Assembly (NCBI GenBank): GCA_034661055.1
Contig: JAYEKO010000015.1
Location: 28,194-92,193, forward strand
DNA: 64,000 nt
Reading direction: 5' to 3'
Source of the DNA: Campylobacterota bacterium
GTDB lineage: Bacteria > Campylobacterota > Campylobacteria > Campylobacterales > Sulfurimonadaceae
Part shown: positions 1 to 64,000 of the stretch, piece after piece
How positions within the stretch are numbered: position 1 is the first letter of the stretch
How the letters are laid out: each line of letters opens with the position of its first letter
Notes under the pieces: generated by a model
The model's input: the letters and a program-made list of their open reading frames with translations, nothing else
The model's database searches: none
Told to the model about the DNA's origin: nothing
Made by a program: the position numbers and the translations under genes

Positions 1-733
1 GTATTTTGACATGCCAAGGTTCATACCGGACTCCATCTCTATTATTTATTGTATATCTCATATCAATATAGTTTAATTTTCGCAGCGCCCTAAACTCTCT
101 AGTTCGTGCAAAATGGGCTGTAAAATTTTTATGCCCCCAGCCACGTTTTCCTACATCAAAATCACATTTACTGTGGTATGAATATGCAGGTGGTGCAAGA
201 GAACAAGATGCTTGAGTTATATTACCTCTACAGCTATAGACCTTGTCCATATAGAGGCTCATCTGCTTAACAACACTGCGAACCCCTGATGTCAAAATAA
301 TCTCACTACCAATATCTTTTTTAAGCTGGAGATAGTCCTCTAACGGTTTTGCTTTAAACAGATAGTGCCCGGTATAAGGTATTTTTTTAACATCTTTACG
401 TGATATTTTTTGAGTTAAACTACTACAGATACGTTCTCCATAAAAGCCATACTGCTTAGGGTCTTCATAAAATATTTTTTCAATAAATGAGAACTCCTCT
501 TTAGTAAAAGCACCAATCACAGAGTAGTTACGTGCATAAAGTAGCGCCTGATCAAATGAGATAATATTAAAATTTCCAAAACCAACAAATTTTTTAATAC
601 GTCGTAATCTATTACGTACGCTGACAAAAATCTGCCACTCTTTTTGTGTAACATATATATCTTCTGCAGCCAGCAACTCACTTGCAAACATAGGAGACAG
701 TACTGCTGTAGTCATAAAAGTTCTTCTATTCAT
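1..733 (-). CDS. Peptidase M15 (VanY-like D,D-carboxypeptidase) family protein with Tat-type signal; C-terminus runs off the window
   Basis: Edge ORF absent from the supplied track. Own translation from ATG at 733-731 gives MNRRTFMTTAVLSPMFASELLAAEDIY (twin-arginine motif). Later SYHSKCDFDVG and EPWHV resemble the SxHxxGxAxD / ExxH zinc motifs of M15 peptidases. Confidence 0.55.
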   Translation of the reverse strand, partial: MNRRTFMTTAVLSPMFASELLAAEDIYVTQKEWQIFVSVRNRLRRIKKFVGFGNFNIISFDQALLYARNYSVIGAFTKEEFSFIEKIFYEDPKQYGFYGERICSSLTQKISRKDVKKIPYTGHYLFKAKPLEDYLQLKKDIGSEIILTSGVRSVVKQMSLYMDKVYSCRGNITQASCSLAPPAYSYHSKCDFDVGKRGWGHKNFTAHFARTREFRALRKLNYIDMRYTINNRDGVRYEPWHVKI

Positions 734-796
734 AAGTAGCATTTTACCAAAAAAAGATTAGACTTTCACATATAAGCACATCCAAAAAGGATTATA

Positions 797-1333
797 ATGA
801 CAACCGAAGGCGACTATACTCAAGAGATTGCATCACATCTTATGAATCCAAAAAACTATGGCGAACTTCTTAACGCTAACGGTGTTGGTGTTGGTGTCGA
901 TAATGCAACTAAAGCTTATGTCATTATGTATATTAACCATGATGATGAGACCATAACGGATGTTATGTATGCTACTAGTGGATCACAAAACACTATTGCG
1001 TTAGGCTCAATGTTATGTGAAATGATTGAAGGTGACACTATTGCTAATGTTCTTCTAGCTGTTAAAGGGCTTGAAAAAGATGTTCAAGATGCCTACGCAG
1101 CAGTCGAAGCACCTGAGATTGATATGAGCAAACCTGAAGGCGAACGTGTAAAACAAGTCTCCACTGAACAGCAAGACAGTGCTAACATGGTACTAACCGC
1201 CTTTCGTGCTGCGATGCGTCACATTGAACGTAAAAAAGAGGGAATAGACGAAGAGCAGTTCTCTATGAGTATTGCCAAAATGTGTCCTTATTCTAACACC
1301 GATTGTGAGTTTGTAGTTAAAGAGAATACATAA
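797..1333 (+). CDS. NifU/IscU N-terminal-like domain protein lacking the three cluster-ligand cysteines
   Basis: HLMNPKNYGEL...GVGV...ITDVMYATSGSQNTIALGSMLCEMIEG follows the IscU fold signature (HYxNPRNxG ... GCGSAIAS). The Cys positions instead read DNATKAY, TSGSQ and DSANMV. AAGGA RBS lies 7 nt upstream. Confidence 0.6.
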   Translation: MTTEGDYTQEIASHLMNPKNYGELLNANGVGVGVDNATKAYVIMYINHDDETITDVMYATSGSQNTIALGSMLCEMIEGDTIANVLLAVKGLEKDVQDAYAAVEAPEIDMSKPEGERVKQVSTEQQDSANMVLTAFRAAMRHIERKKEGIDEEQFSMSIAKMCPYSNTDCEFVVKENT

Positions 1334-1713
1334 TCCAATAAACTTATTATAATACTCCATACAGATTCACTTGCTTTAAGCTTAGATTCAAATGCTTTTT
1401 TGGCTCTTAATTCCCATTTATTTACATGTAAATTATCTCTTTCTTGATTTAAAAAATTCTTTTTTTTGCCCAAAGAGAACTCTTCAAACAGTTGTGCCAA
1501 ATTCTGCTTTCTCTGTTTTCGTAAGCCATAGAGGTTTGATTGTGACATACTGGCACTATGAAGCAGTTTCTTTGAGCTACCATCTTTATCAGTAGGTTTG
1601 TCAAACATGCTAACACCATAGTCAAGCAGTGAATATTTATCATTTTGCAACTCCTCTAAAACAGAGTACCCTATAGATGTTATTCCTAAATCTAAACTCA
1701 ATATTTTCTTCAT
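1288..1713 (-). pseudogene. cas9: Cas9 N-terminal fragment (RuvC-I motif, degenerate bridge helix, start of REC), truncated after ~130 aa
   Basis: MKKILSLDLGITSIGYSVLEE...DYGVSMFDK...GLRKQRKQNLAQLFEEFSL...WELRAKKAFESKL aligns by eye with the C. jejuni Cas9 N-terminus (MARILAFDIGISSIGWAFSEN...DCGVRIFTK...RRLARSARKRLARRKARLNHLKHLIANEFKL...YELRFRALNELLS). The ORF then runs into the 3' end of the convergent gene at 797-1333. No HNH, RuvC-II/III, cas1/cas2 or array is present. Confidence 0.6.
1420..1433. repeat. ATTTACATGTAAAT, a 14-bp perfect copy of the over-represented palindrome
   Basis: Read directly; lies in the Cas9 remnant, where it encodes NLHVNK. Confidence 0.9.
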
Positions 1714-1778
1714 AACAACCTCACAAAAAATAACTTCACTGATTATACGATGAAATAGTTTAGGCTATACTTTCACTT

Positions 1779-2687
1779 ATGAGTTCCATACTTTTTTCGG
1801 TCTTAGGCATTTACATCTTTATAGCCGTTGGCTTTATTGCCAAAATGAGCTTTAAAGAGAAAATTGATGACAAGACTATTACTATTTTATCGGTCTATTT
1901 TTTACAGATTTTCTTAACCTTCTGGGGACTTCTTAAACGTCCTATTGACAGCTCACTACTCCTTGCCCCGTCACTTTATGCTTTTATTGTCTTTATTGTT
2001 CTTGTGGGCTCAGTTTTGGTGGCTAGACAACTTTTTAATGATCCTAAAGAACGTTCCATTGCCACAGTAGCAGCACTCATTGGAAACACCGGAAATCTTG
2101 GCATTCCTTTAGGTATTGCGCTCTTTGGGGAGCAGAGCATTCCCTACACCACCATTATTAACCTAGTCAATGTCTTTATTGTCTACACAGTTGGAGTCTA
2201 TTTCTACTCTCGTGGTGAGTTTGATGTTAAGTCATCACTTTTAAACATTGTTAAGCTTCCAATTTTATGGGCAGCGCTCATTGCCATTTTACTAAATTTT
2301 TATGGCTATGTACCATCAGATGTCATAGATAAAACGCTACAGATGGGAGCTTACGCTTCAATGGTGCTACAGCTAGTCCTTTTTGGAATCTATCTCTACG
2401 GCACAAAAATACATGTAATTAACAGAACTCTTATTGCGTGGGTAAGTGGCGTCAAGTTTATTGTGCTTCCTCTTGTAGCCTATGCAATATTAAGTCTCTT
2501 TAGTATTGATCCCATGATTAAAAGTATTCTATTTTTAGAACTTATTGTCCCTCTTGCTGTGGCAAATGTAAATCTAGGCTCGCTGTATGAGTGCCGACCA
2601 AAAGACATTACTGCTCTAGTATTCATCACATCATTACTCTTTTTAGCTATTATTTTCATAGCAATTAAAATTATGAAAACATTTTAA
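1779..2687 (+). CDS. AEC (auxin efflux carrier) family permease
   Basis: 302 aa polytopic membrane protein of ~10 TM. Its N-terminal and central segments (IGNTGNLGIPL) are typical of AEC transporters. Confidence 0.75.
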   Translation: MSSILFSVLGIYIFIAVGFIAKMSFKEKIDDKTITILSVYFLQIFLTFWGLLKRPIDSSLLLAPSLYAFIVFIVLVGSVLVARQLFNDPKERSIATVAALIGNTGNLGIPLGIALFGEQSIPYTTIINLVNVFIVYTVGVYFYSRGEFDVKSSLLNIVKLPILWAALIAILLNFYGYVPSDVIDKTLQMGAYASMVLQLVLFGIYLYGTKIHVINRTLIAWVSGVKFIVLPLVAYAILSLFSIDPMIKSILFLELIVPLAVANVNLGSLYECRPKDITALVFITSLLFLAIIFIAIKIMKTF

Positions 2688-2690
2688 AGG

Positions 2691-3050
2691 ATGCCCATGG
2701 CATTTGAACTTACTGATGAAAACTATGTTACAACCGTTGAAGACACTAAGGTAGCGATGTTTATTGACTTTTACTCTCCCACTTGCGGCCCCTGCCAAGA
2801 GATACAGCCTCTAATGGATCTTTTAGAAGCCTACTTTGGAGATCGGGCATTAATCTGTAAAGTCAATGTACAGCAGAACCCAAAACTTGCTAAAAAATAT
2901 GAAATTAAAAGTGTACCGTTTTGTGTCAGTGTCGGTGAAGACAAGATGATTAAAGATTATGAACTTGGAGCAGGTTCTATTGACCGGTACATACGAATGG
3001 TTGAAAAAGCAATTGGCGAAAAAGGCTTTTTTAGACGCATGTTTGGATAG
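2691..3050 (+). CDS. Thioredoxin-family protein (CGPC active site)
   Basis: FYSPTCGPCQEIQPLMDLL followed by KYEIKSVPF, the classical thioredoxin motifs. The start may be the second ATG at 2697, which has better spacing to AAGGA. Confidence 0.8.
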   Translation: MPMAFELTDENYVTTVEDTKVAMFIDFYSPTCGPCQEIQPLMDLLEAYFGDRALICKVNVQQNPKLAKKYEIKSVPFCVSVGEDKMIKDYELGAGSIDRYIRMVEKAIGEKGFFRRMFG

Positions 3051-3052
3051 CA

Positions 3053-4555
3053 ATGCAGACATTAGACTTCTCTCAATCCATCCTTATCGCTCCAAAAATC
3101 TACTGGATTGGAATGTACCTTGAAAATGACCCCTTCCAGTGTCATCCTTACCTTATTGAAAATGGAAACGAATCTATTTTAGTCGATCCGGGCAGTATGC
3201 TAGAATTTGATGCCGTCGTTAAAAAAGTCAACTCCATTACTAATCTTGGCAATATTAAATACATTATTTTACATCATCAAGACCCTGACCTCTGTGCTTC
3301 GGTTCCTGATTTAGAGAAGCTCATTAATCGAGACGACCTGCAAATTATTACTCACTCTCGTATGACACCACTGATTAAGCACTATTTAACTACCTCTAGC
3401 TATTATGAGATTGATAAACACGAGCTAGAACTTATAACACAAAACGGTTATACGCTAGAGTTTTTAACCACACCATACTGCCACTCTCCTGGTGCTTTTG
3501 TAAGTTATGATCCCGCTAGCAGTGTGTTATTCTCAGGTGATATTTTTGGTGGTATTGATGAGTCATGGGAGTTTTTTGCAAAGGATGACTATTTTGAAAA
3601 GGCCAAACAGTTTCATGCCGAGTATATGCCAAGTAAAGATATCTTTAACTACGCTCTAAAAAAAATCGAAGCCCTTAACTTAGAACTCATCGCACCTCAG
3701 CACGGCTCAATTATTCAAAAACCATACATTTCCGGTTTAATCGCTCAGATGAAAAACTTAGATTGCGGGCTCTATATTGAAGAGAAATACAATAGTGAAC
3801 TCTTAAATACAATTGAAGAACTCAAAGCTAAAGACCTTGCTCTAAAAGAGCGTGAGACCCTGCTGTTTCAGCAGTCTAAAATGGCAGCAATGGGAGAGAT
3901 GATTGGCAATATTGCACACCAGTGGAGACAACCCCTTGCCATTGTCAACACGCTTATTGCCATCTCAAAAGAGAAAAATAATTACGACATGTTGGAAAAA
4001 GATGATCTTACATGTAAATTGGCTGAGATGGAAAAGAATATCGCCTATATGTCCAGCACTATTGAAGACTTTATGGACTTTTTTAAACCAAACAAAGAGA
4101 AACGTCCCTTTAGTGTTCGCAAGGCTGTCACTCAAGCTCTTGAGGTGCTCTATCCAAGCATTAAGAAATATGGAGTTGAGATTAGAGTCAATGGAGACCA
4201 CTCTTTAGTAGTTAACGGCTACATTAATGAGTATATCCAAGCTGTAATATCTATTCTCTCCAATGCAAAAGATGCCCTCATAGAAAATGATGTTACAACG
4301 CCATGTATTACTATCGATTTTTTTATTAACGAAAGTCGTGCCATATTAGAGATTTCAGATAATGCTGGCGGCATTGACAGTAAAATTATAGATCGTATTT
4401 TTGAACCCTATTTTACAACAAAGCATCAATCCATAGGAACAGGCCTAGGGCTCTACATAGCTAAAATGATTATTGAAGGCAGTATGGATGGTAGCATTGA
4501 AGCTAAAAACATTGAAAATGGCGCAAAATTTTGTATAGGAGTTGCACTTGCATAA
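3053..4555 (+). CDS. Soluble sensor histidine kinase with an N-terminal metallo-beta-lactamase / flavodiiron-like (ODP-like) domain
   Basis: N-terminal domain: ILHHQDPDLC, PYCHSPG-x18-SGD and APQHG, matching MBL/di-iron ligand spacing. C-terminal domains: HisKA IAHQWRQPL, then HATPase DNAGGI and GTGLGLYIA. No TM segment seen. Confidence 0.8.
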   Translation: MQTLDFSQSILIAPKIYWIGMYLENDPFQCHPYLIENGNESILVDPGSMLEFDAVVKKVNSITNLGNIKYIILHHQDPDLCASVPDLEKLINRDDLQIITHSRMTPLIKHYLTTSSYYEIDKHELELITQNGYTLEFLTTPYCHSPGAFVSYDPASSVLFSGDIFGGIDESWEFFAKDDYFEKAKQFHAEYMPSKDIFNYALKKIEALNLELIAPQHGSIIQKPYISGLIAQMKNLDCGLYIEEKYNSELLNTIEELKAKDLALKERETLLFQQSKMAAMGEMIGNIAHQWRQPLAIVNTLIAISKEKNNYDMLEKDDLTCKLAEMEKNIAYMSSTIEDFMDFFKPNKEKRPFSVRKAVTQALEVLYPSIKKYGVEIRVNGDHSLVVNGYINEYIQAVISILSNAKDALIENDVTTPCITIDFFINESRAILEISDNAGGIDSKIIDRIFEPYFTTKHQSIGTGLGLYIAKMIIEGSMDGSIEAKNIENGAKFCIGVALA

Positions 4556-5234
4556 AAAAATTGAACACATCTCAGTCTTAATTGCTGAAGATGAAGAGGA
4601 GTTACGAAAATATTTTGTAGAGTATCTACAGATATTTTTTGAGACTGTTTACGCGGCTAGAGATGGAAAAGAAGCACTTAAAATTTACAAAGAGAGACAA
4701 CCTGACATTATAGTTGCTGATATTAACATGCCTAATATGGATGGATTAACACTAATTGAGACAATTCGAAAAGACGACAAAACTACTAAGATGGTTATTG
4801 CTACCGCGCACTCTGAAAAAGACAAACTCCTTCGGGCAATTGAGCTTCATCTTGCACGCTATCTTGTTAAGCCCATCAATAGTGATGAACTAAAAGAGCT
4901 ACTCTTTAGCCTAGTCCAAGAGATTGAAAATGAGAAACGTATTATTTTTCTTAAAGATGGTTACAGATGGGACTTAAAACTTAAAACACTACAAAAAGAC
5001 GGCATGAATGTTCACCTTACCAAAAAAGAGCAGCAACTTCTTGATGTGATGCTAAATCGTCCTAACAGAAGTATTTCAAATGAAGATCTCTATTATACGC
5101 TCTATGCCGATAGCCCTGAAAAAGAGTTCAGCCTCAATGCTATTACCTCTTTAATAAAGCGTCTTCGCACTAAGCTACCTGAAAATACGCTTGATAGCAA
5201 TTATGGCGTAGGTTATATTATTCATACGCAATAG
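4542..5234 (+). CDS. OmpR/PhoB-type response regulator (REC + winged helix)
   Basis: VLIAEDEE...DIIVADINMPNMDG...ATAH..K receiver motifs and a C-terminal LTKKEQQLLDVM...GVGYII winged helix. TTG start overlaps the kinase stop by 14 nt. Confidence 0.85.
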   Translation: MHLHKKIEHISVLIAEDEEELRKYFVEYLQIFFETVYAARDGKEALKIYKERQPDIIVADINMPNMDGLTLIETIRKDDKTTKMVIATAHSEKDKLLRAIELHLARYLVKPINSDELKELLFSLVQEIENEKRIIFLKDGYRWDLKLKTLQKDGMNVHLTKKEQQLLDVMLNRPNRSISNEDLYYTLYADSPEKEFSLNAITSLIKRLRTKLPENTLDSNYGVGYIIHTQ

Positions 5235-5270
5235 GAGAGTAAGTTATATATTTCCTAAAAAGAATTTCAT

Positions 5271-5326
5271 TTTTGACATAATATGACAAACTCTTTTCCT
5301 ACAATTCTCCTGTGTGTGTTATGTCA
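5271..5326. promoter_or_regulatory. Candidate operator: inverted copies of TTTTGACATAA, plus a TGACA-N5-TGACA direct repeat
   Basis: TTTTGACATAA at 5271-5281; its exact reverse complement TTATGTCAAAA at 5319-5329 (extends past this feature's 5326 end); a second TGACA at 5284-5288. A third TGACATAAC at 5487-5495 lies 29 nt before the nrdD ATG. Confidence 0.3.
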
Positions 5327-5419
5327 AAAGTTCAGTTAACCAGAACCTAGATATAAAAGCCTTATGATTCAAAGCATCTGTACTTTTGCAGAGTTATCTA
5401 AAAAGGTTGACTGATTTTT

Positions 5420-5470
5420 AATATACATGTAAAACCTTGCGAGGTCTGCGCGAGGTTTTACATGTATATT
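5420..5470. repeat. 51-nt hairpin: 18-bp perfect inverted repeat, each arm carrying a TACATGTA motif copy
   Basis: AATATACATGTAAAACCT (5420-5437) pairs with AGGTTTTACATGTATATT (5453-5470). The inner GCG/CGC pairs extend the stem. Located in the RR-nrdD intergenic region. Confidence 0.85.
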
Positions 5471-5523
5471 TAGCATAACCACACTCTGACATAACATTCG
5501 TACTTTATCCAATAGGAGAGGCA

Positions 5524-7635
5524 ATGTTAACCACCATACTCAAACGAGACGGCACATCTCAAGACTTTACACCCTACAAGATTGAAGACGCAATACGTAA
5601 AGCGTTTAAAAGCGAATCCACACCTTATGATAATGCAGTTTATGTTGATGTCATTACTACATTAAAAGAACGACGTGTTATAGCAGTTGAAGATGTTCAA
5701 GACCTCATTGAGCAAGCACTTTTTAAAGCACGTTACTTTGATGTTATGAAATCATTTCTACTATATCGCCATACTCACAAAATGCAGAGAGAGCATCAAT
5801 TAGGTTTTAATGAAGACACCACCTACATTAATGCAACGCAGACCATTGAGGAATACATTAGCGGTAGTGACTGGCGTATTAAAGCCAACTCCAACACAGG
5901 CTACTCCAATGCAGGACTTGTCAATAACACCGCAGGAAAAGTCATTGCTAACTACTGGTTAGATAAAGTTTACTCTAAAGAAGAGGGCTATGCCCACCGA
6001 AATGGAGACTACCATATTCATGACTTGGATTGTTTAACGGGTTATTGTGCAGGCTGGAGCTTGCGAGTACTCTTAGATGAGGGTTTTAATGGCGTACGAG
6101 GCAGAGTGGAGTCTAACGCGCCCAACCATTTTCGTGAAGCTTTGGGACAGATGGCAAATTTTTTGGGAATACTTCAAAGTGAGTGGGCGGGAGCACAGGC
6201 ATTTAGCTCATTTGACACCTATTTAGCTCCCTATCTCTTTAAAGATCAACTTGAATATAAAGAGGTAAAAAAAGCGATTCGTAGTTTTATCTACAACCTC
6301 AATGTACCAGCACGCTGGGGGCAGAGTCCTTTTACCAACATTACTATTGACTGGACAGTTCCAAGTGATTTAAAAGAGCAGACCCCAACTCGTAATCAAA
6401 AACACCTTTTTAAAGGTATTGATGATGCAACACTACAGCATCAAGCAGTAGCCCGAGGTGCATCATCACTTGAGTCAATGACGTATGAGCACTTTCAAAA
6501 AGAGATGAATCTCATTAACAGAGCCTATTATGAGATTATGACTGAGGGCGATAAGAGCGGTCAACCTTTTACCTTTCCAATTCCAACTGTAAATATTACG
6601 GAAGATTTTGACTGGCATGGTGAAAATACCGATATTCTCTTTGAAAATACTGCTAAAATCGGCTCATCCTATTTTCAGAATTTTATTGGCTCTCAATTTA
6701 TGAGAAATAATGACGGTAACTTAGTGGAAAATCCAGATGCCTATAAACCAGGACACGTACGCAGTATGTGTTGTCGTCTTCAACTTGATCTTCGTGAGCT
6801 TCTAAAACGAGGTGGCGGACTTTTTGGTAGTGCCGAAATGACAGGAAGTATTGGTGTTGTGACCATTAATATGGCACGACTTGGGTATCTATACGCCAAC
6901 AGTAGAGATGAACTCTTTAAAGAACTTGACCGTCTTATGGGGTTAGCAAAATCAACATTAGAGAAGAAGCGTCTTTTTATAGAGAGCATGTATGAGCGTG
7001 GACTTTTCCCTTATACGGCACGTTATCTTCACCATTTTAACAACCATTTCTCCACCATTGGAGTCAACGGTATTAATGAGATGATTCGAAATTTCACTAA
7101 AGATACGCAAGATATTTCAAGTCGTGAGGGGATGCAGTTTGCCGTAGAGGTACTAGAACACATGAGAGCGCGAATGGTAGAGTTTCAAGAAGCTACAGGA
7201 AATCTTTACAACCTTGAAGCAACCCCGGCTGAGGGAACAACCTACCGTTTTGCCAAAGAAGATCGAAAACGATTTCCATCAATTTTACAGGCAGGTTTTG
7301 GTGAGAATATCTACTACACCAACTCATCACAACTCCCCGCAGACCTCACTGATGACCCATTTGAAGCACTGACACTCCAAGATGAGTTACAGTGTAAATA
7401 TACGGGTGGCACGGTACTGCATATGTACATGAAAGAACGTATCAGCTCCGTAGAGTCTTGCCGAAAGTTAGTTAAAAACATCATTACCAACTTTAGACTG
7501 CCTTACATTACTATTACCCCGCTATTTTCTACATGTGAAAAACATGGGTACTTAGCTGGTGAACACGAGTTCTGTCCAAAATGTGATGAAGAACTTATAC
7601 AATCTTATTTAGAGGAAGAGAAACATGTCTCATAA
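5524..7635 (+). CDS. nrdD: Anaerobic ribonucleoside-triphosphate reductase (class III) large polypeptide, ending after the Zn ribbon
   Basis: N-terminal ATP-cone (ILKRDGTSQDFTPYKIEDAIRKAF), a core typical of NrdD, and a C-terminal CEKHGY...CPKCDEE Zn-ribbon. The glycyl-radical motif is missing from this frame. Confidence 0.9.
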   Translation: MLTTILKRDGTSQDFTPYKIEDAIRKAFKSESTPYDNAVYVDVITTLKERRVIAVEDVQDLIEQALFKARYFDVMKSFLLYRHTHKMQREHQLGFNEDTTYINATQTIEEYISGSDWRIKANSNTGYSNAGLVNNTAGKVIANYWLDKVYSKEEGYAHRNGDYHIHDLDCLTGYCAGWSLRVLLDEGFNGVRGRVESNAPNHFREALGQMANFLGILQSEWAGAQAFSSFDTYLAPYLFKDQLEYKEVKKAIRSFIYNLNVPARWGQSPFTNITIDWTVPSDLKEQTPTRNQKHLFKGIDDATLQHQAVARGASSLESMTYEHFQKEMNLINRAYYEIMTEGDKSGQPFTFPIPTVNITEDFDWHGENTDILFENTAKIGSSYFQNFIGSQFMRNNDGNLVENPDAYKPGHVRSMCCRLQLDLRELLKRGGGLFGSAEMTGSIGVVTINMARLGYLYANSRDELFKELDRLMGLAKSTLEKKRLFIESMYERGLFPYTARYLHHFNNHFSTIGVNGINEMIRNFTKDTQDISSREGMQFAVEVLEHMRARMVEFQEATGNLYNLEATPAEGTTYRFAKEDRKRFPSILQAGFGENIYYTNSSQLPADLTDDPFEALTLQDELQCKYTGGTVLHMYMKERISSVESCRKLVKNIITNFRLPYITITPLFSTCEKHGYLAGEHEFCPKCDEELIQSYLEEEKHVS

Positions 7636-7786
7636 AGAAATATTAAAAAAAGTCCAAGATCAACGAAAACGTTGTGTTGTTTACACTAGAGTTATGGGCT
7701 ATCATAGACCCGTAGAGAGTTTTAACATTGGTAAAAAAGGTGAACACCAAGAGCGTAAACAGTTTAAAGAGAACTGTGCAGCCTAA
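7625..7786 (+). CDS. Separate 53-aa ORF encoding the NrdD glycyl-radical motif
   Basis: Own translation: MSHKEILKKVQDQRKRCVVYTRVMGYHRPVESFNIGKKGEHQERKQFKENCAA. Compare the E. coli NrdD C-terminus RRVCGYLG..FNAGKQEEVKRR. AGAGGAAGAG sits 4 nt upstream of the ATG. The ATG overlaps the nrdD stop (ATGTCTCATAA), and the frame is closed upstream by TAG at 7610-7612. Confidence 0.6.
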   Translation: MSHKEILKKVQDQRKRCVVYTRVMGYHRPVESFNIGKKGEHQERKQFKENCAA

Positions 7787-8456
7787 AAAGCCTCTCTATG
7801 ACATTACACCGTTTAGCACGTTAGATTATCCTGATCATCTTGCAGCTATCTTCTGGTTTGCAGGGTGTAATATGCGGTGTGACTACTGTTATAACGCTAA
7901 TATTGTCTTTAGTAAAGGTTCTCTTAGTGCTGATGATGCGCTAACATTTTTAAAACAGCGAACAGGACTGCTCGATGCAGTCGTACTCTCTGGTGGTGAA
8001 GCAACACTTTTTGAAAACATTATAGAGCTTGCTCAACAGATTAAAGAGCTTGGTTTTAAAATTAAACTTGACACTAACGGAACTGCTCCAAAAGTAGTTG
8101 AGACTCTGCTAAAAAAAGAGCTCATTGATTATATTGCGTTAGACTACAAAGCTCCCAAACAGAAGTTTTCTACTATCACTCATAATCAGCAGTTTACATT
8201 TTTTAATTATACGCTTGAACTTCTCATTAATTCAGAGACTCCATTTGAAGTAAGAACGACACTTCATTCGGATCTATTAAATGAGTGCGATATTAACTCT
8301 ATTATTGAAGATTTATATGCTAAAGGCTATCGAAATAGTTACTATATTCAAAACTTTTTGTATGATGAAAATACTATAGGAAAACTAAGTACTCCAACAA
8401 AAGGTTTTGATAAAAATAGACTGAACTCACTTTTACATGTAGAATTTCGAAACTAA
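7728..8456 (+). CDS. nrdG: Anaerobic RNR activating enzyme (radical SAM)
   Basis: YDITPFSTLDYPDHLAAIFWFAGCNMRCDYCYN (CxxxCxxC) and VVLSGGEATL. The track start is TTG at 7728, but GTG at 7776 is more likely because the first ~16 codons overlap the glycyl-radical ORF. Confidence 0.85.
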   Translation: MVKKVNTKSVNSLKRTVQPKKPLYDITPFSTLDYPDHLAAIFWFAGCNMRCDYCYNANIVFSKGSLSADDALTFLKQRTGLLDAVVLSGGEATLFENIIELAQQIKELGFKIKLDTNGTAPKVVETLLKKELIDYIALDYKAPKQKFSTITHNQQFTFFNYTLELLINSETPFEVRTTLHSDLLNECDINSIIEDLYAKGYRNSYYIQNFLYDENTIGKLSTPTKGFDKNRLNSLLHVEFRN

Positions 8457-8860
8457 AAAGCCAAGCTTATTAAATAGTAACGTCCCACTCTTAACGACCC
8501 AACTACTGCAATAAACCATACCACGTTTAATCTGGCCATACCAGCAACAATAGTCAACGGATCACCAATAATGGGTAAAACAGTAAGGGGTAGTGCTGCA
8601 TAGCCATAACGGTGTACCCAATCTAAAGATATTTTCCCAACCTTTGAAAACTCTAGCTTAGTATGCATTTTTTCATAAAGCCAAAAGCCTAAAAAATAAT
8701 TTACAATAACCGCAAATACATTTCCCAACGAAGCACTAATTAGTGCTAAAACAACATTCATATCAGAGGTTAGTGCAGCAATAAAAGCCGCTTCAGAGCT
8801 AAAAGGAAGAATGGTTGCTGCTAAAAAAGCAGCGAAAAAAAGAGCAGTGGCCTCAACCAT
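8453..8860 (-). CDS. YqaA/DedA-like small membrane protein
   Basis: 135 aa with 4 TM. ILPFSSEAAF...GDPLTIVAG is typical of the YqaA (SNARE-associated/DedA-related) family. Confidence 0.65.
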   Translation of the reverse strand: MVEATALFFAAFLAATILPFSSEAAFIAALTSDMNVVLALISASLGNVFAVIVNYFLGFWLYEKMHTKLEFSKVGKISLDWVHRYGYAALPLTVLPIIGDPLTIVAGMARLNVVWFIAVVGSLRVGRYYLISLAF

Positions 8861-9782
8861 CTATGAAAGTTTTAATATTCTCTACAATCTTTGCAATAAG
8901 TGAGTCACGTGCTTCAACAGATGTCCATGCAATATGTGGAGTGATGTAAAGTGCCTCTTGGTTTTTTACATGTAAAAGTGGATGATTCTCTTTCATAGGC
9001 TCAACCTCTAAAACATCAAGCCCCACTTTAATATCTTTTACATCAATAATTCGTGACAATGCCTCTTCATCAACTATTCCGCCACGACCAAGATTAAGTA
9101 AAATAGCACCATCTTTAAGTTGCAGAAGTTCTGATTGAGAGATAAGCCCTTTAGTGTTAGTGTTAAGTGGTGCATGAATGGTAATGATGTCACACGTCTC
9201 AAGCATACTGCTTAAACCAACTTTAGGGTACGTGCTATCGTTATTTTTATATGACGTTGAATAGTAACAGACCTCAGCACCAAAAGCAGTAGCGACGTTA
9301 GCCACCCCTTTACCAATCTCACCTAAACCGATAATACCCCATTTTTTACCTTTTACCTCAAAAAATGGCTTATCCACATGAGTAAAAATTGGACTCTTTG
9401 CCCATGATCCCTCTTTTACATAGTTGTCGTAATAACCTGAACTTCCTGCTAAATAAAAGAGCATTGAAAAGGTGTGCTGAATCACCGACTGTGTTGAGTA
9501 CCCTGCTACATTTTTTACTTCAATATTTTGAGAAGAGGCCGCATCTAAATCTACATTATTCATACCGGTAGCGGCCACACAGATGAGCTTTAGATTTTTA
9601 CATGTAATCATCATCTCTGCAGTTATAACTACTTTGTTAGTTACAATAACATCAGCATTAACAATACGCTCTTGTGTCTCACCGGCAGTTGTTGTCTGAA
9701 AAATCTCTACACTACCAAACTGCTCAAATGCACTAATATCAGTTTCGCCAAATGTGGCTGCATCTAAAATAACAATTTTCAT
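8853..9782 (-). CDS. D-isomer-specific 2-hydroxyacid dehydrogenase (glycerate dehydrogenase-like)
   Basis: NAD fold GIIGLGEIGKGVA, plus LNLGRGGIVDE and PHIAWTS catalytic-region motifs. Confidence 0.85.
   Translation of the reverse strand: MKIVILDAATFGETDISAFEQFGSVEIFQTTTAGETQERIVNADVIVTNKVVITAEMMITCKNLKLICVAATGMNNVDLDAASSQNIEVKNVAGYSTQSVIQHTFSMLFYLAGSSGYYDNYVKEGSWAKSPIFTHVDKPFFEVKGKKWGIIGLGEIGKGVANVATAFGAEVCYYSTSYKNNDSTYPKVGLSSMLETCDIITIHAPLNTNTKGLISQSELLQLKDGAILLNLGRGGIVDEEALSRIIDVKDIKVGLDVLEVEPMKENHPLLHVKNQEALYITPHIAWTSVEARDSLIAKIVENIKTFIDG
8964..8977. repeat. TTTTACATGTAAAA, a 14-bp perfect copy of the over-represented palindrome
   Basis: Read directly; inside the dehydrogenase CDS, where it encodes LLHVKN. 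Confidence 0.9.
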
Positions 9783-10945
9783 TATACGTCTTTTATTTTT
9801 TTAATAAGCTCTTTAGATTGCGCCAAAGCACTCTCAACTTCATCAAACACAAGCGCTACAGCCAATCTACGTCCTACATGGGCTTCTGGTTTTGAGAAGA
9901 CTCTCACATAGCTATTATCGCTAAAGAGTGAATCATCTACTTCTACCACTGGGGCCTGAGAACTCACTTCTGATTTAAAGGCAGCACTCGCACCATCACC
10001 ATAGAATGTAAAGCCTAACGGAAGTCCAAGAACTGCACGAACATGAAGCGCAAACTCACTCTGACTCTGAGTAATGAGTGTTACCATTCCTGTATCGTGT
10101 GGGCGTGGGCTGAGTTCTGAGAAATAGACTTCATCACCACAAACAAACATCTCTACACCAAAAAGGCCACTACCTCCAAGTCCATCAGTTACGGTTTTAG
10201 CCATAACTTGTGCGCGATCTTTTGCAATGTCACTCATCTGCATCGGCTGCCAGCTAAAAACATAGTCTCCATCTTTTTGGATGTGTCCAATAGGCTCACA
10301 AAAGACCGTCTCTTTCTCATTTCGAACCGTTAACAGTGTAATCTCATAGTCAAATTTAATAAAAGCTTCTACAATCAACTCACTAGCATCACCGCGAGCC
10401 TCTTTTGCAATTTCCCATGATGCTGCCAAGTCATCAGTGCTTTTTGCCACACTCTGACCATGACCAGAACTACTCATAACCGGTTTAATAACACAAGGAA
10501 AATCTAATCTATCTGCAGCGCTACAGAGCTCTTCATAAGTAGATACAAACTCATAACCACCTGTTTTAACCCCTAACTCTTCTGCTGCAAAACGTCGAAT
10601 ATTTTTACGGTTCATTGTTTTATTTACCGCTTCAGCATTAGGAATAACATTAAACCCCTCTGCCTCTGCTTTAAAAAGAGCATCTATACTAATGGCTTCA
10701 ATCTCTGGCAGAATATAATCAGGTTTTTCATGACGAATAATCTCTAAAATTGCTTCACAGTCTTGCATATTGACTACATGAGAACGGTTAGCCACTAAAT
10801 GAGCTGGAGCATTTTCATAACGGTCAACTGCGATGACTTCAAGACCGAGACGCTGTGCCTCAATGGCAACCTCTTTTCCAAGCTCTCCTGAGCCTAAAAG
10901 CATAATCCGTTTTGAGTTACTTTTTAATGGTGCTGAAAATTGCAT
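9782..10945 (-). CDS. purT: Formate-dependent phosphoribosylglycinamide formyltransferase (GAR transformylase 2)
   Basis: [34 protein letters not shown] and an ATP-grasp core; length 387 aa. Confidence 0.9.
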
Positions 10946-11053
10946 ACCTGTCCTTGTAAAATATAAGTTTGTAATTATATCGAGGAATCTTTAAAGGATT
11001 ACTTTTAATTTCTACCTCTTTTCTTACGTTTTTTTTTGATTATATAGATAATT

Positions 11054-11074
11054 TATAATATATAATATATAATT
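11054..11074 (+). promoter_or_regulatory. Three tandem TATAAT(A/T) heptamers (candidate -10 cluster), preceded by a T9 tract
   Basis: TATAATA TATAATA TATAATT at 11054-11074, 30 nt upstream of the ATG at 11105. T9 tract at 11029-11037. Confidence 0.3.
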
Positions 11075-11104
11075 GTTAGTATTAGACTATCACTAGGAGT
11101 TCCC

Positions 11105-11917
11105 ATGAAAAAGTTACATGTTCTTGGTTTATCCATATTAGTTGTTCTGCTATCAGCTTGCTCAACAAAAGATTACAATCGTTTTAATAAAAATGTTGAG
11201 GAAGAAACTGTTGTTAAGGAGCTATCTGATAGACAATATAACAGTGAAGCACTCTTTGAGTGGAAAATCAGAAAGGGTGATCGCGTTGAAATCACTGCCT
11301 TTAACCAGTCCTCTACTGGCTCAGGTACATTAAGTCAACTTTTAAGCACAGGTGGTCAACGTAATGACACTAATCGTGTTGGTGATGAAGGCATGCTTAT
11401 TCTTTCAAGTGGTCAAGTCAATTTACCTCTTGTAGGGCTTGTTAAAATCAGTGGCCTGACTGAGACTGAAGCGGCGGAAAAATTAATTAAAGAGTATAAA
11501 AAATACCTTCGTAACCCTTATGTCGCAGTCAAAATTCTTAATCAGAGGCTTTTTGTTTTAGGCGAAGTTAGAAGTCCAGGTACCCTTCTTGTCACCAATG
11601 GGACTATGACTTTATTTGAAGCACTTGCAAGTAGCGGCGATATTACGGATCAAGCAAAACGCACTAATATTAAAATTATACGTGGAAGTTTACGTAATCC
11701 TGAAATACGTGAAGTTGATTTGACAGATTTAAATTCCATTCGCTACAACAGTCTAATATTACAACCAAATGATATTGTCTATGTTGATGCTCGAGACGCT
11801 AAAGGCTCAAACGTTGCTATTGCAGAAGAGATGCCATTATTACAGTTAATTTCTGCTATCTTAAACCCATTTACTCAAGCAGCTATTATCAATGATGGAT
11901 TTGATTTAAATAACTAA
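11105..11917 (+). CDS. Polysaccharide export outer-membrane lipoprotein (Wza/KpsD-like Poly_export + SLBB)
   Basis: Lipobox LLSAC. PLVGLVKISGLTETEAAEKL...NPYVAVKI...VLGEVRSPG is typical of the polysaccharide export family. Confidence 0.75.
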   Translation: MKKLHVLGLSILVVLLSACSTKDYNRFNKNVEEETVVKELSDRQYNSEALFEWKIRKGDRVEITAFNQSSTGSGTLSQLLSTGGQRNDTNRVGDEGMLILSSGQVNLPLVGLVKISGLTETEAAEKLIKEYKKYLRNPYVAVKILNQRLFVLGEVRSPGTLLVTNGTMTLFEALASSGDITDQAKRTNIKIIRGSLRNPEIREVDLTDLNSIRYNSLILQPNDIVYVDARDAKGSNVAIAEEMPLLQLISAILNPFTQAAIINDGFDLNN

Positions 11918-11938
11918 CAGCTCTAATAGCTGTTAGTT
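11912..11938. terminator. Bidirectional hairpin spanning both stop codons of the convergent genes
   Basis: AACTAACAGCT (11912-11922), loop CTAAT, AGCTGTTAGTT (11928-11938): a perfect 11-bp stem. Confidence 0.55.
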
Positions 11939-13108
11939 ATCACTATTAAAGATATCTCTTGTGTAGACCTTTTCTTGCACGTCAAGTAGTTCTTCAGAGA
12001 GTCTGTTGGCTACTATAACATCACTGAGTATTTTAAACTCAGCTAGGTTTTTAATGACTTTTGAGCGAAAAAACTCCTCTTCTTCAAGTACTGGTTCATA
12101 AATAATAACTTTGATGCCTTTAGCTTTAATGCGCTTCATAATTCCCTGAATAGCAGAGGCTCTAAAGTTATCACTTCCACTTTTCATAACCAGCCTGTAA
12201 ATACCAACAACTTTTGGATTTCTATCTATAATGCTCTTGGCAATAAAATCTTTTCGTGTTGTATTTGCTTCTACTATGGCGCCTATTAAACTATTGGGAA
12301 CATCTTTGTAGTTTGCGCGTAGCTGCTTAGTGTCTTTTGGCAAACAGTAGCCTCCATAGCCAAAAGAAGGGTTATTGTAATGATTTCCAATTCTAGGGTC
12401 AAGTCCAACACCCTCAATAATCTGCTTGGTGTCTAATCCTTGTGATGCTGCATAGGAGTCTAACTCATTAAAATAAGATACTCTCATCGCTAAGTAGGTA
12501 TTTGAAAATAGTTTCACAGCTTCTGCTTCAGTGGAGTCGGTAAAAAGTGTATCTATATCCTCTTTAATAGCACCCTCAGCTAATAGCTTGGCAAAGGTTT
12601 CGGCCCGCTCGGATTTTTCACCTACAATAATTCGTGATGGGTAAAGATTATCATAAAGTGCTTTTCCTTCTCTAAGAAACTCAGGGGAGAAGATGAGATT
12701 ATTGGTATCTAATTCTTTACTAATCTGTTTTGTAAAACCAACAGGTACAGTTGACTTAATAACCATTGTTGCATCAGGATTAATCTGCATAACATCTTTA
12801 ATTACGCGCTCCACTAACGATGTGTCAAAATAGTGTGTCTGTGTATCATAATCAGTTGGTGTTGCAATAATGACATACTCAGCACCACTATAAGCTTCAT
12901 TTTTATCTAATGTTGCTTTGAAGTTTAAAGGCTTGTTCGCTAAATACTCTTGTATCTCTGTATCTTCTATGGGGGACTCTTTTTGGTTAAGCATCTCTAC
13001 TTTTTTACCAATGACATCTAATGCTATGACCTCATTATGTTGTGCTAATAGTATTCCATTTGAGAGACCGACATACCCTGTTCCTGCTATGGCTATTTTC
13101 ATATTCAA
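11933..13108 (-). CDS. ugd: UDP-glucose 6-dehydrogenase
   Basis: [16 protein letters not shown] Rossmann motif and the [10 protein letters not shown] catalytic Cys motif. Confidence 0.9.
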
Positions 13109-14310
13109 CTCTCCTTTAGCTTCTCTTTTAAAATAATTTTCCCTGCTTCAACACCTGGTTGATCATAGGTGTTAATTTGAACAAATTTTCCTACAATTGA
13201 GGTTAGTAACTGGTAGTTAAACATCAGTTTAGCAATGTTATATTCATCCTGTTTGTCAATAGTAATAACATCACAAGGGATATCTTTTAGGTCTTGTATG
13301 GCCTTTATAGTTGCATCTGCTTGATGCGCTATTAGTTGTGAAAACTCCAAACCATCTATGTACTCTAAGTCATCAAAACCAGTTAGCGTTCCTGATGGTA
13401 TAACTGTAGTGTCTTGGAAGTCGTCAATTTTAATAAAGGTAACGGTTTTATCTCTCATACCCTCTGCTATGAGTTGTAAAAAACTGTGCTGATCTACTGG
13501 TCCAATCAGGCCGATAGGCGTGAGTGCCTGACGTGTTTGATTTACATTAAACTTTCCTAAACTCTCACCCCAGAGCTGTACATACCACTTGTTAAAGCCC
13601 TCTAATGCTGTTGAGTAGCTAAAAAGGACATTGATGTTAAATCGGTACTTGTTTTCTACCATAAACCTTGCTTTTTCCATCGTTAGTTTATAATATTCAC
13701 CTTTAGAGAAGAAGTTCTCTTTTACCTCTTTCGCCCCTGATAATAGTTTGTCAATATCGACCCCAACAATAGCCAAAGGCAGCAGTCCTACCGCTGAAAA
13801 TACAGAGAACCTTCCACCTATATTTTTTGGTATTTCAAATGTTTTTATTTTATGTTTTAAAGCATAAGAGGTTAGTTTACTCTCTTTCTCACTTACAACA
13901 ACACAGTTTGATTTGTCTATAGTTACCTGCGCACTTAAATACTTAAAAATACTTATCGTCTCTATTGTCGTTCCCGATTTGCTAACGATAATGAAGCGTG
14001 TATCATTTAAATCTAATCTACTCACTTTTGACTTAATATCAATAGGGTCAGTGGATTCAAAAAAATCTAAATATTTACTGTAGTTGTTTGATTTTTTAAG
14101 AAAATCATAAATAGCAATTGTCCCAAGCGTACTTCCGCCAATTCCAATAACAGCAATATGTTTTTGTGTGACTGTTTTTGCAAACTCTTTAATAGATGTA
14201 GTATCCTGTAGAGGTAAATTATAATAACCCACATCTTGAACCTCATCTTCTACTGATTTAAAAATACTCTCATTTGACTTAATTTGGTAAAAGTTTCTAC
14301 TATATTGCAT
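13105..14310 (-). CDS. pgi: Glucose-6-phosphate isomerase (short bacterial type)
   Basis: [19 protein letters not shown] and [17 protein letters not shown]-domain motifs. The stop overlaps the ugd start (ATGA). Confidence 0.85.
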
Positions 14311-14326
14311 TTAAGACTCCTAAATC

Positions 14327-15181
14327 CTAACTCTTTTTTTCATAAAAATAGTTAGTCGCTTCAACAAACCCATCAACTGAACCACAGTCAAAACGTCTTC
14401 CTTCAAATTTATAGGCCAATACTTTACCTTGCTTTGCTAAGGTTAAAAGAGCATCTGTAATCTGGATTTCACCACCTTTGCCTGGCTTTGTCTCCTCAAG
14501 AACATCAAAAATCTCTGGTATTAAGATATATCTTCCAATAATAGCTAAATTACTGGGAGCATCTTTTGGGTCTGGCTTTTCTACCATGTTATTAACTTGA
14601 AAAAGATTAGGTGCAATCTCCTCTCCTGCAATAACACCATATTTATTAGTCTGCTCTTTAGGAACTTCTTCTATTGCAACAATACAGCAATCAGAATACT
14701 TCTCATAAATATCAATCATTTGGCTTAAAACAGCTTTGCCGCCATTATCACACAAGTCATCTGCTAAAATAACTGCAAATGGCTCTTCTCCTATAAGTGT
14801 ATGACCTGTTAATATCGCATGACCAAGACCTTTCATCTCTACTTGCCTTGTATAGCTAAAAGTATATTGGCTGACAATATCTCTAACTTCTGTCATCAAG
14901 CACTCTTTTGAGGTGCCATCTATCTGATGTTCTAGCTCATAAGACCTATCAAAATGGTCTTCAATAGCCCGCTTTCCACGACCTGTAACAATAGCCATAG
15001 TATCTATTCCCGCTTCAATAGCCTCTTCTACACCATACTGAAGTAACGGTTTAGTCAATACAGGTAGCATCTCTTTAGGAATCGCTTTAGTTGCTGGTAA
15101 AAACCGTGTTCCATACCCTGCTGCCGGAAATAGGCATTTCACTATGCTATGGTCTTCTTTTCTACGCTTCAAATTACTCAT
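14327..15181 (-). CDS. galU: UTP--glucose-1-phosphate uridylyltransferase
   Basis: FPAAGYGTRFLPATKAIPKEMLPV and VEKP motifs. I chose the internal ATG at 15181 (MSNLKRRK) over the track GTG at 15211. Confidence 0.9.
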   Translation of the reverse strand: MSNLKRRKEDHSIVKCLFPAAGYGTRFLPATKAIPKEMLPVLTKPLLQYGVEEAIEAGIDTMAIVTGRGKRAIEDHFDRSYELEHQIDGTSKECLMTEVRDIVSQYTFSYTRQVEMKGLGHAILTGHTLIGEEPFAVILADDLCDNGGKAVLSQMIDIYEKYSDCCIVAIEEVPKEQTNKYGVIAGEEIAPNLFQVNNMVEKPDPKDAPSNLAIIGRYILIPEIFDVLEETKPGKGGEIQITDALLTLAKQGKVLAYKFEGRRFDCGSVDGFVEATNYFYEKKS

Positions 15182-15331
15182 AACTACCCCATGTACTATT
15201 TTAAAATTCACTCTAAATTAAAATATTTCTATTTATGTAAAAGAATAGCATAAAATAAATCATGACATAATGAATCTGTTAGTTTAAAGAAAAAGTAGAA
15301 AGAAGTAGTGGTTAATAAGAGAGGGTAACAA

Positions 15332-15348
15332 CTTGCCCGAAGGCTAAG
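15332..15348 (-). terminator. Short hairpin with a TTCG loop downstream of rpsU
   Basis: Minus strand reads CTTAGCC-TTCG-GGCAAG, followed by a T-rich stretch. The stem is imperfect, with one bulge. Confidence 0.35.
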
Positions 15349-15351
15349 TTA

Positions 15352-15564
15352 TTACAGACGTGATTCGTAACGTCTCATCATATAAAGACGTTTAAGCATT
15401 TTCTTACGAGCTGAAATTTTCTGCTTCTTGCGCTTTTCAGTTTCTGTTTCGTGGAAACGACGAGCACGTGCTTCAGTAACAATCAGATTACGATCTGTCT
15501 GTTTTTTGAAACGACGGTAAGAGGCATCAAAGTTATCATCATGACGTAGTACAATACCTGGCAT
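15352..15564 (-). CDS. rpsU: 30S ribosomal protein S21
   Basis: [22 protein letters not shown]...YESRL; 70 aa, canonical S21. Confidence 0.95.
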
Positions 15565-15648
15565 TCACATCACCTACTTTCTGTTAAAATTTTTAGGACC
15601 GAATTATAGCCAAATAAATTTCAAAGTACAAGTCAGTTATAATTCCTT

Positions 15649-17295
15649 ATGATTGCAGCAGACTCCATTGAAGGGCTAAAGGCCCGGCTTGATATTGTTG
15701 ATGTTATTGGCGGCTACATTGAGCTGCGAAAAGCGGGGGCAAACCATAAGGGAAATTGCCCTTTTCATGATGAAAAAACACCCAGTTTTGTAGTCAGTCC
15801 ACAAAAACAAATCTACCACTGTTTTGGCTGTGGTGCCGGCGGAGACAGCATTAAGTTTGTTATGGAGCATGACAAGCTCAGCTACCCTGAAGCTATCGAA
15901 AAACTGGCAGACTCATGTAACTATACGCTCTCCTACACTAAAGGTACTCAAAAAAAGACCGATACAAAGATTATTGAATCTCTAAATGGATGGTATCAGA
16001 CACTTTTAGAAAAAAACATCACTGCTAAATCCTACTTAGTTGAACGTGGGATTTATGCCTCTTCAATTGAGCGCTTTGGTATTGGTTATGCTCCCTCTTC
16101 AAACGATACACTCAACTATTTAAAAAGTAATATGTACAATATGACAGAAGCCATTGAGCTAGGTGTAGTTGGTAGTGGCGAGAACAATATTTATGCCCGT
16201 TTTATTGAACGTATTACCTTTCCGATCTATGCAGCAAATGGTACTGCTGTAGGTTTTGGAGGACGGACAATCAGTGGACACTCTGCCAAATATGTCAACT
16301 CTCCGCAAACCAAACTGTTTAATAAATCACGTCTTCTTTATGCTTATGATGTAGCTAAGGATGCCATCTACAAAAAAAGCGAGATGATTGTAACCGAGGG
16401 CTATCTTGATGTCATAATGCTCCATCAGGCAGGCTTTAACAATGCCGTAGCAACACTTGGAACGGCTTTAACACCTGAACATCTGCCGCTACTGCGTAAA
16501 GGTGACCCACGCATCATTATGGCCTATGATGGAGATAATGCCGGAATAGCTGCAGCACTGAAAGCAGCTAAGCTTTTAAGTGCTGCCGGATTTGATGGGG
16601 GTGTGGTTATTTTTGCAGAGGGAGTTGACCCTGCTGATATGGTAAAAAATGGAAAAATTGAGGAGTTAAACACCCTCTTTCGTTCGGCAAAGCCTTTTAT
16701 TGAGTTTGTTCTTGATTTAGGAATTGGTCAATACGATTTAAGCAATCCCAAAGAGAAAGAGAAAGCGATGCATGAGGGAGTGGGCTACCTAAAAACACTC
16801 TCACCACTGCTACAAGAGGAGTATAAAAACTACTTTTCATCCAGACTTGGGCTCTCTCCATCACTCATTAAGATCTCTGCTCAGACTCAAAATAGCAGCA
16901 CTACTGCACCTGTTAGCAACTATGGTGATGCGTGGGAGCGCAGTTTAATTAAAACAGCCGTAGAAAACCCCCAGTACATTAACCAGATTGTCGACTCTTT
17001 TAGCAGTTCACTGCTTCAGCATCATGCTAATGAGCTCGAACTTGTTCTGCGTGGGCAACTTGATGACCCACGAGTCATGGCTATTGTCATAGATGATAAG
17101 AACCCAAGTTTTAAAGATACACAACATCTTAACGACAATCTAATCTTTTTTCTTAGAAACCACTATGAAAAAGCTCTAAAACAGGTAAAATTTCAACAAG
17201 AGTTACCACTAGATAAAAAATCTTTTCTTATACGATCATACAGAAATAAAATTGCAAAATTAAAACGGGGCGAGTTAGTACCCTATGAAGGATAA
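15649..17295 (+). CDS. dnaG: DNA primase
   Basis: Zn finger CPFHDEKTPSF...YHCFGCGAGGD and TOPRIM VTEGYLDVI...YDGDNAG. Confidence 0.95.
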   Translation: MIAADSIEGLKARLDIVDVIGGYIELRKAGANHKGNCPFHDEKTPSFVVSPQKQIYHCFGCGAGGDSIKFVMEHDKLSYPEAIEKLADSCNYTLSYTKGTQKKTDTKIIESLNGWYQTLLEKNITAKSYLVERGIYASSIERFGIGYAPSSNDTLNYLKSNMYNMTEAIELGVVGSGENNIYARFIERITFPIYAANGTAVGFGGRTISGHSAKYVNSPQTKLFNKSRLLYAYDVAKDAIYKKSEMIVTEGYLDVIMLHQAGFNNAVATLGTALTPEHLPLLRKGDPRIIMAYDGDNAGIAAALKAAKLLSAAGFDGGVVIFAEGVDPADMVKNGKIEELNTLFRSAKPFIEFVLDLGIGQYDLSNPKEKEKAMHEGVGYLKTLSPLLQEEYKNYFSSRLGLSPSLIKISAQTQNSSTTAPVSNYGDAWERSLIKTAVENPQYINQIVDSFSSSLLQHHANELELVLRGQLDDPRVMAIVIDDKNPSFKDTQHLNDNLIFFLRNHYEKALKQVKFQQELPLDKKSFLIRSYRNKIAKLKRGELVPYEG

Positions 17296-17301
17296 TAATT
17301 T

Positions 17302-18279
17302 ATGAAAGCCATCTCACTTTTTAGCGGCGGTTTAGACTCTGCCTTGGCGATTAAACTTGTAGTAAATCAAGGAATAGATGTCATTGCCTGTAATATAAAT
17401 ACCGGATTTGGAGCCACTAAGGATCGCGGTGAACATATGAGAAATATGTGCAAACAAGTAGGTGCTGAGTTTATGGTGATTGATATTCAGAGTGAGTACC
17501 TACAAGAGGTACTTTTTGATCCAAAATATGGTTACGGAAAACATTTTAACCCTTGTATTGACTGTCATGCCAAGATGTTTGAGGTCGCCAAACGTATTAT
17601 GGATGATGTTGGAGCAAGCTTTTTAATTAGTGGTGAAGTTCTTGGTCAACGTCCAATGAGCCAAAATGCAGATGCTTTGGCTAAAGTACTTGACTTAAGC
17701 AGTTGTGATGGGCTACTTATACGTCCACTCTCAGCAAAACTACTAGCACCTACTATTGCCGAAGAGCAAGGTTGGGTTGATAGAGAAAAACTTGAAGGCA
17801 TTAGTGGAAGAAGTCGTGATCGTCAGATGGAACTGGTTAAAGAGTATGAGTTAAAAGATTATGAGAGTCCAGGGGGTGGATGCCTCCTAACAGATGAGAA
17901 CTTTACTAAAAAAATGCATGACTTTGTCGCTTATGAACCATTAGAGGTCCGTGATATTCCCGTACTTAAGTTTGGTCGCCACTTAAGACTTGATGATGGT
18001 GCCAAGCTTGTTGTTGGTCGAAACAAGGATGAAAATGCCTTTATTCAAGATATTGACAACAGCAAGTTTTTACATGTAAAAACTGTTGGTATTCCAGGAC
18101 CCCATGCACTACTCTCAAGCAGTGCCAGTGATGCAGACAAAGCGCTTGCTGCAAAAATAGTTCTAAACTACTGTAAAACATCATCAGGCTCTCAATACAA
18201 CCTTGATTTTGACGGCACACTAGTTGAAGCATCTCCATTTCCAACACGAGAAGAGGCGACTAAATATTCAATTTTATAA
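17302..18279 (+). CDS. PP-loop ATP pyrophosphatase family protein (ThiI/MnmA-like)
   Basis: SLFSGGLDSALA PP-loop (SGGxDS) and PCIDCH cysteine motif. Confidence 0.65.
   Translation: MKAISLFSGGLDSALAIKLVVNQGIDVIACNINTGFGATKDRGEHMRNMCKQVGAEFMVIDIQSEYLQEVLFDPKYGYGKHFNPCIDCHAKMFEVAKRIMDDVGASFLISGEVLGQRPMSQNADALAKVLDLSSCDGLLIRPLSAKLLAPTIAEEQGWVDREKLEGISGRSRDRQMELVKEYELKDYESPGGGCLLTDENFTKKMHDFVAYEPLEVRDIPVLKFGRHLRLDDGAKLVVGRNKDENAFIQDIDNSKFLHVKTVGIPGPHALLSSSASDADKALAAKIVLNYCKTSSGSQYNLDFDGTLVEASPFPTREEATKYSIL
18065..18084. repeat. AGTTTTTACATGTAAAAACT, a 20-bp perfect palindrome and the longest motif copy
   Basis: Read directly; inside the PP-loop CDS, where it encodes KFLHVKT. Confidence 0.95.
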
Positions 18280-18334
18280 ATTTTTCAATTAATAGTGTGT
18301 ATACTGTTTCACAACTAATCACAAAGGGTATTTT

Positions 18335-18739
18335 ATGGCAGGTGTTCACTTTTCTTATGATGATACAAAATCCCTACTTGAACTTAACATAGGTATTGCA
18401 GATAGGCTTGATGATAATAGGTCTGAGAGTTTCACTATTTTATATTGTGACTTTCAAAAACTGAGTGATGACGCAATTTTACAAAGTTTAGAGCGAGTAC
18501 TAAGAGGTTCTGATGCTATTGTAAACAGCGAGAAAGACTACTTCTTTATTCTACCCTACACTGACAAATACGGCTCTACCATCGTTAAAAATATGTTTGA
18601 AGAATTCTTTGATGTTTATATCCCCTCTTCTGAGGTCAGCTATCCGCTAAATGGTGAAACACCCCAAGAGCTACTATTTTCACTCCAAGCAGGCGTACAT
18701 AAACTTCTAAACAGAGACTTGGAGTGTCTTGACCTCTAA
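18335..18739 (+). CDS. Hypothetical protein; possible degenerate GGDEF-like remnant
   Basis: LRGSDAIVNSEKDYFFILPYTD loosely follows R.xD.xxRxGGDEFxxxLPxT, with the GGDEF position reading SEKDY. No other motif recognised. Confidence 0.4.
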   Translation: MAGVHFSYDDTKSLLELNIGIADRLDDNRSESFTILYCDFQKLSDDAILQSLERVLRGSDAIVNSEKDYFFILPYTDKYGSTIVKNMFEEFFDVYIPSSEVSYPLNGETPQELLFSLQAGVHKLLNRDLECLDL

Positions 18740-18743
18740 AAAA

Positions 18744-18764
18744 ACTACTCTTTAAAAGAGTAGT
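18744..18764. terminator. Palindromic hairpin overlapping the 3' end of the convergent SPOR gene
   Basis: ACTACTCTTT (18744-18753), A, AAAGAGTAGT (18755-18764): perfect 10-bp arms. Confidence 0.45.
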
Positions 18765-19245
18765 ACGATGACTTTTTATAGTAAGCCAATGCTTCTTCAA
18801 GCTCAATTTTATGCAAAAGATGTACATCATATATACATAAACAAGGTTTAGGAGAGACGACTTTAGGCAGAAGTTGTAGAGCCTTTTTGCTAGCGTTACT
18901 CAAATCTTCTATTGCAACACCTTTTTTCTCAAGTGTAGCTACTGCTTTTTTGACAGACCCACCTACAATAAAAGCATCACGTGCAATTTTACACCGAATT
19001 TTAGGAAGTGCATTTCTAGCTATTTTTTTACTTTTAAAAGGGCCTAAAAAGACTTTTTTTCTACTATCGGCTTCAATGATGTCATGGTTAAAACCATTCT
19101 GTTTTATCTTGATTAAAAAAGACTTTGCTACACCACTAGACTCTTTAATGCTACTAACTTGCACCCAATAAGGAGATGCAAAAAGTGATAGAGAAGATGT
19201 TAATAAAATTGTGATTACTGTTTTCATGAAAGAAGATATCGGCAA
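18745..19245 (-). CDS. SPOR domain-containing secreted protein
   Basis: Signal peptide. WVQVSSIKESSGVAKSFLIKIKQNGFNHDIIEADSRKKVFLGPFKSKKIARNALPKI fits the SPOR repeat pattern. Confidence 0.6.
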   Translation of the reverse strand: MPISSFMKTVITILLTSSLSLFASPYWVQVSSIKESSGVAKSFLIKIKQNGFNHDIIEADSRKKVFLGPFKSKKIARNALPKIRCKIARDAFIVGGSVKKAVATLEKKGVAIEDLSNASKKALQLLPKVVSPKPCLCIYDVHLLHKIELEEALAYYKKSSYYSFKE

Positions 19246-19259
19246 AGCCTTAAAAAGCT

Positions 19260-19517
19260 TTAAACCGTATTGTAACGATTAATGATTTTTTTAACTCTAT
19301 TTTTGAGTTTACGCAGAGCATCGGTTGAATCTTTTCCGTCTGCTGTTAAATTTTCAAAATAGACACTATCATCAAATTGAACTTTTGCCACCCATCCAAT
19401 GGTAGAGTGGTATTTTACTCCAACAAAACGAACTTGACCAAAGTGCTCTTCACATAACTCTGTAATTCTCATAATACGATCTGAATCAGTTTTTCTAGAT
19501 TTATCTGACATTACCAC
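19260..19517 (-). CDS. Hypothetical small protein
   Basis: 85-aa ORF with no recognisable motif; located between rlmN and the SPOR gene. Confidence 0.45.
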   Translation of the reverse strand: MVMSDKSRKTDSDRIMRITELCEEHFGQVRFVGVKYHSTIGWVAKVQFDDSVYFENLTADGKDSTDALRKLKNRVKKIINRYNTV

Positions 19518-19567
19518 TCCTTATAAAAATATATTTTAGTTATTTTACACTAATTTTGCAAACAGAA

Positions 19568-19669
19568 CTACTCATCACTTTTGTCGTTAACAGCACGAAC
19601 AAATCCAACAACACCAACACCCACCACAACTATTAAAAATATAATCTGAACATACTCTAAAACACCCAT
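19568..19669 (-). CDS. Candidate 33-aa single-TM peptide translationally coupled to rlmN
   Basis: Own translation: [33 protein letters not shown]. Its ATG shares one nt with the rlmN stop (TAATG). Below the track size cut-off. Confidence 0.3.
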   Translation of the reverse strand: MGVLEYVQIIFLIVVVGVGVVGFVRAVNDKSDE

Positions 19670-20736
19670 TACAACTCCTGTTTCTCTTTCTCTTTTAACT
19701 GTCCACATGCCGCACTAATATCAATACCTTTTGAATCACGAATAGTACACAGCAGTCCATGATTAACTAGGTACTCTTGAAACTCAATCATACTTTTTTT
19801 GCTAGGTCGTTCATATGGAGTATCAGGATAGGGATTAAAATAGATTAGGTTCACCTTCGCTTTAATACCGTGTAAAAGTTTGACCAATTTTTTAGCCGAC
19901 TGCTGATCATCATTTTTACCTTTAATGACAAGGTACTCAAACATTACACGTTTTCGGGTATCGATTGGAAAGCGTTTGATTGCCTCAATAATGGAGGCGA
20001 TATTATGTGCTTTATTCATAGGAATTAACTCTGTACGAAGGTCATCATCTACTGCATGAAGAGAGATAGCAATATGAACACCCAAATCCATCTCCCCAAG
20101 CTTATCTATCTTACTACTAAGTCCACTCGTTGAGACCGTTTGACGTTTTGGTGAGATAGCAAAACCGTCATCATCAGCAAATATTTTAATGGCTTTGGCA
20201 AGATTGTCCAGATTATCTAGTGGTTCACCCATTCCCATATAGACAATATTTAAGCGTCTGTTAGCTGCTATGTTATTATCTTTTTTAAGCTCTAAAACTT
20301 GTGCTACTATCTCACCTGAAGTTAGGTCACGGGTAAATCCACCTTTAGCAGTAAGACAGAAAGCACATCCTACTTTACAGCCCACTTGCGTGGAGACACA
20401 GACCGTATATTTCGCATGATGTAGCAGATTTCCCTCACTATCGAGTTCGTCTTCTTTCATCCTAAGAAGAACACTCTCTACAGTTTTTCCATCAGGAAGC
20501 TCAAATAGGTACTTAATAGTACCGTCACTTGACTCCTCTTTTTTTAAGATACTCAGTGGTGTAATGTTATATTTTACATGTAAATCTTCACGCATCACTT
20601 TTGGAAGATTTTTCATCTCTTCAAAACTGTTGGCATATTGCGCGTAGAGCCATCCGAAGATCTGTTTGGCACGAAAAGAGGGTTTAATAGCTTGAGCAAG
20701 TTCCTCTTTGGTATAGTCTAAAATAGTTGGCTTCAT
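19669..20736 (-). CDS. rlmN: 23S rRNA/tRNA (adenine-C2)-methyltransferase, radical SAM
   Basis: [16 protein letters not shown] radical-SAM motif, MGMGEPLDN, and the C-terminal ACGQL Cys. Confidence 0.9.
20573..20584. repeat. TTTACATGTAAA motif copy (12 bp)
   Basis: Read directly; inside rlmN, where it encodes DLHVKY. Confidence 0.9.
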
Positions 20737-21272
20737 GAAGTTAGCTCTCTGATTCTCTGATTTACATGTAGTGTCAGTTTTGCTTTGGCCGCTTCATGAT
20801 TTTTTAAAAAGTCAGCATGGGCACTATTATTACAAAAATTTGTTACGCAAAAGACTCCGCCAGCTGGAATATTAAACTCCTGTGCAACTCTAAGCACCGA
20901 AAAGAATTCCATGTTTTCTAGACCAATTCCCAAAGGCAGAAATTTCTGTACCAAATCAAAGTCCGTAGAGATATAGTTTGATGAGTTAATGACAATATCT
21001 TTTATATTTTTTGTTTGCGTTGAGACAACGTTATCTAAAGGCGTGTAGCCTATATTTTGTAAAAACGATAACTCAATGTTAGATGCTGTTTTAGATTCGA
21101 CAATATCTAAAATTTGATGTTCACCGTAGCTTCCCGCACTTCCCACAAACAGCAGAAATTCCGGTTTATCAAAAAGACAGAGTCTTGTTAAGTTAATAGC
21201 TGTTTCAACAAGCCCTACACCAGTAGGTGTCGCAAAATCAAAGGTTTCACTATTTCCTGCACAGATAATCAT
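20733..21272 (-). CDS. Nucleoside phosphorylase-family (PNP_UDP_1-like) protein
   Basis: [11 protein letters not shown]...FVGSAGSYG and ENMEFFS resemble MTA/SAH-nucleosidase or futalosine-hydrolase-type folds. It is short (179 aa). Confidence 0.45.
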
Positions 21273-22027
21273 AAGCGTACCGCAATATTATTATCATGTA
21301 GATAGTGTTTTAAATCCATGATATCGATCTCTTTGTAATGAAATATAGAAGCAGCAAGTGCGGCATCAGCACCATATTCAAATGCCTCTTTAATATGCTC
21401 CATTGTCCCTGCCCCACCACTGGCAATAATAGGGATGTTAAGTAGTTCACTTAGCTCTTGTGTAATAGGAATGTCAAAGCCTTCCTTAGTGCCATCTGCA
21501 TCCATAGAAGTTAAAAGAATCTCTCCTGCTCCACGGTCTGCTACCTCCTTAGCCCATGCTACCGCATCAATGCCAGTATCGACACGACCGCCATTGAGAT
21601 AGACATTATATCGACCATTAGTCTGCTTAACATCAATAGCTACTACAATACATTGCGATCCAAAACGTTTAGCTCCCTCATTAATAAGCTCAGGACGTTT
21701 AATTGCTGCGGAGTTAACGCTGACCTTGTCGCAACCTACATGTAAAAGTGCATAAATATCTTCTAGTTTCCTAATTCCTCCACCGACAGTCAATGGAATA
21801 AAAACCTCTTTAGCCACTTTCTCAACAATGTCTACAATAGTGTCGCGACCTTCATGTGAAGCTCCAATGTCTAAAAAAGTAATCTCATCAGCACCCTCTT
21901 CATTATAACGCTTAGCTACCTCAACAGGATCACCTGCATCACGCAAACCTACAAAGTTAACACCTTTAACAACACGTCCATCTTTAACATCAAGACAGGG
22001 AATAATTCTTTTGGCAAAATAGTCCAT
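21269..22027 (-). CDS. hisF: Imidazole glycerol phosphate synthase cyclase subunit
   Basis: [16 protein letters not shown]...LDIGAS...ASGGAG; canonical HisF. Confidence 0.95.
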
Positions 22028-22124
22028 ATAATATCTCTTGTTCTTTTATTACCGCAAGTATAAAGAAAAATCACTTAACAACAGTGTATAATTCATTTTT
22101 ACATGTAATTTACAGGAAGTATTT

Positions 22125-22571
22125 ATGCAAGATGAGATGGTATCGGTCTTTATTGACCACATGAACAGCCCAAGAAACTATGGAAAATTAGAGAGCTATG
22201 ACGGTTGCGGTATTGGCAAGAACCCACAAAATGGCGAGAGTGTAATTGTCTATTTTAAACTAAAAGATGCACTAATTAATGAGATTGCCTATCAAGTAAA
22301 GGCTTGTAGTACTACCGTTGTCAGCGGCTCTATTTTTACCGACACAGTTAAGGGTGTAAGCCTACTAGAAGCACAAACGCTTACTAACATTATGTTAGAA
22401 TCTCTAGAGAGTGTTCCAGAGGAAGAGGCAGCCTGTTCTGAAATTGTTGCTGCTGCATTTTTAGCAGCACTGGAGCATTACGAAAACTTAAAAATAGACA
22501 AAGATGCTCTTATGGTCACTAAACTAACAGCAAAAGAGTGCAATCCGGAGATAGCAGATGAATCAAAATAA
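22125..22571 (+). CDS. IscU/NifU N-terminal-like domain protein (two of three ligand Cys retained)
   Basis: HMNSPRNYGKL...KACSTTVVSGS...AACSEIVAAAF. The first Cys position reads GKNPQNGES instead. Confidence 0.55.
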   Translation: MQDEMVSVFIDHMNSPRNYGKLESYDGCGIGKNPQNGESVIVYFKLKDALINEIAYQVKACSTTVVSGSIFTDTVKGVSLLEAQTLTNIMLESLESVPEEEAACSEIVAAAFLAALEHYENLKIDKDALMVTKLTAKECNPEIADESK

Positions 22572-23388
22572 CTTCACCTTACTACATGCCACATGGCTTA
22601 CCACACTTTTTAGCTCATTTGCTCTACCTCAAGGTGAACTAAAAGGGCAACTTTATGACTTTTCAGAAATTATCTATCGACATCTGCGCTGGGTAGAAAA
22701 TGCTCTATTAAAACAAGACGTTATTATAAGTTACGAACGTCCCAACCTAAACTTTAAATATAATAATATTGGCAATATGATTTCTACATGTAAAATTATG
22801 CTTGAAGGACTATTAGAACAGTATGAAGGTGATGATGAGCTTTCAAAACGTATTTCTGCAGATTTACAATACATAATTTTTGTACTCAGCACCAATTTAA
22901 CCGACGAAACACCACTTAAAGCATTCAATCGTGAGCTAAAACTAAGTGACGAAACAGAACTTACTCCTGAAACTATAATGACTTTAGTGACGTTTTTATT
23001 TGATGAGTCCTATAAGGAGTATGAACTTATTGTTATCTACTCTTATGCACAAACACGGATTGACAATCAGCGAATTCATGAAATTTTTCAAATTTTAATT
23101 GATGAATCAAAATTTCATCTCAAATCTTTTGCACAGATTATGACAGATTTAGGAATTTTAACCATTCCTCGTTTTATAACCTCAGAAATTTATGCCTTTG
23201 ACTCTTTAGAGAAATTTCTTCTCGATGGTATTGACGAAGAAGAAGCTGCAAAAGAAGAGTGTCGCGCTATTGCGCAGAGTATTAATCATAAACCATTGCG
23301 TAACTTTTTCAACTTTATTAACACTCAAGAGAGTTACCATATCGCTTTAATGGAAGAAGCATTAGAAATTTTTAGAAACTTAAAATAA
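22558..23388 (+). CDS. Ferritin-like / rubrerythrin-like di-iron carboxylate domain protein
   Basis: The C-terminal half carries DESYKEYE ... DESKFH ... EEEAAKEE ... QESYH, an E...ExxH x2 pattern. Overlaps the IscU-like gene by 14 nt. Confidence 0.45.
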   Translation: MNQNNFTLLHATWLTTLFSSFALPQGELKGQLYDFSEIIYRHLRWVENALLKQDVIISYERPNLNFKYNNIGNMISTCKIMLEGLLEQYEGDDELSKRISADLQYIIFVLSTNLTDETPLKAFNRELKLSDETELTPETIMTLVTFLFDESYKEYELIVIYSYAQTRIDNQRIHEIFQILIDESKFHLKSFAQIMTDLGILTIPRFITSEIYAFDSLEKFLLDGIDEEEAAKEECRAIAQSINHKPLRNFFNFINTQESYHIALMEEALEIFRNLK

Positions 23389-23451
23389 GTTTTTCTAATG
23401 CTAGACTGTCGTCAAATCTTGCTTTAAGCACATTTTGTGTAAAATCTTCGA

Positions 23452-24222
23452 ATGCAAAATTCTCATAAAGCCAAAAAACAGTTTGGTCAAAACTTTTTAA
23501 AAGATGAGTCTGTATTGCATCAAATCATCCAATCGATGCCCAATACTGAGCACACCGTTGCCGAAATTGGACCTGGATTAGGTGATTTAACTAAATATTT
23601 AGTTGATGTCAAAAGTGTTACTGCTTTTGAGGTTGATAAGGACCTTTGCAAGCACCTAAATGATAAATTTGACAAAGAGATCGCAACCAAGCGCCTTCAC
23701 ATTCGTTGTGGAGATGTATTAGAAGCTTGGCAGAGTGAGCTTTTAGATGAACCCTATGACCTGGTAGCAAACCTACCTTATTATATTGGGACCACAATCA
23801 TCTTAAAAGCACTCGCAGATCCAATGTGTAAAAATTTGCTTGTAATGGTTCAAAAAGAGGTGGCGCAGAAATTTGCGGCACAGCCTAGAGAGAAAGTATT
23901 TGGCTCCTTAGGAGTCATTGCGCAGAGTGTTGGAAAGGCTTCAATTGCTATTGAAGTTCCGCCCACTGCCTTTGACCCTATGCCCAAGGTTGATTCTGCA
24001 GTCTTACTGATTCAAAAAGTAAAAGACCGCAGTGATGCAGAGTTTGAGAAAATGTTAAGATTTGCATTTACTCAACCACGAAAAACCTTAATGAAAAACT
24101 TAAGTTCTCACTACGACAAGGCAACGGTTCAAGCAGCATTTAAGACGCTTGAACTCTCTTTGACCATTCGACCTCATCAAGTAACAACAGCTGACTATCA
24201 CCAACTCTATACAATAATATAA
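23452..24222 (+). CDS. rsmA: 16S rRNA (adenine1518/1519-N6)-dimethyltransferase
   Basis: KKQFGQNFL, EIGPGLGDLT and NLPYYI motifs. Confidence 0.9.
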   Translation: MQNSHKAKKQFGQNFLKDESVLHQIIQSMPNTEHTVAEIGPGLGDLTKYLVDVKSVTAFEVDKDLCKHLNDKFDKEIATKRLHIRCGDVLEAWQSELLDEPYDLVANLPYYIGTTIILKALADPMCKNLLVMVQKEVAQKFAAQPREKVFGSLGVIAQSVGKASIAIEVPPTAFDPMPKVDSAVLLIQKVKDRSDAEFEKMLRFAFTQPRKTLMKNLSSHYDKATVQAAFKTLELSLTIRPHQVTTADYHQLYTII

Positions 24223-24247
24223 ATATTTGATATAACTAGGAGTTTGG

Positions 24248-26170
24248 ATGAACCAAGAAGAAAATAAGAGTGCACAACAACCTGTAGCTCGAACAAGCGA
24301 GCCTCTAAAAGGGCCCAATAAAAATCAACAAAACAGCAATCGATCTCGAAACCCACAAAACCGTAACAGACAAGGCGGTAAACAAGGTGGCAATAAAAAC
24401 CGTCGTCGAAATGCTCCAGCACCGGTAGATAAAACACTAAAAGAGTTTGTTACTAAAAACCAAGAGATTCACAAAAATCGCCTTAATCCGCATTTTAAAC
24501 TAGACCTAAATTCCAATGCAAAAATTCGCATCACCCCTCTTGGTGGCCTAGGCGAAATTGGTGGTAATATAACTGTTTTTGAGACAGAAAAAGAGGCAAT
24601 CTTGGTTGATGTAGGAATGAGTTTTCCTAATGAGGAGATGCATGGTGTTGATATTTTAGTGCCTGACTTTACCTATGTACGTGAGATTCGCAAAAAGATT
24701 GTCGCTGTAATTATTACTCATGCTCATGAAGACCATATTGGTGCAATGCCGTATCTTTACAAAGAGATGCAGTTTCCAATTTACGCTACTCCGCTTCCAC
24801 TTGCAATGATTGGAAATAAATTTGATGAGCACCATCTTAAAGAGCATAGACGCTATTTCAACCCTATTGAAAAACGTAAAGTCTATAAAATTGGTGATGA
24901 TTTTGAGATTGAGTGGATGCATATGACACACTCTATCCTTGATTCTTCATCATTAGCAATTACCACTGCTGCAGGTACGATAATTCATACCGGTGACTTT
25001 AAGATTGATCACACTCCAGTAGATGGTTACACCGCAGACCTGCACCGATTTGCCGCTTACGGTGAAAAAGGTGTTTTGTGTATGCTTTCAGATTCAACTA
25101 ACTCGTATAACAAAGAGATAACACCTAGTGAGCTAACTGTTGCTCCAGCACTTGATCGCATGTTCACTAAAGCAGAAGGTCGTGTTATCTTATCTACATT
25201 TAGCTCCAATGTACACCGCGTTTATCAAGCAATTCAATATGGAATCAAACACAAAAGAAAAGTCTGTGTTATTGGACGTTCAATGGAGCGAAACCTAGAA
25301 GTAACTATGCAGTATGACTACATTAGGCTACCAAAAAACATCTTTGTTGATGCCGATGAAGTGAGCCGTATGAATGATAAAGATGTGCTTATTGTCACAA
25401 CTGGTTCTCAAGGTGAGCCTAACTCAGCGCTCTTTAGAATGTCTATTGGGGAGCACCGTCATATCAAGATTAAACCAACAGACTTAATCGTCCTCTCTTC
25501 TCGTGCTATCCCAGGCAATGAGGGTTCAATTTCTGGAATGCTTAATCACCTTCAGCGTGCTGGTGCAAAAGTTGCAAGTGAACGTGATTTACATGTATCT
25601 GGGCATGCAGGTATTGAAGAGCAGAAGCTACTGCTACGTCTCTCTAATCCTAAGTTCTTTTTACCGGTTCATGGTGAATACAATCATATCATGAAGCATA
25701 AAGAGACAGGAATGGCGTGTGGTATTCCTGAACGTAATATTTTACTTATGACAGATGGCGACTGTATTGAAGTAGGTCCAAAGTTTATGCGCAAAGCCAA
25801 AAGCGTTAAGACAGGTAAGACCTATATTGATAATCAAAATAACCATCAGATAGAAGATGACATTGTCATTGATCGTCAGAAGATGGCTAATGATGGTATT
25901 GTAATGATTGTTGCACAGGTAAGTGCTACGGATTCTCATATTATCTCAAAACCTCGTGTTACCTCATTTGGTTTGGTTGCTGATAAACAAGATAAAGCTT
26001 TTGCAAAAGAGATGGAAGATATTCTTGAACAATTTATGGTAAACCTAAAAGCAGGTCATATTGAAAACCCTAAAGCGATGGAAAATGATCTACGTCAGGT
26101 GGTTCGTAAACATATCTATAGAAAAATGAAGAAGTATCCTCTCATTGTTCCTAATGTTTTTATAATGTAA
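24248..26170 (+). CDS. rnj: Ribonuclease J with a basic low-complexity N-terminal extension
   Basis: ITPLGGLGEIGGN, THAHEDHIGA (MBL HxHxDH), beta-CASP and VSGHAG motifs. Confidence 0.9.
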   Translation: MNQEENKSAQQPVARTSEPLKGPNKNQQNSNRSRNPQNRNRQGGKQGGNKNRRRNAPAPVDKTLKEFVTKNQEIHKNRLNPHFKLDLNSNAKIRITPLGGLGEIGGNITVFETEKEAILVDVGMSFPNEEMHGVDILVPDFTYVREIRKKIVAVIITHAHEDHIGAMPYLYKEMQFPIYATPLPLAMIGNKFDEHHLKEHRRYFNPIEKRKVYKIGDDFEIEWMHMTHSILDSSSLAITTAAGTIIHTGDFKIDHTPVDGYTADLHRFAAYGEKGVLCMLSDSTNSYNKEITPSELTVAPALDRMFTKAEGRVILSTFSSNVHRVYQAIQYGIKHKRKVCVIGRSMERNLEVTMQYDYIRLPKNIFVDADEVSRMNDKDVLIVTTGSQGEPNSALFRMSIGEHRHIKIKPTDLIVLSSRAIPGNEGSISGMLNHLQRAGAKVASERDLHVSGHAGIEEQKLLLRLSNPKFFLPVHGEYNHIMKHKETGMACGIPERNILLMTDGDCIEVGPKFMRKAKSVKTGKTYIDNQNNHQIEDDIVIDRQKMANDGIVMIVAQVSATDSHIISKPRVTSFGLVADKQDKAFAKEMEDILEQFMVNLKAGHIENPKAMENDLRQVVRKHIYRKMKKYPLIVPNVFIM

Positions 26171-26207
26171 TGCTATAATGAGCTTATTTCAAATATAGGA
26201 TGGGCTC

Positions 26208-27110
26208 ATGCTAGACAATTCTCACTTTAGAGTTCTAATTGTTGATGATGAACGCTTTAATATTGATGTCGTTGTTGGATTTTTAGAGTCTGAGTCTTAT
26301 AGGCTATCTTTTGTTACCAATGGCCAAGATGCTTTAAATGCTGCCTTTTCTAACCCATTCGATCTGATTTTACTCGATATTAATATGCCTGGAATGAATG
26401 GGTTTGAAGTCTGTGAACGTCTTAAGCAAGACAGTGCCACCAAAGAGATACCCATAATTTTTTTAAGTGCTCTTAATGATATTGAGACTATTACCCGCGC
26501 ATTCTCAAATGGAGCTGCTGATTACATATCAAAACCTTTTAACGGCTTAGAGTTAATTGCGCGCGTCAAAATACAGATTAATTTGCGACGATATATACTT
26601 GAACTCATCGATAAGCAGACACGTTTAGCACAGCTAGCTGCCACTGATACACTTACTGGTCTTCCTAATCGACTACGCTTTTTATCAATGCTAAATAAAA
26701 TAATAGATGAGGATCCTAGCAATCTCTGCATGGCATATGTTAAAATAGATCATCTGCATCGATTAAATACTATGTATGGCTACAAGACGTGCGATAAACT
26801 CATAGCCAAAATAGCTAAAATTATACGTGGTAATACACGCAATAGTGATACTGTTGCACGTATATTTGGTTCTGAGTTTGTAATTTTACTACCAAAAACC
26901 TCACTTCAAATGACCGTAGAACTTATTAAGTCTCTGCAAGACATTTTAAGAAAATCAAAAATTATAGATACTCAAGTCAGCTTCTCTATTGGTCTGGCAC
27001 AATATCAAGAGAATGAGTCCAGCGAGGCATTCATCTTGCGTACAGAAAAGATCATGGAAGAGGCAATCGAACTTGGTGGTGATATGATCACAAATAAGTT
27101 ATCTTCTTAA
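26208..27110 (+). CDS. Response regulator receiver fused to a degenerate GGDEF domain (FGSEF)
   Basis: REC: VLIVDDE...LILLDINMPGMNG...SKP. GGDEF domain: DTLTGLPNR ... ARIFGSEFVILLP, where canonical GGDEF reads FGSEF. Confidence 0.8.
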   Translation: MLDNSHFRVLIVDDERFNIDVVVGFLESESYRLSFVTNGQDALNAAFSNPFDLILLDINMPGMNGFEVCERLKQDSATKEIPIIFLSALNDIETITRAFSNGAADYISKPFNGLELIARVKIQINLRRYILELIDKQTRLAQLAATDTLTGLPNRLRFLSMLNKIIDEDPSNLCMAYVKIDHLHRLNTMYGYKTCDKLIAKIAKIIRGNTRNSDTVARIFGSEFVILLPKTSLQMTVELIKSLQDILRKSKIIDTQVSFSIGLAQYQENESSEAFILRTEKIMEEAIELGGDMITNKLSS

Positions 27111-27145
27111 AATTTAGATATACTAAGCAATAAAAAGGAGCTTAT

Positions 27146-27766
27146 ATGAAAGTCACTCTTGAGCATCACACCCCATTAGTTATTTGCGCTAGTGCTATAC
27201 GTACCTGCTGGCAAAGTTTTGATAAAAGCGATAATGGTGGAGAGAAAGATCGAGAACTCATTGATAGAGTTGGCAATAAATTTAAGCATGCATCTACACT
27301 AGAACATCTTGTGTATAACTTTTATATTGAAGATATCAGCCGTGCACTACTTCAAGAACTTGCACGTCATCGTATGGCATCACTATCAGTTAAAAGCACT
27401 CGCTACACGCTTAAAGAACTTAAAGATGAGAGTGAGTTTGGCACTACAGACCTAAAGCGTGCCTCTAAATATTTAGTCTTTACTGATGTTGAGATGGTAG
27501 ATAAAATGAGCATTATGGCGCTCGAGAATCTTCGTGTAGTACTCAATAGCGGTATTGCAAATGATAAGGCTAAATACTGCTTACCTGAGAGCTATAAGAC
27601 AGAGTTAACATGGAGCTGTAATGCCCGTAGTCTGCAAAACTTTATCTCACTACGAAGTGATAAAGCAGCTCTTTGGGAGATTCGTACATTAGCACATGCG
27701 CTATTTGACGCACTTCCGCAAGATCATCAATATCTTTTTGAAGACAGTTTAAAGAAGTACGCATGA
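27146..27766 (+). CDS. thyX: FAD-dependent thymidylate synthase
   Basis: ARHRMASLSVKSTRY (the ThyX RHRxxSxxxxSxR motif). Confidence 0.9.
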   Translation: MKVTLEHHTPLVICASAIRTCWQSFDKSDNGGEKDRELIDRVGNKFKHASTLEHLVYNFYIEDISRALLQELARHRMASLSVKSTRYTLKELKDESEFGTTDLKRASKYLVFTDVEMVDKMSIMALENLRVVLNSGIANDKAKYCLPESYKTELTWSCNARSLQNFISLRSDKAALWEIRTLAHALFDALPQDHQYLFEDSLKKYA

Positions 27767-27999
27767 AAATAGTTTTACTGTTTTCATCTGTTTTAGCATT
27801 CCTATATAGTGGCTGTAGCTCAAAAAATATGACAGTCAATGGCTTAATATGTCCTGCAGGGCATACTAATGAGTTAATACAGGCTGATTTTCGTGAGTGT
27901 TACTATTATGATATGAAAGCGATTGAAGTATCTGCTACACCTAAAATAGATGAAGAGTGTCTAAAGTGTCTAGAGGCTAAGGGATATGTGTTAGAGTAA
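27763..27999 (+). CDS. Small lipoprotein, Cys-rich
   Basis: Lipobox FLYSGCSS. 78 aa; overlaps the thyX stop by 4 nt. Confidence 0.45.
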   Translation: MKIVLLFSSVLAFLYSGCSSKNMTVNGLICPAGHTNELIQADFRECYYYDMKAIEVSATPKIDEECLKCLEAKGYVLE

Positions 28000-28029
28000 T
28001 ATTTAAGAGCTTAAAGCTCTTAAATATTA
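27997..28029. terminator. 33-bp palindrome spanning both stop codons (lipoprotein gene / rplT)
   Basis: TAATATTTAAGAGCTT (27997-28012), A, AAGCTCTTAAATATTA (28014-28029): perfect 16-bp arms. Confidence 0.55.
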
Positions 28030-28380
28030 AAGTGCTGCTTTTGCTTGAGTAACCACTGCAGTAAATGTAGCAGCATCATTCATAGCCATATCAGCAAGAA
28101 TTTTACGATCGAGCTCGATGCCAGATTTCTTAAGTCCATTGATAAAGCGAGAATAGCTAATATCATTAAGACGACAAGCTGCATTAATACGGATAATCCA
28201 TAGTTTACGGAACTCACGTTTTTTCTGTTTTCTATCACGGAAAGCATAAACTAAACTACGTTCAATCTGCTCTTTTGCTTTTCTGAAGTGTTTTCTTCTA
28301 CCGCTGTAGAAACCTTTTGCTAGCTTTAAAATTTTCTTATGGCGACGTCTACGGACTACACCTGTTTTTACTCTTGGCAT
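28027..28380 (-). CDS. rplT: 50S ribosomal protein L20
   Basis: [24 protein letters not shown]...; canonical. Confidence 0.95.
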
Positions 28381-28474
28381 TTTTTTCCTTTTTCTTTACT
28401 CTTAATGCTACTGCATTAAAGTGCCGTTTTAAACGGACTTGCCCACAATTACTGTGGAGATTTGGCTCATTAAA

Positions 28475-28666
28475 CTATTGAATCATAGCTTTAATATTTT
28501 TTTCGTCAACTTTAGCAACCAACTTAGGCTTGTTTTGTTTGCGACGAGTTTGAGCATCTTGCTTTGTTAAGATGTGACTTCTATTCGCTGTTCCGCGTTT
28601 GATAGAACCATTTTTCTTAACTTTAAAACGCTTTGAAGCGCCTTTTACAGATTTCATTTTAGGCAT
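28475..28666 (-). CDS. rpmI: 50S ribosomal protein L35
   Basis: MPKMKSVKGASKRFKVKKNGSIKR...SHILTKQ. Start moved to the ATG at 28666, which has GGAG 8 nt upstream. Confidence 0.9.
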   Translation of the reverse strand: MPKMKSVKGASKRFKVKKNGSIKRGTANRSHILTKQDAQTRRKQNKPKLVAKVDEKNIKAMIQ

Positions 28667-28798
28667 CGTAAGACTCCTTTGTATAATTCTCAAAAATGAG
28701 GTTCGGGATTATACCGAAATTTAGATATGAATTCAATTAAAAAGAGAATATTGGTAAATAAGAAGAGTACAGCCCGTTAAGAGAGCTGTAGATATAGG

Positions 28799-29329
28799 CT
28801 ATTTCTTTTTATCATCTTTTAGAGGGGTTACTAGCATATTGAAATAGCGTCCCTCAAATTTAGGTGGCTTGTCCATATGTCCAACATCTTCAACCATTGG
28901 CCAGACTTTTAAAAGTACATCTCTACCCGCTTCTGGGTGAGCCATCTCACGACCACGTAAAAAGACACGAAATTTTACAAGTTTTCCAGCTTCTAGGAAT
29001 TCTCTTGCATGTTTTACTTTGTAACTAATATCATTATCAGCAATCTTAACTGAGAGTTTGATCTCTTTAATCTCAATTTTTGTCTGATTTTTACGCTGCT
29101 CTTTTAATTTTTTCTCTTCTTGGTACTTATATTTACCATAATCCATTACTTTTGCAACAGGTGGTTTTGCGTTAGGTGCAATAAGAACAAGATCAAGTCC
29201 AAGTTCGTTAGCTTTATCCATCGCTTCATTAATCGAAACGACTCCTAGTGACTCTTCGCCATCAACATTACAACGAACCTCTGGAACTCTAATGTCATCG
29301 TTCATGATGACTTGATCTTTTTTACTCAA
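28799..29329 (-). CDS. infC: Translation initiation factor IF-3
   Basis: [22 protein letters not shown]...[15 protein letters not shown]. The exact start is uncertain (TTG at 29329 overlapping the thrS stop, or downstream), and IF-3 genes commonly use atypical starts. Confidence 0.9.
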
Positions 29330-31170
29330 AAATGTACCTCTTTAATTTTTTCTTGAATCATAGCTAAAAACTCTGACTCATTTAAGTTATACTGCTCACG
29401 TGTTCTACGATCACGCACTGCAACAGTTCTATTTTCAACTTCCTCATCCCCAATGACTATTATCATTGGAACACGACCTTTTTCTGCTGTTCGAATACGC
29501 TTGTTTAAACTCTCGTTTTTGCTAAATATTTCAGAATCTGCTCCAAAATCAATAAGTTTATCACTTAACTCTTTAGCATATTCGTTGTGCGTTTCAGCAA
29601 TTGGAACAATAGCAACCTGCGTTGGAGCGATAAACATCGGAAATTCACCAGCATAATGCTCTGTTAATATACCAATAAAACGCTCAAATGAACCTAAAAT
29701 AGCTCGATGAATCATAACAGGCTGGATTTTACTGTTACTTTCTCCGTTATATTCTAGTTCAAATCGCTCTGGAAGGTTAAAATCTAATTGAATAGTTCCA
29801 CACTGCCACTCACGACCAATAGCATCGGTAATCTTAATATCAATCTTTGGACCGTAAAATGCTCCACCACCTTCATCAATCTCATAAGGCAAACTGTTTG
29901 AATCCATAGCATTTTTTAGTGCTTGTGTTGAGATATCCCACACTTCGTCACTACCCACTGCTTTTTCTGGTTGTGTTGAGATCATCATCTTGTAATCGAA
30001 TTCAAATGTTTTCATGATTTTATCAACAAAATCTACAACTTCAATAATCTGCTCTTCAATCTGCTCTGATGTACAGAAAATATGGGCATCATCTTGAGTA
30101 AACTCACGAACACGGAAAAGTCCATGCAGTGCACCTGTCATCTCATGACGATGAACGACACCATATTCAAAGTATTTAATTGGGAGATCACGATATGAAC
30201 GCAACTCATCTTCATAGACTTTAATATGTCCGACACAGTTCATAGGCTTAACACCGAACTCTACCTCATCAATATTGGTAAAGTACATATTTTCGCCATA
30301 ATTTTGGTAGTGTCCTGATGTCTTCCAGAGATCAGAACGCAACATCTCAGGGCCACGAACTGGCTCATAACCACGTTTACGGTGTGCTTTATACAGAAGG
30401 TCTTCCAAACGTGCACGAAGGCGTCCGCCTGCAGGTAACCAAATTGGAAACCCTGCACCCACCTCTTCACGAAAGGTAAATAGCTTCATCTGTGCACCAA
30501 TCTTACGATGGTCACGTTTTTCAGCTTCTGCTAACATGGTCATATGATCTTTAAGCGACTCTTTATCTGCAAATGCAATACCGTAAATACGTGTTAACAT
30601 CTCATTTTTAGAGTCACCTCCTAAATAAGCGCCTGCTATCTTTAAGAGTTTGAAAAAACGAATTAGCTTTACTGAAGGCAAGTGAGGTCCACGGCATAGA
30701 TCCTCAAAATCTCCTTGTTTGTAAATTGAAACCGTCTCATCAGGAATTCGCTTCATTACGGCCAACTTCAAGGGATCATTAGCAAATTTCTCTTTTGCCT
30801 CATCCATACTGATCTCATAACGTTGTATCTCATACTTCTTTTTAGCTAAAGAAAGCATCTGTTTTTCGATACGTTTTAGATCACCTTGGCCTATCTCTTC
30901 ATTGACTTTAAAGTCATAATAGAAGCCCTCTCTTACAACTGGGCCTACAAAAAACTGTGCATCCGGATAGAGAGATTTGATAGCTTGCGCCATTAAGTGT
31001 GCTGTCGAATGTCGAAGTACCTCTAATGACTCATCTGAATTATCTAAGACTATATCTTCACCGCTAATACCTTTAGCTTGTGCTGTCTGTAAATCAACAA
31101 TCTCGTTATTATGTTTTATTGCTATAGCATCCACTATATATGTTCCTATATTATGATCACAACAGATCAT
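29326..31170 (-). CDS. thrS: Threonine--tRNA ligase
   Basis: [10 protein letters not shown], class II motifs [14 protein letters not shown] and GAFYGPKID, plus the anticodon-binding C-terminus. Confidence 0.95.
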
Positions 31171-31226
31171 ATAAAATTTTTTTGAAATTATGCCCTGTTT
31201 TTACTTTAAATACTAACTGAAGATGG

Positions 31227-31255
31227 TTTTACATGTAATTTAATTACATGTAAAA
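31227..31255. repeat. 29-bp perfect palindrome made of two TTACATGTAA copies
   Basis: TTTTACATGTAATT T AATTACATGTAAAA. Intergenic, between the stop of the 31271-32095 gene and the thrS start. Confidence 0.9.
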
Positions 31256-31270
31256 ATAGATGCAGAGCAG

Positions 31271-32095
31271 TTAATGAGTTGCATTAACCTCTGTTGTGCT
31301 AAGCTCAATCTCTGCTCCTGGAAGAGCTACTGTCTCAGCTACAGCTTTCCCTACAGCATCTTGAGGCGCTTCACTGCTAAGATCCTTTTTAACACTCTGC
31401 TCAACCTCTTCTACAGCTTCTAAAGTCGCTCCTGAAACTTCTTTTAGCTCATCAAGTTTATCATGAAGTGCTTCTAATTCTGCTGCATGGGCTGCTTTAA
31501 GTGCCTCTAACTCTTCTAACTCTTGTGTGAACTCATCCATCTCATCTTTAAGGTCATCAATAGTATCTTCTTGTGTTGATACTAGTTTAACATTTGCACC
31601 ATATTCATAAACAAGCTCTCCACCATCTTTGCCTTGTCTCATGCTACCTGCAATAAAGCCTATTAATAAAATTATGAATAAGGACTTTGCCCATCCACGA
31701 GATACCAACATACTAAATGCTTTCATTGCTGCAAGAATAATAGAAGCATATACTAAATAGGTTCCAATCAGCTTATGCTCTTTTAACTCTGCTTGTCCTG
31801 CGCTACTAAGTAGTGGTCCTGATTCAGAACCGTCAACTTTTCCTGTAAAAAAAGCTGCGAAATAGATAACAACAAGAAGAAGTGTCAAAAATAGTGAAGT
31901 CACACTCATTGCACGTCGCTTAAACGCTATGTTATCAATCTCTACAGATGATTTAAATAGCAGATTACTAAGCTCTATCAATAGAATAATTACAGGAAGT
32001 GCAATAGCAAAATGCACTGCAATAGGATGTACCAATAAAGGGATCTCAAATGGTAACGCCAACGTAAAAGGAATGTCTAAAGCCGGTAAAGTCAT
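31271..32095 (-). CDS. Membrane protein (DUF2231-like N-terminus) with an acidic coiled-coil C-terminal tail
   Basis: HPIAVHFAIALPVIILLIE and 4 TM, followed by EELEELEALKAAHAAELEALHDKLDELKE. Confidence 0.45.
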   Translation of the reverse strand: MTLPALDIPFTLALPFEIPLLVHPIAVHFAIALPVIILLIELSNLLFKSSVEIDNIAFKRRAMSVTSLFLTLLLVVIYFAAFFTGKVDGSESGPLLSSAGQAELKEHKLIGTYLVYASIILAAMKAFSMLVSRGWAKSLFIILLIGFIAGSMRQGKDGGELVYEYGANVKLVSTQEDTIDDLKDEMDEFTQELEELEALKAAHAAELEALHDKLDELKEVSGATLEAVEEVEQSVKKDLSSEAPQDAVGKAVAETVALPGAEIELSTTEVNATH

Positions 32096-32159
32096 AATGT
32101 CTCTCTTTGTGAAATTTTTTTGATTATACCATTATAACTTTAAAGAATAATAGTAATGT

Positions 32160-32981
32160 TTAAAAATAGTAGCCTACTCGCAAGTTGCTTGAGAGATCAC
32201 TCGTAGCATCAGTAAGGCCTTTTGAGTAAGATAATGTAAAAAACCAGTTATCATTTACTCCATAAAAAAGATAGAGAGAAAGGTTTCGAATTTTCTCAAT
32301 CTCTTGAATAACACTATCAGCATTAAGATAAGATAAACTTGTATAGATATTAGCTTTTAAGTAGTAACCAAGCCCAAAATTAAATGATGATGTATTTTGA
32401 AATTTAAAATAATCAGTATCTTCATCGCCAACAACAGTGTATCCGTAGCCACAAAACAGTGAATAGTTTTGAGCAATATAACTCGCAGTAAATGAAGCAG
32501 TATAGTCGACTTCGTTATAACTGCTTTTTTGAGTTGGAACTGTAGCGCCTAAGCCAAAACGTAAAAAAAGGTTCTCTTCATTAAATGGCCTATAGTTGTA
32601 GTACACAGAGACGGAGGTGTCATTAAAACCCTTGCTATTGCTAGAGCCCTCAACATCCAATGAGTAATATGAGGTGTAAAACTGAGCACTCCAGCTATCT
32701 AAAAAAAGATCTGCTTGAAACGTATTTGTTACTGTCTTAAATTCTCTACTAGTACCATAATCAGCACTATCATAAGCAATACCAAGAATGACATCATAAT
32801 GTGAAGCAACAGGGTCAGCATCCATAATTTTGACAATACTACATCCATGCTGATCAATGAGATCAGTTATAGGGGTAGCAGGACATCTATCTTTTTGATC
32901 AATGACTCCATCGAAATCAACATCATCATAAGCAAATATGACCGTACAAACAAAAAAAAGATAGAGTATGCTACGCAACAT
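32160..32981 (-). CDS. Outer-membrane beta-barrel protein with an N-terminal Ca-binding (thrombospondin type 3-like) motif
   Basis: Signal peptide, DFDGVIDQKDRCP, alternating beta-strand pattern, C-terminal ...RVGYYF. Confidence 0.5.
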   Translation of the reverse strand: MLRSILYLFFVCTVIFAYDDVDFDGVIDQKDRCPATPITDLIDQHGCSIVKIMDADPVASHYDVILGIAYDSADYGTSREFKTVTNTFQADLFLDSWSAQFYTSYYSLDVEGSSNSKGFNDTSVSVYYNYRPFNEENLFLRFGLGATVPTQKSSYNEVDYTASFTASYIAQNYSLFCGYGYTVVGDEDTDYFKFQNTSSFNFGLGYYLKANIYTSLSYLNADSVIQEIEKIRNLSLYLFYGVNDNWFFTLSYSKGLTDATSDLSSNLRVGYYF

Positions 32982-32988
32982 CTACCCC

Positions 32989-33558
32989 CTAGATTCTATA
33001 ACTGACTATTCTCATATTGTGTCGCATGATGACAGCTCTTGGAAGTGTACTTGCAATATTATTCACAACAGAGCTAGCGGGAACAACTGCTTGTTGTATA
33101 ACAGTAGATTGTGGGATAACAGTACTGTTTTCAGGTCGATTTGGTGTCGTTTGAGCACTAACTATCTGTGCAGTATTAACACTATCTAGAACTTCAGCAC
33201 CGACAGCACCCTTGCTTGGAATAGCAGACGCTACCATTGCAGCGTCCGCTGTCGCTACACTCTGATAGCTATTTAGTATATTATGCTGTCCATTCTGCTC
33301 ATTAATGCCACTAGAGGCATCTGATAGAGCAACTACACTATTCTTAGAGGGGCTTTTCACCTGATGTTTCAAAGCGATAATAGCGTGCATGCGCTCTGCT
33401 CGACTTAGTTTTGAAAGCTCTCTTTTAAGTTCATTAACAAATTTGTAACGATCACTATCACTAGCTTTTCTTATTTTAAGAATCTGGTGTTCTATGTCCA
33501 TTGCGCTGACGCTATGCAACAAACTTCCTAAAAGCATTAAAACAATCAACTTAAACAA
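32989..33558 (-). CDS. Hypothetical secreted protein
   Basis: Signal peptide MFKLIVLMLLGSLLHSVSA; low-complexity C-terminal half. Confidence 0.4.
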   Translation of the reverse strand: MFKLIVLMLLGSLLHSVSAMDIEHQILKIRKASDSDRYKFVNELKRELSKLSRAERMHAIIALKHQVKSPSKNSVVALSDASSGINEQNGQHNILNSYQSVATADAAMVASAIPSKGAVGAEVLDSVNTAQIVSAQTTPNRPENSTVIPQSTVIQQAVVPASSVVNNIASTLPRAVIMRHNMRIVSYRI

Positions 33559-33637
33559 CTCACACCTCCTCTTGAAAAAATACTAATAAAACTGCATCCT
33601 AATTGCGCAAGTATATTGCAAGTTTGTTAGTTGAATG

Positions 33638-34696
33638 TTAGTGTGTAACTAACGATGACATATCAAGTTTAAAGGTGGTTCCTTTTCCTACCTCTGATGT
33701 AACCTCAATTTTTATTTTCATCTCACCACATAGTTTTTTGACAATGTGCAGGCCAATACCTATGCCACGCTGCTGCTCTTTGTAGAAGCGTTGAAAAATT
33801 TTATCGGGATTTTTAATACCTTTACCACTATCTTGTATTACAACTGTATTTCCAATAGCACCGACATGAACAAAACCGTGGCGCTTATTGTATTTTCCTG
33901 CGTTACTGAGCAGATTGTCAAAAATACGAATAAGTGCATCTTCGTTTGCAGAGATATTCATAAGTCCTATATCTAACTCATAGTGTATGTCTAAATAGAT
34001 TTTCTGCATCGCGTCAACACGATCTTTTAAAAGCTTTGAGAGTTCTATTGAGTCACTTTGAAGCTCATGGTTGACTATATAGCTCTTGAGATTATCTTGA
34101 AGAGAGAGAATAGTGGTAATATTTTGCTCAATCCTAGTCATTTTTTTATCAATAGATGGATCACTGTTTCTCTTTTTAATCATCTTCATATTGATTAGCA
34201 TTGAAGCAATAGGCGTATTAAAGTCATGTAAAATATCTTTAATGAACTCTTCAGTAAGCAAAAGTGCGGAACGAAGTGGATGAAGAGATAAAAATGAGAA
34301 AAAGAGAGCAAGAATAGCAAGAGCCACTGAGACAGCCAGATAGATAAAAATCAGGTTTTTTTTAATCTCATTAACTTGAAGCTGATACTCTTCTTGGGGG
34401 TAAAAAAGCTTCATTAAGTAGTTCTCTGTTTTTGCAATATCATAAAAACTGTAGAGTCCACTCTCGTCTTTATAGAGCCTATAGGTATCTTGGCTAGTCT
34501 TATCTAAAAAGTCAAAATCAAACTGTACACATTTTAAATCATAGTTACATAGCTTCATCTCATTAAAGAGTCGATTATCGAGACTATCTATCTCTCTATC
34601 ATAGTCAAGAGTAAAAATTATGCCTAAAAGAATTTCTAATGAGAAGAAAAAAAGCAAGAAGCTCTTTACAAGAGCTTCAATCTCAAACTTTTTCAA
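33638..34696 (-). CDS. Membrane sensor histidine kinase
   Basis: Two TM, HisKA LHDFNTPIA, HATPase N-box LLSNAGKYN, and G-boxes DSGKGI / GIGIGLHIV. Confidence 0.85.
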   Translation of the reverse strand: MKKFEIEALVKSFLLFFFSLEILLGIIFTLDYDREIDSLDNRLFNEMKLCNYDLKCVQFDFDFLDKTSQDTYRLYKDESGLYSFYDIAKTENYLMKLFYPQEEYQLQVNEIKKNLIFIYLAVSVALAILALFFSFLSLHPLRSALLLTEEFIKDILHDFNTPIASMLINMKMIKKRNSDPSIDKKMTRIEQNITTILSLQDNLKSYIVNHELQSDSIELSKLLKDRVDAMQKIYLDIHYELDIGLMNISANEDALIRIFDNLLSNAGKYNKRHGFVHVGAIGNTVVIQDSGKGIKNPDKIFQRFYKEQQRGIGIGLHIVKKLCGEMKIKIEVTSEVGKGTTFKLDMSSLVTH

Positions 34697-35315
34697 TCAT
34701 ATATCCTACGCCTCTGACATTGCGTATCTCAACTCCTAATCTACTTTTTAGTTTATTTACATGTACACGTAGCGACGCATCAGATGCAATATTTAGAAGA
34801 TCTAAAAGCTGCTCTTTATCTATAACGTGATTAATATTTTGAATGAGAAGATCAAAAATTAGAAGCTGTGTCTCACTTAAGTTTGCCAGTTTTCCATCTT
34901 GATACAGCTCTTTTGTATTTGGTTCATATTCCAAGTTCATATAGCTGATTTTAGATGTTTTATGCATCACTTTTGATTTAACACGAATTAAAAGCTCGTC
35001 AGGGTCAAATGGCTTTTTAATATAGTCATCAGCTCCTACCTCAAAACCATGCGCCATGGAAGCTATGTCCACTAAAGCCGTCATAAAAATTGCAGGGGTG
35101 TCATCATCAGCATCTCGTAAGCTTTTTAGAAGTTCAAAACCATCAATTTCAGGAACATTGACATCAAATATATAGAGTTTGTACTCATTATCGTAAGAGA
35201 GGTCTAATGCTTCTTCGCCATCAAGCGCAACATCAACACTGTAGCCCTCATCTTCTAAAAGCTCCTGAAGCGTCTGAGCAAGTATCTGGTCATCTTCTAA
35301 TAATAAAATATCCAT
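34683..35315 (-). CDS. OmpR-type response regulator
   Basis: MDILLLEDD...YIFDVNVPEIDG...KKPF and a winged-helix C-terminus VRGVGYMI. Confidence 0.9.
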   Translation of the reverse strand: MDILLLEDDQILAQTLQELLEDEGYSVDVALDGEEALDLSYDNEYKLYIFDVNVPEIDGFELLKSLRDADDDTPAIFMTALVDIASMAHGFEVGADDYIKKPFDPDELLIRVKSKVMHKTSKISYMNLEYEPNTKELYQDGKLANLSETQLLIFDLLIQNINHVIDKEQLLDLLNIASDASLRVHVNKLKSRLGVEIRNVRGVGYMIEKV

Positions 35316-35407
35316 GATATCCCCTTTAATGCTAAATTATAGCAAAACTCTAGGGGGATTTTATTATAGAACCATAAAAGAAGCATTAAAAACAGACTTA
35401 TGATACA

Positions 35408-36019
35408 CTAAAGCGCAATTACCTTAATAACATTTTCGTTATCTGAATTATCAAGAAGTATTTTTTCTACACGACGCTGCCACATTATTCCAAATTTTTT
35501 ACGAGACTCTTTCTCTCCAGCAATAGCTCTTCCCATCATCATCTGCATCTGTGAAGGATCGCCATCACCAGCAATACTGCTTGGGTCATAAACCACATCA
35601 ACACTAGCACCTGTATCTACTCGCGTAAAACGTGCAGATGCATTAATTTTTGCATTGAAGTCCATTAATGAATGTCGTGCAAACTTACCGCCAAGTCCTT
35701 TGAAACCGGTAGTTTCAGTTGCTCCTGTAATGTTTGAAATAACATTACCTATAACACCTGTCACTCCTTCGTCAGAAGCTGAAGCAAATGCTACTTTTAT
35801 CTCACCACGGACAGGTAGAGTGTCAGGGTAAAGCGCTTTTAAAGCTTTTAATGTCATCAAGTAAGCTCCAGCAACGGTAGGGCAGCTATGTCCAGCACTC
35901 TGTACACTATTTAAATAATTAAACTCGACAATTCCTTCTTCAAAGCTTCCTAAGACCTCAGAGAGTGGATCATACATAGTAATAGTTTCTACACTGTTAT
36001 AAAAATTTGGATAGTTCAT
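35408..36019 (-). CDS. Hypothetical protein, FmdE-like (GHxCP motif)
   Basis: SAGHSCPTVAGAYLM resembles the HxCPG segment of FmdE-family proteins; this is a weak call. Confidence 0.3.
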   Translation of the reverse strand: MNYPNFYNSVETITMYDPLSEVLGSFEEGIVEFNYLNSVQSAGHSCPTVAGAYLMTLKALKALYPDTLPVRGEIKVAFASASDEGVTGVIGNVISNITGATETTGFKGLGGKFARHSLMDFNAKINASARFTRVDTGASVDVVYDPSSIAGDGDPSQMQMMMGRAIAGEKESRKKFGIMWQRRVEKILLDNSDNENVIKVIAL

Positions 36020-36027
36020 TTTTTTCC

Positions 36028-39000
36028 TTATTTAGTAGTTCTTTTTTCTGACCAGATAAAAATTAGAGGAATAAACAGTAGTGTCAAAAACGTTCCTACT
36101 ATTAATCCTCCAATAGCTACTGCACCAAGTGGGGCTAAACGCTCTAGACCTATTGCCCAGCCCAGTGCAACAGGAATCATTCCTGCTGAGACACTAAAGG
36201 CAGTCATTAGTACGGGACGTGTCCGTATTTTAATGCTCTGTAACATCGCCTCAGCAGCATCAAGTCCCTGTTCCATTTTTTCGGTTGCGAAGTGTATCAA
36301 TAAAATAGCATTGTTTACAATGATTCCGGACAAGAGAATAAAGCCCATCATCGCAGGCATGGAGACATGATAATCTAAAATTAGTAGTATCCATGATCCT
36401 CCAATAATTGTTAAAGGGATAGAAACAATAATCATCAGCGGAATTTTAATAGAGTTAAACAGAGCAATCAGTGTAAAGAAAATAAGAATAATAGCAAAAC
36501 CAATAGCTTTAACCATACGTGATGCTGAATTATTAAACTGTTTAATATCTCCTGTCTGCTCCATTGTAACCCCAGGCGGTAATACTAAGTCTTTAGAAAC
36601 TTTTTCAAACGACTCCATGATATGGGTTATTGCCGCTTTTTCTCTAAAGCCATAGACATTGATGGTGTACTCCAATCCTTCTCGAGTCAACAGTGTCGGC
36701 TCTTTTACTTTTTGCATTATGGCAATAGCATGTAATGGAATCTTACCCTCTTTTGTCTCTATAAGGAGTTCTAAAATCACATCAATAGCATCACGATCTT
36801 TCTCCTCTATCCAGAGACGAATAGGAAAGTCAACACTATTTTGAAGTTCAAATGATGCACTCAAACTTCCACGAATCATCATCTGTAGCTGTTGTACAAC
36901 ATCAGCATTTTTAAGGCCATAATAGGCTGCCATTTTCTCATCAATTTTTAAGTTATACACACTTTTATTACTATTCCATGTTCGTGAAACCGAGACAAGC
37001 CCTTGGGTCTTGTACATCGCTTTTTCTACCTCATCGGCCGCATGCTCTAAATCATTAAGATTAGCTCCATAAAGTGTTACATCGATGTTAGCACGAATAC
37101 TTGCCAAGGCAGTAGCACCAAAATCAACCACTTCTAAGTACTGAATATTCTCAATCTGAGAAAGCTTTTGACGAAGAGCTCTTTGAATATCCCAAATACT
37201 CTCTTCTCTCTCATAGCGGTTGACATATGAAGCAAGTATAGAAATATTATCCGTGCCTCCACCACTACCAATACTTATAACACCCGCTTCACTACCAATA
37301 GAACTAGAGAGTCGTAATAGTTCTCCGGCATCAGTAATAATTTTATTGGCCTCTTGCACCACTGCCTCACTCTGTCTTAAGGAGAGGTTAGGATCTGTTG
37401 TAATTTTAATCTTTACTGAACCCGTATCCATAGGCGGCATTAACTCTTTACCTACCGTGGGCATAACCCCCTTGACGCTTACTACAAACAGCGCTGCTAA
37501 CACGACAAAATACAAGATAGCATACCGTTTCTGATTCAGTGCCGCACTCACGGCATCGGAGAAAAACTTGTAGCTAAAGTCGTTAAATACTCCTGTAATC
37601 TTGTGAAACAGCTTCTCAGCACGTAATATTAAAGGATTTTTAATAGCCAATACTTTAAGAGAAATAAGCGGTACCGCTGTAATAGAAATAACGTATGATG
37701 CCGCTAAGGCTAGCAATAAGGTTGAGACCAACGGACGAAAAACTGTTTGTGGATAATCTCCGACAAACAGCATTGGGGAAAGGGCCACCATAGTAGTCAG
37801 TGTTCCGGAAAGATCGGCAAACATAATCTCTTTTGTCCCACTAAAGACCGATCTTTCAATTTTATCGCCAAGTTCTTTATAGTGCCTTTCAATATTTTCC
37901 AAAACCACGACGGTATCGTCAAGTAGAAGTCCCAAAGCTAAAATAATTGCCGTTAGCGTTACCACATTAAACTCAATGCCGACAATCCACATCAACGCAA
38001 TCGTTGAAGCATAGACCAGTGGAATAGTAAATAACACCACTAACACCTGTCTAAAACTTGCTAAAAACAAAAAGACTACAATTGTTGACATAATAATAGC
38101 ATCACGAAGTGATTCAAACATATTTGAAGTACTTTGAATAATGGTATCTTTTTGCGTATCGGTTATTTCAAAGGTAAGATTTGGATATCTAGTACGAAAG
38201 CTCTCAATCTCATTTTCTGCCGCCTCAATACTTTTAACAACATCAGCATTAATACCTCGCTGCAAGGAAAGGGCAATGGCAGGTTTTGAGTTTCCATAAT
38301 AAAGTGCGCTATTTTCCTTGTGCCCAAAATAGATGTTAGCAATATCACCTAAACGAATATCTTTGGTAATGGCTATCTCTTTTAAGGCACCGATACTATT
38401 GTGCTTACCTTGACTCTTAAGAAGATATCTATCTTTTTCATTGCTAATAAAACCAATAGCATAATCTCTGTCATTTTTCTGTAGTGAGGCAATCAACATA
38501 TCAATACTCATGCCATATTGATCTAAGCTTTTCTTGTCTACAATTACATGTAACTCTTTAGCATGTCCACCAAAGACATCAACATTGGCAATGCCTTGTG
38601 CTTTTAAAAATTTATTCTTTAGCTCATTTTGAGCTAATAATCTAATATCCTCTAAAGAGGTTTGATTGTTATTACTACTAACACAGAGTGTCAATATGGG
38701 AGCTGATGCTGCTGATATTTTATGAAGTATTGGCTCTTTAATATCTGCCGGAAGCACAGAGCGAATCTTATCTAAAGCTGCAGAGACATCGTTGGATGCG
38801 CTACCTAAATCTTTAGAATACTCAAACTCTGCGCGGATAACACTAACTTCATCAATAGTCGTTGAATAAACACGTCGTACCTTATCTATGGTATAGAGCT
38901 CTTGTTCGATTGGAACACTAACTGTTGCGGCAATAGTTTTTGCTGAAGCTCCTGGATTGACAATGACGACTGAAACCTCAGGTCGATTAGAGTCAGGAAA

Positions 39001-39117
39001 GAGCTTTTTATTAATGGTGTTATAACCCACAACACCCAAGAAAAGAAAAAGTGTTAAAAATGAGTAGATAAAATAGGGACGGCGTAATACCCTCTCAATA
39101 AAACTATCATTACTCAT
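36028..39117 (-). CDS. RND efflux transporter permease (AcrB/CzcA superfamily)
   Basis: 1029 aa with a 12-TM architecture, N-terminal FIERVLRRPYF... and typical RND repeats. Confidence 0.9.
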   Translation of the reverse strand: MSNDSFIERVLRRPYFIYSFLTLFLFLGVVGYNTINKKLFPDSNRPEVSVVIVNPGASAKTIAATVSVPIEQELYTIDKVRRVYSTTIDEVSVIRAEFEYSKDLGSASNDVSAALDKIRSVLPADIKEPILHKISAASAPILTLCVSSNNNQTSLEDIRLLAQNELKNKFLKAQGIANVDVFGGHAKELHVIVDKKSLDQYGMSIDMLIASLQKNDRDYAIGFISNEKDRYLLKSQGKHNSIGALKEIAITKDIRLGDIANIYFGHKENSALYYGNSKPAIALSLQRGINADVVKSIEAAENEIESFRTRYPNLTFEITDTQKDTIIQSTSNMFESLRDAIIMSTIVVFLFLASFRQVLVVLFTIPLVYASTIALMWIVGIEFNVVTLTAIILALGLLLDDTVVVLENIERHYKELGDKIERSVFSGTKEIMFADLSGTLTTMVALSPMLFVGDYPQTVFRPLVSTLLLALAASYVISITAVPLISLKVLAIKNPLILRAEKLFHKITGVFNDFSYKFFSDAVSAALNQKRYAILYFVVLAALFVVSVKGVMPTVGKELMPPMDTGSVKIKITTDPNLSLRQSEAVVQEANKIITDAGELLRLSSSIGSEAGVISIGSGGGTDNISILASYVNRYEREESIWDIQRALRQKLSQIENIQYLEVVDFGATALASIRANIDVTLYGANLNDLEHAADEVEKAMYKTQGLVSVSRTWNSNKSVYNLKIDEKMAAYYGLKNADVVQQLQMMIRGSLSASFELQNSVDFPIRLWIEEKDRDAIDVILELLIETKEGKIPLHAIAIMQKVKEPTLLTREGLEYTINVYGFREKAAITHIMESFEKVSKDLVLPPGVTMEQTGDIKQFNNSASRMVKAIGFAIILIFFTLIALFNSIKIPLMIIVSIPLTIIGGSWILLILDYHVSMPAMMGFILLSGIIVNNAILLIHFATEKMEQGLDAAEAMLQSIKIRTRPVLMTAFSVSAGMIPVALGWAIGLERLAPLGAVAIGGLIVGTFLTLLFIPLIFIWSEKRTTK

Positions 39118-40172
39118 CTTTTAACACTCACGTTTGAGAGTGTTGGAAGCAGTGATAGTTTTGCCTCAGATGCTGTAGCAACATCTACTGAAGGACAGGG
39201 TGAAATAAGAGCATCATCACTATTTTGTGCTTTAATATTTACATGTAATGTCTCAAATTTGCCTTGAATATACTGCACAACAGAGACTCCCTCTTTATTA
39301 TGCACAAGCGTATTAAGTGGCACACTGCATCCAGCTATCTTATTAGAATATATCTCCACATTAATATACGCTCCATTAGCTTGTGTCAGTGTTGTAATAA
39401 CTTCTGCCTCCATAACATCAAGGCCACCACTAGCATCAGCATAGTGTGAGTCAAGCCTTGCTACCTCATTACCATTCATGTAGACGTTTTGACCCACACT
39501 AAGTTTAAAATCATTCTGAGGAATATAACGAAGTAGTAATTTTTTGTTAGTCGAATTCAATGAAAGAATTGTCTTACCAGGAAGTGCCATATCTCCATCT
39601 CGCAGAAAAATAGTTCCAACTTTACCATCATAAGGTGCTCTAAGCTTCAAATAATCCAATTGGACTGTTTTAGCTTTGATATTCTCTCTTGTAGTAATTA
39701 GTGCCGCTTTTTTTGCTCTGTATAGCACCTCTGAAGCATCAAGTTTCTCCTTGGCCAGACCACCAGCTTTGAAAAGTTTCTGATTTTTTGTATATACACC
39801 TTTAGTATATGTAACATCACTGCTCAAGCTACTTAAATTTGCTTGGAGCCCATTAATTGCCGCTTGCACTTCTCTGGCATCAATAGTAACAAGAAGATCA
39901 CCCTTGCTAACTAACTGCGACTCTTTTACATGTAAATTTGTAATAAAACCACTCATCTTTGAAGACACGTTAGCACGCTTAGCAGATTGCACCTGGGCTA
40001 AAAAACTACGCTTTTTACGAATACTCTTATTTGTGGGAGTCACTACTTTAACAGTATAAGAGGGTAGCAATGCTACTCCATTTCCCGCCACAGAAGCTTT
40101 TTTCTCTTTTAGAAACTTTATGGCTACAAAACCTAAGAGCAGTATTAAAATTATTACTATTACTTTTTTCAT
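39114..40172 (-). CDS. RND periplasmic adaptor (membrane fusion protein, HlyD family)
   Basis: N-terminal anchor, lipoyl/hairpin pattern (GDLLVTID...QLDYLKLRAPYDGKVG). Confidence 0.85.
   Translation of the reverse strand: MKKVIVIILILLLGFVAIKFLKEKKASVAGNGVALLPSYTVKVVTPTNKSIRKKRSFLAQVQSAKRANVSSKMSGFITNLHVKESQLVSKGDLLVTIDAREVQAAINGLQANLSSLSSDVTYTKGVYTKNQKLFKAGGLAKEKLDASEVLYRAKKAALITTRENIKAKTVQLDYLKLRAPYDGKVGTIFLRDGDMALPGKTILSLNSTNKKLLLRYIPQNDFKLSVGQNVYMNGNEVARLDSHYADASGGLDVMEAEVITTLTQANGAYINVEIYSNKIAGCSVPLNTLVHNKEGVSVVQYIQGKFETLHVNIKAQNSDDALISPCPSVDVATASEAKLSLLPTLSNVSVKR
39925..39936. repeat. TTTACATGTAAA motif copy (12 bp)
   Basis: Read directly; inside the MFP CDS, where it encodes NLHVKE. 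Confidence 0.9.
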
Positions 40173-41431
40173 TACAACGTCTCACTTTCACGTAAATATT
40201 CAAGGTAAAATAGCGCATCTTGATAGCGAAACTCTGTTTCAATAAGACGACTCTGTGTCAATAGATATTTTGCTTTTGCTAAAAGAAGGTCGTTAAGTTC
40301 TACGGCACCATTGTCATAACGCACCTGCTCAATACGCTGTGTCTCATTAAGTAGTGCCACTTGCGCCTGATTACTTTTAATATTTTGTTGTTCAGACTCC
40401 ACATTACTTACGGCTTGAATAAACTCTTTTTTCATCAGAAATTTCATTTTACTACTGTGTAACTTTGCCTGCATCTGAATAATTTCAGCTGATTGCATCT
40501 GTGCACTGCGTTTACCAAAATCAAAAAGTGTCCAGTTTGCAGTTACACCTGCTTGCCATAAGTTTTCATCAAAACCAGCTCCAAAGTTTTGCCCATAATA
40601 GGAGTTAAACATCACTTGCGGATAATACAATGCACGTACCTTATCTTGAGCTTTTTGGGCACGCTTCTCATTTAGAGCAACACTCCGATAGCGTTCAAGC
40701 CCCTCAATACTCTTTTCATAAACATTAAGACTACTATTTAACGCTACCTGCTCGATACTGACTTGTTCTAATTCCTCAAGATTTTCAACACCCATAAGCT
40801 CAGAGAGCGACGCTCTTAAGATTTTAAGATTTGATCTAATTTTAATAATTTGAAGCTTTGATTCCTCTATAGCAGCGGCTGATTTTAAGGCATCGAGTTT
40901 TGCTTTTTTTTCCAGCTCTACCTCTAAAACAATATTTTTATGCAGTTCATTAACAGCCTTAAGATAAGAGAGCTGTGCTTGAAGCAGTGCTTGCGATGCT
41001 AGAATTTTCAGATAAAGAGACTTCACATTATAAACCAACTGTTGAGAGGTAATACTCAAAGTGCTGTTAGCTATGACCGTACTAAGCTCTGCTATTTCAA
41101 TATCACTCTGTTCTTCAAAACCTGTAAAAAGTGCTACCGTATACGTCACTCCCACGGAGCATAAGTTTTGAGTACTGGGGACACTACTCTCAATAGGAGG
41201 AACTAAGGGCTTCAGTGTTCGAGGTAAATTATAGTGTGTATATGAAGCTAAAGCATCTAGTTTACCAAAACGTAATGCCTGAGACTGTTTTAGAAGTTGT
41301 TTTTGCTTTAGGGTGTCAGAACGTACTAAGTTAATATTTGGATTTTTTTCTAACGCGGTGTGTACTGCCTCATCTAGTGTTAGCGCAAATAGAGGCATAC
41401 CTAATAGCATAAAAAAAGGTAGATACCTCAT
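40172..41431 (-). CDS. TolC-family outer-membrane efflux protein
   Basis: LTLDEAVHTALEKNPNI N-terminus and two OEP repeats; 419 aa. Confidence 0.8.
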   Translation of the reverse strand: MRYLPFFMLLGMPLFALTLDEAVHTALEKNPNINLVRSDTLKQKQLLKQSQALRFGKLDALASYTHYNLPRTLKPLVPPIESSVPSTQNLCSVGVTYTVALFTGFEEQSDIEIAELSTVIANSTLSITSQQLVYNVKSLYLKILASQALLQAQLSYLKAVNELHKNIVLEVELEKKAKLDALKSAAAIEESKLQIIKIRSNLKILRASLSELMGVENLEELEQVSIEQVALNSSLNVYEKSIEGLERYRSVALNEKRAQKAQDKVRALYYPQVMFNSYYGQNFGAGFDENLWQAGVTANWTLFDFGKRSAQMQSAEIIQMQAKLHSSKMKFLMKKEFIQAVSNVESEQQNIKSNQAQVALLNETQRIEQVRYDNGAVELNDLLLAKAKYLLTQSRLIETEFRYQDALFYLEYLRESETL

Positions 41432-41503
41432 TAAGACTCCTTAAGCCATATTGACTTGCATTATCTCATAATGGTACACATTAAGAGATGACGTAAAACA
41501 ATT

Positions 41504-41911
41504 TTATTGAAATTTTACATCCTCATAACGGTCATAAATCCACTCGGCAACAGCATTTATCTCATCAGAATTTAATTTGCCCTTGAGCGATGGCATCACT
41601 CCAAAACGCTCCAGTGCCATAGCATGGCACATGCTATAGTCCAATGCTGGATTTTCAATATAGTCTTTAATAAATAGTGTAACGAGATGACGATGAATAT
41701 CTTCATCATCATCTTTAACAATAATGTTCTCTTTAATCTTATTAGAAACCTCAACCATTGGTGGTGCCTTGAGTGTCTTAAAAGTTCGCTTGGTCTCTTT
41801 GACGCTTATCATCTCAACATGACAAGACATGCAGTGCTTTTTATAGACTTCATATCCATCTGCCGCAGAAACAACTGCACCTGCTATTAGTAGTAATAAT
41901 AATTTATTCAT
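41504..41911 (-). CDS. Monohaem cytochrome c, periplasmic
   Basis: Signal peptide MNKLLLLLIAGAVVSA and CMSCH haem motif. Start trimmed to the ATG at 41911. Confidence 0.7.
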   Translation of the reverse strand: MNKLLLLLIAGAVVSAADGYEVYKKHCMSCHVEMISVKETKRTFKTLKAPPMVEVSNKIKENIIVKDDDEDIHRHLVTLFIKDYIENPALDYSMCHAMALERFGVMPSLKGKLNSDEINAVAEWIYDRYEDVKFQ

Positions 41912-42542
41912 TTGTAATTTCCATATCAATATTTTTGGTTTCAATCTGAGTAGCGGGTGTGACTACTGTATTTTGGGTAAACGTTTCTACTAGTTTTGCC
42001 TGCTGTTCTGGTGCAAGTTTTCCACGTTCAAGCGTATCCAAAATACGGTCTGCCATCTTTGCTTGAAGCTCTCTATCTTTCATATAAATATCTTTTTGTA
42101 AAATATCTTCATGCATCTTGAGTCGATCTTTACGACGTTTTTGTAAAAAATAAAATGTAAAGATTGTAGCAAAGAACATTGCAAGGGCAATAAGTCCAAC
42201 ATATATTTTTTGAACTGAAATAGAGTGTTGCATAATAACAATTTCAGTATCACTTTTTTTAAATTCAATCTCTTTTTCAATACCAGCTTTGTGCAGAGTA
42301 GTCTCTTGTCGAAGTTTTTGCAGGCTAATATCACGGTCTTTATTAATCAAGGCAATCTCTTTTTGGTTGGCTGCTTTAATTTTTGCAGACTCTATCATCA
42401 CTTTTCTATCCACTTGAGGAGTATTTCCATATACTTTCTTTGGACTATTTGTTGCATTGGGAACAACAGGCTTTGATCGGTCAAAATCATTTCCACAACC
42501 CACAAGCAAGAGCAGGGCTAATATAAGAAAAATGTATCTCAT
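41904..42542 (-). CDS. Lipoprotein with one internal TM segment and coiled-coil regions
   Basis: Lipobox LLLVGCGN; internal hydrophobic segment VGLIALAMFFATIFTFYFL. Confidence 0.45.
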   Translation of the reverse strand: MRYIFLILALLLLVGCGNDFDRSKPVVPNATNSPKKVYGNTPQVDRKVMIESAKIKAANQKEIALINKDRDISLQKLRQETTLHKAGIEKEIEFKKSDTEIVIMQHSISVQKIYVGLIALAMFFATIFTFYFLQKRRKDRLKMHEDILQKDIYMKDRELQAKMADRILDTLERGKLAPEQQAKLVETFTQNTVVTPATQIETKNIDMEITNE

Positions 42543-42612
42543 TTCTATCTCTTTTTTTCAAGTCCAAGTATTATATAGAAATATGATAAACAAGAGTAGG
42601 TATAATAATTTT

Positions 42613-44151
42613 TTATGCTACTTCTGTATTGAATGTTTTATAAAAATCATAAAGCTCGTCTGCTAATAGTGCTTCTGTAAATAAGTACCCCTGTGCTGAC
42701 TCTATATCTAACGATTTACTTACTTCTAGATGCTTGTCTATTTCAACACCCTCAGCAACAACACTCAATCCCATTACACGTCCTAATGTACTCATGGCGG
42801 AGACGAGCTCTTTATCTTTTTGATTAATTATTATCTCATTAATAAGCGACTTATCTATTTTAATTTTATCTATTGGTAAGCGTTTAAGATACCCCATTGA
42901 AGAGTATCCTTTTCCAAACTCATCCACAGCGAGTTGAATACCAAGATTTTTTAATTCACTTAAAATAGGAATTAATAATTGAGCATCTTGAATTAAGATT
43001 GATTCTGACACTTCTAGCTCAATTAGAGATGCTTTAATTCCATATTTTTCAATTGCATTTTTTACTGTTGAAATTAATCTATCATCTTTTAGCTGAACTA
43101 CCGATATATTTATTGAGATTTGAGTCGGCATACCATCATCGCAATATTTTTTACACTGATAGCATACTCTATCTATAACCCATGCACCAATCTCAACTAT
43201 TAAACCATTTTTTTCTGCTCGATCAATAAACTGTGAAGGCATTACAATCCCCCTACCTGGTTGGCTCCACCGTATGAGTGCTTCTGCCTCTTTTACATTA
43301 GAGTCTTGTAGGTTAATCCGCGGCTGATACACAAGCATGAACTCTTCATTCTCAAGAGCTTGCTTTAGTGCATTATCTAAAATAATATTTTTCTTCACTT
43401 TCTTATCAAGCTCATCAGTATAAAATTTATAGCAGTTTTTACCTCTCTCTTTTGCTTGATACATCGCCGCGTCTGCCGCTTTAAATAGACCTATCCTATA
43501 TTCACCATTATCTGGATAGATGCTAATACCAATACTAAAGCTCATTGAGATGCTATGACCATCTATGACAAAGGGCGTATTAAAACTTTTAACAATCCTT
43601 TCAGACATAATGGAGGTCTGCTCTGGCTCACTGATAGCATCAAGAAGCATTATAAATTCATCGCCTCCAATACGTCCCACCGCATCATTTTCTCTAATTA
43701 ATTTTTTTAGGCGGGTAGCAACTTCAATAAGAACTTTATCTCCTATATCATGTCCTAGCGTATCGTTAATGGGTTTAAAATTATCCAAATCCAAGTAGAG
43801 TATGGCAAACTTTGAATTATTACGCTTAGAGCGAGCAATTATTTTATCGATAAGAATCTCAACTGCTCGCCGATTTAACAGTGATGTTAATGAGTCCTGA
43901 AAGGCAATATTTTGAAGTTCTAAATTATAATCTTCTGTACGCTTGTCTTTTTTTGAGACAAAAGAGGCCCCAATAAAAGCAAAACTCAAAAGTACTACTG
44001 TCAAATAAAGAATGCTGTAAGTAGAAAATGGTGTACTGCTCAAAATAAGGGTTGATGTAACAACTAATATGAATGCCAAAACTAGAGATGTTGTCTTACA
44101 AAATTTGTTCAAATTCACCTCTTCTTTAATAGTTGCTTGATATTCCAACAT
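42613..44151 (-). CDS. Membrane-anchored GGDEF-EAL protein (c-di-GMP turnover)
   Basis: RIGGDEFIMLL, EALIRW, DEFGKGYSS, EGVE and QGYLF motifs; N-terminal TM pair. Confidence 0.9.
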   Translation of the reverse strand: MLEYQATIKEEVNLNKFCKTTSLVLAFILVVTSTLILSSTPFSTYSILYLTVVLLSFAFIGASFVSKKDKRTEDYNLELQNIAFQDSLTSLLNRRAVEILIDKIIARSKRNNSKFAILYLDLDNFKPINDTLGHDIGDKVLIEVATRLKKLIRENDAVGRIGGDEFIMLLDAISEPEQTSIMSERIVKSFNTPFVIDGHSISMSFSIGISIYPDNGEYRIGLFKAADAAMYQAKERGKNCYKFYTDELDKKVKKNIILDNALKQALENEEFMLVYQPRINLQDSNVKEAEALIRWSQPGRGIVMPSQFIDRAEKNGLIVEIGAWVIDRVCYQCKKYCDDGMPTQISINISVVQLKDDRLISTVKNAIEKYGIKASLIELEVSESILIQDAQLLIPILSELKNLGIQLAVDEFGKGYSSMGYLKRLPIDKIKIDKSLINEIIINQKDKELVSAMSTLGRVMGLSVVAEGVEIDKHLEVSKSLDIESAQGYLFTEALLADELYDFYKTFNTEVA

Positions 44152-44244
44152 ATTATATTTGAATTATTTACTGTTATTGTAGAATAGTAGCGTAAATAAA
44201 CAAAAAAAGTTTTGAAACACTCTCTCTTTTGTTATAATGGCTTA

Positions 44245-44376
44245 ATGGATACTAATCAAACAGCAACTACTATCATTAACACGGCTCTGCTTCCAAACTT
44301 TTTACTTTGGTTAGCAATGTTTTTAATTATGGGTTATCTCTGGTATATACTTGAGTACAAGCCGCATAAACGCTAG
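44245..44376 (+). CDS. Candidate 43-aa small membrane protein
   Basis: Own translation: MDTNQTATTIINTALLPNFLLWLAMFLIMGYLWYILEYKPHKR. TATAAT at 44233-44238. Below the track cut-off, and the 3' end overlaps the convergent gene by 4 nt. Confidence 0.25.
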   Translation: MDTNQTATTIINTALLPNFLLWLAMFLIMGYLWYILEYKPHKR

Positions 44377-44804
44377 GTTCTAGAGTTAAGACCTCTTTTT
44401 AACATCTCTTCAATATTATTTTCGTAGTTTGGATTCATCTGCTTGAGTTGATTTTCAAAATGTACTACTATTTTTGCATTGACATGTTTGTGATGACAAA
44501 CTGTGACAAGCAGTGATGCGTACTCTTGAAATTTTTTATTGGGATGGATTCCCTGTTTTGGTGGAATGGTTCCGTAGTACTTTAAAAGATCATTAACAGC
44601 ATTATGTAGTTCAGCTGTAGAAGCCTCTTGATTTTTCATAATAGCTTTTAGCTCTTTAAATGTTGGTACAACAGTATCTGCTTCACTTTTTTTAGATGAA
44701 ATAGACTCTTTTTTTTTCTGAGCAGATTTAATATAGAAAACAACTAATGCTATAAGAAGCAGCGATAAAACTGCTATGGCTAAAAGTAGGTTAAGTGAAA
44801 TCAT
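44373..44804 (-). CDS. Hypothetical N-terminally anchored protein
   Basis: One N-terminal TM (LLAIAVLSLLLIALVVFYI), then a helical soluble domain. Confidence 0.45.
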   Translation of the reverse strand: MISLNLLLAIAVLSLLLIALVVFYIKSAQKKKESISSKKSEADTVVPTFKELKAIMKNQEASTAELHNAVNDLLKYYGTIPPKQGIHPNKKFQEYASLLVTVCHHKHVNAKIVVHFENQLKQMNPNYENNIEEMLKRGLNSRT

Positions 44805-44907
44805 TTTAAGACCTAAAAGTTTTACATGTATTTTAGCAGAAGTTTAAAAGGTGGGATGAGAAAGGAGGGGGAACCTTATCTCATTTACTATTTGGAGTGT
44901 AACTATT

Positions 44908-46065
44908 TTACCAATGTACTTCAGCAGTCACAAGTATATCTGTACGTTTTTCTACATCTATACCTTTGTAGTTTTTACCATCGGCAGGGTCATACGTCTG
45001 TCCAGAAAGTAGCCATTTTACATTTTTGTTTTGCTGCCATGCCGCACCATAAATGTAACTGTTAGTCTCATACTCTTCACCAGAAAGTGTCTTTTCAGCA
45101 GTCCAGTTATCATAACGACCAATAATTGAATACTCTTTTTTATCTCCAAAACGGTAGGTTCCATTGAGAGAAAAACCGCTACCATTATATTGGCTTGTGT
45201 CACTAAGTTCATTATCATTATCTGAAACAACATACTGACCACTCACAAGAAGTGATGGCATATTATAAACCGTGTGAAGACCATAGATTGCATAGGTCTG
45301 CTCATCATTTTTAGAGCTGTCCATATTATACTGACCAAAGAATGATGCATCAAAATAGTCATCTTTAAGTGGTTTACGTTTCTTCTTGCCGTTTCCTAAA
45401 ATTGCTGCTGTTGCACGCCACTCTAGTGAATTACCTGCGCCTGTCTCTTGGGCATGATACCCTTCACCGTTGAATAGACCTACTTCAGAAGTAAAGTAAT
45501 CTGTTTTAGTCTTAAAGTTAACCCCTAAGTCTGCTGAGTTTGTTAAATGAGATGCTTCACTTGCTTCAACAAAGACTTTAGAGATTGAACGCACCCACCA
45601 ACCTTGATGCTCTTCATAATCAATCCATGGACGATGAACCTGTCCAAATTCCATACCTGTATTTGGAAGCACTTCATTTAAATAGAGATATGCATATTTA
45701 AGACGTACTTTCCAGTCACCAGTCTCATCTTGGTGTGTATCAAGAGTGGTACGTAAATAACTCTTTGGATCATCAAACAGATATGCTTTTACCTGAAAGT
45801 AGTTACGACGTGTTTCAAAGTTTGTTGTTGTGTCTCCATTTTCTGGACTTGACGCTTTAAATCCAAGGTAATGTACACCACTAAATTTTAGTTTACTTGT
45901 TTTTGCGTAAACTGGAGTATCACTCTTTTTCATCTCAATACGGTTTTCACCCGGCTGTGTAAATACCTGCCCTGTTGCAGTATCCGTATAGAGTTTTGTT
46001 GTACCAGCTAGAAGTGCTGGAGCTACTACCAATGCTGCTAGTGCAGAAAGTGCTATTTTTTTCAT
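44908..46065 (-). CDS. Outer-membrane porin
   Basis: Signal peptide MKKIALSALAALVVAPALLAG, an aromatic-rich beta-strand pattern, C-terminal TAEVHW. Start trimmed to 46065. Confidence 0.55.
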   Translation of the reverse strand: MKKIALSALAALVVAPALLAGTTKLYTDTATGQVFTQPGENRIEMKKSDTPVYAKTSKLKFSGVHYLGFKASSPENGDTTTNFETRRNYFQVKAYLFDDPKSYLRTTLDTHQDETGDWKVRLKYAYLYLNEVLPNTGMEFGQVHRPWIDYEEHQGWWVRSISKVFVEASEASHLTNSADLGVNFKTKTDYFTSEVGLFNGEGYHAQETGAGNSLEWRATAAILGNGKKKRKPLKDDYFDASFFGQYNMDSSKNDEQTYAIYGLHTVYNMPSLLVSGQYVVSDNDNELSDTSQYNGSGFSLNGTYRFGDKKEYSIIGRYDNWTAEKTLSGEEYETNSYIYGAAWQQNKNVKWLLSGQTYDPADGKNYKGIDVEKRTDILVTAEVHW

Positions 46066-46134
46066 TAAAAAATCCCCTAACATTAAATTTGACGAATTCT
46101 ATAACAATTTGATTACCTAAAGGTTACAAGAATG

Positions 46135-46827
46135 TTACAGATCTTGATTATGCAGCGTCATCTCATAGACCCATTGCTGCAATGGAAACATCGCTTCATA
46201 GGTCTCATAGAGCGTGTGAATCAGCTCTTTAGAGTGAATTGCTTTAGCTGAAAAGGTTTTATAGGTAAACATACTGGCAAACTTGGCAAGCTCCTCGAAC
46301 TCCATATTTTTTTCAAATCCACGAGGCAGTCGTTTATATTTTGGCTCAGGTAGTAAAAAACCCTTAGATTTCATATCTTCTAAAATTACATGTAAATTTT
46401 TACAGTGCTCTCTATTTTTAATATATTCTCTGTAAATTACCAAAGTCTCACTAGAAAACCCTCTAATGCCCACAGCCACAAACAGTTCATCGGGAGAAAA
46501 ATGCAGGTAAAAAGAGCTGCTCTGCATCCGCTTGCCGCTGCCTTGCCAAAATATAAGACCAATTCTGCTTTTTATGGGAGTTTTATCTTTGGAGAAACGG
46601 ATATCACGGTATATGCGAAAAAGAGAGCCATTAATTTTTGGGATGGCATTAACAGTAGGTTCGAGTGCTTGAAGATGTTCTCCTATCTCCGTAGCCGCCT
46701 CACGACTTGGCTGTAAAATAAGGGCTTCATACTCACTTCTATGTGCTTCAAACCACTCTTTGGTATTGTTTTTTCGGATACGTTCTAAAAAATTTAGACT
46801 CTCTTTGGAAAAACAGACAAAACTCAT
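46135..46827 (-). CDS. DUF2461 (TIGR02453) family protein
   Basis: LERIRKNNTKEWFEAHRSEYE and FRIYRDIRFSKDKTPIK are signature segments of this family. Confidence 0.7.
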   Translation of the reverse strand: MSFVCFSKESLNFLERIRKNNTKEWFEAHRSEYEALILQPSREAATEIGEHLQALEPTVNAIPKINGSLFRIYRDIRFSKDKTPIKSRIGLIFWQGSGKRMQSSSFYLHFSPDELFVAVGIRGFSSETLVIYREYIKNREHCKNLHVILEDMKSKGFLLPEPKYKRLPRGFEKNMEFEELAKFASMFTYKTFSAKAIHSKELIHTLYETYEAMFPLQQWVYEMTLHNQDL

Positions 46828-46864
46828 ACACTACTCCACGCCATTTTTTGAAGTATTTTAGCAT

Positions 46865-47302
46865 TTAAAAATAGAATTTCTCCAAACACTCTTTAAAATC
46901 ACTGCACCGGACACAACGTACAAAACGCTGCTTCTTCTTTAGTAAACTATAAGAAGTTCCATTGGCAAAAGAGATAACCCAAGCATAAGGAGCATTCCAA
47001 GAGTAAGTACTTGATGTCCAGTACTCTTTCGCTTTGTAGTAGATGAAACCTTTTAAAATCTTTCGACCCTGAGGGCGATTACTATCTACAAGTGTAGAGA
47101 GCTCTTCTTCACTTGGTAGCCACCAATCATCATAATTAGCAATATCAAGCTCTTCACAGTACTCTTTTGCCTCTTCCCAAGTAAAAATGACACCCTTGTT
47201 CTCAGGAATATCCTGCCACATGAGTGCCGTTTTATTATCTATTACAAATGGAGTAGCTAAGAGTAAATTACATGTAAATAGTAAAAAGCCAATGAATTTC
47301 AT
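46865..47302 (-). CDS. DUF1566 (Lcl C-terminal-like) secreted protein
   Basis: Signal peptide. MWQD...TWEEAKEYCEEL...YDDWWLPSEEELSTL is typical of DUF1566. The start shares 1 nt with the receptor stop. Confidence 0.6.
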   Translation of the reverse strand: MKFIGFLLFTCNLLLATPFVIDNKTALMWQDIPENKGVIFTWEEAKEYCEELDIANYDDWWLPSEEELSTLVDSNRPQGRKILKGFIYYKAKEYWTSSTYSWNAPYAWVISFANGTSYSLLKKKQRFVRCVRCSDFKECLEKFYF

Positions 47303-50300
47303 TAGTATTTATACGAAAGCCCCACATCAAAGAAACGTCCTACTTTGTAGCGTTTTGTGATATTTTCACCCTCTTTCCAGACAATTTCATCATCTAAAAT
47401 ATTACGTATTTTAAAGGTCAATTTTAAGTTTTCTTCAAACTTCTCTTGCCACGTAAAGTCAAGAATATTTGGTGGAACCTCAACAGAATCAGGATACTCT
47501 TTAACCCCATTCTTAAGCCCTATTTTACGAATACGTTCACCCATTTTATTGTACGAGAAGTTCACAGAACGGCTCTCTCTGTCATCATAACCTAAACTAA
47601 GATTAATAACATAAGGAGATAAGCCCTGCAACTCTCTGTTATTAGAGGTAAAGTGATTTTCTTGTTTCTCTGTTAATTCCACATTAGATTGAATATAAGA
47701 GAAGTTTCCTGAAATATAGTAGTTCTCTAAGCCGTCATCTACAAAGTCCATTGTTTTATATCCATCAATCTCAAATCCATACAGATCAGCACGTTTTGAA
47801 TTCATAAATGAATACACTGGCATTGATGATGAGATTAGCTGGGTATCTTCAATAGGATTATCCATTATTTTGTAAAACAGTGACCCTGACATACTCTCCA
47901 TTGCATTAAAATAGTGTGCGTATTTAAAATCAAAACTTGTAATGTCTGTATGTGTCAAAAATGGATTACCAATAACCGTTGCCACCTCATCAGGGTCATC
48001 ATAACCACTACTTGAAAATTCTCTAAAGTCAGGGTAAACATACGTTTGTGAGAAAGCAAAACGTAACTGATCATCATCATTAAGTTTGTATTTCACATCA
48101 AAGTGTGGCAGTATTTTATCTATAGTAAGTTCATTAGGCTCAATAGTGACAAGGTTCCCGTTAGATGGATCTTTTTTATACTCATACATCACCTGCTTAA
48201 GAGCCACTTGACGTGCTCCAAATACCACCTCAAGTTCACTTGTCGGGTTCAATAAGACTTTAGCAAAAATAGAGTCTTCATCTAAGGTCGCATCATAATA
48301 ATCTGATGGAGCGTAAAGAGATTGAATAAGAAAAGCACTTTGAAAATATGATGCATCACTCTGAGATACATACTTATCTAAAATAAAGTCCGGCTTCTCC
48401 TGTTTGTCTTGATCATCTATCTTTCCTGTACCTTTATCGGCGCTCAAATAGTACTTATTGGCACGAGATTCACGATATTTTGAAACCAAGTCAATACCAA
48501 TTATAATACTATCATCCTCACTTAGCATTGGAATGTCCATTTTATTGTTTGCATAAAAATGGTCAACATCATCATTAGAAGTGATGTTATGAAAAATAAG
48601 ATTTTGTGTAGATTGCGTCTTTAACTCAAAATTCTCACCTGTTTTTGAGTAATCAATGTAAATATATTTCAAGTTGGCAGGTTGATACATCTGTGCATAT
48701 GCTTTCTCTCCACCAAAGTTTAATTCCATTGGCACATACGCCTCATATTTAAGAGAACCTGTCAACTGGTTAATATCTAGGGTACGCTCTTGCCACTCTA
48801 AGTAGTAGTTGTTTTGCAAACTATCATTTGAGCCAAGCTCCCCATCAAAAACACGTGTATTTTCATCAGTATTTAAGAGTACCATCTTTGTAAACAGGAG
48901 GTTGAAAATATCATCATAGTTATAGCTAAGATTAAGCATCCCTCCATGTTTATATTTACTTTTAGTTTTACTCACCTCTCCCATACTATCAGGCGTGTCT
49001 TCAACCTCACCGCTATCTAGCATCTCATAATCATAAGTCTCTTCAACGTAGTGCGCGTGTGCTTGCTCATAAGAGTAGTTTGCTAAAATACCGACACTGT
49101 GTTTATCATTAATCTCAAATCGTTTTGAGAACTCAATAGAGCCTTTATAGCCTAGAGGAACATCTTTAGTAAAAGTGTTCTGCTTGCGCTCGGCTAACAT
49201 TTTTGTGTACTCTATGAGTTGATCTTTTGTAAAAGGACGGTTCCCGTCTTTATCTTTAAAAAAGGGGTCAAAGTTAGGGACTTTTTCACCCTCTTGGACA
49301 CTACCTGCTGCTAAAATCTCTTGATCTATTTCACGGGTACCGTCATCTTTACCTCTCCAGTCACTACTGCTACCATGATAAAAAGTACCCTCATTAAAAG
49401 TTGAGCTATTACCTTTTAGCGACCCTCCGATTTTAATGTAATCCTCTGTAATATCTTTTTTGGTACGAATATCAATATATCCACCCCCAAAGTTTGCCGG
49501 AATATCTGCAGAAAATGATTTTTGAACCTTTAGACTTCCAATAACACCTGCTGGAAAAATATCTAAAGGTACAACACGCTTAATTGGGTCGGGTGATGGT
49601 AGGGTCATGCTGTTCATCTGTACATTTGAGTAACGTTCTCCAAGCCCACGAACGTAAATATTTTTTCCATCAACAATAGTAATTCCTGAGACACGTTTTA
49701 GTGCAGCCGCAGCATTGCTATCCCCTTTTTTTGAGAGCTGTTCTGAACCTAAAATATCTGCAATTGAGCTACTTTTTTTCATCTCGGCAGTTAGCGCAGC
49801 GATGCTCCCTTCCACCTGTGGCGCTAAGACAACAAACTCTTCAAGCTCCATAGCAGAGGGGGTCAGTTCAACAAGCTTACTCACGGTTTCTTTGGCAATA
49901 ATTTTAACCTTAAAGGTCTGCGCACTAAAATCACTATGAATAGCAGAGAGTGTATGTTCACCCTCCGGCAGGTCTAAGGCAACATTTCCCTTGGCATCAC
50001 TTTTAACATCAATACTCATTCCCTTAACAAAAATGCGTACCTCTGCAATTTTTTTACTATCTTCAGACGAGAGTAGAGAGAGAAGAACCGTACCCTTGGC
50101 TTTTGTAACGTCAACCTTCGCAATCTCTTGCTCACTACTGCCTTGTGATGCTTCTACATCAGAAAATCCTAATGTATTAGTCGATGTTAGTGATAAAATC
50201 ACCTGAGACTCTTTTAACGCTTCAATGCTAACACTCTTTTTAACAAAGGCTTGAGCAACACCATTCTCTTTTGAAAGCAGGTGAATACTATAACTCCCTT

Positions 50301-50511
50301 CTGCTAATTTTGTAAAGATGTAGCCATCAGAGTCTGCTTTAAAGTTAAGCTCTACTCTCTCTTTGTTCTTGGCCTCTTTGTCTATCTTAAAAACAACTAC
50401 CTCTTGTTGTGGTAGAGGTTTTCCATCTTTAAGCACATATAAAGAGAGTTCTCCTAACTCTGAAGCAATCAGTGAAACTGTTAAAAGTAATAGGCTAAAA
50501 ATAAGTTTCAT
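47302..50511 (-). CDS. Large TonB-dependent receptor with two N-terminal carboxypeptidase-regulatory-like beta-sandwich repeats
   Basis: Plug: ITIVDGKNIYVRGLGERYSNVQMNSMTLPSPDP...FPAGVIGSLKVQKSF. C-terminal barrel ending VGLSYKY. Start set at ATG 50511 (MKLIFSLLLL). Confidence 0.8.
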   Translation of the reverse strand: MKLIFSLLLLTVSLIASELGELSLYVLKDGKPLPQQEVVVFKIDKEAKNKERVELNFKADSDGYIFTKLAEGSYSIHLLSKENGVAQAFVKKSVSIEALKESQVILSLTSTNTLGFSDVEASQGSSEQEIAKVDVTKAKGTVLLSLLSSEDSKKIAEVRIFVKGMSIDVKSDAKGNVALDLPEGEHTLSAIHSDFSAQTFKVKIIAKETVSKLVELTPSAMELEEFVVLAPQVEGSIAALTAEMKKSSSIADILGSEQLSKKGDSNAAAALKRVSGITIVDGKNIYVRGLGERYSNVQMNSMTLPSPDPIKRVVPLDIFPAGVIGSLKVQKSFSADIPANFGGGYIDIRTKKDITEDYIKIGGSLKGNSSTFNEGTFYHGSSSDWRGKDDGTREIDQEILAAGSVQEGEKVPNFDPFFKDKDGNRPFTKDQLIEYTKMLAERKQNTFTKDVPLGYKGSIEFSKRFEINDKHSVGILANYSYEQAHAHYVEETYDYEMLDSGEVEDTPDSMGEVSKTKSKYKHGGMLNLSYNYDDIFNLLFTKMVLLNTDENTRVFDGELGSNDSLQNNYYLEWQERTLDINQLTGSLKYEAYVPMELNFGGEKAYAQMYQPANLKYIYIDYSKTGENFELKTQSTQNLIFHNITSNDDVDHFYANNKMDIPMLSEDDSIIIGIDLVSKYRESRANKYYLSADKGTGKIDDQDKQEKPDFILDKYVSQSDASYFQSAFLIQSLYAPSDYYDATLDEDSIFAKVLLNPTSELEVVFGARQVALKQVMYEYKKDPSNGNLVTIEPNELTIDKILPHFDVKYKLNDDDQLRFAFSQTYVYPDFREFSSSGYDDPDEVATVIGNPFLTHTDITSFDFKYAHYFNAMESMSGSLFYKIMDNPIEDTQLISSSMPVYSFMNSKRADLYGFEIDGYKTMDFVDDGLENYYISGNFSYIQSNVELTEKQENHFTSNNRELQGLSPYVINLSLGYDDRESRSVNFSYNKMGERIRKIGLKNGVKEYPDSVEVPPNILDFTWQEKFEENLKLTFKIRNILDDEIVWKEGENITKRYKVGRFFDVGLSYKY

Positions 50512-51656
50512 TATTGGCACTCCCAAAAATTGTCTTGACACTTTTCTATATTTTTTCTCACTTCAGTCGCTTTGGCAAAGAGGTCAGGTCGTGTCAGATT
50601 TTTTAGCTCTGATTCACTACTTACATAGTCACCAATAGAGTAATGACTGTAAGCTAAAGCGTAACGTATATCTTCATTTTCAATAAGCCCCGAACGATAA
50701 AGCTCTTTTTTCATAGCAACAATACGCTCATACTCCCCAAACTCAAGAAAAATAGCGATACGCTGTTTGTACTTCTCTTTGGTATCTAACATCTGAGAAT
50801 TTTTAAATAAGGCTAGGGTAAACTCACTTGCTCGGCGCATCATCTCAGCAGACTCTTTAATGTACTTTGTATCTTCAATTGAGGCTTCATCAAACAGATC
50901 TGCGGCAGCTTGAATCATCTCTTTATCAATGTAAAGGTGTGCAAGCAGTACCGTTGTCTCAGCGCTACTTTCAAACTGCAAGTTGGCAGTTTCACACAAC
51001 TCTATGGCACGGTTAGTTTCACCACTTTTACGCATAGTGTTAATAAATGAAAGTGATGTTTTAGCTGTTGGTTTGGCATGTTTCATGTAAACGCCAGCAT
51101 CATCCAGAGCACTTTGATACAAGTTAAGTTCTATGAAGTAGTAGAAACGTTGCTTATAGAAACTCCACTGCTTTGGAAACTTTTTCAGAGCAGTTTTAAG
51201 TGTTTCTAAGGCATTTTCATGATTCTGTAGCTTCCAGTGAGCATCTGCTTTAAGACCCAGAACCTTAGGTTTCTCATCTGCTAATTTTCCAGCATTTTTA
51301 ATATAGCTTATGGTGTTTTTATACTCTTTAAGCTGATAACTATTTTGCGCCATATAGAGATAAATCGATTTATCTTCTTGACCATTTTTTAAGGCATCTA
51401 AAAAGTTAACATTAGCTTTTTTGTACTGTTTTTTCTTGCTTAAAACCAATCCCTTGAGCGTATAGTAGCGCGGAAGATCGACACTGCTTTTGTTTAAATC
51501 AACTTGGTTAAGTGTTTCATTGGCTCTATCATAATAACCATCTTTCATTAGCAGCGCTGCCAATGCTACGAAATCCACCTCATTTTTTTTAGCATAGAGC
51601 ACTACACTCAACGCTGCTGTAATAATAATACTTAAAAATAATTTCATCATCTTCAC
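50511..51656 (-). CDS. TPR-repeat periplasmic protein (TtpD-like position)
   Basis: Signal peptide, multiple TPR-like helical pairs, and its position after tonB. Confidence 0.65.
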   Translation of the reverse strand: MKMMKLFLSIIITAALSVVLYAKKNEVDFVALAALLMKDGYYDRANETLNQVDLNKSSVDLPRYYTLKGLVLSKKKQYKKANVNFLDALKNGQEDKSIYLYMAQNSYQLKEYKNTISYIKNAGKLADEKPKVLGLKADAHWKLQNHENALETLKTALKKFPKQWSFYKQRFYYFIELNLYQSALDDAGVYMKHAKPTAKTSLSFINTMRKSGETNRAIELCETANLQFESSAETTVLLAHLYIDKEMIQAAADLFDEASIEDTKYIKESAEMMRRASEFTLALFKNSQMLDTKEKYKQRIAIFLEFGEYERIVAMKKELYRSGLIENEDIRYALAYSHYSIGDYVSSESELKNLTRPDLFAKATEVRKNIEKCQDNFWECQ

Positions 51657-52295
51657 TTACTGTAGGTCAAAGCGAACTTTCTGTTTCGCCCATACTTTAA
51701 CCGCTTTACCTTGATATACTGCCGGCTCAAACGTCCAGCTTTTCACACCTGCCACTGCCACTTCATCAAATACACCTTGAGGGTGACTCTCTAATACTCT
51801 CACCTTATCTACACGACCTGACTGGGTAATAAACAGGTTCATTAGCACATAGCCAGTCACCCCGTTTGCACGTGCTTTTTTAGGGTAATCCATGGCTGAA
51901 CGTGAAACAGGTTTTGGTGCAACATCAACCGTATCGCCCGTCATCACCATATCTTTTCCCATATCGCCGAGTAACGAGTCGTCCATATTTAACTCTTCGC
52001 TCATAAAAGATTCTAAGCCTGTGTCAATACCACTAAGAGATGACATCATTGTAGGAACAGGAGCAGTTCGTTTTGGCTTAGACGGTTTTTTCTTAGGTTT
52101 TGGTTTTGGTTTTGGTTTTGGCTTAGGTTTTTGCATTTTTTTAACATCAAAATCAGCACTTGAAGCTTTCTTGTCTGTTGACATTAAGCCACCATCAGCA
52201 TTCATCAGCATTAAAATATAGAAGACAAAACTAACACCAAGAAGCATCCATACAAATGCTTTGAGATGGTTTTTAACCTGAGACTCTTCTCTCAC
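51657..52295 (-). CDS. tonB: TonB energy transducer
   Basis: TM anchor, (KP)n spacer KPKPKPKPKPKPKKKPSKPK, C-terminal YPKKARANGVTGYV...VKSWTFEP. Start set at GTG 52295, which has AAGAGG 9 nt upstream. Confidence 0.85.
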   Translation of the reverse strand: MREESQVKNHLKAFVWMLLGVSFVFYILMLMNADGGLMSTDKKASSADFDVKKMQKPKPKPKPKPKPKKKPSKPKRTAPVPTMMSSLSGIDTGLESFMSEELNMDDSLLGDMGKDMVMTGDTVDVAPKPVSRSAMDYPKKARANGVTGYVLMNLFITQSGRVDKVRVLESHPQGVFDEVAVAGVKSWTFEPAVYQGKAVKVWAKQKVRFDLQ

Positions 52296-52296
52296 G

Positions 52297-52701
52297 CTAT
52301 CCGACCTCTTTTTCAGTAGCAACAGCAACATCTATGGCGCCTGAAAGACGACACTGATCAACCACTTCAATAAGCTTCTCTACCGCAACACTCTGATCGG
52401 TAACTACTAATACAGATTTTTCAGTAGAAGCACGAAGCATGTCGCGTAACTTACCTTGAATTGCCCACACTTTAACAGGCTGTCCATCAATGTAGGTATC
52501 GGCCTGATTATCTAAATAGACACGAATTACCTTACTTGAAGCCTTTGAAGCCGATGATGCACCAGGGCGATTTAAATCAAGTTTCATATCTTTGACAAAT
52601 GTTGAACTGACCATGAAAAATATGAGTAAAATAAATACCATATCGATAAGTGGTGACATGTCAACACCCTCTTCAACCGCCTTTTTCTTTCTATAACGCA
52701 T
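52297..52701 (-). CDS. exbD: ExbD/TolR biopolymer transport protein
   Basis: MSPLIDMVFILLIFFMV and the periplasmic domain. Start trimmed to ATG 52701. Confidence 0.85.
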   Translation of the reverse strand: MRYRKKKAVEEGVDMSPLIDMVFILLIFFMVSSTFVKDMKLDLNRPGASSASKASSKVIRVYLDNQADTYIDGQPVKVWAIQGKLRDMLRASTEKSVLVVTDQSVAVEKLIEVVDQCRLSGAIDVAVATEKEVG

Positions 52702-53305
52702 TACTGCTTCCTTGTGAACATAAAATATCTTTAATCTGTTCGAGTTCAAATTCAATTATACTGGCATGACGTTCAAGAAGTCGTCCAATAATAAGCCCCG
52801 GTACAGCTACAACAAGTCCGAGTTGTGTTGTAAAAAGAGCTTGAGAGATTCCCCCTGCAATACCACCTGTTTGTGAAAACAGTGCTGATGACGCTAAAGA
52901 GTCAAAGGTCTCAATCATTCCTACAACGGTTCCTAAAAGTCCAATAAGCGGTGCGACTATAACAATGGTTCGCACTAAACGCTCCATGCTTTTAACTCTG
53001 GTCTCATAGTAATAGAAGCTATCATCAAGCTCTTTACGTGCAATCTTCATGTTAGCGTTGTTAGCGACAATTTTCATGCCCTCAACAATAGCTTCATCAA
53101 TAATTCCGACTACTTTTTGACGTTTATTTTCACTGTACTTACGAACCAAGGTGCGAACACTTTTTTTAGAACCACGATTGACGGTATGAAAACGAAATCC
53201 AAGTCCATACCATAAAAGCATGGCTAAAATAAACAGTGGCCACATCACAAATCCACCGCTTTGCATGTAGGCTAAAAAACTATCTATATACAATTCAAAC
53301 TGCAT
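52691..53305 (-). CDS. exbB: MotA/TolQ/ExbB proton channel protein
   Basis: Three TM; GLLGTVVGMIETF and GGIAGGISQALFTTQLGLVVAVP. Confidence 0.85.
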   Translation of the reverse strand: MQFELYIDSFLAYMQSGGFVMWPLFILAMLLWYGLGFRFHTVNRGSKKSVRTLVRKYSENKRQKVVGIIDEAIVEGMKIVANNANMKIARKELDDSFYYYETRVKSMERLVRTIVIVAPLIGLLGTVVGMIETFDSLASSALFSQTGGIAGGISQALFTTQLGLVVAVPGLIIGRLLERHASIIEFELEQIKDILCSQGSSNAL

Positions 53306-54618
53306 TACTTCTGCTTGTTATACTCGTTAATCAAATGTAGCGCTGAATGTTCCATCGCATCTTTAATTTTCTCTGCCCAGCCACTTAGTAAGTTTCCTAA
53401 AAGCAGTAGAGGAATAGCGACAATAAGTCCTAACTCTGTTGTAACAAGTGCAATTGAGATACCACCTGAGAGTAGTTTTGGATCACCTGTTCCAAACTCT
53501 GTAATGATGTCAAAGGTTGCAATCATTCCCGTTACTGTTCCTAAAAGTCCAAGAAGTGGAGCTACTGCTGCTAAGACCATAATGGCAGAACCAAAACGAT
53601 CAAGTCGAGAACTCTCATGCATAATGGACTCCATCACAATATCTTCAATATGCTCACGATCACGGTCAAGGTTACGAATGGTTGCCTTTAAAACACGCGC
53701 TGTTGCTCCACTTTTTGTTTTTAAGTACTCTAAAGTTTTTGCTTCACCATCTTTTAGGAGGTGTTCTAGTGCATCAGGTGCTAATTTAGTAGTTGATTGA
53801 CTTGAACCACTCAAAAACACAAAACGAAGCGCTGCTAAGAGCAGTCCAATAACTCCAAGGCCCACAATAACCCAACCAATAATTCCAGCTGAGTTAATAA
53901 TACTTAGAACCGTTTTCACCTCTTTATTATCAATCTCTAAACTAGGATTTTCATATAAAAAGATATTTAGCTGTGACACTTGAGAGCCATCTTTTAGTGC
54001 CTTCGCACTTAATGCAGCATCTGGCTCATTCCAAAGTTTTAATTTTCCAGCTCCAGCAGGAACTAAAGCACCTGCTACATCACTAGCAAGACCATAAGTT
54101 GCAATATTTCCAACCTTAACTAAGGTTCCTTTTTTCTGCGTTCCATCTGCTAAGTAAAAAGAGCCCTCAGTAGTGCGAACTGATGAGAGGTTTTTTAAAA
54201 GTTCTTTTGACTTTTGAAACACTACCTTTAAAGTTTCAGGGTAGTTCTCTTCATCAATTTTCATCTTCATGCCGTACGGCTCTAAAGCTGACGTTGCTTG
54301 CAGTGCCACTGAGCCAATAAGAGCTGTGTCATCATCAATATTTAAAACATTTTGCTGTGCACGAAAAAGCTCTTCACTCATTAAATCATTTCTGCTACCT
54401 TTTTTAAGCAGACGATTTTGAAGTGATGAAACATCATTTTTAGCATTTTTAATTTTAATAGCGCTGCTACTTTTAACACTTTTTAGACGCTTGTTGAGCA
54501 TCTGCTTTTGTGCCTTTAAGAAGGCATACTCTTTGGCATAAGCACGCTCTAAATCACTATCGGTTACACCAAAAGCCAAGCTTGAAAGCAGCAGGGTTAG
54601 TAGTAAAATACGTCTCAT
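53305..54618 (-). CDS. TtpC-like MotA/TolQ/ExbB-family protein with a large periplasmic N-domain
   Basis: 437 aa. C-terminal GLLGTVTGMIATF...GGISIALVTTELGLIVAIP, preceded by a ~230-aa secreted domain. Confidence 0.75.
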   Translation of the reverse strand: MRRILLLTLLLSSLAFGVTDSDLERAYAKEYAFLKAQKQMLNKRLKSVKSSSAIKIKNAKNDVSSLQNRLLKKGSRNDLMSEELFRAQQNVLNIDDDTALIGSVALQATSALEPYGMKMKIDEENYPETLKVVFQKSKELLKNLSSVRTTEGSFYLADGTQKKGTLVKVGNIATYGLASDVAGALVPAGAGKLKLWNEPDAALSAKALKDGSQVSQLNIFLYENPSLEIDNKEVKTVLSIINSAGIIGWVIVGLGVIGLLLAALRFVFLSGSSQSTTKLAPDALEHLLKDGEAKTLEYLKTKSGATARVLKATIRNLDRDREHIEDIVMESIMHESSRLDRFGSAIMVLAAVAPLLGLLGTVTGMIATFDIITEFGTGDPKLLSGGISIALVTTELGLIVAIPLLLLGNLLSGWAEKIKDAMEHSALHLINEYNKQK

Positions 54619-55376
54619 TATTTAGCCTCCACTAGAGCATTAGGCATTGTAAAATAGCCTGAGCGAATCTGCTTTTTAAACGCATCAAAAAGCGCTAAAA
54701 TTTGAACTTGCTCCTCTTTAGCAACACTCTCTTGGTAAAAATACCCACTCGCATCTTTTTGCACATAACCGACACGTTCATCGGGTGTTTTAAAGTACAT
54801 CATAACCATTCCAACACGTGCTATTTCAGCTAAACGTTCAGCACTATCAAGAGTAATAGTCTGCTTGAAGGTTCCATTTTCTTTGGTCATACGAATAGCA
54901 TCTGAGTAGCTATTCCATGTTAAGGCTAAAGCTTTTTGTGGAGTAATAAGGTCTGCTTCAAGCTGAGATTCGATATTTTCAAGATCTGCGATTCTATCTT
55001 TAGTTTTAAAAGGCAGATCACTGTTTATTTGAGCTTTTAGAGTAGTTAGTGCCTCCTGAACTAGAGGCTTAATTCCTTCAGAGTTAGCACTTGCTGCTTC
55101 AATCTGCTTTTTAACTTTGTCTAGCTCTTGTTTAATCTGTTTCATTCTAAGATCTTCACGAGCTAGAGTCGTTTCAAGTTCGTTCTTTTCCATTACAAGC
55201 GATTTCATTGATGCCTTATAAGCATCTTTTTCATCTTGTATCTGCGTGTCTAGTCTTTGAACATCAGCGCGAAGCTTCATTAGCGACTGAGCCATATTTT
55301 CAACTGAACTACCCGCTAAAAGCGATGAAGTAACAATTGAAGTTGTAAGGCAGAGTGATACGAGGTTTTTGTACAT
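54618..55376 (-). CDS. DUF3450-like coiled-coil periplasmic protein (TtpB-like position)
   Basis: Signal peptide and a long coiled coil; it is the first gene of the TonB2-type operon. Confidence 0.55.
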   Translation of the reverse strand: MYKNLVSLCLTTSIVTSSLLAGSSVENMAQSLMKLRADVQRLDTQIQDEKDAYKASMKSLVMEKNELETTLAREDLRMKQIKQELDKVKKQIEAASANSEGIKPLVQEALTTLKAQINSDLPFKTKDRIADLENIESQLEADLITPQKALALTWNSYSDAIRMTKENGTFKQTITLDSAERLAEIARVGMVMMYFKTPDERVGYVQKDASGYFYQESVAKEEQVQILALFDAFKKQIRSGYFTMPNALVEAK

Positions 55377-55518
55377 ACTATTTCCATACCTAATTTAAGA
55401 TGTGAAAGAGTACTTAAGAGGAATTACTTAAATGATACTTTTTGGTTACATAATGGTTACGCTATTGTTCCAATTATACAATACCGCTAAAGAAAGAGCT
55501 CTTACTCTCAAACTTATC

Positions 55519-55537
55519 AATAATGATTATCAATATA
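55519..55537. promoter_or_regulatory. Fur-box-like site in the divergent promoter region
   Basis: AATAATGATTATCAATATA compared with the consensus GATAATGATAATCATTATC: hexamers match 5/6 and 5/6, the central C is kept, and the third hexamer is weak. Confidence 0.4.
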
Positions 55538-55567
55538 ATAAACAATTAAGCTTCTATAGTCTATCAT

Positions 55568-55591
55568 TTTGATATCAGTTATCAAAAAGGA
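55568..55591 (+). promoter_or_regulatory. Operator-like element TTTGATATCAGTTATCAAAAAGGA (TTGATA-N5-TATCAA), shared with 60088-60112
   Basis: 21 of 24 aligned positions are identical to the element at 60088-60112 (one 1-nt gap); both abut the RBS. TATAGT at 55555-55560. Confidence 0.4.
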
Positions 55592-55597
55592 ATTTAT

Positions 55598-55909
55598 ATG
55601 TCTATCTTAATAATCGGTGGTGATAAAATAGCCAAAATTGAGCATATGCTACAGAAACTCGGAGCTACAAAAACAGTGCATTGGGATAGTCGAAGAAACT
55701 CGACCTCACATAAACAGATACCTTGTGATACCGACGGTATTATTATGCTAACTGATTTCTTAAAGCATAATACTATGCGTCACTTCAAAAAAATTGCAAA
55801 AGTAAAAGAGGTTCCTTTTGTTTGCGTACGTAGAGGAAGCGGACGTATAGGAAATGAATTTATTAAGCTGTCAAATACAATTATTGATAGTGGCAAAATT
55901 AATTTCTAA
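55598..55909 (+). CDS. DUF2325-like small protein
   Basis: ILIIGGD...HWDSR...IPCDTDGIIMLTDFLKHNTMRHFKKIAK...PFV follows the DUF2325 pattern as I recall it. Confidence 0.5.
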   Translation: MSILIIGGDKIAKIEHMLQKLGATKTVHWDSRRNSTSHKQIPCDTDGIIMLTDFLKHNTMRHFKKIAKVKEVPFVCVRRGSGRIGNEFIKLSNTIIDSGKINF

Positions 55910-55920
55910 AAGGAGCCCTT

Positions 55921-56715
55921 ATGCGTAAAATAGGATTTTCACCTTATAGGGATGGAAGTAAAGAGATTCTACCAAAGACCTATATGATTAATCAGCGTCA
56001 TATACAGAGAAAAATGTTTTTTACTTTAATTAACAGTTATTTAGGGGAGGATGCAAAGATTCCTCTTCAAAACAGGCATCTATTTAAAAAAGATTTGTTT
56101 AGTATTTTTATAGATAAAATTCAGTCATATTTTCAATTCTATAAGTTTAGACCTGAAAAACCACAAAAAATTGTTCGTATATATACGCATGAATCACTCT
56201 TGTTTCATCAGTTTTTCAAGCAGTGCAAAGATGCTAAAGCACGATACATCACTAAAAACTATCTCTTTAATTCAAATTTTGAGAAGTTGCTAGGCTACAG
56301 TCACCCTGCCGCAGAGCTGATACAGCTCATATTTAATGGCAAAGAGGTAAAAATGATGCTTGAGCTTAATAAAGTCTTTACACATACAGTATATGAGCGT
56401 ATTAAACGAGAAGCTAACAAGAAGATAACTCTCGATATGCCATACATACATATTAATCAAGATGGAATTACTACCCGTCTGCATCCAAGATGGAAGCATG
56501 TCAATCCAAAAAATTTACAGAGGAGAGAAAATGACATAGAAGATGGGTTTTTACAATTAGAAGGGGAGGAGATTGATCAGTACTATCTGGTTTATCCCAA
56601 GACAGATACATTCAAACGCCATATAAAGGTCGAAAATGAATCGTTACAACATCTTAAGATGATTCCATATTCATTTACATTTTGCAATAGGAGCAAAAAA
56701 CAATGCAAAAAATAG
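55921..56715 (+). CDS. Hypothetical protein (264 aa), no recognisable motif
   Basis: Good RBS (AAGGAG). Sits between the DUF2325 gene and fldA, overlapping fldA by 13 nt. Confidence 0.5.
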   Translation: MRKIGFSPYRDGSKEILPKTYMINQRHIQRKMFFTLINSYLGEDAKIPLQNRHLFKKDLFSIFIDKIQSYFQFYKFRPEKPQKIVRIYTHESLLFHQFFKQCKDAKARYITKNYLFNSNFEKLLGYSHPAAELIQLIFNGKEVKMMLELNKVFTHTVYERIKREANKKITLDMPYIHINQDGITTRLHPRWKHVNPKNLQRRENDIEDGFLQLEGEEIDQYYLVYPKTDTFKRHIKVENESLQHLKMIPYSFTFCNRSKKQCKK

Positions 56716-57221
56716 GACTATTTTACGCCAGTTCAACAGGAAATACAGAGAATGTTGCAAATGCAATTAAAGAAACAATGACCTCATCTCAAATTGAGCT
56801 TCATAATGTTGATAGCTGTGATGATGATGCCATGAACGAATATGAGTTTATTATTTTAGGTGTCTCAACATGGGGCGAAGGTGATTTACAAGATGACTGG
56901 GACGACTACTTACCTAATATGCAAAAAGTTGATTTTACCAATAAAACTATTGCGCTATTTGGATTGGGCGACCAAGAAGAGTATTGCGATAACTTTTTAG
57001 ATGCAATGGGAGCACTTTATGATGTAGCCATTGAAGCTGGAGCTACTGTTGTTGGAAGCTGGTCAACAGATGGTTATGAGCATGATGAATCTACCGCTAT
57101 TAGAAACGGTGAATTTGTTGGATTAGCTATTGATGAAGACAATCAAGAAGAGTTAAGCAATGAACGTGTTACAAAATGGGTTGAACAGATTAGCCCATAT
57201 TTTACTAAGGAGGTAACATAG
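56703..57221 (+). CDS. fldA: Long-chain flavodoxin
   Basis: IGLFYASSTGNTENVA FMN-phosphate loop, GVSTWGEGDLQDDW, and LFGLGDQEEY. Confidence 0.9.
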   Translation: MQKIGLFYASSTGNTENVANAIKETMTSSQIELHNVDSCDDDAMNEYEFIILGVSTWGEGDLQDDWDDYLPNMQKVDFTNKTIALFGLGDQEEYCDNFLDAMGALYDVAIEAGATVVGSWSTDGYEHDESTAIRNGEFVGLAIDEDNQEELSNERVTKWVEQISPYFTKEVT

Positions 57222-57416
57222 ATATAAAAAATAAGATTAAAGCGATATAAATTTAAATAACATTGGATTAAGAATATCTAGAGCTATCAAGGCTAACAAT
57301 AAGCTCATTTTTTCTCCTTACGTGATTTTTTTCTTCAAGTATTTAAAATTTATAACTAACTCCATACACAATTTAATTTCACAATCCGAGCTCTCCCTCG
57401 GATTACCATAAATAGA

Positions 57417-57459
57417 GTAAACATCATGCCATTGTTTGGCGTGGTGGCATGATGTTTAC
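57417..57459. terminator. Strong hairpin (15-bp perfect stem, 13-nt loop) between fldA and the next gene
   Basis: GTAAACATCATGCCA (57417-57431) pairs with TGGCATGATGTTTAC (57445-57459). A smaller hairpin AATCCGAG/CTCGGATT lies at 57383-57404. Confidence 0.4.
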
Positions 57460-57489
57460 TGTGTTTACATTTTACATTAAGGATACACA

Positions 57490-57993
57490 ATGCAAGATCA
57501 ATGCTTGTTTTACGGCAGTTCCGTTAGGAATAGTAAAGATATTAGCAAGAAGATATTTAAAATTACTTCTAATGCACCACTGTCTATTAAAAATATGAGA
57601 CGCTGCAAGGCAGAAGATTATAGAGAATTTAATCATATGCTTATGGGCATTTATGTCAAAGACAATAGGGGAGACTATCTTGTTTTTGCACAATTTAAAC
57701 TTGCTGAGCCCTATAGTAAGTCAAAAATATCTTTTCTAGGCATCAATAACAGTGAAGTTCACAGTATTGAGTTTTTAAATGCTGTAGCTCTTCTTTACGA
57801 CTATTTGGTAAATCAAAATATTCTTGCCATAGGACCATGGCCTGCTAACGAATATGATGACCTCTCTGCATCACTGAAGAGATATGAGTTTTTTGGTATT
57901 GCTAGCAAGCAGTGGCCTAATGCTCTACATATTAACAATTGGAAAGAGAAAATCGCTGCCACTATATCTTTAAAAACTGAAGAGGCGGCCTAG
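57490..57993 (+). CDS. Highly divergent flavodoxin-like protein
   Basis: CLFYGSSVRNSKDISKKI, MLMGIYVKDNRGD and ISFLGINNSE align by eye with the flavodoxin loops LFYASSTGNTENVA, ILGVSTWGEGD and IALFGLGDQE, but the FMN-binding residues are not conserved. Confidence 0.35.
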   Translation: MQDQCLFYGSSVRNSKDISKKIFKITSNAPLSIKNMRRCKAEDYREFNHMLMGIYVKDNRGDYLVFAQFKLAEPYSKSKISFLGINNSEVHSIEFLNAVALLYDYLVNQNILAIGPWPANEYDDLSASLKRYEFFGIASKQWPNALHINNWKEKIAATISLKTEEAA

Positions 57994-57996
57994 CTT

Positions 57997-58224
57997 ATGC
58001 CAACATATTTTGTAATAGATGAACTTAAAGATGGTTATAGCTGGTATGACTTCGAAGTGGCTGATCTTGGTTTTGATTATGCAATTGATGCCTTGGACAT
58101 TCCTGAAGAGTATATTGAGACTGTTGAGTTGCTCTCTAAAGAAAAAATTGAAATTACACTAATTGACAACCAGAGTTTTACGCAAGAAGATTGGTACTAC
58201 GTTTTATTACCTTATGCGGCATAG
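57997..58224 (+). CDS. Hypothetical small acidic protein
   Basis: 75 aa, rich in D/E/Y/W. Starts 3 nt after the previous stop. Confidence 0.4.
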   Translation: MPTYFVIDELKDGYSWYDFEVADLGFDYAIDALDIPEEYIETVELLSKEKIEITLIDNQSFTQEDWYYVLLPYAA

Positions 58225-58260
58225 GTAGTAGAGCATAAATACTTACTTAGGAGTAACAAA

Positions 58261-58452
58261 GTGAAATCACTTAATCAAAACCAAATATTTACATTTTATA
58301 GTGACCATTTAAACCGAATTGGTGCAGATAAACATGCAGACCCCAGAGGTCAACTCTATGAACTTATTGTACATAGTGCTGCTCGTCTTGGATATAGCAA
58401 GAATATAATCAATTTATGGATACTGGGTTGGTCTCGAACAAAACAGAAATAA
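58261..58452 (+). CDS. Hypothetical small protein (GTG start)
   Basis: TAGGAGT lies 7 nt upstream of the GTG; no motif recognised. Confidence 0.35.
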   Translation: MKSLNQNQIFTFYSDHLNRIGADKHADPRGQLYELIVHSAARLGYSKNIINLWILGWSRTKQK

Positions 58453-58503
58453 TCTTTAGGTTTTACATCATCTACTCATTGACATTTAAGATACAATAAA
58501 AAC

Positions 58504-59475
58504 ATGAAACCCTGTAAAATAAACAACTATAGTAAATATATTCTCTCTCTTATATTGATTTCATCTGTACTAAGTAGTGCAGAACAACTGTGCAGAACTC
58601 AGATGATAATGGGAACGTATGCATCATTGTGTGCTCCTATTAAGCAGAAGAAGGTTATTGAAGAAGGTTTTAATCGTCTTAAAAGTGTGGAGCAGTCCCT
58701 CTCAAGCTATAGTAAAAATGCATATATCTACAAACTCAATAAAAATTTACATGTAAATCTCAACATTGACACCTATGAAGCACTTTTAAAATCGTACAGA
58801 TACTATATACTAAGCGATGGATATTTTAATATTATGATAGGCTCTATTACAAAAAAAATATACCGTTTTGGTGACAATGAACATCTTGCAAAGGAGTCAG
58901 AATTAGATAGCGCCTCTGTCTTAATAGATGGCATTGATTTTAATGAAGAAGAGGCAAGATTAACATCTAATAGCAGTGTTGATTTAGGAGGTATGGGTAA
59001 AGGTTTTGGAGTAGATAAGGTACATGAGATTTATAAGCATCAAAATATTAAAGAGGGCAAGATTGCTCTAAGTGGCGATATACGCTGCGTCTCTACTTGT
59101 AAAATTTCAATTACCAATCCATTCAAGCCTCACAAAGCTATTGCTACCTTTAACACAAAACACAAAGGTATGGGTATCTCTACAAGTGGAAACTATTATC
59201 GCTATGTTCAAAACAAGAGACATAATCATCTTATTAACCCTAAAATAAAACGTTCAGCAATAATTTTTGCTTCTATTACGCTTATAGGCAATATTTCTAG
59301 TAGTGATTTAGACGCATATGCAACAGCTGCTTCAGTAATGCCTCTGCAACAAGCTATCTCATTTCTAAATTCGCAACGTCTGGGATATATTCTTTTTACT
59401 ACTGATGCGACTAAAATAGTTAGCTCTAATATAGATCAGTTTGTAAATAATCTATGCATAGAGCCATCTTATTAG
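58504..59475 (+). CDS. apbE: FAD:protein FMN transferase (ApbE family)
   Basis: MIMGTYASL..., VDLGGMGKGFGVDK and ISTSGNY motifs; signal/lipoprotein-like N-terminus. Confidence 0.85.
   Translation: MKPCKINNYSKYILSLILISSVLSSAEQLCRTQMIMGTYASLCAPIKQKKVIEEGFNRLKSVEQSLSSYSKNAYIYKLNKNLHVNLNIDTYEALLKSYRYYILSDGYFNIMIGSITKKIYRFGDNEHLAKESELDSASVLIDGIDFNEEEARLTSNSSVDLGGMGKGFGVDKVHEIYKHQNIKEGKIALSGDIRCVSTCKISITNPFKPHKAIATFNTKHKGMGISTSGNYYRYVQNKRHNHLINPKIKRSAIIFASITLIGNISSSDLDAYATAASVMPLQQAISFLNSQRLGYILFTTDATKIVSSNIDQFVNNLCIEPSY
58745..58758. repeat. ATTTACATGTAAAT, a 14-bp perfect motif copy
   Basis: Read directly; inside apbE, where it encodes NLHVNL. Confidence 0.9.
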
Positions 59476-59486
59476 CACTTATAAAG

Positions 59487-59981
59487 CTACTGGTGAGCAA
59501 TAGCACCAATTTCTTTATCAATCATGTAGAGTCCACGACCTTCCATACCGATAATATCAATCTTATCTAAAATATTTTTAAATAACATCTCCTCTTCATG
59601 CTGTTCAGACACATACCACTGTAAAAAATTAAATGTTGAGAAATCTTTTTCAGTAAGAGCAATAGCTACTAAATCATTAATTGACTTTGTAATCATTTTT
59701 TCATGATTCAGTGTAATCTCAAATATCTCTCTTATAGATTCAAATTCATCATCAGGCTTATCAATAGTTCCTATTATGGCCATTGCTCCTGTCTCATTGA
59801 CATAAGAGAATAGTTTTCGCATATGATCGAGCTCCTCTTTAGCATGTGCATAAAGAAAAGATGCAGCTCCATTTAGACCTTTAGATTCGCACCATGAACC
59901 CATCTGTAAATAGATATTTGAAGAATACATCTCCAATGTAATCTGTGTATTCAACTTCTCTACCATTGTACTGCTTAACAT
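59487..59981 (-). CDS. ftn: Non-haem ferritin
   Basis: LNTQITLEMYSSNIYLQMGSWC...AKEELDHMRKL...EQHEEE ferroxidase-centre pattern. Confidence 0.9.
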   Translation of the reverse strand: MLSSTMVEKLNTQITLEMYSSNIYLQMGSWCESKGLNGAASFLYAHAKEELDHMRKLFSYVNETGAMAIIGTIDKPDDEFESIREIFEITLNHEKMITKSINDLVAIALTEKDFSTFNFLQWYVSEQHEEEMLFKNILDKIDIIGMEGRGLYMIDKEIGAIAHQ

Positions 59982-60039
59982 TATAACTCCTCTAATAATT
60001 TGATAATAAAACTATACAAGAAATATCTCTTTTTTATAT

Positions 60040-60058
60040 GATAATGATTATTAATTTA
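60040..60058. promoter_or_regulatory. Fur-box-like site between ferritin and the small divergent gene
   Basis: GATAATGATTATTAATTTA compared with GATAATGATAATCATTATC: first hexamer 6/6, second 5/6, third weak. Confidence 0.45.
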
Positions 60059-60087
60059 ATAAAGTATAAAGTTTTCTATCTGTATAA

Positions 60088-60112
60088 TTTGATATCAATT
60101 ATCAATAAAGGA
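60088..60112 (+). promoter_or_regulatory. Operator-like element TTTGATATCAATTATCAATAAAGGA (TTGATA-N5-TATCAA), shared with 55568-55591
   Basis: Lies immediately downstream of TATAAT (60083-60088) and abuts the RBS of the 60116 gene. Confidence 0.4.
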
Positions 60113-60115
60113 GAT

Positions 60116-60292
60116 ATGATGTCAGTAAGCCAAATTAGAAGAGAGGTGGACAGCCTCATTTTAAACTCAGGGATGAAGCCAGATATTCGAATGCACTGCT
60201 CAATTTTAAGAGCTCTTAAACTTCGTCACCGAAATATTGACTCTCATGTTACTCATGACATTATTATGCATGCAATTAAGAAGTTAGTTTAA
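60116..60292 (+). CDS. Hypothetical 58-aa basic protein
   Basis: MMSVSQIRREVDSLILNSG...HAIKKLV. AAGGAG RBS. The track ORF started further upstream at 60038 inside the promoter region. Confidence 0.4.
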   Translation: MMSVSQIRREVDSLILNSGMKPDIRMHCSILRALKLRHRNIDSHVTHDIIMHAIKKLV

Positions 60293-60300
60293 AATAAGTT

Positions 60301-60993
60301 TTGATAAACGACACAATAGTCAGCATCATTGCTAACCAAACAATATCTACAGAATATCAACCTATAATATCTATTGATAATCGTACTATTTATGCCTATG
60401 AAGCATTAGCTAGATTTCAAGTAGATGGTGTAAATATTGCCCCAAATGAGGTATTTTCTCTCTGTCATGAAGATCCTGATGTACTTTTTCTATTAGAAAG
60501 CATGGTTAAACAAAAACAGCTCCTTAATCGACCTAAAGATGCAAAACTATTTATTAATCTTGACCCAGACAGCTTTACAAAAAGTCACTATAAAACATTT
60601 TGGGTTGAACTTCTTCAAGAACAATCAGATATAGTAGTTGAGATTATTGAGAACTCTGAAGAGGAAAACATAGTAGAAATTAGTAATTTCATAGACTTCT
60701 TAGATCAAGAAAGCATCATTTACGCCATGGATGACTTTGCTCAAGATGGTTCAATTTACTCTTCTGACTTTTTACTTCGTGCTCCTATAATAAAGCTCGA
60801 TATGGGTTTCTTAGAAAATGTAAAGAAATTTCCTCCTTATGCTGAAGTTCTTAGAGGTTTTACTAATTTTATAAAGCGTACAAACAAGTTAGGTATTCTT
60901 GAAGGAGTAGAGACTGAGGATGACTTTAAAATTGCAAAAGAGTTGGGTGTTGAATATGTCCAAGGATATCTTTTTAAAGAACACTTTCTTTAA
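60301..60993 (+). CDS. Stand-alone EAL domain protein (c-di-GMP phosphodiesterase)
   Basis: YEALARF, FINLD, VEIIEN, MDDFAQDG, IKLD, LEGVET and VQGYLF motifs. TTG start. Confidence 0.8.
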   Translation: MINDTIVSIIANQTISTEYQPIISIDNRTIYAYEALARFQVDGVNIAPNEVFSLCHEDPDVLFLLESMVKQKQLLNRPKDAKLFINLDPDSFTKSHYKTFWVELLQEQSDIVVEIIENSEEENIVEISNFIDFLDQESIIYAMDDFAQDGSIYSSDFLLRAPIIKLDMGFLENVKKFPPYAEVLRGFTNFIKRTNKLGILEGVETEDDFKIAKELGVEYVQGYLFKEHFL

Positions 60994-60998
60994 AAAGA
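60969..60998. terminator. AT-rich 13-bp-stem hairpin across the overlapping 3' ends of convergent genes
   Basis: TCTTTTTAAAGAA (60969-60981), loop CACT, TTCTTTAAAAAGA (60986-60998). Confidence 0.4.
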
Positions 60999-61390
60999 CG
61001 CAGAGAAAATCCTACTCCTAGCATCACTAATATTACTACACTTAAAAGTTTAATCCATGTAAAAAAAGCACTCTTAAACACAACAATAAACAGTGGTGCC
61101 ATTAGACTAGAGAGCGCCGCTACAAACATAGTTATAAACCACCATCTTGCTTTATATCTTAGTGATGTAAATAGAAAAAAATGCCCTAGCACCATAATGA
61201 ATATTCCCATACCACCTAAATGAGGATATGAAAGTTCCAATAACCCGTCATAGCTTTTAACACGGTAATACTCTAGTGTTCCCTCAAGACTAACACCTGT
61301 TTTAAGGTAAAACATGACCAAGCCTGTCATAAGCAACAGTACTGAAAAAAGTGCAAAATAGCTAATTCCTACTTTATATAATCTATACAT
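60974..61390 (-). CDS. 4-TM membrane protein, unknown family
   Basis: 138 aa. Its topology and loop pattern are similar to the upstream 156-aa protein. Confidence 0.5.
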   Translation of the reverse strand: MYRLYKVGISYFALFSVLLLMTGLVMFYLKTGVSLEGTLEYYRVKSYDGLLELSYPHLGGMGIFIMVLGHFFLFTSLRYKARWWFITMFVAALSSLMAPLFIVVFKSAFFTWIKLLSVVILVMLGVGFSLRLFKESVL

Positions 61391-61860
61391 TACCTAAAGA
61401 GCCTATAGAGTGATTCCAAACTCATCATAAGTGCTAAAACATGCCAGAAGCATACTGCCAGCAACCAAAAAGGAGTTATAATAGCACTACTTTTAAATGC
61501 AATCAGCAGTAATACAACAGAAGCAAAAGCAGAGATATTAACACTATGTATAATCCAGTATGTTTTTTTTGATTTAGATGCCAATCTCCCATAGATGGCA
61601 CAAAGAACAAGCAGTGTCATCATCATAAAAAAGATATCTGCGTGAATAATCTCTAAAAGTGCTTCTAGTGAAATGGGGTCTAAAAACTCCTCTTCATTAC
61701 CATAAAGTGTGGTATTAACACTATTTACATGTAAACCTATCTGGGACTCTTTTTGAAAAAGATCGCTTACTAAAAACAGCAGTAAAAAAAAGATAACACC
61801 CGTAAGCAGTGGACGCATTAGAGTATCTTTAGCGAGATCTTTTACTAAGGTGAATTTCAC
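61390..61860 (-). CDS. 4-TM membrane protein, unknown family
   Basis: 156 aa. Start and stop are coupled to neighbouring genes (4-nt overlap upstream, 1-nt overlap downstream). Confidence 0.5.
   Translation of the reverse strand: MKFTLVKDLAKDTLMRPLLTGVIFFLLLFLVSDLFQKESQIGLHVNSVNTTLYGNEEEFLDPISLEALLEIIHADIFFMMMTLLVLCAIYGRLASKSKKTYWIIHSVNISAFASVVLLLIAFKSSAIITPFWLLAVCFWHVLALMMSLESLYRLFR
61724..61735. repeat. TTTACATGTAAA motif copy (12 bp)
   Basis: Read directly; inside the membrane-protein CDS, where it encodes GLHVNS. Confidence 0.9.
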
Positions 61861-62384
61861 TTTTTAATCACCTCATTGAAAATGGCTAATGCTAATCTTG
61901 CCCCTTCACTAATAGTACGTGCACTCATTGTAGCGCCACTAATAGCAGTAACACCATCACCTAGACGAAGTGTTGCGGTATCATTAATATCACTAAACTG
62001 TTTCATCCAATCATCTGTTGGTAGATACTCCATTGGCTCTTTAAAAGAGACCATTTCAGCAGCTTTTAACACTCCATTGGGGGTGACAATATAGAGGACA
62101 ACCGCCTTTTTGGTACGTACGGTTTTATTCAGTAAAATACCGACTCCTTTTACGCCATCTTTTTTTGCTGTGTACACCCGTACAATTTTACTATCAAGCT
62201 TTACTTTAGCTATATTCTCTACAATTTTAGCTTCAGATGATTTAAGTAATATACTTTTTTTACTCACTTGTACTTCACTGCCTAGAACCTCTTTTAGCGC
62301 ATCTTGTGGTGTAATCAATACAGATGCAAAAAGTGGCAGACTAAAGAGGATCGTAATCATCCATCTCATAGATATTCTCCTCAT
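61857..62384 (-). CDS. Periplasmic FMN-binding domain protein
   Basis: Signal peptide and AISGATMSARTISEG (FMN_bind SGAT.S motif, the flavinylation site type used by ApbE). The start may be an internal ATG (62369 or 62360). Confidence 0.6.
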   Translation of the reverse strand: MRRISMRWMITILFSLPLFASVLITPQDALKEVLGSEVQVSKKSILLKSSEAKIVENIAKVKLDSKIVRVYTAKKDGVKGVGILLNKTVRTKKAVVLYIVTPNGVLKAAEMVSFKEPMEYLPTDDWMKQFSDINDTATLRLGDGVTAISGATMSARTISEGARLALAIFNEVIKK

Positions 62385-62688
62385 AATTTGGTGGTACTTT
62401 TACAAGGATGTACTCCTTGTGACTCTTGTTGGCAACTTGAAGCCAACCCATCTCTCTAAAAAAGTTTACATGTCGTGCTACCGTGGGATAACTTGCCGAT
62501 TTTCGGTACTCACTACTTAATATTAGCACGAGTTTGTCAATGGTCGTGGGACAACTCTGTTTGTAGAGTATCTTGAGCACCTGTTCACGCTGATCTGAAT
62601 AGCGCAAATCATGCTCTTTTAAATGTTTATAAAGCGATTCTCTAAAAACAGAGAGGCTTTTTCGTTGTTTTGGACTGATATATATCAT
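62341..62688 (-). CDS. Fur-family-like winged-helix regulator lacking the metal-binding/dimerisation domain
   Basis: LKEHDLRYSDQREQVLKILYKQ...SYPTVARHVNFFREMGWL parallels the Fur N-domain (LK..GL+.T.QR..IL..L ... TVYR.L..F...G). Only 115 aa, with no HHxH/CxxC motifs. Confidence 0.5.
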   Translation of the reverse strand: MIYISPKQRKSLSVFRESLYKHLKEHDLRYSDQREQVLKILYKQSCPTTIDKLVLILSSEYRKSASYPTVARHVNFFREMGWLQVANKSHKEYILVKVPPNYEENIYEMDDYDPL

Positions 62689-62689
62689 T

Positions 62690-63889
62690 TTACTCTTCTA
62701 TAAGATACTCATAGCGTTTATCTGTCAACATATTTAAAAAGGATTCAAGTCCAGCAATCTTTGAATCAGAGAGTGCTTTTGTTGCCTCTAAATCTTTATG
62801 ATTAATAGTTGCACTGTTGTCATTTTCTCCCCAAGCTTCGCCAGTTTCAGGATTAATTGCATGATTTCCTTGTCCTGCCATGTGATCATAAAACTCTAAG
62901 ACAGTTGTTAAATCTTTAAAGACTCCATTATTCATATACGGACCTGTCACTGCAATATTTCGAAGCGTCGGTACTTTAGTTTTTCCAAGATGTGCTCTCC
63001 AGTTTTCATCGCTCTCTTTAACCGTGCCGCCAAGTCCTGCAAAAGTTGCATTAGCATCTTGAAGACCAAGTGTAGCTCTGGCATTCATAGCTTCAATATT
63101 TCTTGGTGTTCCAATATTTTCATATTCATAATTTGTAAAGAGCTCATTTGGGCTCTCTGATTTAGAGTTAAGGGTATGACATGTGGCACAGTTTGTATTT
63201 GCCTGAGAAAAGAAGAGTGAATACCCTAAATCTTCTTTAGCCGTCATCGTGTACTCACCTCGTTTAAAGCGGTCATATTTACTATCAAATGGTGCAAACT
63301 CTTCTGTCTTTTCAAACTTGGCAATCGAATCTGCCATAGCATCATACGAAGCATCAATATCATCAAAAATACCATCACCGTAAAGTGTCTTAAAATCCTC
63401 AACATATTGAGGATTCTCTTTAAGGCGTTCCACTACACTATATTTCTCTGGCATCATCATCTCAGCACCATCAAGTGGCGGTCCCATAGCTTGGATTTTT
63501 AGCGTTGCTGCACGTCCATCATGGAACTGCCCACCACTATAGTTGCCATCTGACATCTGATTAAACTCAGGACTAAACTGTGCATAAGCTGCTGTTGGAG
63601 CATTGCGCCCACCCAATGAGAGATCATCATCGCCAACCGAAAAAGCACCATGAACAAAGACATTCTGATTGACCCCTTCTTCGCTAAATCTAACATCTAC
63701 AAAACCATGCTCTGGATTATGACAGGTTGAACATGATGTTTTTCTATCTAATGATATGCTAGTATCAAAGAAGAGTTTTTCCCCCAATTTCTGCTTTGTT
63801 ATTGGCTCCAAAGGAGCAACTACATCACTACTGCCACAGCCAGTGAGTAGCACGATGGTCAATATACTTAATGTTGTTACTTTTTTCAT
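62690..63889 (-). CDS. ccp: Di-haem cytochrome c peroxidase (CCP/MauG family), lipoprotein
   Basis: Lipobox LLTGCGS; CSTCHNPEHGF and CATCH haem motifs; PTLRNIAVTGPYMNNG. Confidence 0.9.
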   Translation of the reverse strand: MKKVTTLSILTIVLLTGCGSSDVVAPLEPITKQKLGEKLFFDTSISLDRKTSCSTCHNPEHGFVDVRFSEEGVNQNVFVHGAFSVGDDDLSLGGRNAPTAAYAQFSPEFNQMSDGNYSGGQFHDGRAATLKIQAMGPPLDGAEMMMPEKYSVVERLKENPQYVEDFKTLYGDGIFDDIDASYDAMADSIAKFEKTEEFAPFDSKYDRFKRGEYTMTAKEDLGYSLFFSQANTNCATCHTLNSKSESPNELFTNYEYENIGTPRNIEAMNARATLGLQDANATFAGLGGTVKESDENWRAHLGKTKVPTLRNIAVTGPYMNNGVFKDLTTVLEFYDHMAGQGNHAINPETGEAWGENDNSATINHKDLEATKALSDSKIAGLESFLNMLTDKRYEYLIEE

Positions 63890-63913
63890 CTTTTCCTCTT
63901 AAAAATATTTAAA

Positions 63914-64000
63914 TTAAAAAATAAAACCGGCTTGAACGGTAAAGCAGTTTTCATCTGCTAGGTTGGCACCACTCGCATAATCTTTTGTTGAATAGTCTGC
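63914..64000 (-). CDS. 3' end of an outer-membrane-protein-like gene (partial)
   Basis: Own translation of the last 28 codons: ...ADYSTKDYASGANLADENCFTVQAGFIF stop. A C-terminal aromatic is typical of beta-barrel OMPs. Confidence 0.3.
   Translation of the reverse strand, partial: ADYSTKDYASGANLADENCFTVQAGFIF

Follow-up and report, generated by a model that had tools for sequence, protein, structure and literature searches.

A DNA word, the decamer TTACATGTAA, proved to be lineage-specific and hyper-abundant in the genome of a Sulfurimonadaceae bacterium (Campylobacterota). The window (the whole 64,000-nt stretch of DNA that we analyzed) contained 34 ACATGT hexamers, 26 octamers TACATGTA, 16 decamers, and 7 12-mers TTTACATGTAAA, exactly the counts obtained by hand in the initial annotation. 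Its list of ACATGT starts was correct apart from 44823, which is the start of the octamer; ACATGT starts at 44824. The base composition that it had estimated by eye (A and T about 0.32, G and C about 0.18) was close to the computed one (A 0.314, T 0.318, G 0.170, and C 0.198). The palindrome was present at about 0.4 copies per kb (~1 per 2.5 kb), as listed in Table 1.

Dinucleotide shuffles of the window yielded 1.43 ± 1.06 octamers, never more than 5, and 0.15 decamers, compared to the 26 and 16 observed. Markov models of orders 1 to 4 predicted 0.9 to 2.4 octamers, 0.1 to 0.34 decamers, and 0.02 to 0.08 12-mers. Among all octamers in the window, TACATGTA was the most over-represented (z about 37), and the best unrelated word had a z below 8. 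The local consensus around this invariant core was a-TTTACATGTAAA-t. At least one perfect half site was kept in 24 of the 26 octamers, because TTTACATGTA occurred 17 times and TACATGTAAA 14 times; the initial annotation had noted this retention, and the 20-bp perfect palindrome that it placed at 18065-18084 was present. No enrichment at all was detected for one-mismatch variants (including those altered at an outer position of the octamer) or half sites, ACATGT was not enriched outside the full word context, and the C-to-T variant TATATGTA was not depleted.

The copies were not those of a mobile repeat, as their flanking sequences were mutually unrelated and shared no homology. Six of the 26 octamers were intergenic, and sites in non-coding DNA were about 3.4-fold enriched (p = 0.02 in the window alone; p = 2e-14 in pooled statistics, which are not fully independent because related loci are included). 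We found no paper that describes the word or gives it in a bacterial context, in line with the suggestion that it was undescribed for this lineage.

Table 1. Copies of the word in the window, with octamer or element coordinates
Copy	Position	Location	Reading or remark
TACATGTA copy, full 12-mer TTTACATGTAAA	1423..1430	Cas9 N-terminal remnant ORF 1288-1713(-)	NLHVNK
Octamer-only copy AATACATGTAAT	2410..2417	Permease ORF 1779-2687(+)	KIHVIN
Decamer	4009..4016	Sensor histidine kinase 3053-4555(+)	Thr-Cys, DLTCKL; kept in metagenome relatives L252, L253
Inverted pair, octamers at 5424 and 5459	5421..5469	Between response-regulator gene end (5234) and nrdD start (5524)	
Copy	8434..8441	nrdG 7728-8456(+)	LLHVEF
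Full 12-mer	8967..8974	D-2-hydroxyacid dehydrogenase 8853-9782(-)	LLHVKN
Decamer	9599..9606	D-2-hydroxyacid dehydrogenase 8853-9782(-)	Thr-Cys frame, MITCKN
20-bp perfect palindrome AGTTTTTACATGTAAAAACT	18065..18084	ORF 17302-18279(+)	FLHVKT
Full 12-mer	20575..20582	rlmN 19669-20736(-)	DLHVKY
Copy	20763..20770	ORF 20733-21272(-)	TLHVNQ
Copy	21737..21744	hisF 21269-22027(-)	LLHVGC
Intergenic decamer	22100..22107	Divergent region between hisF and NifU-like gene starting at 22125	
Copy	22785..22792	Unknown ORF 22558-23388(+)	Thr-Cys frame, ISTCKI
Copy	25590..25597	RNase J, universally conserved D[I/L]HVSGH motif	Leu, in the spelling TTA CAT GTA, in clade A only
Two decamers 15 bp apart	31227..31256	15 bp downstream of gene 31271-32095(-), upstream of thrS	
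Copy	34758..34765	Response regulator 34683-35315(-)	RVHVNK
Decamer	38545..38552	RND permease 36028-39117(-)	ELHVIV
Decamer	39240..39247	RND adaptor 39114-40172(-)	TLHVNI
Full 12-mer	39927..39934	RND adaptor 39114-40172(-)	NLHVKE
Intergenic copy	44823..44830	Between ORFs 44373-44804(-) and 44908-46083(-)	
Decamer	46387..46394	TIGR02453-family gene 46135-46827(-)	NLHVIL
Decamer	47269..47276	ORF 46865-47302(-)	Thr-Cys frame, LFTCNL
Full 12-mer	58748..58755	ApbE-like gene 58504-59475(+)	NLHVNL; ApbE match weak
Full 12-mer	61726..61733	Unknown ORF 61390-61860(-)	GLHVNS

Coding copies and their imprint on proteins

The 20 coding copies were found only in stop-free frames, as had been reported: 16 had the reading xTA-CAT-GTA (LHV in 13, IHV and VHV in one each, and LHV with a CTA codon in one), 4 had T-ACA-TGT-A (Thr-Cys), and the reading TAC-ATG-TA did not occur. 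The corresponding split in the pooled loci was 92:25:1. The genes that the initial annotation had named (the Cas9 remnant, nrdG, rlmN, hisF, RNase J, and the RND permease) were confirmed, and only the match to ApbE was weak.

An ordinary cause, namely, chance, a codon or peptide bias such as selection for Leu-His-Val, or a dispersed repeat of the REP or MITE type, might be suggested by the 16 of 20 coding copies that encode x-His-Val and by the copy that sits at the conserved HVSGH motif. However, synonymous shuffling that kept every protein yielded 2.73 coding octamers (maximum of 9 in 300 shuffles) and codon-order shuffling yielded 0.93, compared to the 20 observed; furthermore, six copies were intergenic and four were in another frame. 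The tripeptide LHV was in excess in the window proteins (16 observed versus 2.4 expected), and 13 of these 16 tripeptides shared the spelling TTA CAT GTA. In word-bearing clades the observed/expected ratio of LHV was 4.3 to 6.8, compared to 1.2, or no excess, in the other relatives. At the RNase J motif, an Ile-to-Leu change encoded as TTA CAT GTA was seen in clade A only, whereas relatives wrote the same HV with different codons. The unrelated flanks, the frames, the codon-aware nulls, the RNase J codons, and the LHV comparison refuted an ordinary cause, which has practically no chance of being correct.

The proposal that a DNA-level force places the palindrome in unrelated genes was supported, as the excess survived codon-aware nulls. 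This force maintains the word, is strong enough to alter codons and amino acids, and is checked only where the word would introduce a stop or encode a harmful peptide.

Dialects and sister words in related genomes

The enrichment extended beyond the window. It was found around RNase J in 18 related genomes and was all-or-none in three coherent clades with G+C contents of 29 to 53%; the independent nrdD neighborhoods of metagenome contigs were likewise enriched. The clades used different dialects, aTTTACATGTAAAt in the source lineage and gCTTACATGTAAGc or TCTACATGTAGA in the others, with the differences at positions ±5 to ±7 and a constant core. Hence, TTACATGTAA is one dialect within a family of such words in the Sulfurimonadaceae. 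Other Sulfurimonas lineages carried mutually exclusive hyper-abundant words instead, non-palindromic 11- to 13-mers such as TTGGCATGTGGAA, CTGCGTTTA, and TTGGGATGTAG. The first of these has the core CATGT in common with the window's word and occurred in both orientations (25:29). Separately, and as a point of similarity to the RAATTY uptake motif of Campylobacter jejuni, AAATTT was itself several-fold over-represented in the Campylobacter contigs that we found.

In orthologous comparisons within a clade, the octamer was identical in 63% of cases, compared to 23% for background octamers. Lineage-specific gains were also seen: the 18065-18084 palindrome is one, and relatives carry TTTACATCTCAA at that position. 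The rlmN copy was missing at the orthologous position in L002-L004, the hisF copy was common to L003 only, and the copy at 20763..20770 was kept in L002-L004 and clade C. At the site orthologous to the latter, L029 carried the sister word GGCATGTGGAA, so that at this one site the two words replace each other in situ.

A signal of the Chi or KOPS kind, steering recombination by AddAB or translocation by FtsK, would also be a short, lineage-specific, over-represented word, and we know of no Chi sequence for the AddAB of Campylobacterota. The HIP1 preprint likewise discusses a Chi-like role. Such signals are polar and strand-skewed, however, and a palindrome is unable to carry polarity; the non-palindromic sister word was unskewed in five of six loci, and both the enrichment and the 12-bp length were above those of known Chi sites. 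We therefore regard this explanation as very improbable.

The two close intergenic inverted pairs of the initial annotation (5424/5459 and 31230/31245) were confirmed. The first is predicted to form a 21-bp hairpin (-35 kcal/mol) and the second a 13-bp hairpin (-12 kcal/mol). Neither has a T run, so the first is no canonical terminator, and neither was called as an intrinsic terminator. The sister word TTGGCATGTGGAA also makes hairpin pairs directly 3' of genes, and such pairs may represent a secondary use of the word.

Possible functions of the word

The word could be a HIP1-type iterated palindrome with no role in uptake, which we consider possible but doubtful. A resident DNA methyltransferase, probably an orphan, would recognize the core (CATG, ACATGT, or TACATGTA), and methylation-linked repair bias or a chromosome-organizing function would create and maintain the extended palindrome, as in models for GCGATCGC (Elhai 2015; Xu et al. 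2018). The perfect palindromic octamer core, 20- to 30-fold enriched, resembles HIP1 (PMC5861425) and contains CATG, a common methyltransferase site. Site conservation between genomes has also been reported for HIP1, the alternative words of sub-lineages recall alternate HIPs (PMC4390886), and the unenriched ACATGT outside the full context is reminiscent of CGATCG outside HIP1. On the other hand, the specificity spans 12 to 14 bp, its outer positions are graded, and dialects exist; this length exceeds that of usual methyltransferase sites, and the sister words of related lineages are not palindromic. Elhai's ratchet predicts enrichment of the outer-position variants, which were unenriched. In addition, CATG had an observed/expected ratio of about 1, no methyltransferase gene was present in the window, and the signature of very-short-patch repair was absent, since TATATGTA was undepleted and C-to-T decayed orthologues persisted. 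The ratchet model also requires MutS1/MutL mismatch repair, which many Campylobacterota lack.

Dense sites for a dimeric chromosome protein that is abundant and sequence-specific (nucleoid-associated, Noc/ParB-like, or SlmA-like) would serve chromosome organization rather than DNA exchange. Dimeric DNA-binding proteins typically leave a footprint of this kind, a 12-bp palindrome whose outer positions are graded; the sites are conserved, and their spacing was random-like, averaging about 2 kb over the sampled regions. Nevertheless, this explanation is unlikely: the word would number roughly a thousand per genome, compared to tens of sites in known systems, and the sites showed neither periodicity nor clustering at the scale of the sampled regions. 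Moreover, the words of the sister lineages are asymmetric and occur in either orientation, and fast turnover of dialects among close lineages would be unusual for core chromosome architecture.

We tentatively prefer, at a little under an even chance and by analogy with DUS and USS, the idea that TTACATGTAA tags self DNA for natural transformation. A competence-associated receptor would bind the word on extracellular double-stranded DNA; the 12-bp palindromic form of the word makes binding as a symmetric dimer probable. The word may be recognized in methylated form, as in Campylobacter jejuni, whose palindromic methylated RAATTY is the only established uptake discrimination in the phylum (summarized in bioRxiv 10.1101/2024.09.10.611283), and as recently proposed for cyanobacterial HIP1, a candidate methylation-dependent uptake tag. 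Fragments carrying the word would be preferentially taken up and recombined, and new copies would therefore spread and old ones be restored through molecular drive and selection; divergence of the receptor between lineages would give rise to dialects.

The resemblance to DUS, USS, or HIP1 proposed in the initial annotation, which favored neither a USS-like nor a HIP-like reading, was supported, and this analogy is strengthened by the dialects, the exclusive sister words, the orthologous conservation, the intergenic enrichment, and the lineage-specific LHV excess. Several points count against the uptake-tag reading. Orthologous conservation fits any selected function, not uptake alone, classical DUS and USS are non-palindromic, and the unenriched one-mismatch variants form a sharper pattern than the graded decay of mismatch copies of the Haemophilus USS. 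The hairpin pairs, which have no T run and were not called as intrinsic terminators, also speak against it. No competence genes were found within the 64-kb window. The dialects of related lineages give the pattern of DNA-uptake or self-recognition tags, previously undescribed in the group of this sulfur-oxidizing bacterium.

Comparison with known systems

The DUS of Neisseriaceae, the 12-mer ATGCCGTCTGAA and its dialects, is bound by the minor pilin ComP. The window's word is similar in its length (10 to 12 bp), its density (roughly 0.4 to 1 copy per kb), its position inside unrelated genes in tolerated frames, its enrichment between genes, its lineage dialects around a shared invariant core, and its very few one-mismatch copies. 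Inverted hairpin pairs directly 3' of genes are also shared; they were seen in the window and, with greater clarity, in L020 and L028, where the sister word forms them. In contrast to the DUS, the word is a perfect palindrome, its hairpin pairs are not canonical terminators, and it belongs to a different phylum.

The USS of Pasteurellaceae (AAGTGCGGT or ACAAGCGGT core, AT-rich flanks) is likewise hyper-abundant; its flanking positions are graded, at least two lineage types exist, non-coding DNA is enriched in it, and it leaves a measurable protein imprint (LHV for the window's word). However, the USS lacks symmetry and is accompanied by many one-mismatch copies, whereas the window's core is sharp and symmetric.

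HIP1 and the alternate HIPs share with the window's word a palindromic octamer core that is tens-fold enriched in coding and non-coding DNA, conserved orthologous sites, and substitution by other words in some sub-lineages. Unlike HIP1, the word is AT-rich rather than GC-rich, extends to 12 to 14 bp with dialects, has unenriched outer-position variants, and has non-palindromic sister words.

Chi and KOPS are also short, over-represented, lineage-specific words, and REPs are palindromic repeats, but the window's palindrome cannot be polar, and its copies lie inside genes without the shared flanking homology or element structure of REPs or MITEs. In C. jejuni, RAATTY is methylated by CtsM, and discrimination in DNA uptake depends on this methylation. 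RAATTY is a degenerate, methylation-defined 6-mer, whereas the window's word is a specific 10- to 12-mer at much lower density; nonetheless, RAATTY belongs to the same phylum, is palindromic, and labels self DNA for transformation.

The palindrome is strongly over-represented in the window

The initial annotation had drawn attention to a palindromic word centered on ACATGT. Direct counting in the window reproduced its numbers exactly: 34 copies of ACATGT, 26 of the octamer TACATGTA, 16 of the decamer TTACATGTAA, and 7 of the 12-mer TTTACATGTAAA. The site positions it listed also held, except for the ACATGT given as 44823, which begins at 44824. The base composition of the window was A 0.314, T 0.318, G 0.170, and C 0.198, and dinucleotide-preserving shuffles yielded only 1.43 ± 1.06 octamers (largest value, 5) and 0.15 decamers. 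Markov models of orders 1 to 4 predicted 0.9 to 2.4 octamers, 0.1 to 0.34 decamers, and 0.02 to 0.08 12-mers. When all octamers in the window were ranked by their excess over a third-order Markov model, TACATGTA came first, with a z score of about 37; its own sub-words occupied the ranks directly beneath, and unrelated octamers all had z scores below 8. Sites matching the 12-mer with zero to four mismatches numbered 7, 13, 12, 81, and 394 versus the expected 0.02, 0.66, 9.1, 75, and 420, an excess of about 20 to 25 sites that ended at two mismatches. The octamer was enriched in both coding and non-coding DNA, as in the definition of HIP1-type words (palindromic octamers enriched 15- to 300-fold in both compartments; PMC5861425), and its density was that of uptake sequences (about 0.4 to 1 copy per kb, in unrelated genes) in the window and likewise in relatives.

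The flanks of the 34 ACATGT sites were unrelated, with nothing in common beyond A or T at positions ±5 to ±7. A dispersed repeat with extended flanking homology, the cause against which the initial annotation had cautioned, was therefore rejected, as were REP and MITE elements; 77% of the copies were located within genes. The word-free stretches of the window were not compositional islands, and the 11.5-kb gap at 47.3-58.7 kb was not significant. In 19 pooled positive sequences, the spacing between sites was approximately exponential (mean, 2 kb; CV, 0.97), which ruled out regular or clustered spacing. The same sequences (377 kb and 166 sites, related sequences included) had 29% of their sites in the 8.5% of the DNA that was non-coding (p = 2e-14); for the window only, the intergenic enrichment had a p value of 0.02. 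Two close pairs of sites in the window formed predicted hairpins of -35 and -12 kcal/mol just 3' of genes. Terminator function was considered for both pairs, and neither was called as an intrinsic terminator because a T run was lacking.

The word has left an imprint on codons and proteins

ORFs of at least 100 aa, which made up 91% of the window, were used for the coding analysis. Based on NCBIfam or Pfam matches, most were ordinary unrelated genes, including nrdD/nrdG, dnaG, rlmN, hisF, RNase J, thrS, RND pump parts, and two-component systems. The 46 annotated ORFs (of about 66) were housekeeping genes, with no DNA methyltransferase and no competence gene among them. One copy of the full 12-mer was found in a truncated Cas9 remnant, which matched only the first 114 of the 1070 model positions (E = 2.6e-15) and overlapped the end of a NifU-like gene.

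The 20 coding octamers in the window were read as xTA-CAT-GTA in 16 cases, as T-ACA-TGT-A in 4 cases, and never as TAC-ATG-TA, in agreement with the earlier observation that only stop-free frames are used. Pooled over the 19 positive sequences, a set that includes related sequences, the three frames were used 92:25:1. The excess also survived codon-aware null models: the 20 coding octamers compared with 2.73 (maximum of 9 in 300 shuffles) when synonymous codons were shuffled and proteins kept, and with 0.93 when codon order was shuffled. The tripeptide Leu-His-Val (LHV) occurred 16 times (2.4 expected), with the spelling TTA CAT GTA in 13 cases; His-Val dipeptides overall were only mildly increased (31 versus 23 expected). 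The shuffles and the LHV excess together indicated that the word had pushed codon choice as well as amino acid sequence.

This imprint was present in each of three palindrome-bearing clades (A, B, and C; the window belongs to clade A). Observed/expected ratios for LHV were 4.3 in clade A, 4.6 in clade B, and 6.8 in clade C, compared to 1.2 in other relatives, and the imprint tracked the dialect of the word, with LHVN and LHVK in clade A and LHVK and LHVS in clades B and C. In a comparison of 80 genomes at the RNase J motif D[I/L]HVSGH, which is universally conserved, only clade A had the Leu form spelled TTA CAT GTA; the other 75 genomes mostly had Ile, with scattered His and Val codons. The codon-aware shuffles, the codon spelling, and this RNase J comparison ruled out peptide or codon bias as the source of the word.

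The palindrome is enriched in three clades of relatives

To examine relatives, we counted octamers in 80 RNase J loci, with one genome per GTDB species. These loci placed the window in the Sulfurimonadaceae (Campylobacterota), and the best match of the window RNase J was from a Sulfurimonas MAG (92% amino acid identity); an exact look-up of this protein found no record. Octamer occurrence was all or none: 18 loci carried 2.8 to 9 copies per 10 kb, and the other 62 carried about 0 to 1. The positive loci, which ranged from 29 to 53% G+C, fell into three coherent clades on an RNase J neighbor-joining tree, namely clade A (the window and L001-L004), clade B (L021, L080, L013, L010, L015, and L054), and clade C (L051, L018, L008, L012, L005, L014, L006, and L007). 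Word-free lineages (Sulfuricurvum, core Sulfurimonas, L009, L011, L016, and L022) were located between the clades, and this single-gene tree is compatible with one origin followed by losses and with several origins.

Similar enrichment was observed in an independent sample of nrdD metagenome contigs. The closest contigs, L252 and L253 (84-85% nrdD identity), had 3-4 octamers per 10 kb (z scores of 15-18), and L269 had 8 octamers in 14 kb; no octamers were found in more distant AT-rich nrdD relatives. Under the two codon-aware null models, the coding octamers numbered 13 versus 1.7 and 0.3 in clade C locus L008, and 9 versus 0.2 and 0.1 in clade B locus L080, which has 53% G+C. Thus, the enrichment extended beyond the window. 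Statements on genome-wide occurrence draw on the 64-kb window together with 18 loci of 10-22 kb and with four metagenome loci that are independent of these, and the gene calls in relatives were mechanical ORFs. All of the word-bearing relatives found were uncultured MAGs, a possible reason that the word had escaped attention.

When viral contigs were scanned for 14-mers of the two dialects, most hits were single and attributable to chance. One predicted viral contig, IMGVR_UViG_3300020042_006565 (55 kb, 59% G+C), carried an extended form of the clade B/C dialect three times, with at least one copy intergenic. None of its nine large ORFs matched an NCBIfam family; the copies may be phage operators or may point to a word-bearing host of high G+C.

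A different word, AAATTT, was found at 7-8 copies per kb in eight nrdD metagenome contigs of 41-48% G+C (L293, L298, L301, L302, L305, L306, L308, and L315). For L305, the one contig of the eight that was searched, the nearest nrdD products were those of Campylobacter sp. RM16192 (89%) and C. curvus (85%). L305 contained 175 copies versus 26.4 ± 4.5 in dinucleotide shuffles, and its coding sequences contained 86, versus 31 when synonymous codons were shuffled and 16 when codon order was. AAATTT is one instance of RAATTY, the motif that, as summarized in a preprint (10.1101/2024.09.10.611283), is methylated and marks DNA for uptake in C. jejuni.

Dialects share a core, and other lineages carry sister words

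The core TTACATGTAA was constant, and the outer positions varied by clade; related lineages had the dialects aTTTACATGTAAAt, gCTTACATGTAAGc, and TCTACATGTAGA around a common core. The consensus was a-TTTACATGTAAA-t in clade A and L252/L253, (g)CTTACATGTAAG(c) in clades B and C, and (a)TCTACATGTAGA(g) in L257. The latter is an nrdD-related metagenome contig; its 19 kb contained 5 octamers but lacked TTACATGTAA.

Unexpectedly, k-mer ranking of individual loci revealed that several palindrome-free lineages had outstanding words of their own. The non-palindromic word tTGGCATGTGGAAa was present at about 0.5 copies per kb in core Sulfurimonas (L019, L020, L028, L029, L064, L042, and L069), and L056 carried the variant TTGGCATGTG[c/g]. 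In L029, GGCATGTGG occurred 10 times versus 0.05 in shuffles, and there were 12 coding copies of the sister word versus 0.5 and 0.3 under the two codon-aware nulls. Twenty-three percent of tTGGCATGTGGAAa copies were intergenic, and the two orientations were found at 25:29 in five loci and at 12:1 in the sixth, L056. A Chi- or KOPS-like signal is a polar word; since the window word is a palindrome and the sister word was unskewed in five of six loci, we consider such a signal very improbable.

In another Sulfurimonas clade (RNase J loci L027, L031, L034, and L041 and nrdD locus L276), the outstanding word was (C)TGCGTTT(A), with about 35 copies of the 7-mer per 21 kb, equal strands, and octamer z scores of 9-12. 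The top word of L026 was TTGGGATGTAG, which resembles the TTGGCATGTGG word of relatives; GGATGTA occurred 22 times in the 21.9 kb of this locus (9 on the plus strand and 13 on the minus strand). Inverted pairs of the sister word TTGGCATGTGGAA formed 12- to 15-bp hairpins of -23 to -28 kcal/mol directly after gene ends in L028 and L020, as Neisseria DUS pairs do.

The palindrome and the sister words were mutually exclusive between lineages. tTGGCATGTGGAAa and the palindrome had a common CATGT core, TTGGCATGTGGAA and TTGGGATGTAG had ATGT in common with the palindrome dialects, and three of the words shared T-T-x-x-[C/G]-ATGT. One coding site had TTACATGTAA in the palindrome clades and GGCATGTGGAA at the orthologous position in L029; in both cases the word was built on a CATGT seed that encodes a conserved His-Val.

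Two further observations concerned individual sites. The L029 sequence TGCGGCATGTGGACA was conserved across almost every lineage, the window and Sulfuricurvum among them, so some sister-word matches reflected a conserved peptide rather than a word system. In L017 and L036, the 12-bp palindrome AGAATCGATTCT was repeated every 240-360 bp over about 0.7 kb; this cluster is probably a local regulatory or repeat region and not a genome-wide word.

Positions of individual sites and features in the window and in related loci
Sequence	Position	Feature
Window	1288-1713 (-)	141-aa ORF, Cas9 remnant with 12-mer
Window	18071, 20575	Word sites gained; absent in L002-L004
Window	21737	Word site in common with L003 only
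Window	20763	Orthologous coding site, TTACATGTAA or GGCATGTGGAA
L257	4137, 4162, 8464	Word sites
L029	5290-5298, 7783-7791	Examples of tTGGCATGTGGAAa
L029	6515	TGCGGCATGTGGACA; orthologue in window 6514 region
L028	11857-11886	TTGGCATGTGGAA hairpin pair, after RNase J stop
L020	11921-11953, 4533-4566	TTGGCATGTGGAA hairpin pairs, after RNase J stop and between convergent genes
L026	4016, 9067, 12801	Examples of TTGGGATGTAG
L017	11275-11900	AGAATCGATTCT cluster
L036	19386-19860	AGAATCGATTCT cluster
Viral contig (L085)	10566-10579	(C)GCTTACATGTAAGC(G)
Viral contig (L116)	3729-3742	(C)GCTTACATGTAAGC(G)
Viral contig (L127)	7139-7152	(C)GCTTACATGTAAGC(G)

Sites are conserved and turn over without repair signatures

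In within-clade comparisons, which were not phylogenetically independent, the orthologous octamer was identical at 63% of word sites versus 23% of background octamers, and one-mismatch orthologues were rarer than background (14% versus 31%). Hence, the word was conserved in related genomes above the background level, and gains of individual sites were also observed.

At no position did one-mismatch octamers exceed expectation, half sites were not enriched, and only positions ±5 to ±7 were graded. An Elhai-type ratchet, in which one-off deviants are expected at the outermost positions, was rejected because neither outer one-off variants nor half sites were enriched. The C-to-T deamination variant TATATGTA was not depleted (17 versus 16.7 expected), and C-to-T decayed orthologues persisted in L005 and L007; a very-short-patch repair bias of the Dcm/Vsr type was rejected on these grounds. 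Restriction avoidance or a CATG effect was rejected as well, since the word was enriched, the observed/expected ratio of CATG was about 1.0, and ACATGT outside the word was as rare as in relatives and no rarer. We assign ordinary causes a negligible probability.

The main rival explanation is that the word is produced by a HIP-type process of methylation and repair, or serves chromosome structure, with no role in uptake. Cyanobacterial HIP1 is indeed similar in its palindromy and octamer core (PMC4390886, PMC5861425). However, this explanation is weakened by the 12- to 14-bp specificity of the word, by the asymmetric sister words, and by the absence of ratchet and deamination signatures, and we regard it as unlikely. 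That the word is a binding site for a nucleoid protein seems to us improbable.

Interpretation and comparison with known systems

As a genomic word, the palindrome is hyper-abundant, specific to certain lineages, and non-mobile, and it has dialects; it is maintained by a force acting at the DNA level and limited only by protein-coding constraints. We state this with high confidence. A literature search found TACATGTA, TTACATGTAA, and the sister word in no bacterial genomic context, no link between Sulfurimonas and uptake sequences, and nothing relevant on competence, in line with the initial annotation, to whose knowledge the word had not been described for this lineage. The palindromic dialect, the several dialect switches in one family, and the common CATGT core are unusual among hyper-abundant words of the uptake or HIP type.

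We suggest, at somewhat less than an even chance, that the palindrome functions as a self-DNA tag for natural transformation. Such a tag would probably be read by a dimeric receptor and might be recognized in a methylated form. More broadly, and with more hesitation, the Sulfurimonadaceae may possess a diversifying family of uptake or self-recognition words, palindromic (TTACATGTAA and its dialects) and asymmetric (TTGGCATGTGGAA, TTGGGATGTAG, and CTGCGTTTA), read by a co-evolving competence receptor.

To our knowledge, the Neisseriaceae and the Pasteurellaceae are the only two families in which self-DNA sequence tags are firmly established. If the Sulfurimonadaceae words are such a family of tags, they would constitute the first uptake-sequence system defined by sequence in the Campylobacterota, and overall only a third or fourth one. 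They would also provide a natural series in which an uptake word switches dialect and turns palindromic, and the CATG core could bridge the classical DUS/USS and methylation-dependent tags (RAATTY and HIP1). The many independent dialect switches would offer a way to find the receptor by co-variation. The Sulfurimonadaceae are environmentally dominant sulfur oxidizers that are hard to manipulate, and the word would predict natural competence and, with it, a route to genetic tools. As an easily scored marker, the word family would help to trace where gene flow stops between uncultured lineages or MAGs; its presence and dialect could aid binning and foreign-DNA detection, and the 4- to 7-fold LHV excess illustrates the strength with which a DNA-level drive can alter proteins.

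The self-DNA tag reading draws on likeness to known systems. HIP1 has been recast as a methylation-dependent uptake tag in two preprints (10.1101/2024.09.10.611283 and 10.64898/2026.06.24.733823), and the phylum has its own case in the palindromic, methylated RAATTY of C. jejuni, the one established uptake discrimination in the Campylobacterota, as summarized in the first of these. The word also matched the signature of the Neisseriaceae DUS and the Pasteurellaceae USS in its density, tolerated frames, proteome imprint, and intergenic enrichment, in its hairpin pairs after genes and its dialects around a constant core, in the mutually exclusive sister words, including asymmetric ones found without orientation skew in five of six loci, and in the conservation of orthologous sites with turnover.

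Follow-up and report, generated by a model that had tools for sequence, protein, structure and literature searches.

Glycyl radical enzymes have been described with the radical glycine at the C-terminus of the catalytic chain, and to our knowledge there is no exception beyond the GrcA/YfiD repair protein. Fused class III ribonucleotide reductases (RNRs) of family NF006126, for instance the enzyme encoded on plasmid pACMV3 of Acidiphilium multivorum, combine an ATP-cone, a barrel, an MCCR motif, a CxxH...CxxC zinc ribbon and the glycine loop TRVMGYHRP, and have an adjacent NrdG. The MCCR finger loop has been described for group NrdDh4 of subclass NrdDh (PMC4493059). Of 120 homologues compared with the fused Acidiphilium protein, 117 have the CxxC followed, after 2-16 residues, by CE(V/I)WTRVMGY within one chain. 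Small stand-alone proteins with a glycyl-radical loop are known from E. coli (GrcA/YfiD) and phage T4 (Y06I). They are spare parts for pyruvate formate-lyase, a large barrel enzyme that receives the loop in trans once its radical-SAM activase has activated the small protein. With Y06I, a spare part of this kind is also phage-encoded (PMC8683613). In the same 2021 study, only YfiD and Y06I are validated as spare parts and others are merely possible (PMC8683613).

Here, we analysed a 64,000-nucleotide stretch of Campylobacterota DNA, referred to as the window, in which all of the above features of the fused family are present and the identity to its members, taken over the core and the C-terminal 190 residues, amounts to 58-61%. 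Whereas the fused relatives carry the loop shortly past the zinc ribbon in a single chain, a stop and a start codon here divide a 37-residue linker, and the loop resides on a separate 6-kDa protein. It is very likely that the locus encodes an anaerobic, glycyl-radical class III RNR, the catalytic chain of which is naturally split into two proteins that are translated separately, with the radical subunit acting in trans. Complex formation, radical formation and activity are inferred, with no biochemistry behind them. The sequence comparisons show that the split is genuine, ancient, widespread and under selection, and that phage genomes contain the small gene on its own.

Organization of the nrdD-nrdG locus

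The large subunit gene nrdD (5524..7635, + strand) ends in TAA and codes for a protein of 703 aa (80.7 kDa, pI 5.7). The ORF matches Pfam NRDD (PF13597) with an E-value of 3.5e-162, NCBIfam NF006126 with 1094 bits (cut-off 548) and TIGR02487 with 416 bits (cut-off 326), and residues 4-86 form an ATP-cone (Pfam, E 8.5e-17). The ten-stranded barrel contains the conserved cysteine in GYCAGW (residues 173-178), and the finger-loop MCCR is found at residues 415-418. A zinc ribbon, C671-x2-H674 ... C684-x2-C687, was read from the sequence (7534..7584, + strand). The C-terminus reads CEKH (671-674)...CPKC (684-687)DEELIQSYLEEEKHVS-TAA, which places the stop codon 16 residues past the zinc ribbon. The GYCAGW, MCCR, CEKH and CPKC residues are invariant across 23 aligned sequences (alignment A1). 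The zinc ribbon remains on the large subunit (C572, H575, C585 and C588 in A1 numbering), and this segment can be aligned to the zinc sites in the NrdD structures of P. copri and T. maritima. In a Foldseek search of the PDB, ranks 1-36 were all class III RNR structures (S. thermophilus, P. copri, T. maritima and T4), with E-values down to 6.8e-23. The acidic C-terminal tail DEELIQSYLEEEKHVS (7585..7632, + strand) is specific to the split form, has a length of 8-20 residues among the related loci and is absent from fused relatives with short linkers. It is predicted to be helical, with a low-confidence helix at residues 685-698 in the AlphaFold model. A glycyl-radical loop (RVxGY) on the large polypeptide was found neither in the window nor in any of 66 related loci. 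By profile, ATP-cone, fold, active-site cysteines, zinc ribbon and nearby nrdG, the large chain is a class III RNR NrdD, but the criterion of a glycine loop on the same chain fails; NTP reduction and radical formation are inferred.

The glycine loop is encoded by a small gene (7625..7786, + strand), the product of which has 53 aa, 6.35 kDa and a pI of 9.9 (MSHKEILKKVQDQRKRCVVYTRVMGYHRPVESFNIGKKGEHQERKQFKENCAA). From the N-terminus, a basic segment is followed by a conserved Cys17, by the hairpin YTRVMG25YHRP and by a tail with the conserved pattern FNIGKKGEH..R..F. The predicted glycyl radical site Gly25 (codon GGC, 7697..7699, + strand) is invariant in alignments A1, A2 and A3 and aligns to the RIVGY glycine of T. 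maritima NrdD; in alignment A3, residues R14, R22, M24, G25, Y26, R28, P29, N34, G36, K37, E40 and R44 are invariant. Of the 562 positions of the Pfam NRDD profile, the large ORF covers 2-532 and the small ORF 532-562, and of the 684 positions of NF006126 they cover 2-661 and 649-683, respectively. Both profiles place the break exactly between the two parts. On its own, the small ORF matches Pfam NRDD with an E-value of 7.6e-07. The match to YdfZ in Pfam remained below threshold (E 0.062, 14.2 bits versus a cut-off of 27), and the Pfam search gave no match to Gly_radical (PF01228) up to E = 1.

The small ORF lies in the +1 frame relative to nrdD, with its ATG at 7625 inside ...AAACATGTCTCATAAA. 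The resulting 11-nt overlap ATGTCTCATAA (7625..7635, + strand) spans the small-gene start codon and the large-gene stop codon, an arrangement that appears suited to translational coupling. Upstream, the small frame is closed by a TAG at 7610-7612, and a Shine-Dalgarno-like AGAGGAAGAG (7611..7620, + strand) ends 4 nt before the ATG, with its GAGG core 9-12 nt upstream. The ORF coordinates, the zinc-ribbon end, the +1 frame, the ATG/stop overlap, the Shine-Dalgarno-like motif and the TAG at 7610 had all been reported in an earlier note made from the sequence alone, and all held on re-reading. Its claim of a lengthened linker held as well: 37 residues separate CPKC from RVMGY here, the fused Thermotoga maritima enzyme has 9, and most fused proteins of this family have 2-16. 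The junction (7300-8000) is covered without an indel by Logan contigs of three independent runs from three samples, whose only differences from the window are substitutions at 7522 and 7868. An Rfam search of 5000-8600 (E up to 1, group I/II introns included) detected no recoding element or intron at the junction and gave one chance-level match elsewhere, and none of the RNA runs searched contained this sequence.

The small gene is followed by nrdG (7776..8456, + strand), which codes for the radical-SAM activase and shares its first 11 nt with the 3' end of the small gene. The ORF ending at 8456 scores 190 bits against NCBIfam TIGR02495 NrdG2 (cut-off 131). The GTG at 7776 is inferred to be the start codon because homologues begin approximately 7 residues before YD(I/L)T(P/S)F; the ORF listing gives an alternative earlier start, TTG at 7728.

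Conservation of the split in bacteria and the lone small gene in phages

The earlier note had asked whether orthologous nrdD genes are split or fused. The split is present in each of the 66 related loci with both parts, which include complete genomes and RefSeq plasmids, and other close relatives are fused. The split is found in Campylobacterota, Sulfuricurvum among them, in Bacteroidota, Ralstonia, Cereibacter and Acidithiobacillus, and also in a relative that is 86% identical to a fused protein. Two-piece tblastn matches were obtained for Paracoccus, Bradyrhizobium, Cupriavidus and Azospira. Between phyla, the large subunits are 72-84% identical and the catalytic motifs are all invariant.

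The way in which the two parts are joined is variable. The small gene is in the +1 frame relative to nrdD in 40 of the 66 loci, in the +2 frame in 17 and in frame 0 in 9, and the spacing ranges from a 32-nt overlap (-32) to an 852-nt gap (+852). Intergenic gaps of 13-852 nt are present in 23 loci, the 11 gaps of at least 78 nt contain stop codons in two or all three frames, and in loci L013 and L015 two other genes are located between nrdD and the small gene. The stop context of the large gene is not conserved (29 codon-stop-base variants). The small gene starts with ATG in 65/66 loci and is preceded by a Shine-Dalgarno-like core at -4 to -18 in 51/66; this is AAGGAG in most Campylobacterota, and none is present in most Bacteroidota. 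The distance between the small gene and nrdG is between -35 and +72 nt in 66/66 loci, and the small gene is linked more tightly to nrdG than to nrdD. In about 17 Campylobacter metagenome-assembled genomes, the large gene is present without a small gene or nrdG within 3 kb.

For 63 distinct coding sequences of the small ORF, the median pN was 0.128 versus a pS of 0.783, indicating strong purifying selection; the core is near-invariant, synonymous sites are near saturation and the entropies of the three codon positions are 0.39, 0.27 and 1.22. A homologue search with the small ORF gave 5,599 matches, the best 120 of which are all stand-alone proteins of 49-78 aa. The family was resolved into 1,213 clusters at the 50% identity level, with stand-alone proteins of 49-98 aa in 149 of the top 150. 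With thousands of homologues and a coding-type substitution pattern, the small ORF is not a chance ORF. The small CDS already carries the name 'nrdD' in RefSeq. Often it is annotated as a 'hypothetical protein' or overlooked, Ralstonia OE1-1 being one example, and only Rmet_5137 and Rmet_5139 are mentioned in the genome paper on C. metallidurans (PMC2864759).

The small gene is unlinked to the large gene in some genomes and in phages. It stands alone in 73 of 80 viral loci, for which 10 kb on each side were checked and the phage contexts verified, and is located among head, tail and lysis genes. The phage copies retain the glycine and its flanking residues. The orphan copies belong to PHROG 4132, which is listed as of unknown function.

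Alternative explanations and proposed mechanism

A two-gene appearance could also result from a programmed +1 ribosomal frameshift at TCA-TAA-A, which would yield one NrdD of about 755 aa, with the small ORF not being translated alone. In its favour, the small gene lies in the +1 frame, which is open past the large-gene stop, in the window and 39 other loci, where a shift would fuse the parts in frame, and a purine-rich stretch precedes the junction. We nevertheless consider this very unlikely: the frame relation varies, 23 loci have gaps, the longer of which contain stop codons in two or all three frames and in two loci hold whole genes, the shift site is not conserved and TCA is unable to re-pair in the +1 frame. 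Furthermore, nearly all small genes keep their ATG, most with a Shine-Dalgarno sequence at initiation distance, the small gene is found unlinked to the large gene in some genomes and phages, and no Rfam element is present. A gene of the prfB type was likewise rejected, as both a conserved shift site and a fixed frame relation are absent. Occasional frameshifting, giving some fused protein in the 40 overlapping +1 loci, remains possible and cannot be formally excluded from sequence alone. Alternatively, a sequencing or assembly error, namely a one-base indel in 7613-7633, could have split a single gene. The window is metagenome-derived and its sequence alone cannot rule this out, but the absence of an indel in three Logan runs and the same split in every locus holding both parts leave almost no room for this explanation.

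A truncated catalytic gene with an out-of-frame remnant downstream is also the usual look of a fresh pseudogene, in which nrdD would have been truncated by a frameshift and be decaying. This, too, is practically ruled out: relaxed selection (pN/pS near 1) is not seen in the small ORF, with its near-invariant core and near-saturated synonymous sites, both parts are under purifying selection, the large subunit is highly similar between phyla with invariant catalytic motifs, the small-gene start codon and Shine-Dalgarno sequence are kept and nrdG is intact. Lastly, the small protein might be a regulator or a decoy substrate of NrdG, and the truncated large protein inactive or dependent on another radical source. 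There are no activity data, the AlphaFold model shows no confident peptide docking, and the orphan phage copies might be interpreted as inhibiting the host enzyme. However, the small protein keeps exactly the invariant glycine-loop residues of the fused family members, TRVMGY(H/Y)RP...FN.GK.GE, as do the phage copies for the glycine and its flanks, and the active-site motifs of the large subunit are invariant although it lacks any other glycine loop. In addition, nrdDG of C. eutrophus H16 is essential for complete denitrification according to the C. metallidurans genome paper (PMC2864759), and Cupriavidus plasmids give two-piece matches. We therefore regard a regulator or decoy role as very improbable. 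Of the four readings in the earlier note, the evidence supports the split enzyme, which was listed first. It refutes a sequencing error and a pseudogene, and comparison with the relatives refutes the +1 frameshift as a requirement.

In the two-piece enzyme, the 703-aa subunit carries the ATP-cone, the barrel with the active-site cysteines and the zinc ribbon, and the basic 53-aa subunit only the glycine hairpin and a short C-terminal tail. The large nrdD gene, the small gene and nrdG, each overlapping the next by 11 nt, would probably be translated in a coupled manner from one mRNA. By homology, the small subunit is inferred to bind the large one, with the hairpin entering the barrel beside the finger-loop cysteine like the C-terminus of the fused enzymes. 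The subunits may be held together by the acidic tail of the large and the basic N-terminus of the small one; the charges are complementary, with a net negative tail in 61/63 loci and a positive N-terminus in 58/63. NrdG, the gene of which the small gene always adjoins, is inferred to place the radical on Gly25. An AlphaFold model of the concatenated chains has a mean pLDDT of 71.8 with a confident core, but the pLDDT is only 35-57 for residues 600-756 (zinc ribbon and small subunit). The docking of the hairpin is therefore unsupported by modelling and rests on homology alone. One might speculate that the advantage lies in confining the oxygen-sensitive, self-cleaving part to a cheap 6-kDa protein, which could be exchanged, or offered to the activase, with no need to synthesize the 81-kDa body again. 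Fused forms are also found in facultative aerobes, for example in Burkholderiales, so that lifestyle does not cleanly separate split from fused enzymes and the replaceable-part rationale is untested.

A bolder reading, which we judge slightly more likely to be wrong than right, is that the 6-kDa protein is an exchangeable and consumable radical cofactor-protein, a fresh copy of which replaces the oxygen-cleaved one on an intact 81-kDa body, and that many phages use the small gene alone, without a large subunit or activase nearby, to sustain the anaerobic dNTP supply of the host. If true, this would extend spare-part or auxiliary glycyl-radical proteins beyond pyruvate formate-lyase for the first time, and would be the first natural two-piece glycyl radical enzyme with the glycine always in trans. 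The orphan phage copies of PHROG 4132 would be a new kind of auxiliary metabolic gene. A two-piece class III RNR would also be a natural system to study how the activase reaches a buried glycine, how the loop enters the barrel and how Campylobacterota, flavobacteria and the denitrifying Ralstonia, Cupriavidus and Paracoccus, as inhabitants of oxic-anoxic boundaries, cope with cleavage by oxygen. For annotation, the large gene can look truncated, and NrdD surveys that score the glycine motif would misjudge the split clade. No paper describing a two-piece class III RNR was found in the open-access full text searched.

Comparison with known split and spare-part systems

The earlier note had likened the small protein to GrcA/YfiD, and by this analogy the loop of the split NrdD would likewise be supplied in trans. 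The analogy held only in part. GrcA is homologous to the C-terminus of pyruvate formate-lyase, whereas the small protein of the window is homologous to NrdD. GrcA is a spare for an enzyme with its own loop; the large NrdD never has one, and the small protein is therefore an obligatory subunit. GrcA is also larger, with approximately 14 kDa and a disordered N-terminal half, compared with 6 kDa here. Regarding membership in the GrcA/YfiD family (IPR011140, PF01228), the small protein is a stand-alone radical-glycine protein, but it neither matches Gly_radical nor acts as a spare for a loop-bearing enzyme, and the assignment was rejected.

The class II enzyme NrdJa/NrdJb of Pseudomonas aeruginosa is similar in that an RNR chain is made from two adjacent genes, with a C-terminal module on the second protein; this split is cited as reference 43 in PMC9669993. 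NrdJa/NrdJb belongs to the B12-dependent class, and its second piece, of about 25 kDa, carries reducing cysteines and not the radical site. RNR genes in pieces have also been described for phages, namely the group I intron in T4 nrdD, Lactococcus phage 949, the intein in Clostridium phage c-st, the fragments in Aeromonas phage phiAS4 and nrdA-a/nrdA-b in Aeh1, the NrdA of which functions as two polypeptides (PMC3653736). These splits are due to introns, inteins, homing endonucleases or recent fragmentation and occur at varied sites in single phages. In contrast, the split described here has no intervening element and a homologous break point in all carriers, and is conserved between bacterial phyla. 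A split by an intron, intein or homing endonuclease was rejected for the window, as the parts overlap by 11 nt and no Rfam intron was found at 5000-8600. Lastly, benzylsuccinate synthase and similar multi-subunit enzymes also have small accessory subunits beside a large glycyl-radical subunit (PMC12590467). These accessory subunits are unrelated FeS proteins, however, and the large subunit retains the glycine, which in the split NrdD is carried by the small one.

The two parts of the enzyme and their junction

The nrdD large ORF (5524-7635, plus strand) codes for a 703-aa protein (80.7 kDa, pI 5.7), in which the ATP-cone, the barrel cysteine (GYCAGW), the MCCR finger loop and the zinc ribbon are all kept and which ends with ...STCEKHGYLAGEHEFCPKCDEELIQSYLEEEKHVS-TAA, 16 residues past the CxxH...CxxC zinc ribbon. 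The MCCR variant has been reported for the NrdDh4 group of redoxin-type enzymes (PMC4493059). The glycyl-radical motif is encoded by a small ORF of 53 codons (7625-7786, plus strand), which lies in the +1 frame relative to nrdD and whose product, MSHKEILKKVQDQRKRCVVYTRVMGYHRPVESFNIGKKGEHQERKQFKENCAA, has a mass of 6.35 kDa and a pI of 9.9. Its ATG sits within ATGTCTCATAA, 11 nt ahead of the nrdD end, AGAGGAAGAG is found 5' of it at 7611-7620, and its frame is shut upstream by a TAG at 7610-7612. An earlier note on this region, made from sequence alone, had described the two ORFs and their junction, and its description held in full. Profile searches place the break between the two parts precisely: the large ORF matches positions 2-532 and the small ORF positions 532-562 of the Pfam NRDD profile (562 positions), and the corresponding matches to the NCBIfam NrdD family NF006126 (684 positions) are 2-661 and 649-683. 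Residues that are invariant in fused enzymes, in which loop and catalytic chain form one polypeptide, are kept by the small subunit (R22, M24, G25, Y26, R28, P29, N34, G36, K37, E40 and R44), and its Cys17 is nearly invariant.

The next gene codes for an NrdG2-type activase (TIGR02495, 190 bits); homologues indicate that its most likely start is the GTG at 7776, which gives an 11-nt overlap with the end of the small ORF. The window holds no second copy of the small gene, an Rfam scan of 5000-8600 found no relevant recoding signals or introns, and none of the RNA runs searched contains the window sequence.

When the two chains were concatenated, a single-sequence AlphaFold prediction reached a pLDDT of only 36. 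An alignment of fused and small homologues gave a model with a good core and low confidence for residues 600-756, which has the class III RNR fold; its top 36 matches in the PDB are all NrdD. The model shows a helix in each half of the linker and a hairpin around the glycine, a region of low confidence, and due to the low confidence of residues 600-756 we draw no support from it for docking of the small subunit. At 61 of 63 loci the large subunit has a tail of net negative charge, and at 58 of 63 the N-terminal segment of the small subunit is net positive; an electrostatic clasp between the two is suggested by this, though not shown. The Cys17 codon (7673-7675) lies eight residues before the radical glycine, and this cysteine, near-invariant in split forms, is also common in fused ones. 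A cysteine is present within the last 12 residues of 37 of 63 small subunits, and in several phage versions the C-terminus is a cluster of cysteines (...KKCCCRK). These cysteines might have a redox function or bind metal.

Upstream of nrdD, we noted a 22-nt inverted repeat (5420-5441 and 5449-5470, 95% complementary, 7-nt spacer) and three copies of the motif TGACATAA/TTATGTCA (5271-5281, 5319-5329 and 5487-5496). No Rfam family matched the region 5271-5496, and the repeat and motifs might serve for the binding of a regulator or form a leader hairpin. Directly 5' of nrdD are a sensor kinase (3053-4555), which has an ODP domain (PF19583, a family of oxygen-binding di-iron proteins; E 1.1e-62) as its N-terminal half, joined to HisKA/HATPase, and, after it, an OmpR-type response regulator (4542-5234). 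A kinase and regulator pair is found beside nrdD, the small gene and nrdG in many Campylobacterota loci, with the ODP domain matched only in the window and in one further locus, L001. It is plausible that the pair is an oxygen-responsive regulator of the nrdD operon.

The split among relatives and its rival explanations

A scan of relatives, taking one genome per species, returned 80 loci with NrdD proteins at 72-84% identity. The loci came from the Campylobacterota (Sulfurimonas, Sulfurovum, Sulfuricurvum, Arcobacteraceae, Sulfurospirillum, Hydrogenimonas and Campylobacter), the Bacteroidota (Flavobacterium, Algoriphagus, Cyclobacterium and Haoranjiania, 72-75% identity) and one Limnohabitans metagenome-assembled genome. 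After addition of the window and four Campylobacter contigs, 66 loci contained both parts, and the split state was found in all of them. The small gene lies in the +1 frame relative to nrdD in 40 loci, in the +2 frame in 17 and in frame 0 in 9, and the spacing between the nrdD stop and its start varies, from 32 nt of overlap to a gap of 852 nt. It starts with ATG in 65 of the 66 loci and is preceded by a Shine-Dalgarno-like core in 51 (AAGGAG in most Campylobacterota, whereas most Bacteroidota have no such core), and 29 variants of the codon-stop context were seen at the nrdD end. The spacing of -35 to +72 nt between the small gene and nrdG holds at all 66 loci, and the small gene is thus linked more tightly to nrdG than to nrdD.

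The earlier note had offered four readings: a split enzyme, a +1 frameshift fusing the frames, a sequencing error and a pseudogene. It had also proposed to inspect the junction for an indel and to compare orthologous nrdD genes. The first reading held; sequencing error and pseudogene failed, and the frameshift failed as a requirement. If a sequencing error had split one gene, an inserted or deleted base would be expected at the junction. The window sequence was found in three brine-metagenome runs, and the independently assembled contigs of these runs span 7300-8000 with zero indels, differing only at 7522 and 7868; the split is not an artefact, and such an error is all but excluded. The same applies to the view that the small ORF is a decayed pseudogene. 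The small ORF carries a clear signature of coding sequence: across 63 distinct sequences, non-synonymous differences have a median of 0.128 and synonymous ones of 0.783, and the entropy at third codon positions is three- to fourfold that at the first two. An obligatory programmed frameshift, by which the two frames would be fused during translation, is very unlikely, as relative frame, spacing and codon-stop context all vary among the relatives. Error, pseudogene and obligatory frameshift are thus set aside on the basis of the junction geometry and translation signals of the relatives, and the split-enzyme reading is very likely right. Two genes with separate initiation are present; both are conserved and subject to purifying selection, they jointly hold all the content of a fused NrdD, and the activase gene is next to them.

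Several loci differ in layout. In two Arcobacteraceae loci with the same arrangement (L013, 5094-5919, and L015), a PAC_bac-like gene (proteasome-assembly-chaperone-like, PF21758) and a NifU_N-like gene separate nrdD from the small gene, which is still joined to the front of nrdG. About 17 gut-metagenome Campylobacter genomes (L050, L052, L056, L059-L061, L063, L065, L067-L071, L073-L075 and L078) encode a split-type large NrdD, with the C-terminus ...CPKCDEELLAEFKAQNGAK in L052, and lack both the small gene and nrdG within 3 kb of it; in L052, a gene resembling FAD-dependent oxidoreductases and malate:quinone oxidoreductases takes their place. The partners are either located elsewhere in these genomes or absent. 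The split is shared by Bacteroidota, most of them from aerobic genera (Flavobacterium and Algoriphagus among these), and by the Limnohabitans genome (L047-L049, L051, L053, L055, L057, L058, L062, L064, L066, L076, L077, L079 and L080). The 72-75% identity of their large subunits to the Campylobacterota enzyme, together with the common split, points to a probable horizontal transfer of the entire three-gene unit across phyla.

Fused relatives and phage copies

A word-indexed search retrieved 5,599 homologues of the small protein, the top 120 of which are all 49-78 aa long, and an exhaustive search gave 1,213 clusters at 50% identity, with 149 of the best 150 being 49-98 aa long. The lone exception, P0251, a 242-aa protein resembling a fused fragment, proved to be a gene call that had read through out of frame in a GC-rich genome, and not a fusion. 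In a tblastn search of plasmids, two-piece matches were obtained in 133 Ralstonia solanacearum megaplasmids and also in Bradyrhizobium, Cupriavidus, Paracoccus and Azospira. The split was confirmed directly in Sulfuricurvum kujiense pSULKU01, where RefSeq names the large CDS 'ribonucleoside triphosphate reductase' and a 58-aa CDS 'nrdD', in R. solanacearum OE1-1, where the small CDS is a 'hypothetical protein' with a 4-nt overlap with nrdD, and in Acidithiobacillus. A single tblastn piece had made the Cereibacter azotoformans enzyme appear fused; its parts lie in frame 0 and are separated by two stop codons, which confirms the split. The C. metallidurans genome paper (PMC2864759) gives NrdDG as Rmet_5137 and Rmet_5139, and the skipped 5138 is presumably the small gene. 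Annotation pipelines already list the small CDS, and the ORF is not new to databases.

NF006126 also includes many fused enzymes, among them one encoded on an Acidiphilium multivorum plasmid, which carries ...HHCPRCAAEEPATIPRACEVWTRVMGYHRPVSSFNIGK... on a single chain. Its best 120 homologues include 117 fused proteins (from Burkholderiales, Desulfovibrio relatives, Actinotalea and others), with a linker of usually 2-16 residues, e.g. CPQCAAACEIWTRVMGY. The other three are split-type large subunits with the C-terminus CPKCDAEKLAEKQRSLAA or CPLCDEERLVEKRRRLSA, followed by genes for 60-62-aa proteins with an NRDD match, and one of them shares 86% identity with the fused protein of Acidiphilium (P0270 versus P0271; loci L087 and L090). 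In L090 (4801-5393), an unknown 95-aa ORF takes the position of nrdG after the small gene, the sole bacterial case seen in which the small gene is not beside the activase gene. A few fused proteins (P0333 and P0323) have linkers of 25-30 residues that look as though the two sides of a split junction had been put end to end (CPKCDAERAAEEPLAENRRQACEVWTRVMGY).

A neighbour-joining tree built on the core region shows the split group of Campylobacterota and Bacteroidota as monophyletic and sister to a mostly fused group with three scattered split lineages. Fused and split forms are hence close relatives, and the junction is evolutionarily labile. Parsimony on this tree requires at least four changes between the states from a fused root; as the internal branches are very short, we do not claim a number or direction of changes. 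The two forms seem to have been interconverted by fusion and fission, or to have exchanged their C-terminal module, more than once.

With the small-subunit alignment as query, 289 relatives were identified in IMG/VR viral contigs, and we studied the best 80, in which every match is a stand-alone ORF. Their surroundings (10 kb on either side, 1.12 Mb in total) were searched by hmmsearch with the family profile among ORFs of more than 150 aa; within this distance, 73 of the 80 loci have no such NrdD-like ORF and 76 have no nrdG-like gene, whereas in bacteria the small gene lies beside nrdG at 66 of 66 loci. The viral contigs are only partly covered, and a distant nrdD cannot be excluded on some of them; even so, they differ strongly from the bacterial loci in this respect. 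The orphan genes occur on phage and prophage contigs (L094-L251) amid head, tail, lysis or integrase genes, and PHROG scans verified a phage context in five unrelated lineages. In L099, the small gene (3977-4162) is preceded by tail fibre and holin genes and followed by an internal virion protein gene; in L162 (4001-4171), it lies between holin and endolysin genes and an integrase gene. A major head protein is encoded immediately upstream in L194 (about 10001-10129), tail fibre upstream and endolysin downstream in L196 (about 10001-10147), and a tape measure protein upstream in L210 (about 10001-10123). The glycine loop is intact in the phage proteins, whose contigs range from 24 to 67% G+C; their PHROG match is 4132, a group listed without a known function. 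On a few large phage contigs, the large gene, the small gene and nrdG are all present. When GenBank phage isolates were searched by tblastn with two small-subunit sequences, the hits were confined to the C-termini of fused phage NrdD proteins, and no orphan gene was among them. A phage small gene that occurs alone would be hard to explain unless its product worked in trans with the large subunit and activase of the host, and we tentatively regard this product as a candidate for a spare part or an auxiliary subunit of the host reductase.

Proposed mechanism and relation to known systems

By homology with fused enzymes, we propose that the glycine hairpin of the small protein would enter the large subunit's barrel, that NrdG would form the radical on Gly25 and that the radical would then pass to the finger-loop cysteine. 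The gene layout suggests that synthesis of the two subunits would be translationally coupled and about equimolar. Cryo-EM studies of fused enzymes show that high mobility is required of the glycyl radical domain (PMC11226230). We speculate that the split may render the oxygen-cleavable part cheap to replace or may ease access for NrdG. The carriers are often microaerophiles or denitrifiers, which is consistent with this rationale, but a link to lifestyle is not established, as fused forms are also found in facultative aerobes.

The split enzyme is a class III RNR on every tested criterion but one, namely that its glycine loop is off the catalytic chain. No description of an nrdD/small-gene split was found in the open-access RNR and glycyl-radical-enzyme literature searched, and this split, conserved across phyla, is apparently undescribed. 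Splits of phage nrdD and nrdA are known and, unlike the one reported here, are caused by introns, inteins or homing endonucleases (PMC3653736). The P. aeruginosa NrdJa/NrdJb enzyme is also a split RNR, but belongs to class II. There is a likeness to GrcA/YfiD, the spare part of pyruvate formate-lyase, which supplies a glycine loop in trans, as we infer for the small subunit. The small subunit is not a member of that family, because it is homologous to NrdD and its target has no loop of its own. The orphan phage gene has a parallel in T4 Y06I, the phage version of this spare part, and pyruvate formate-lyase (PMC8683613), and with such orphan copies at hand, the idea of a detachable glycyl-radical subunit becomes a directly testable hypothesis.
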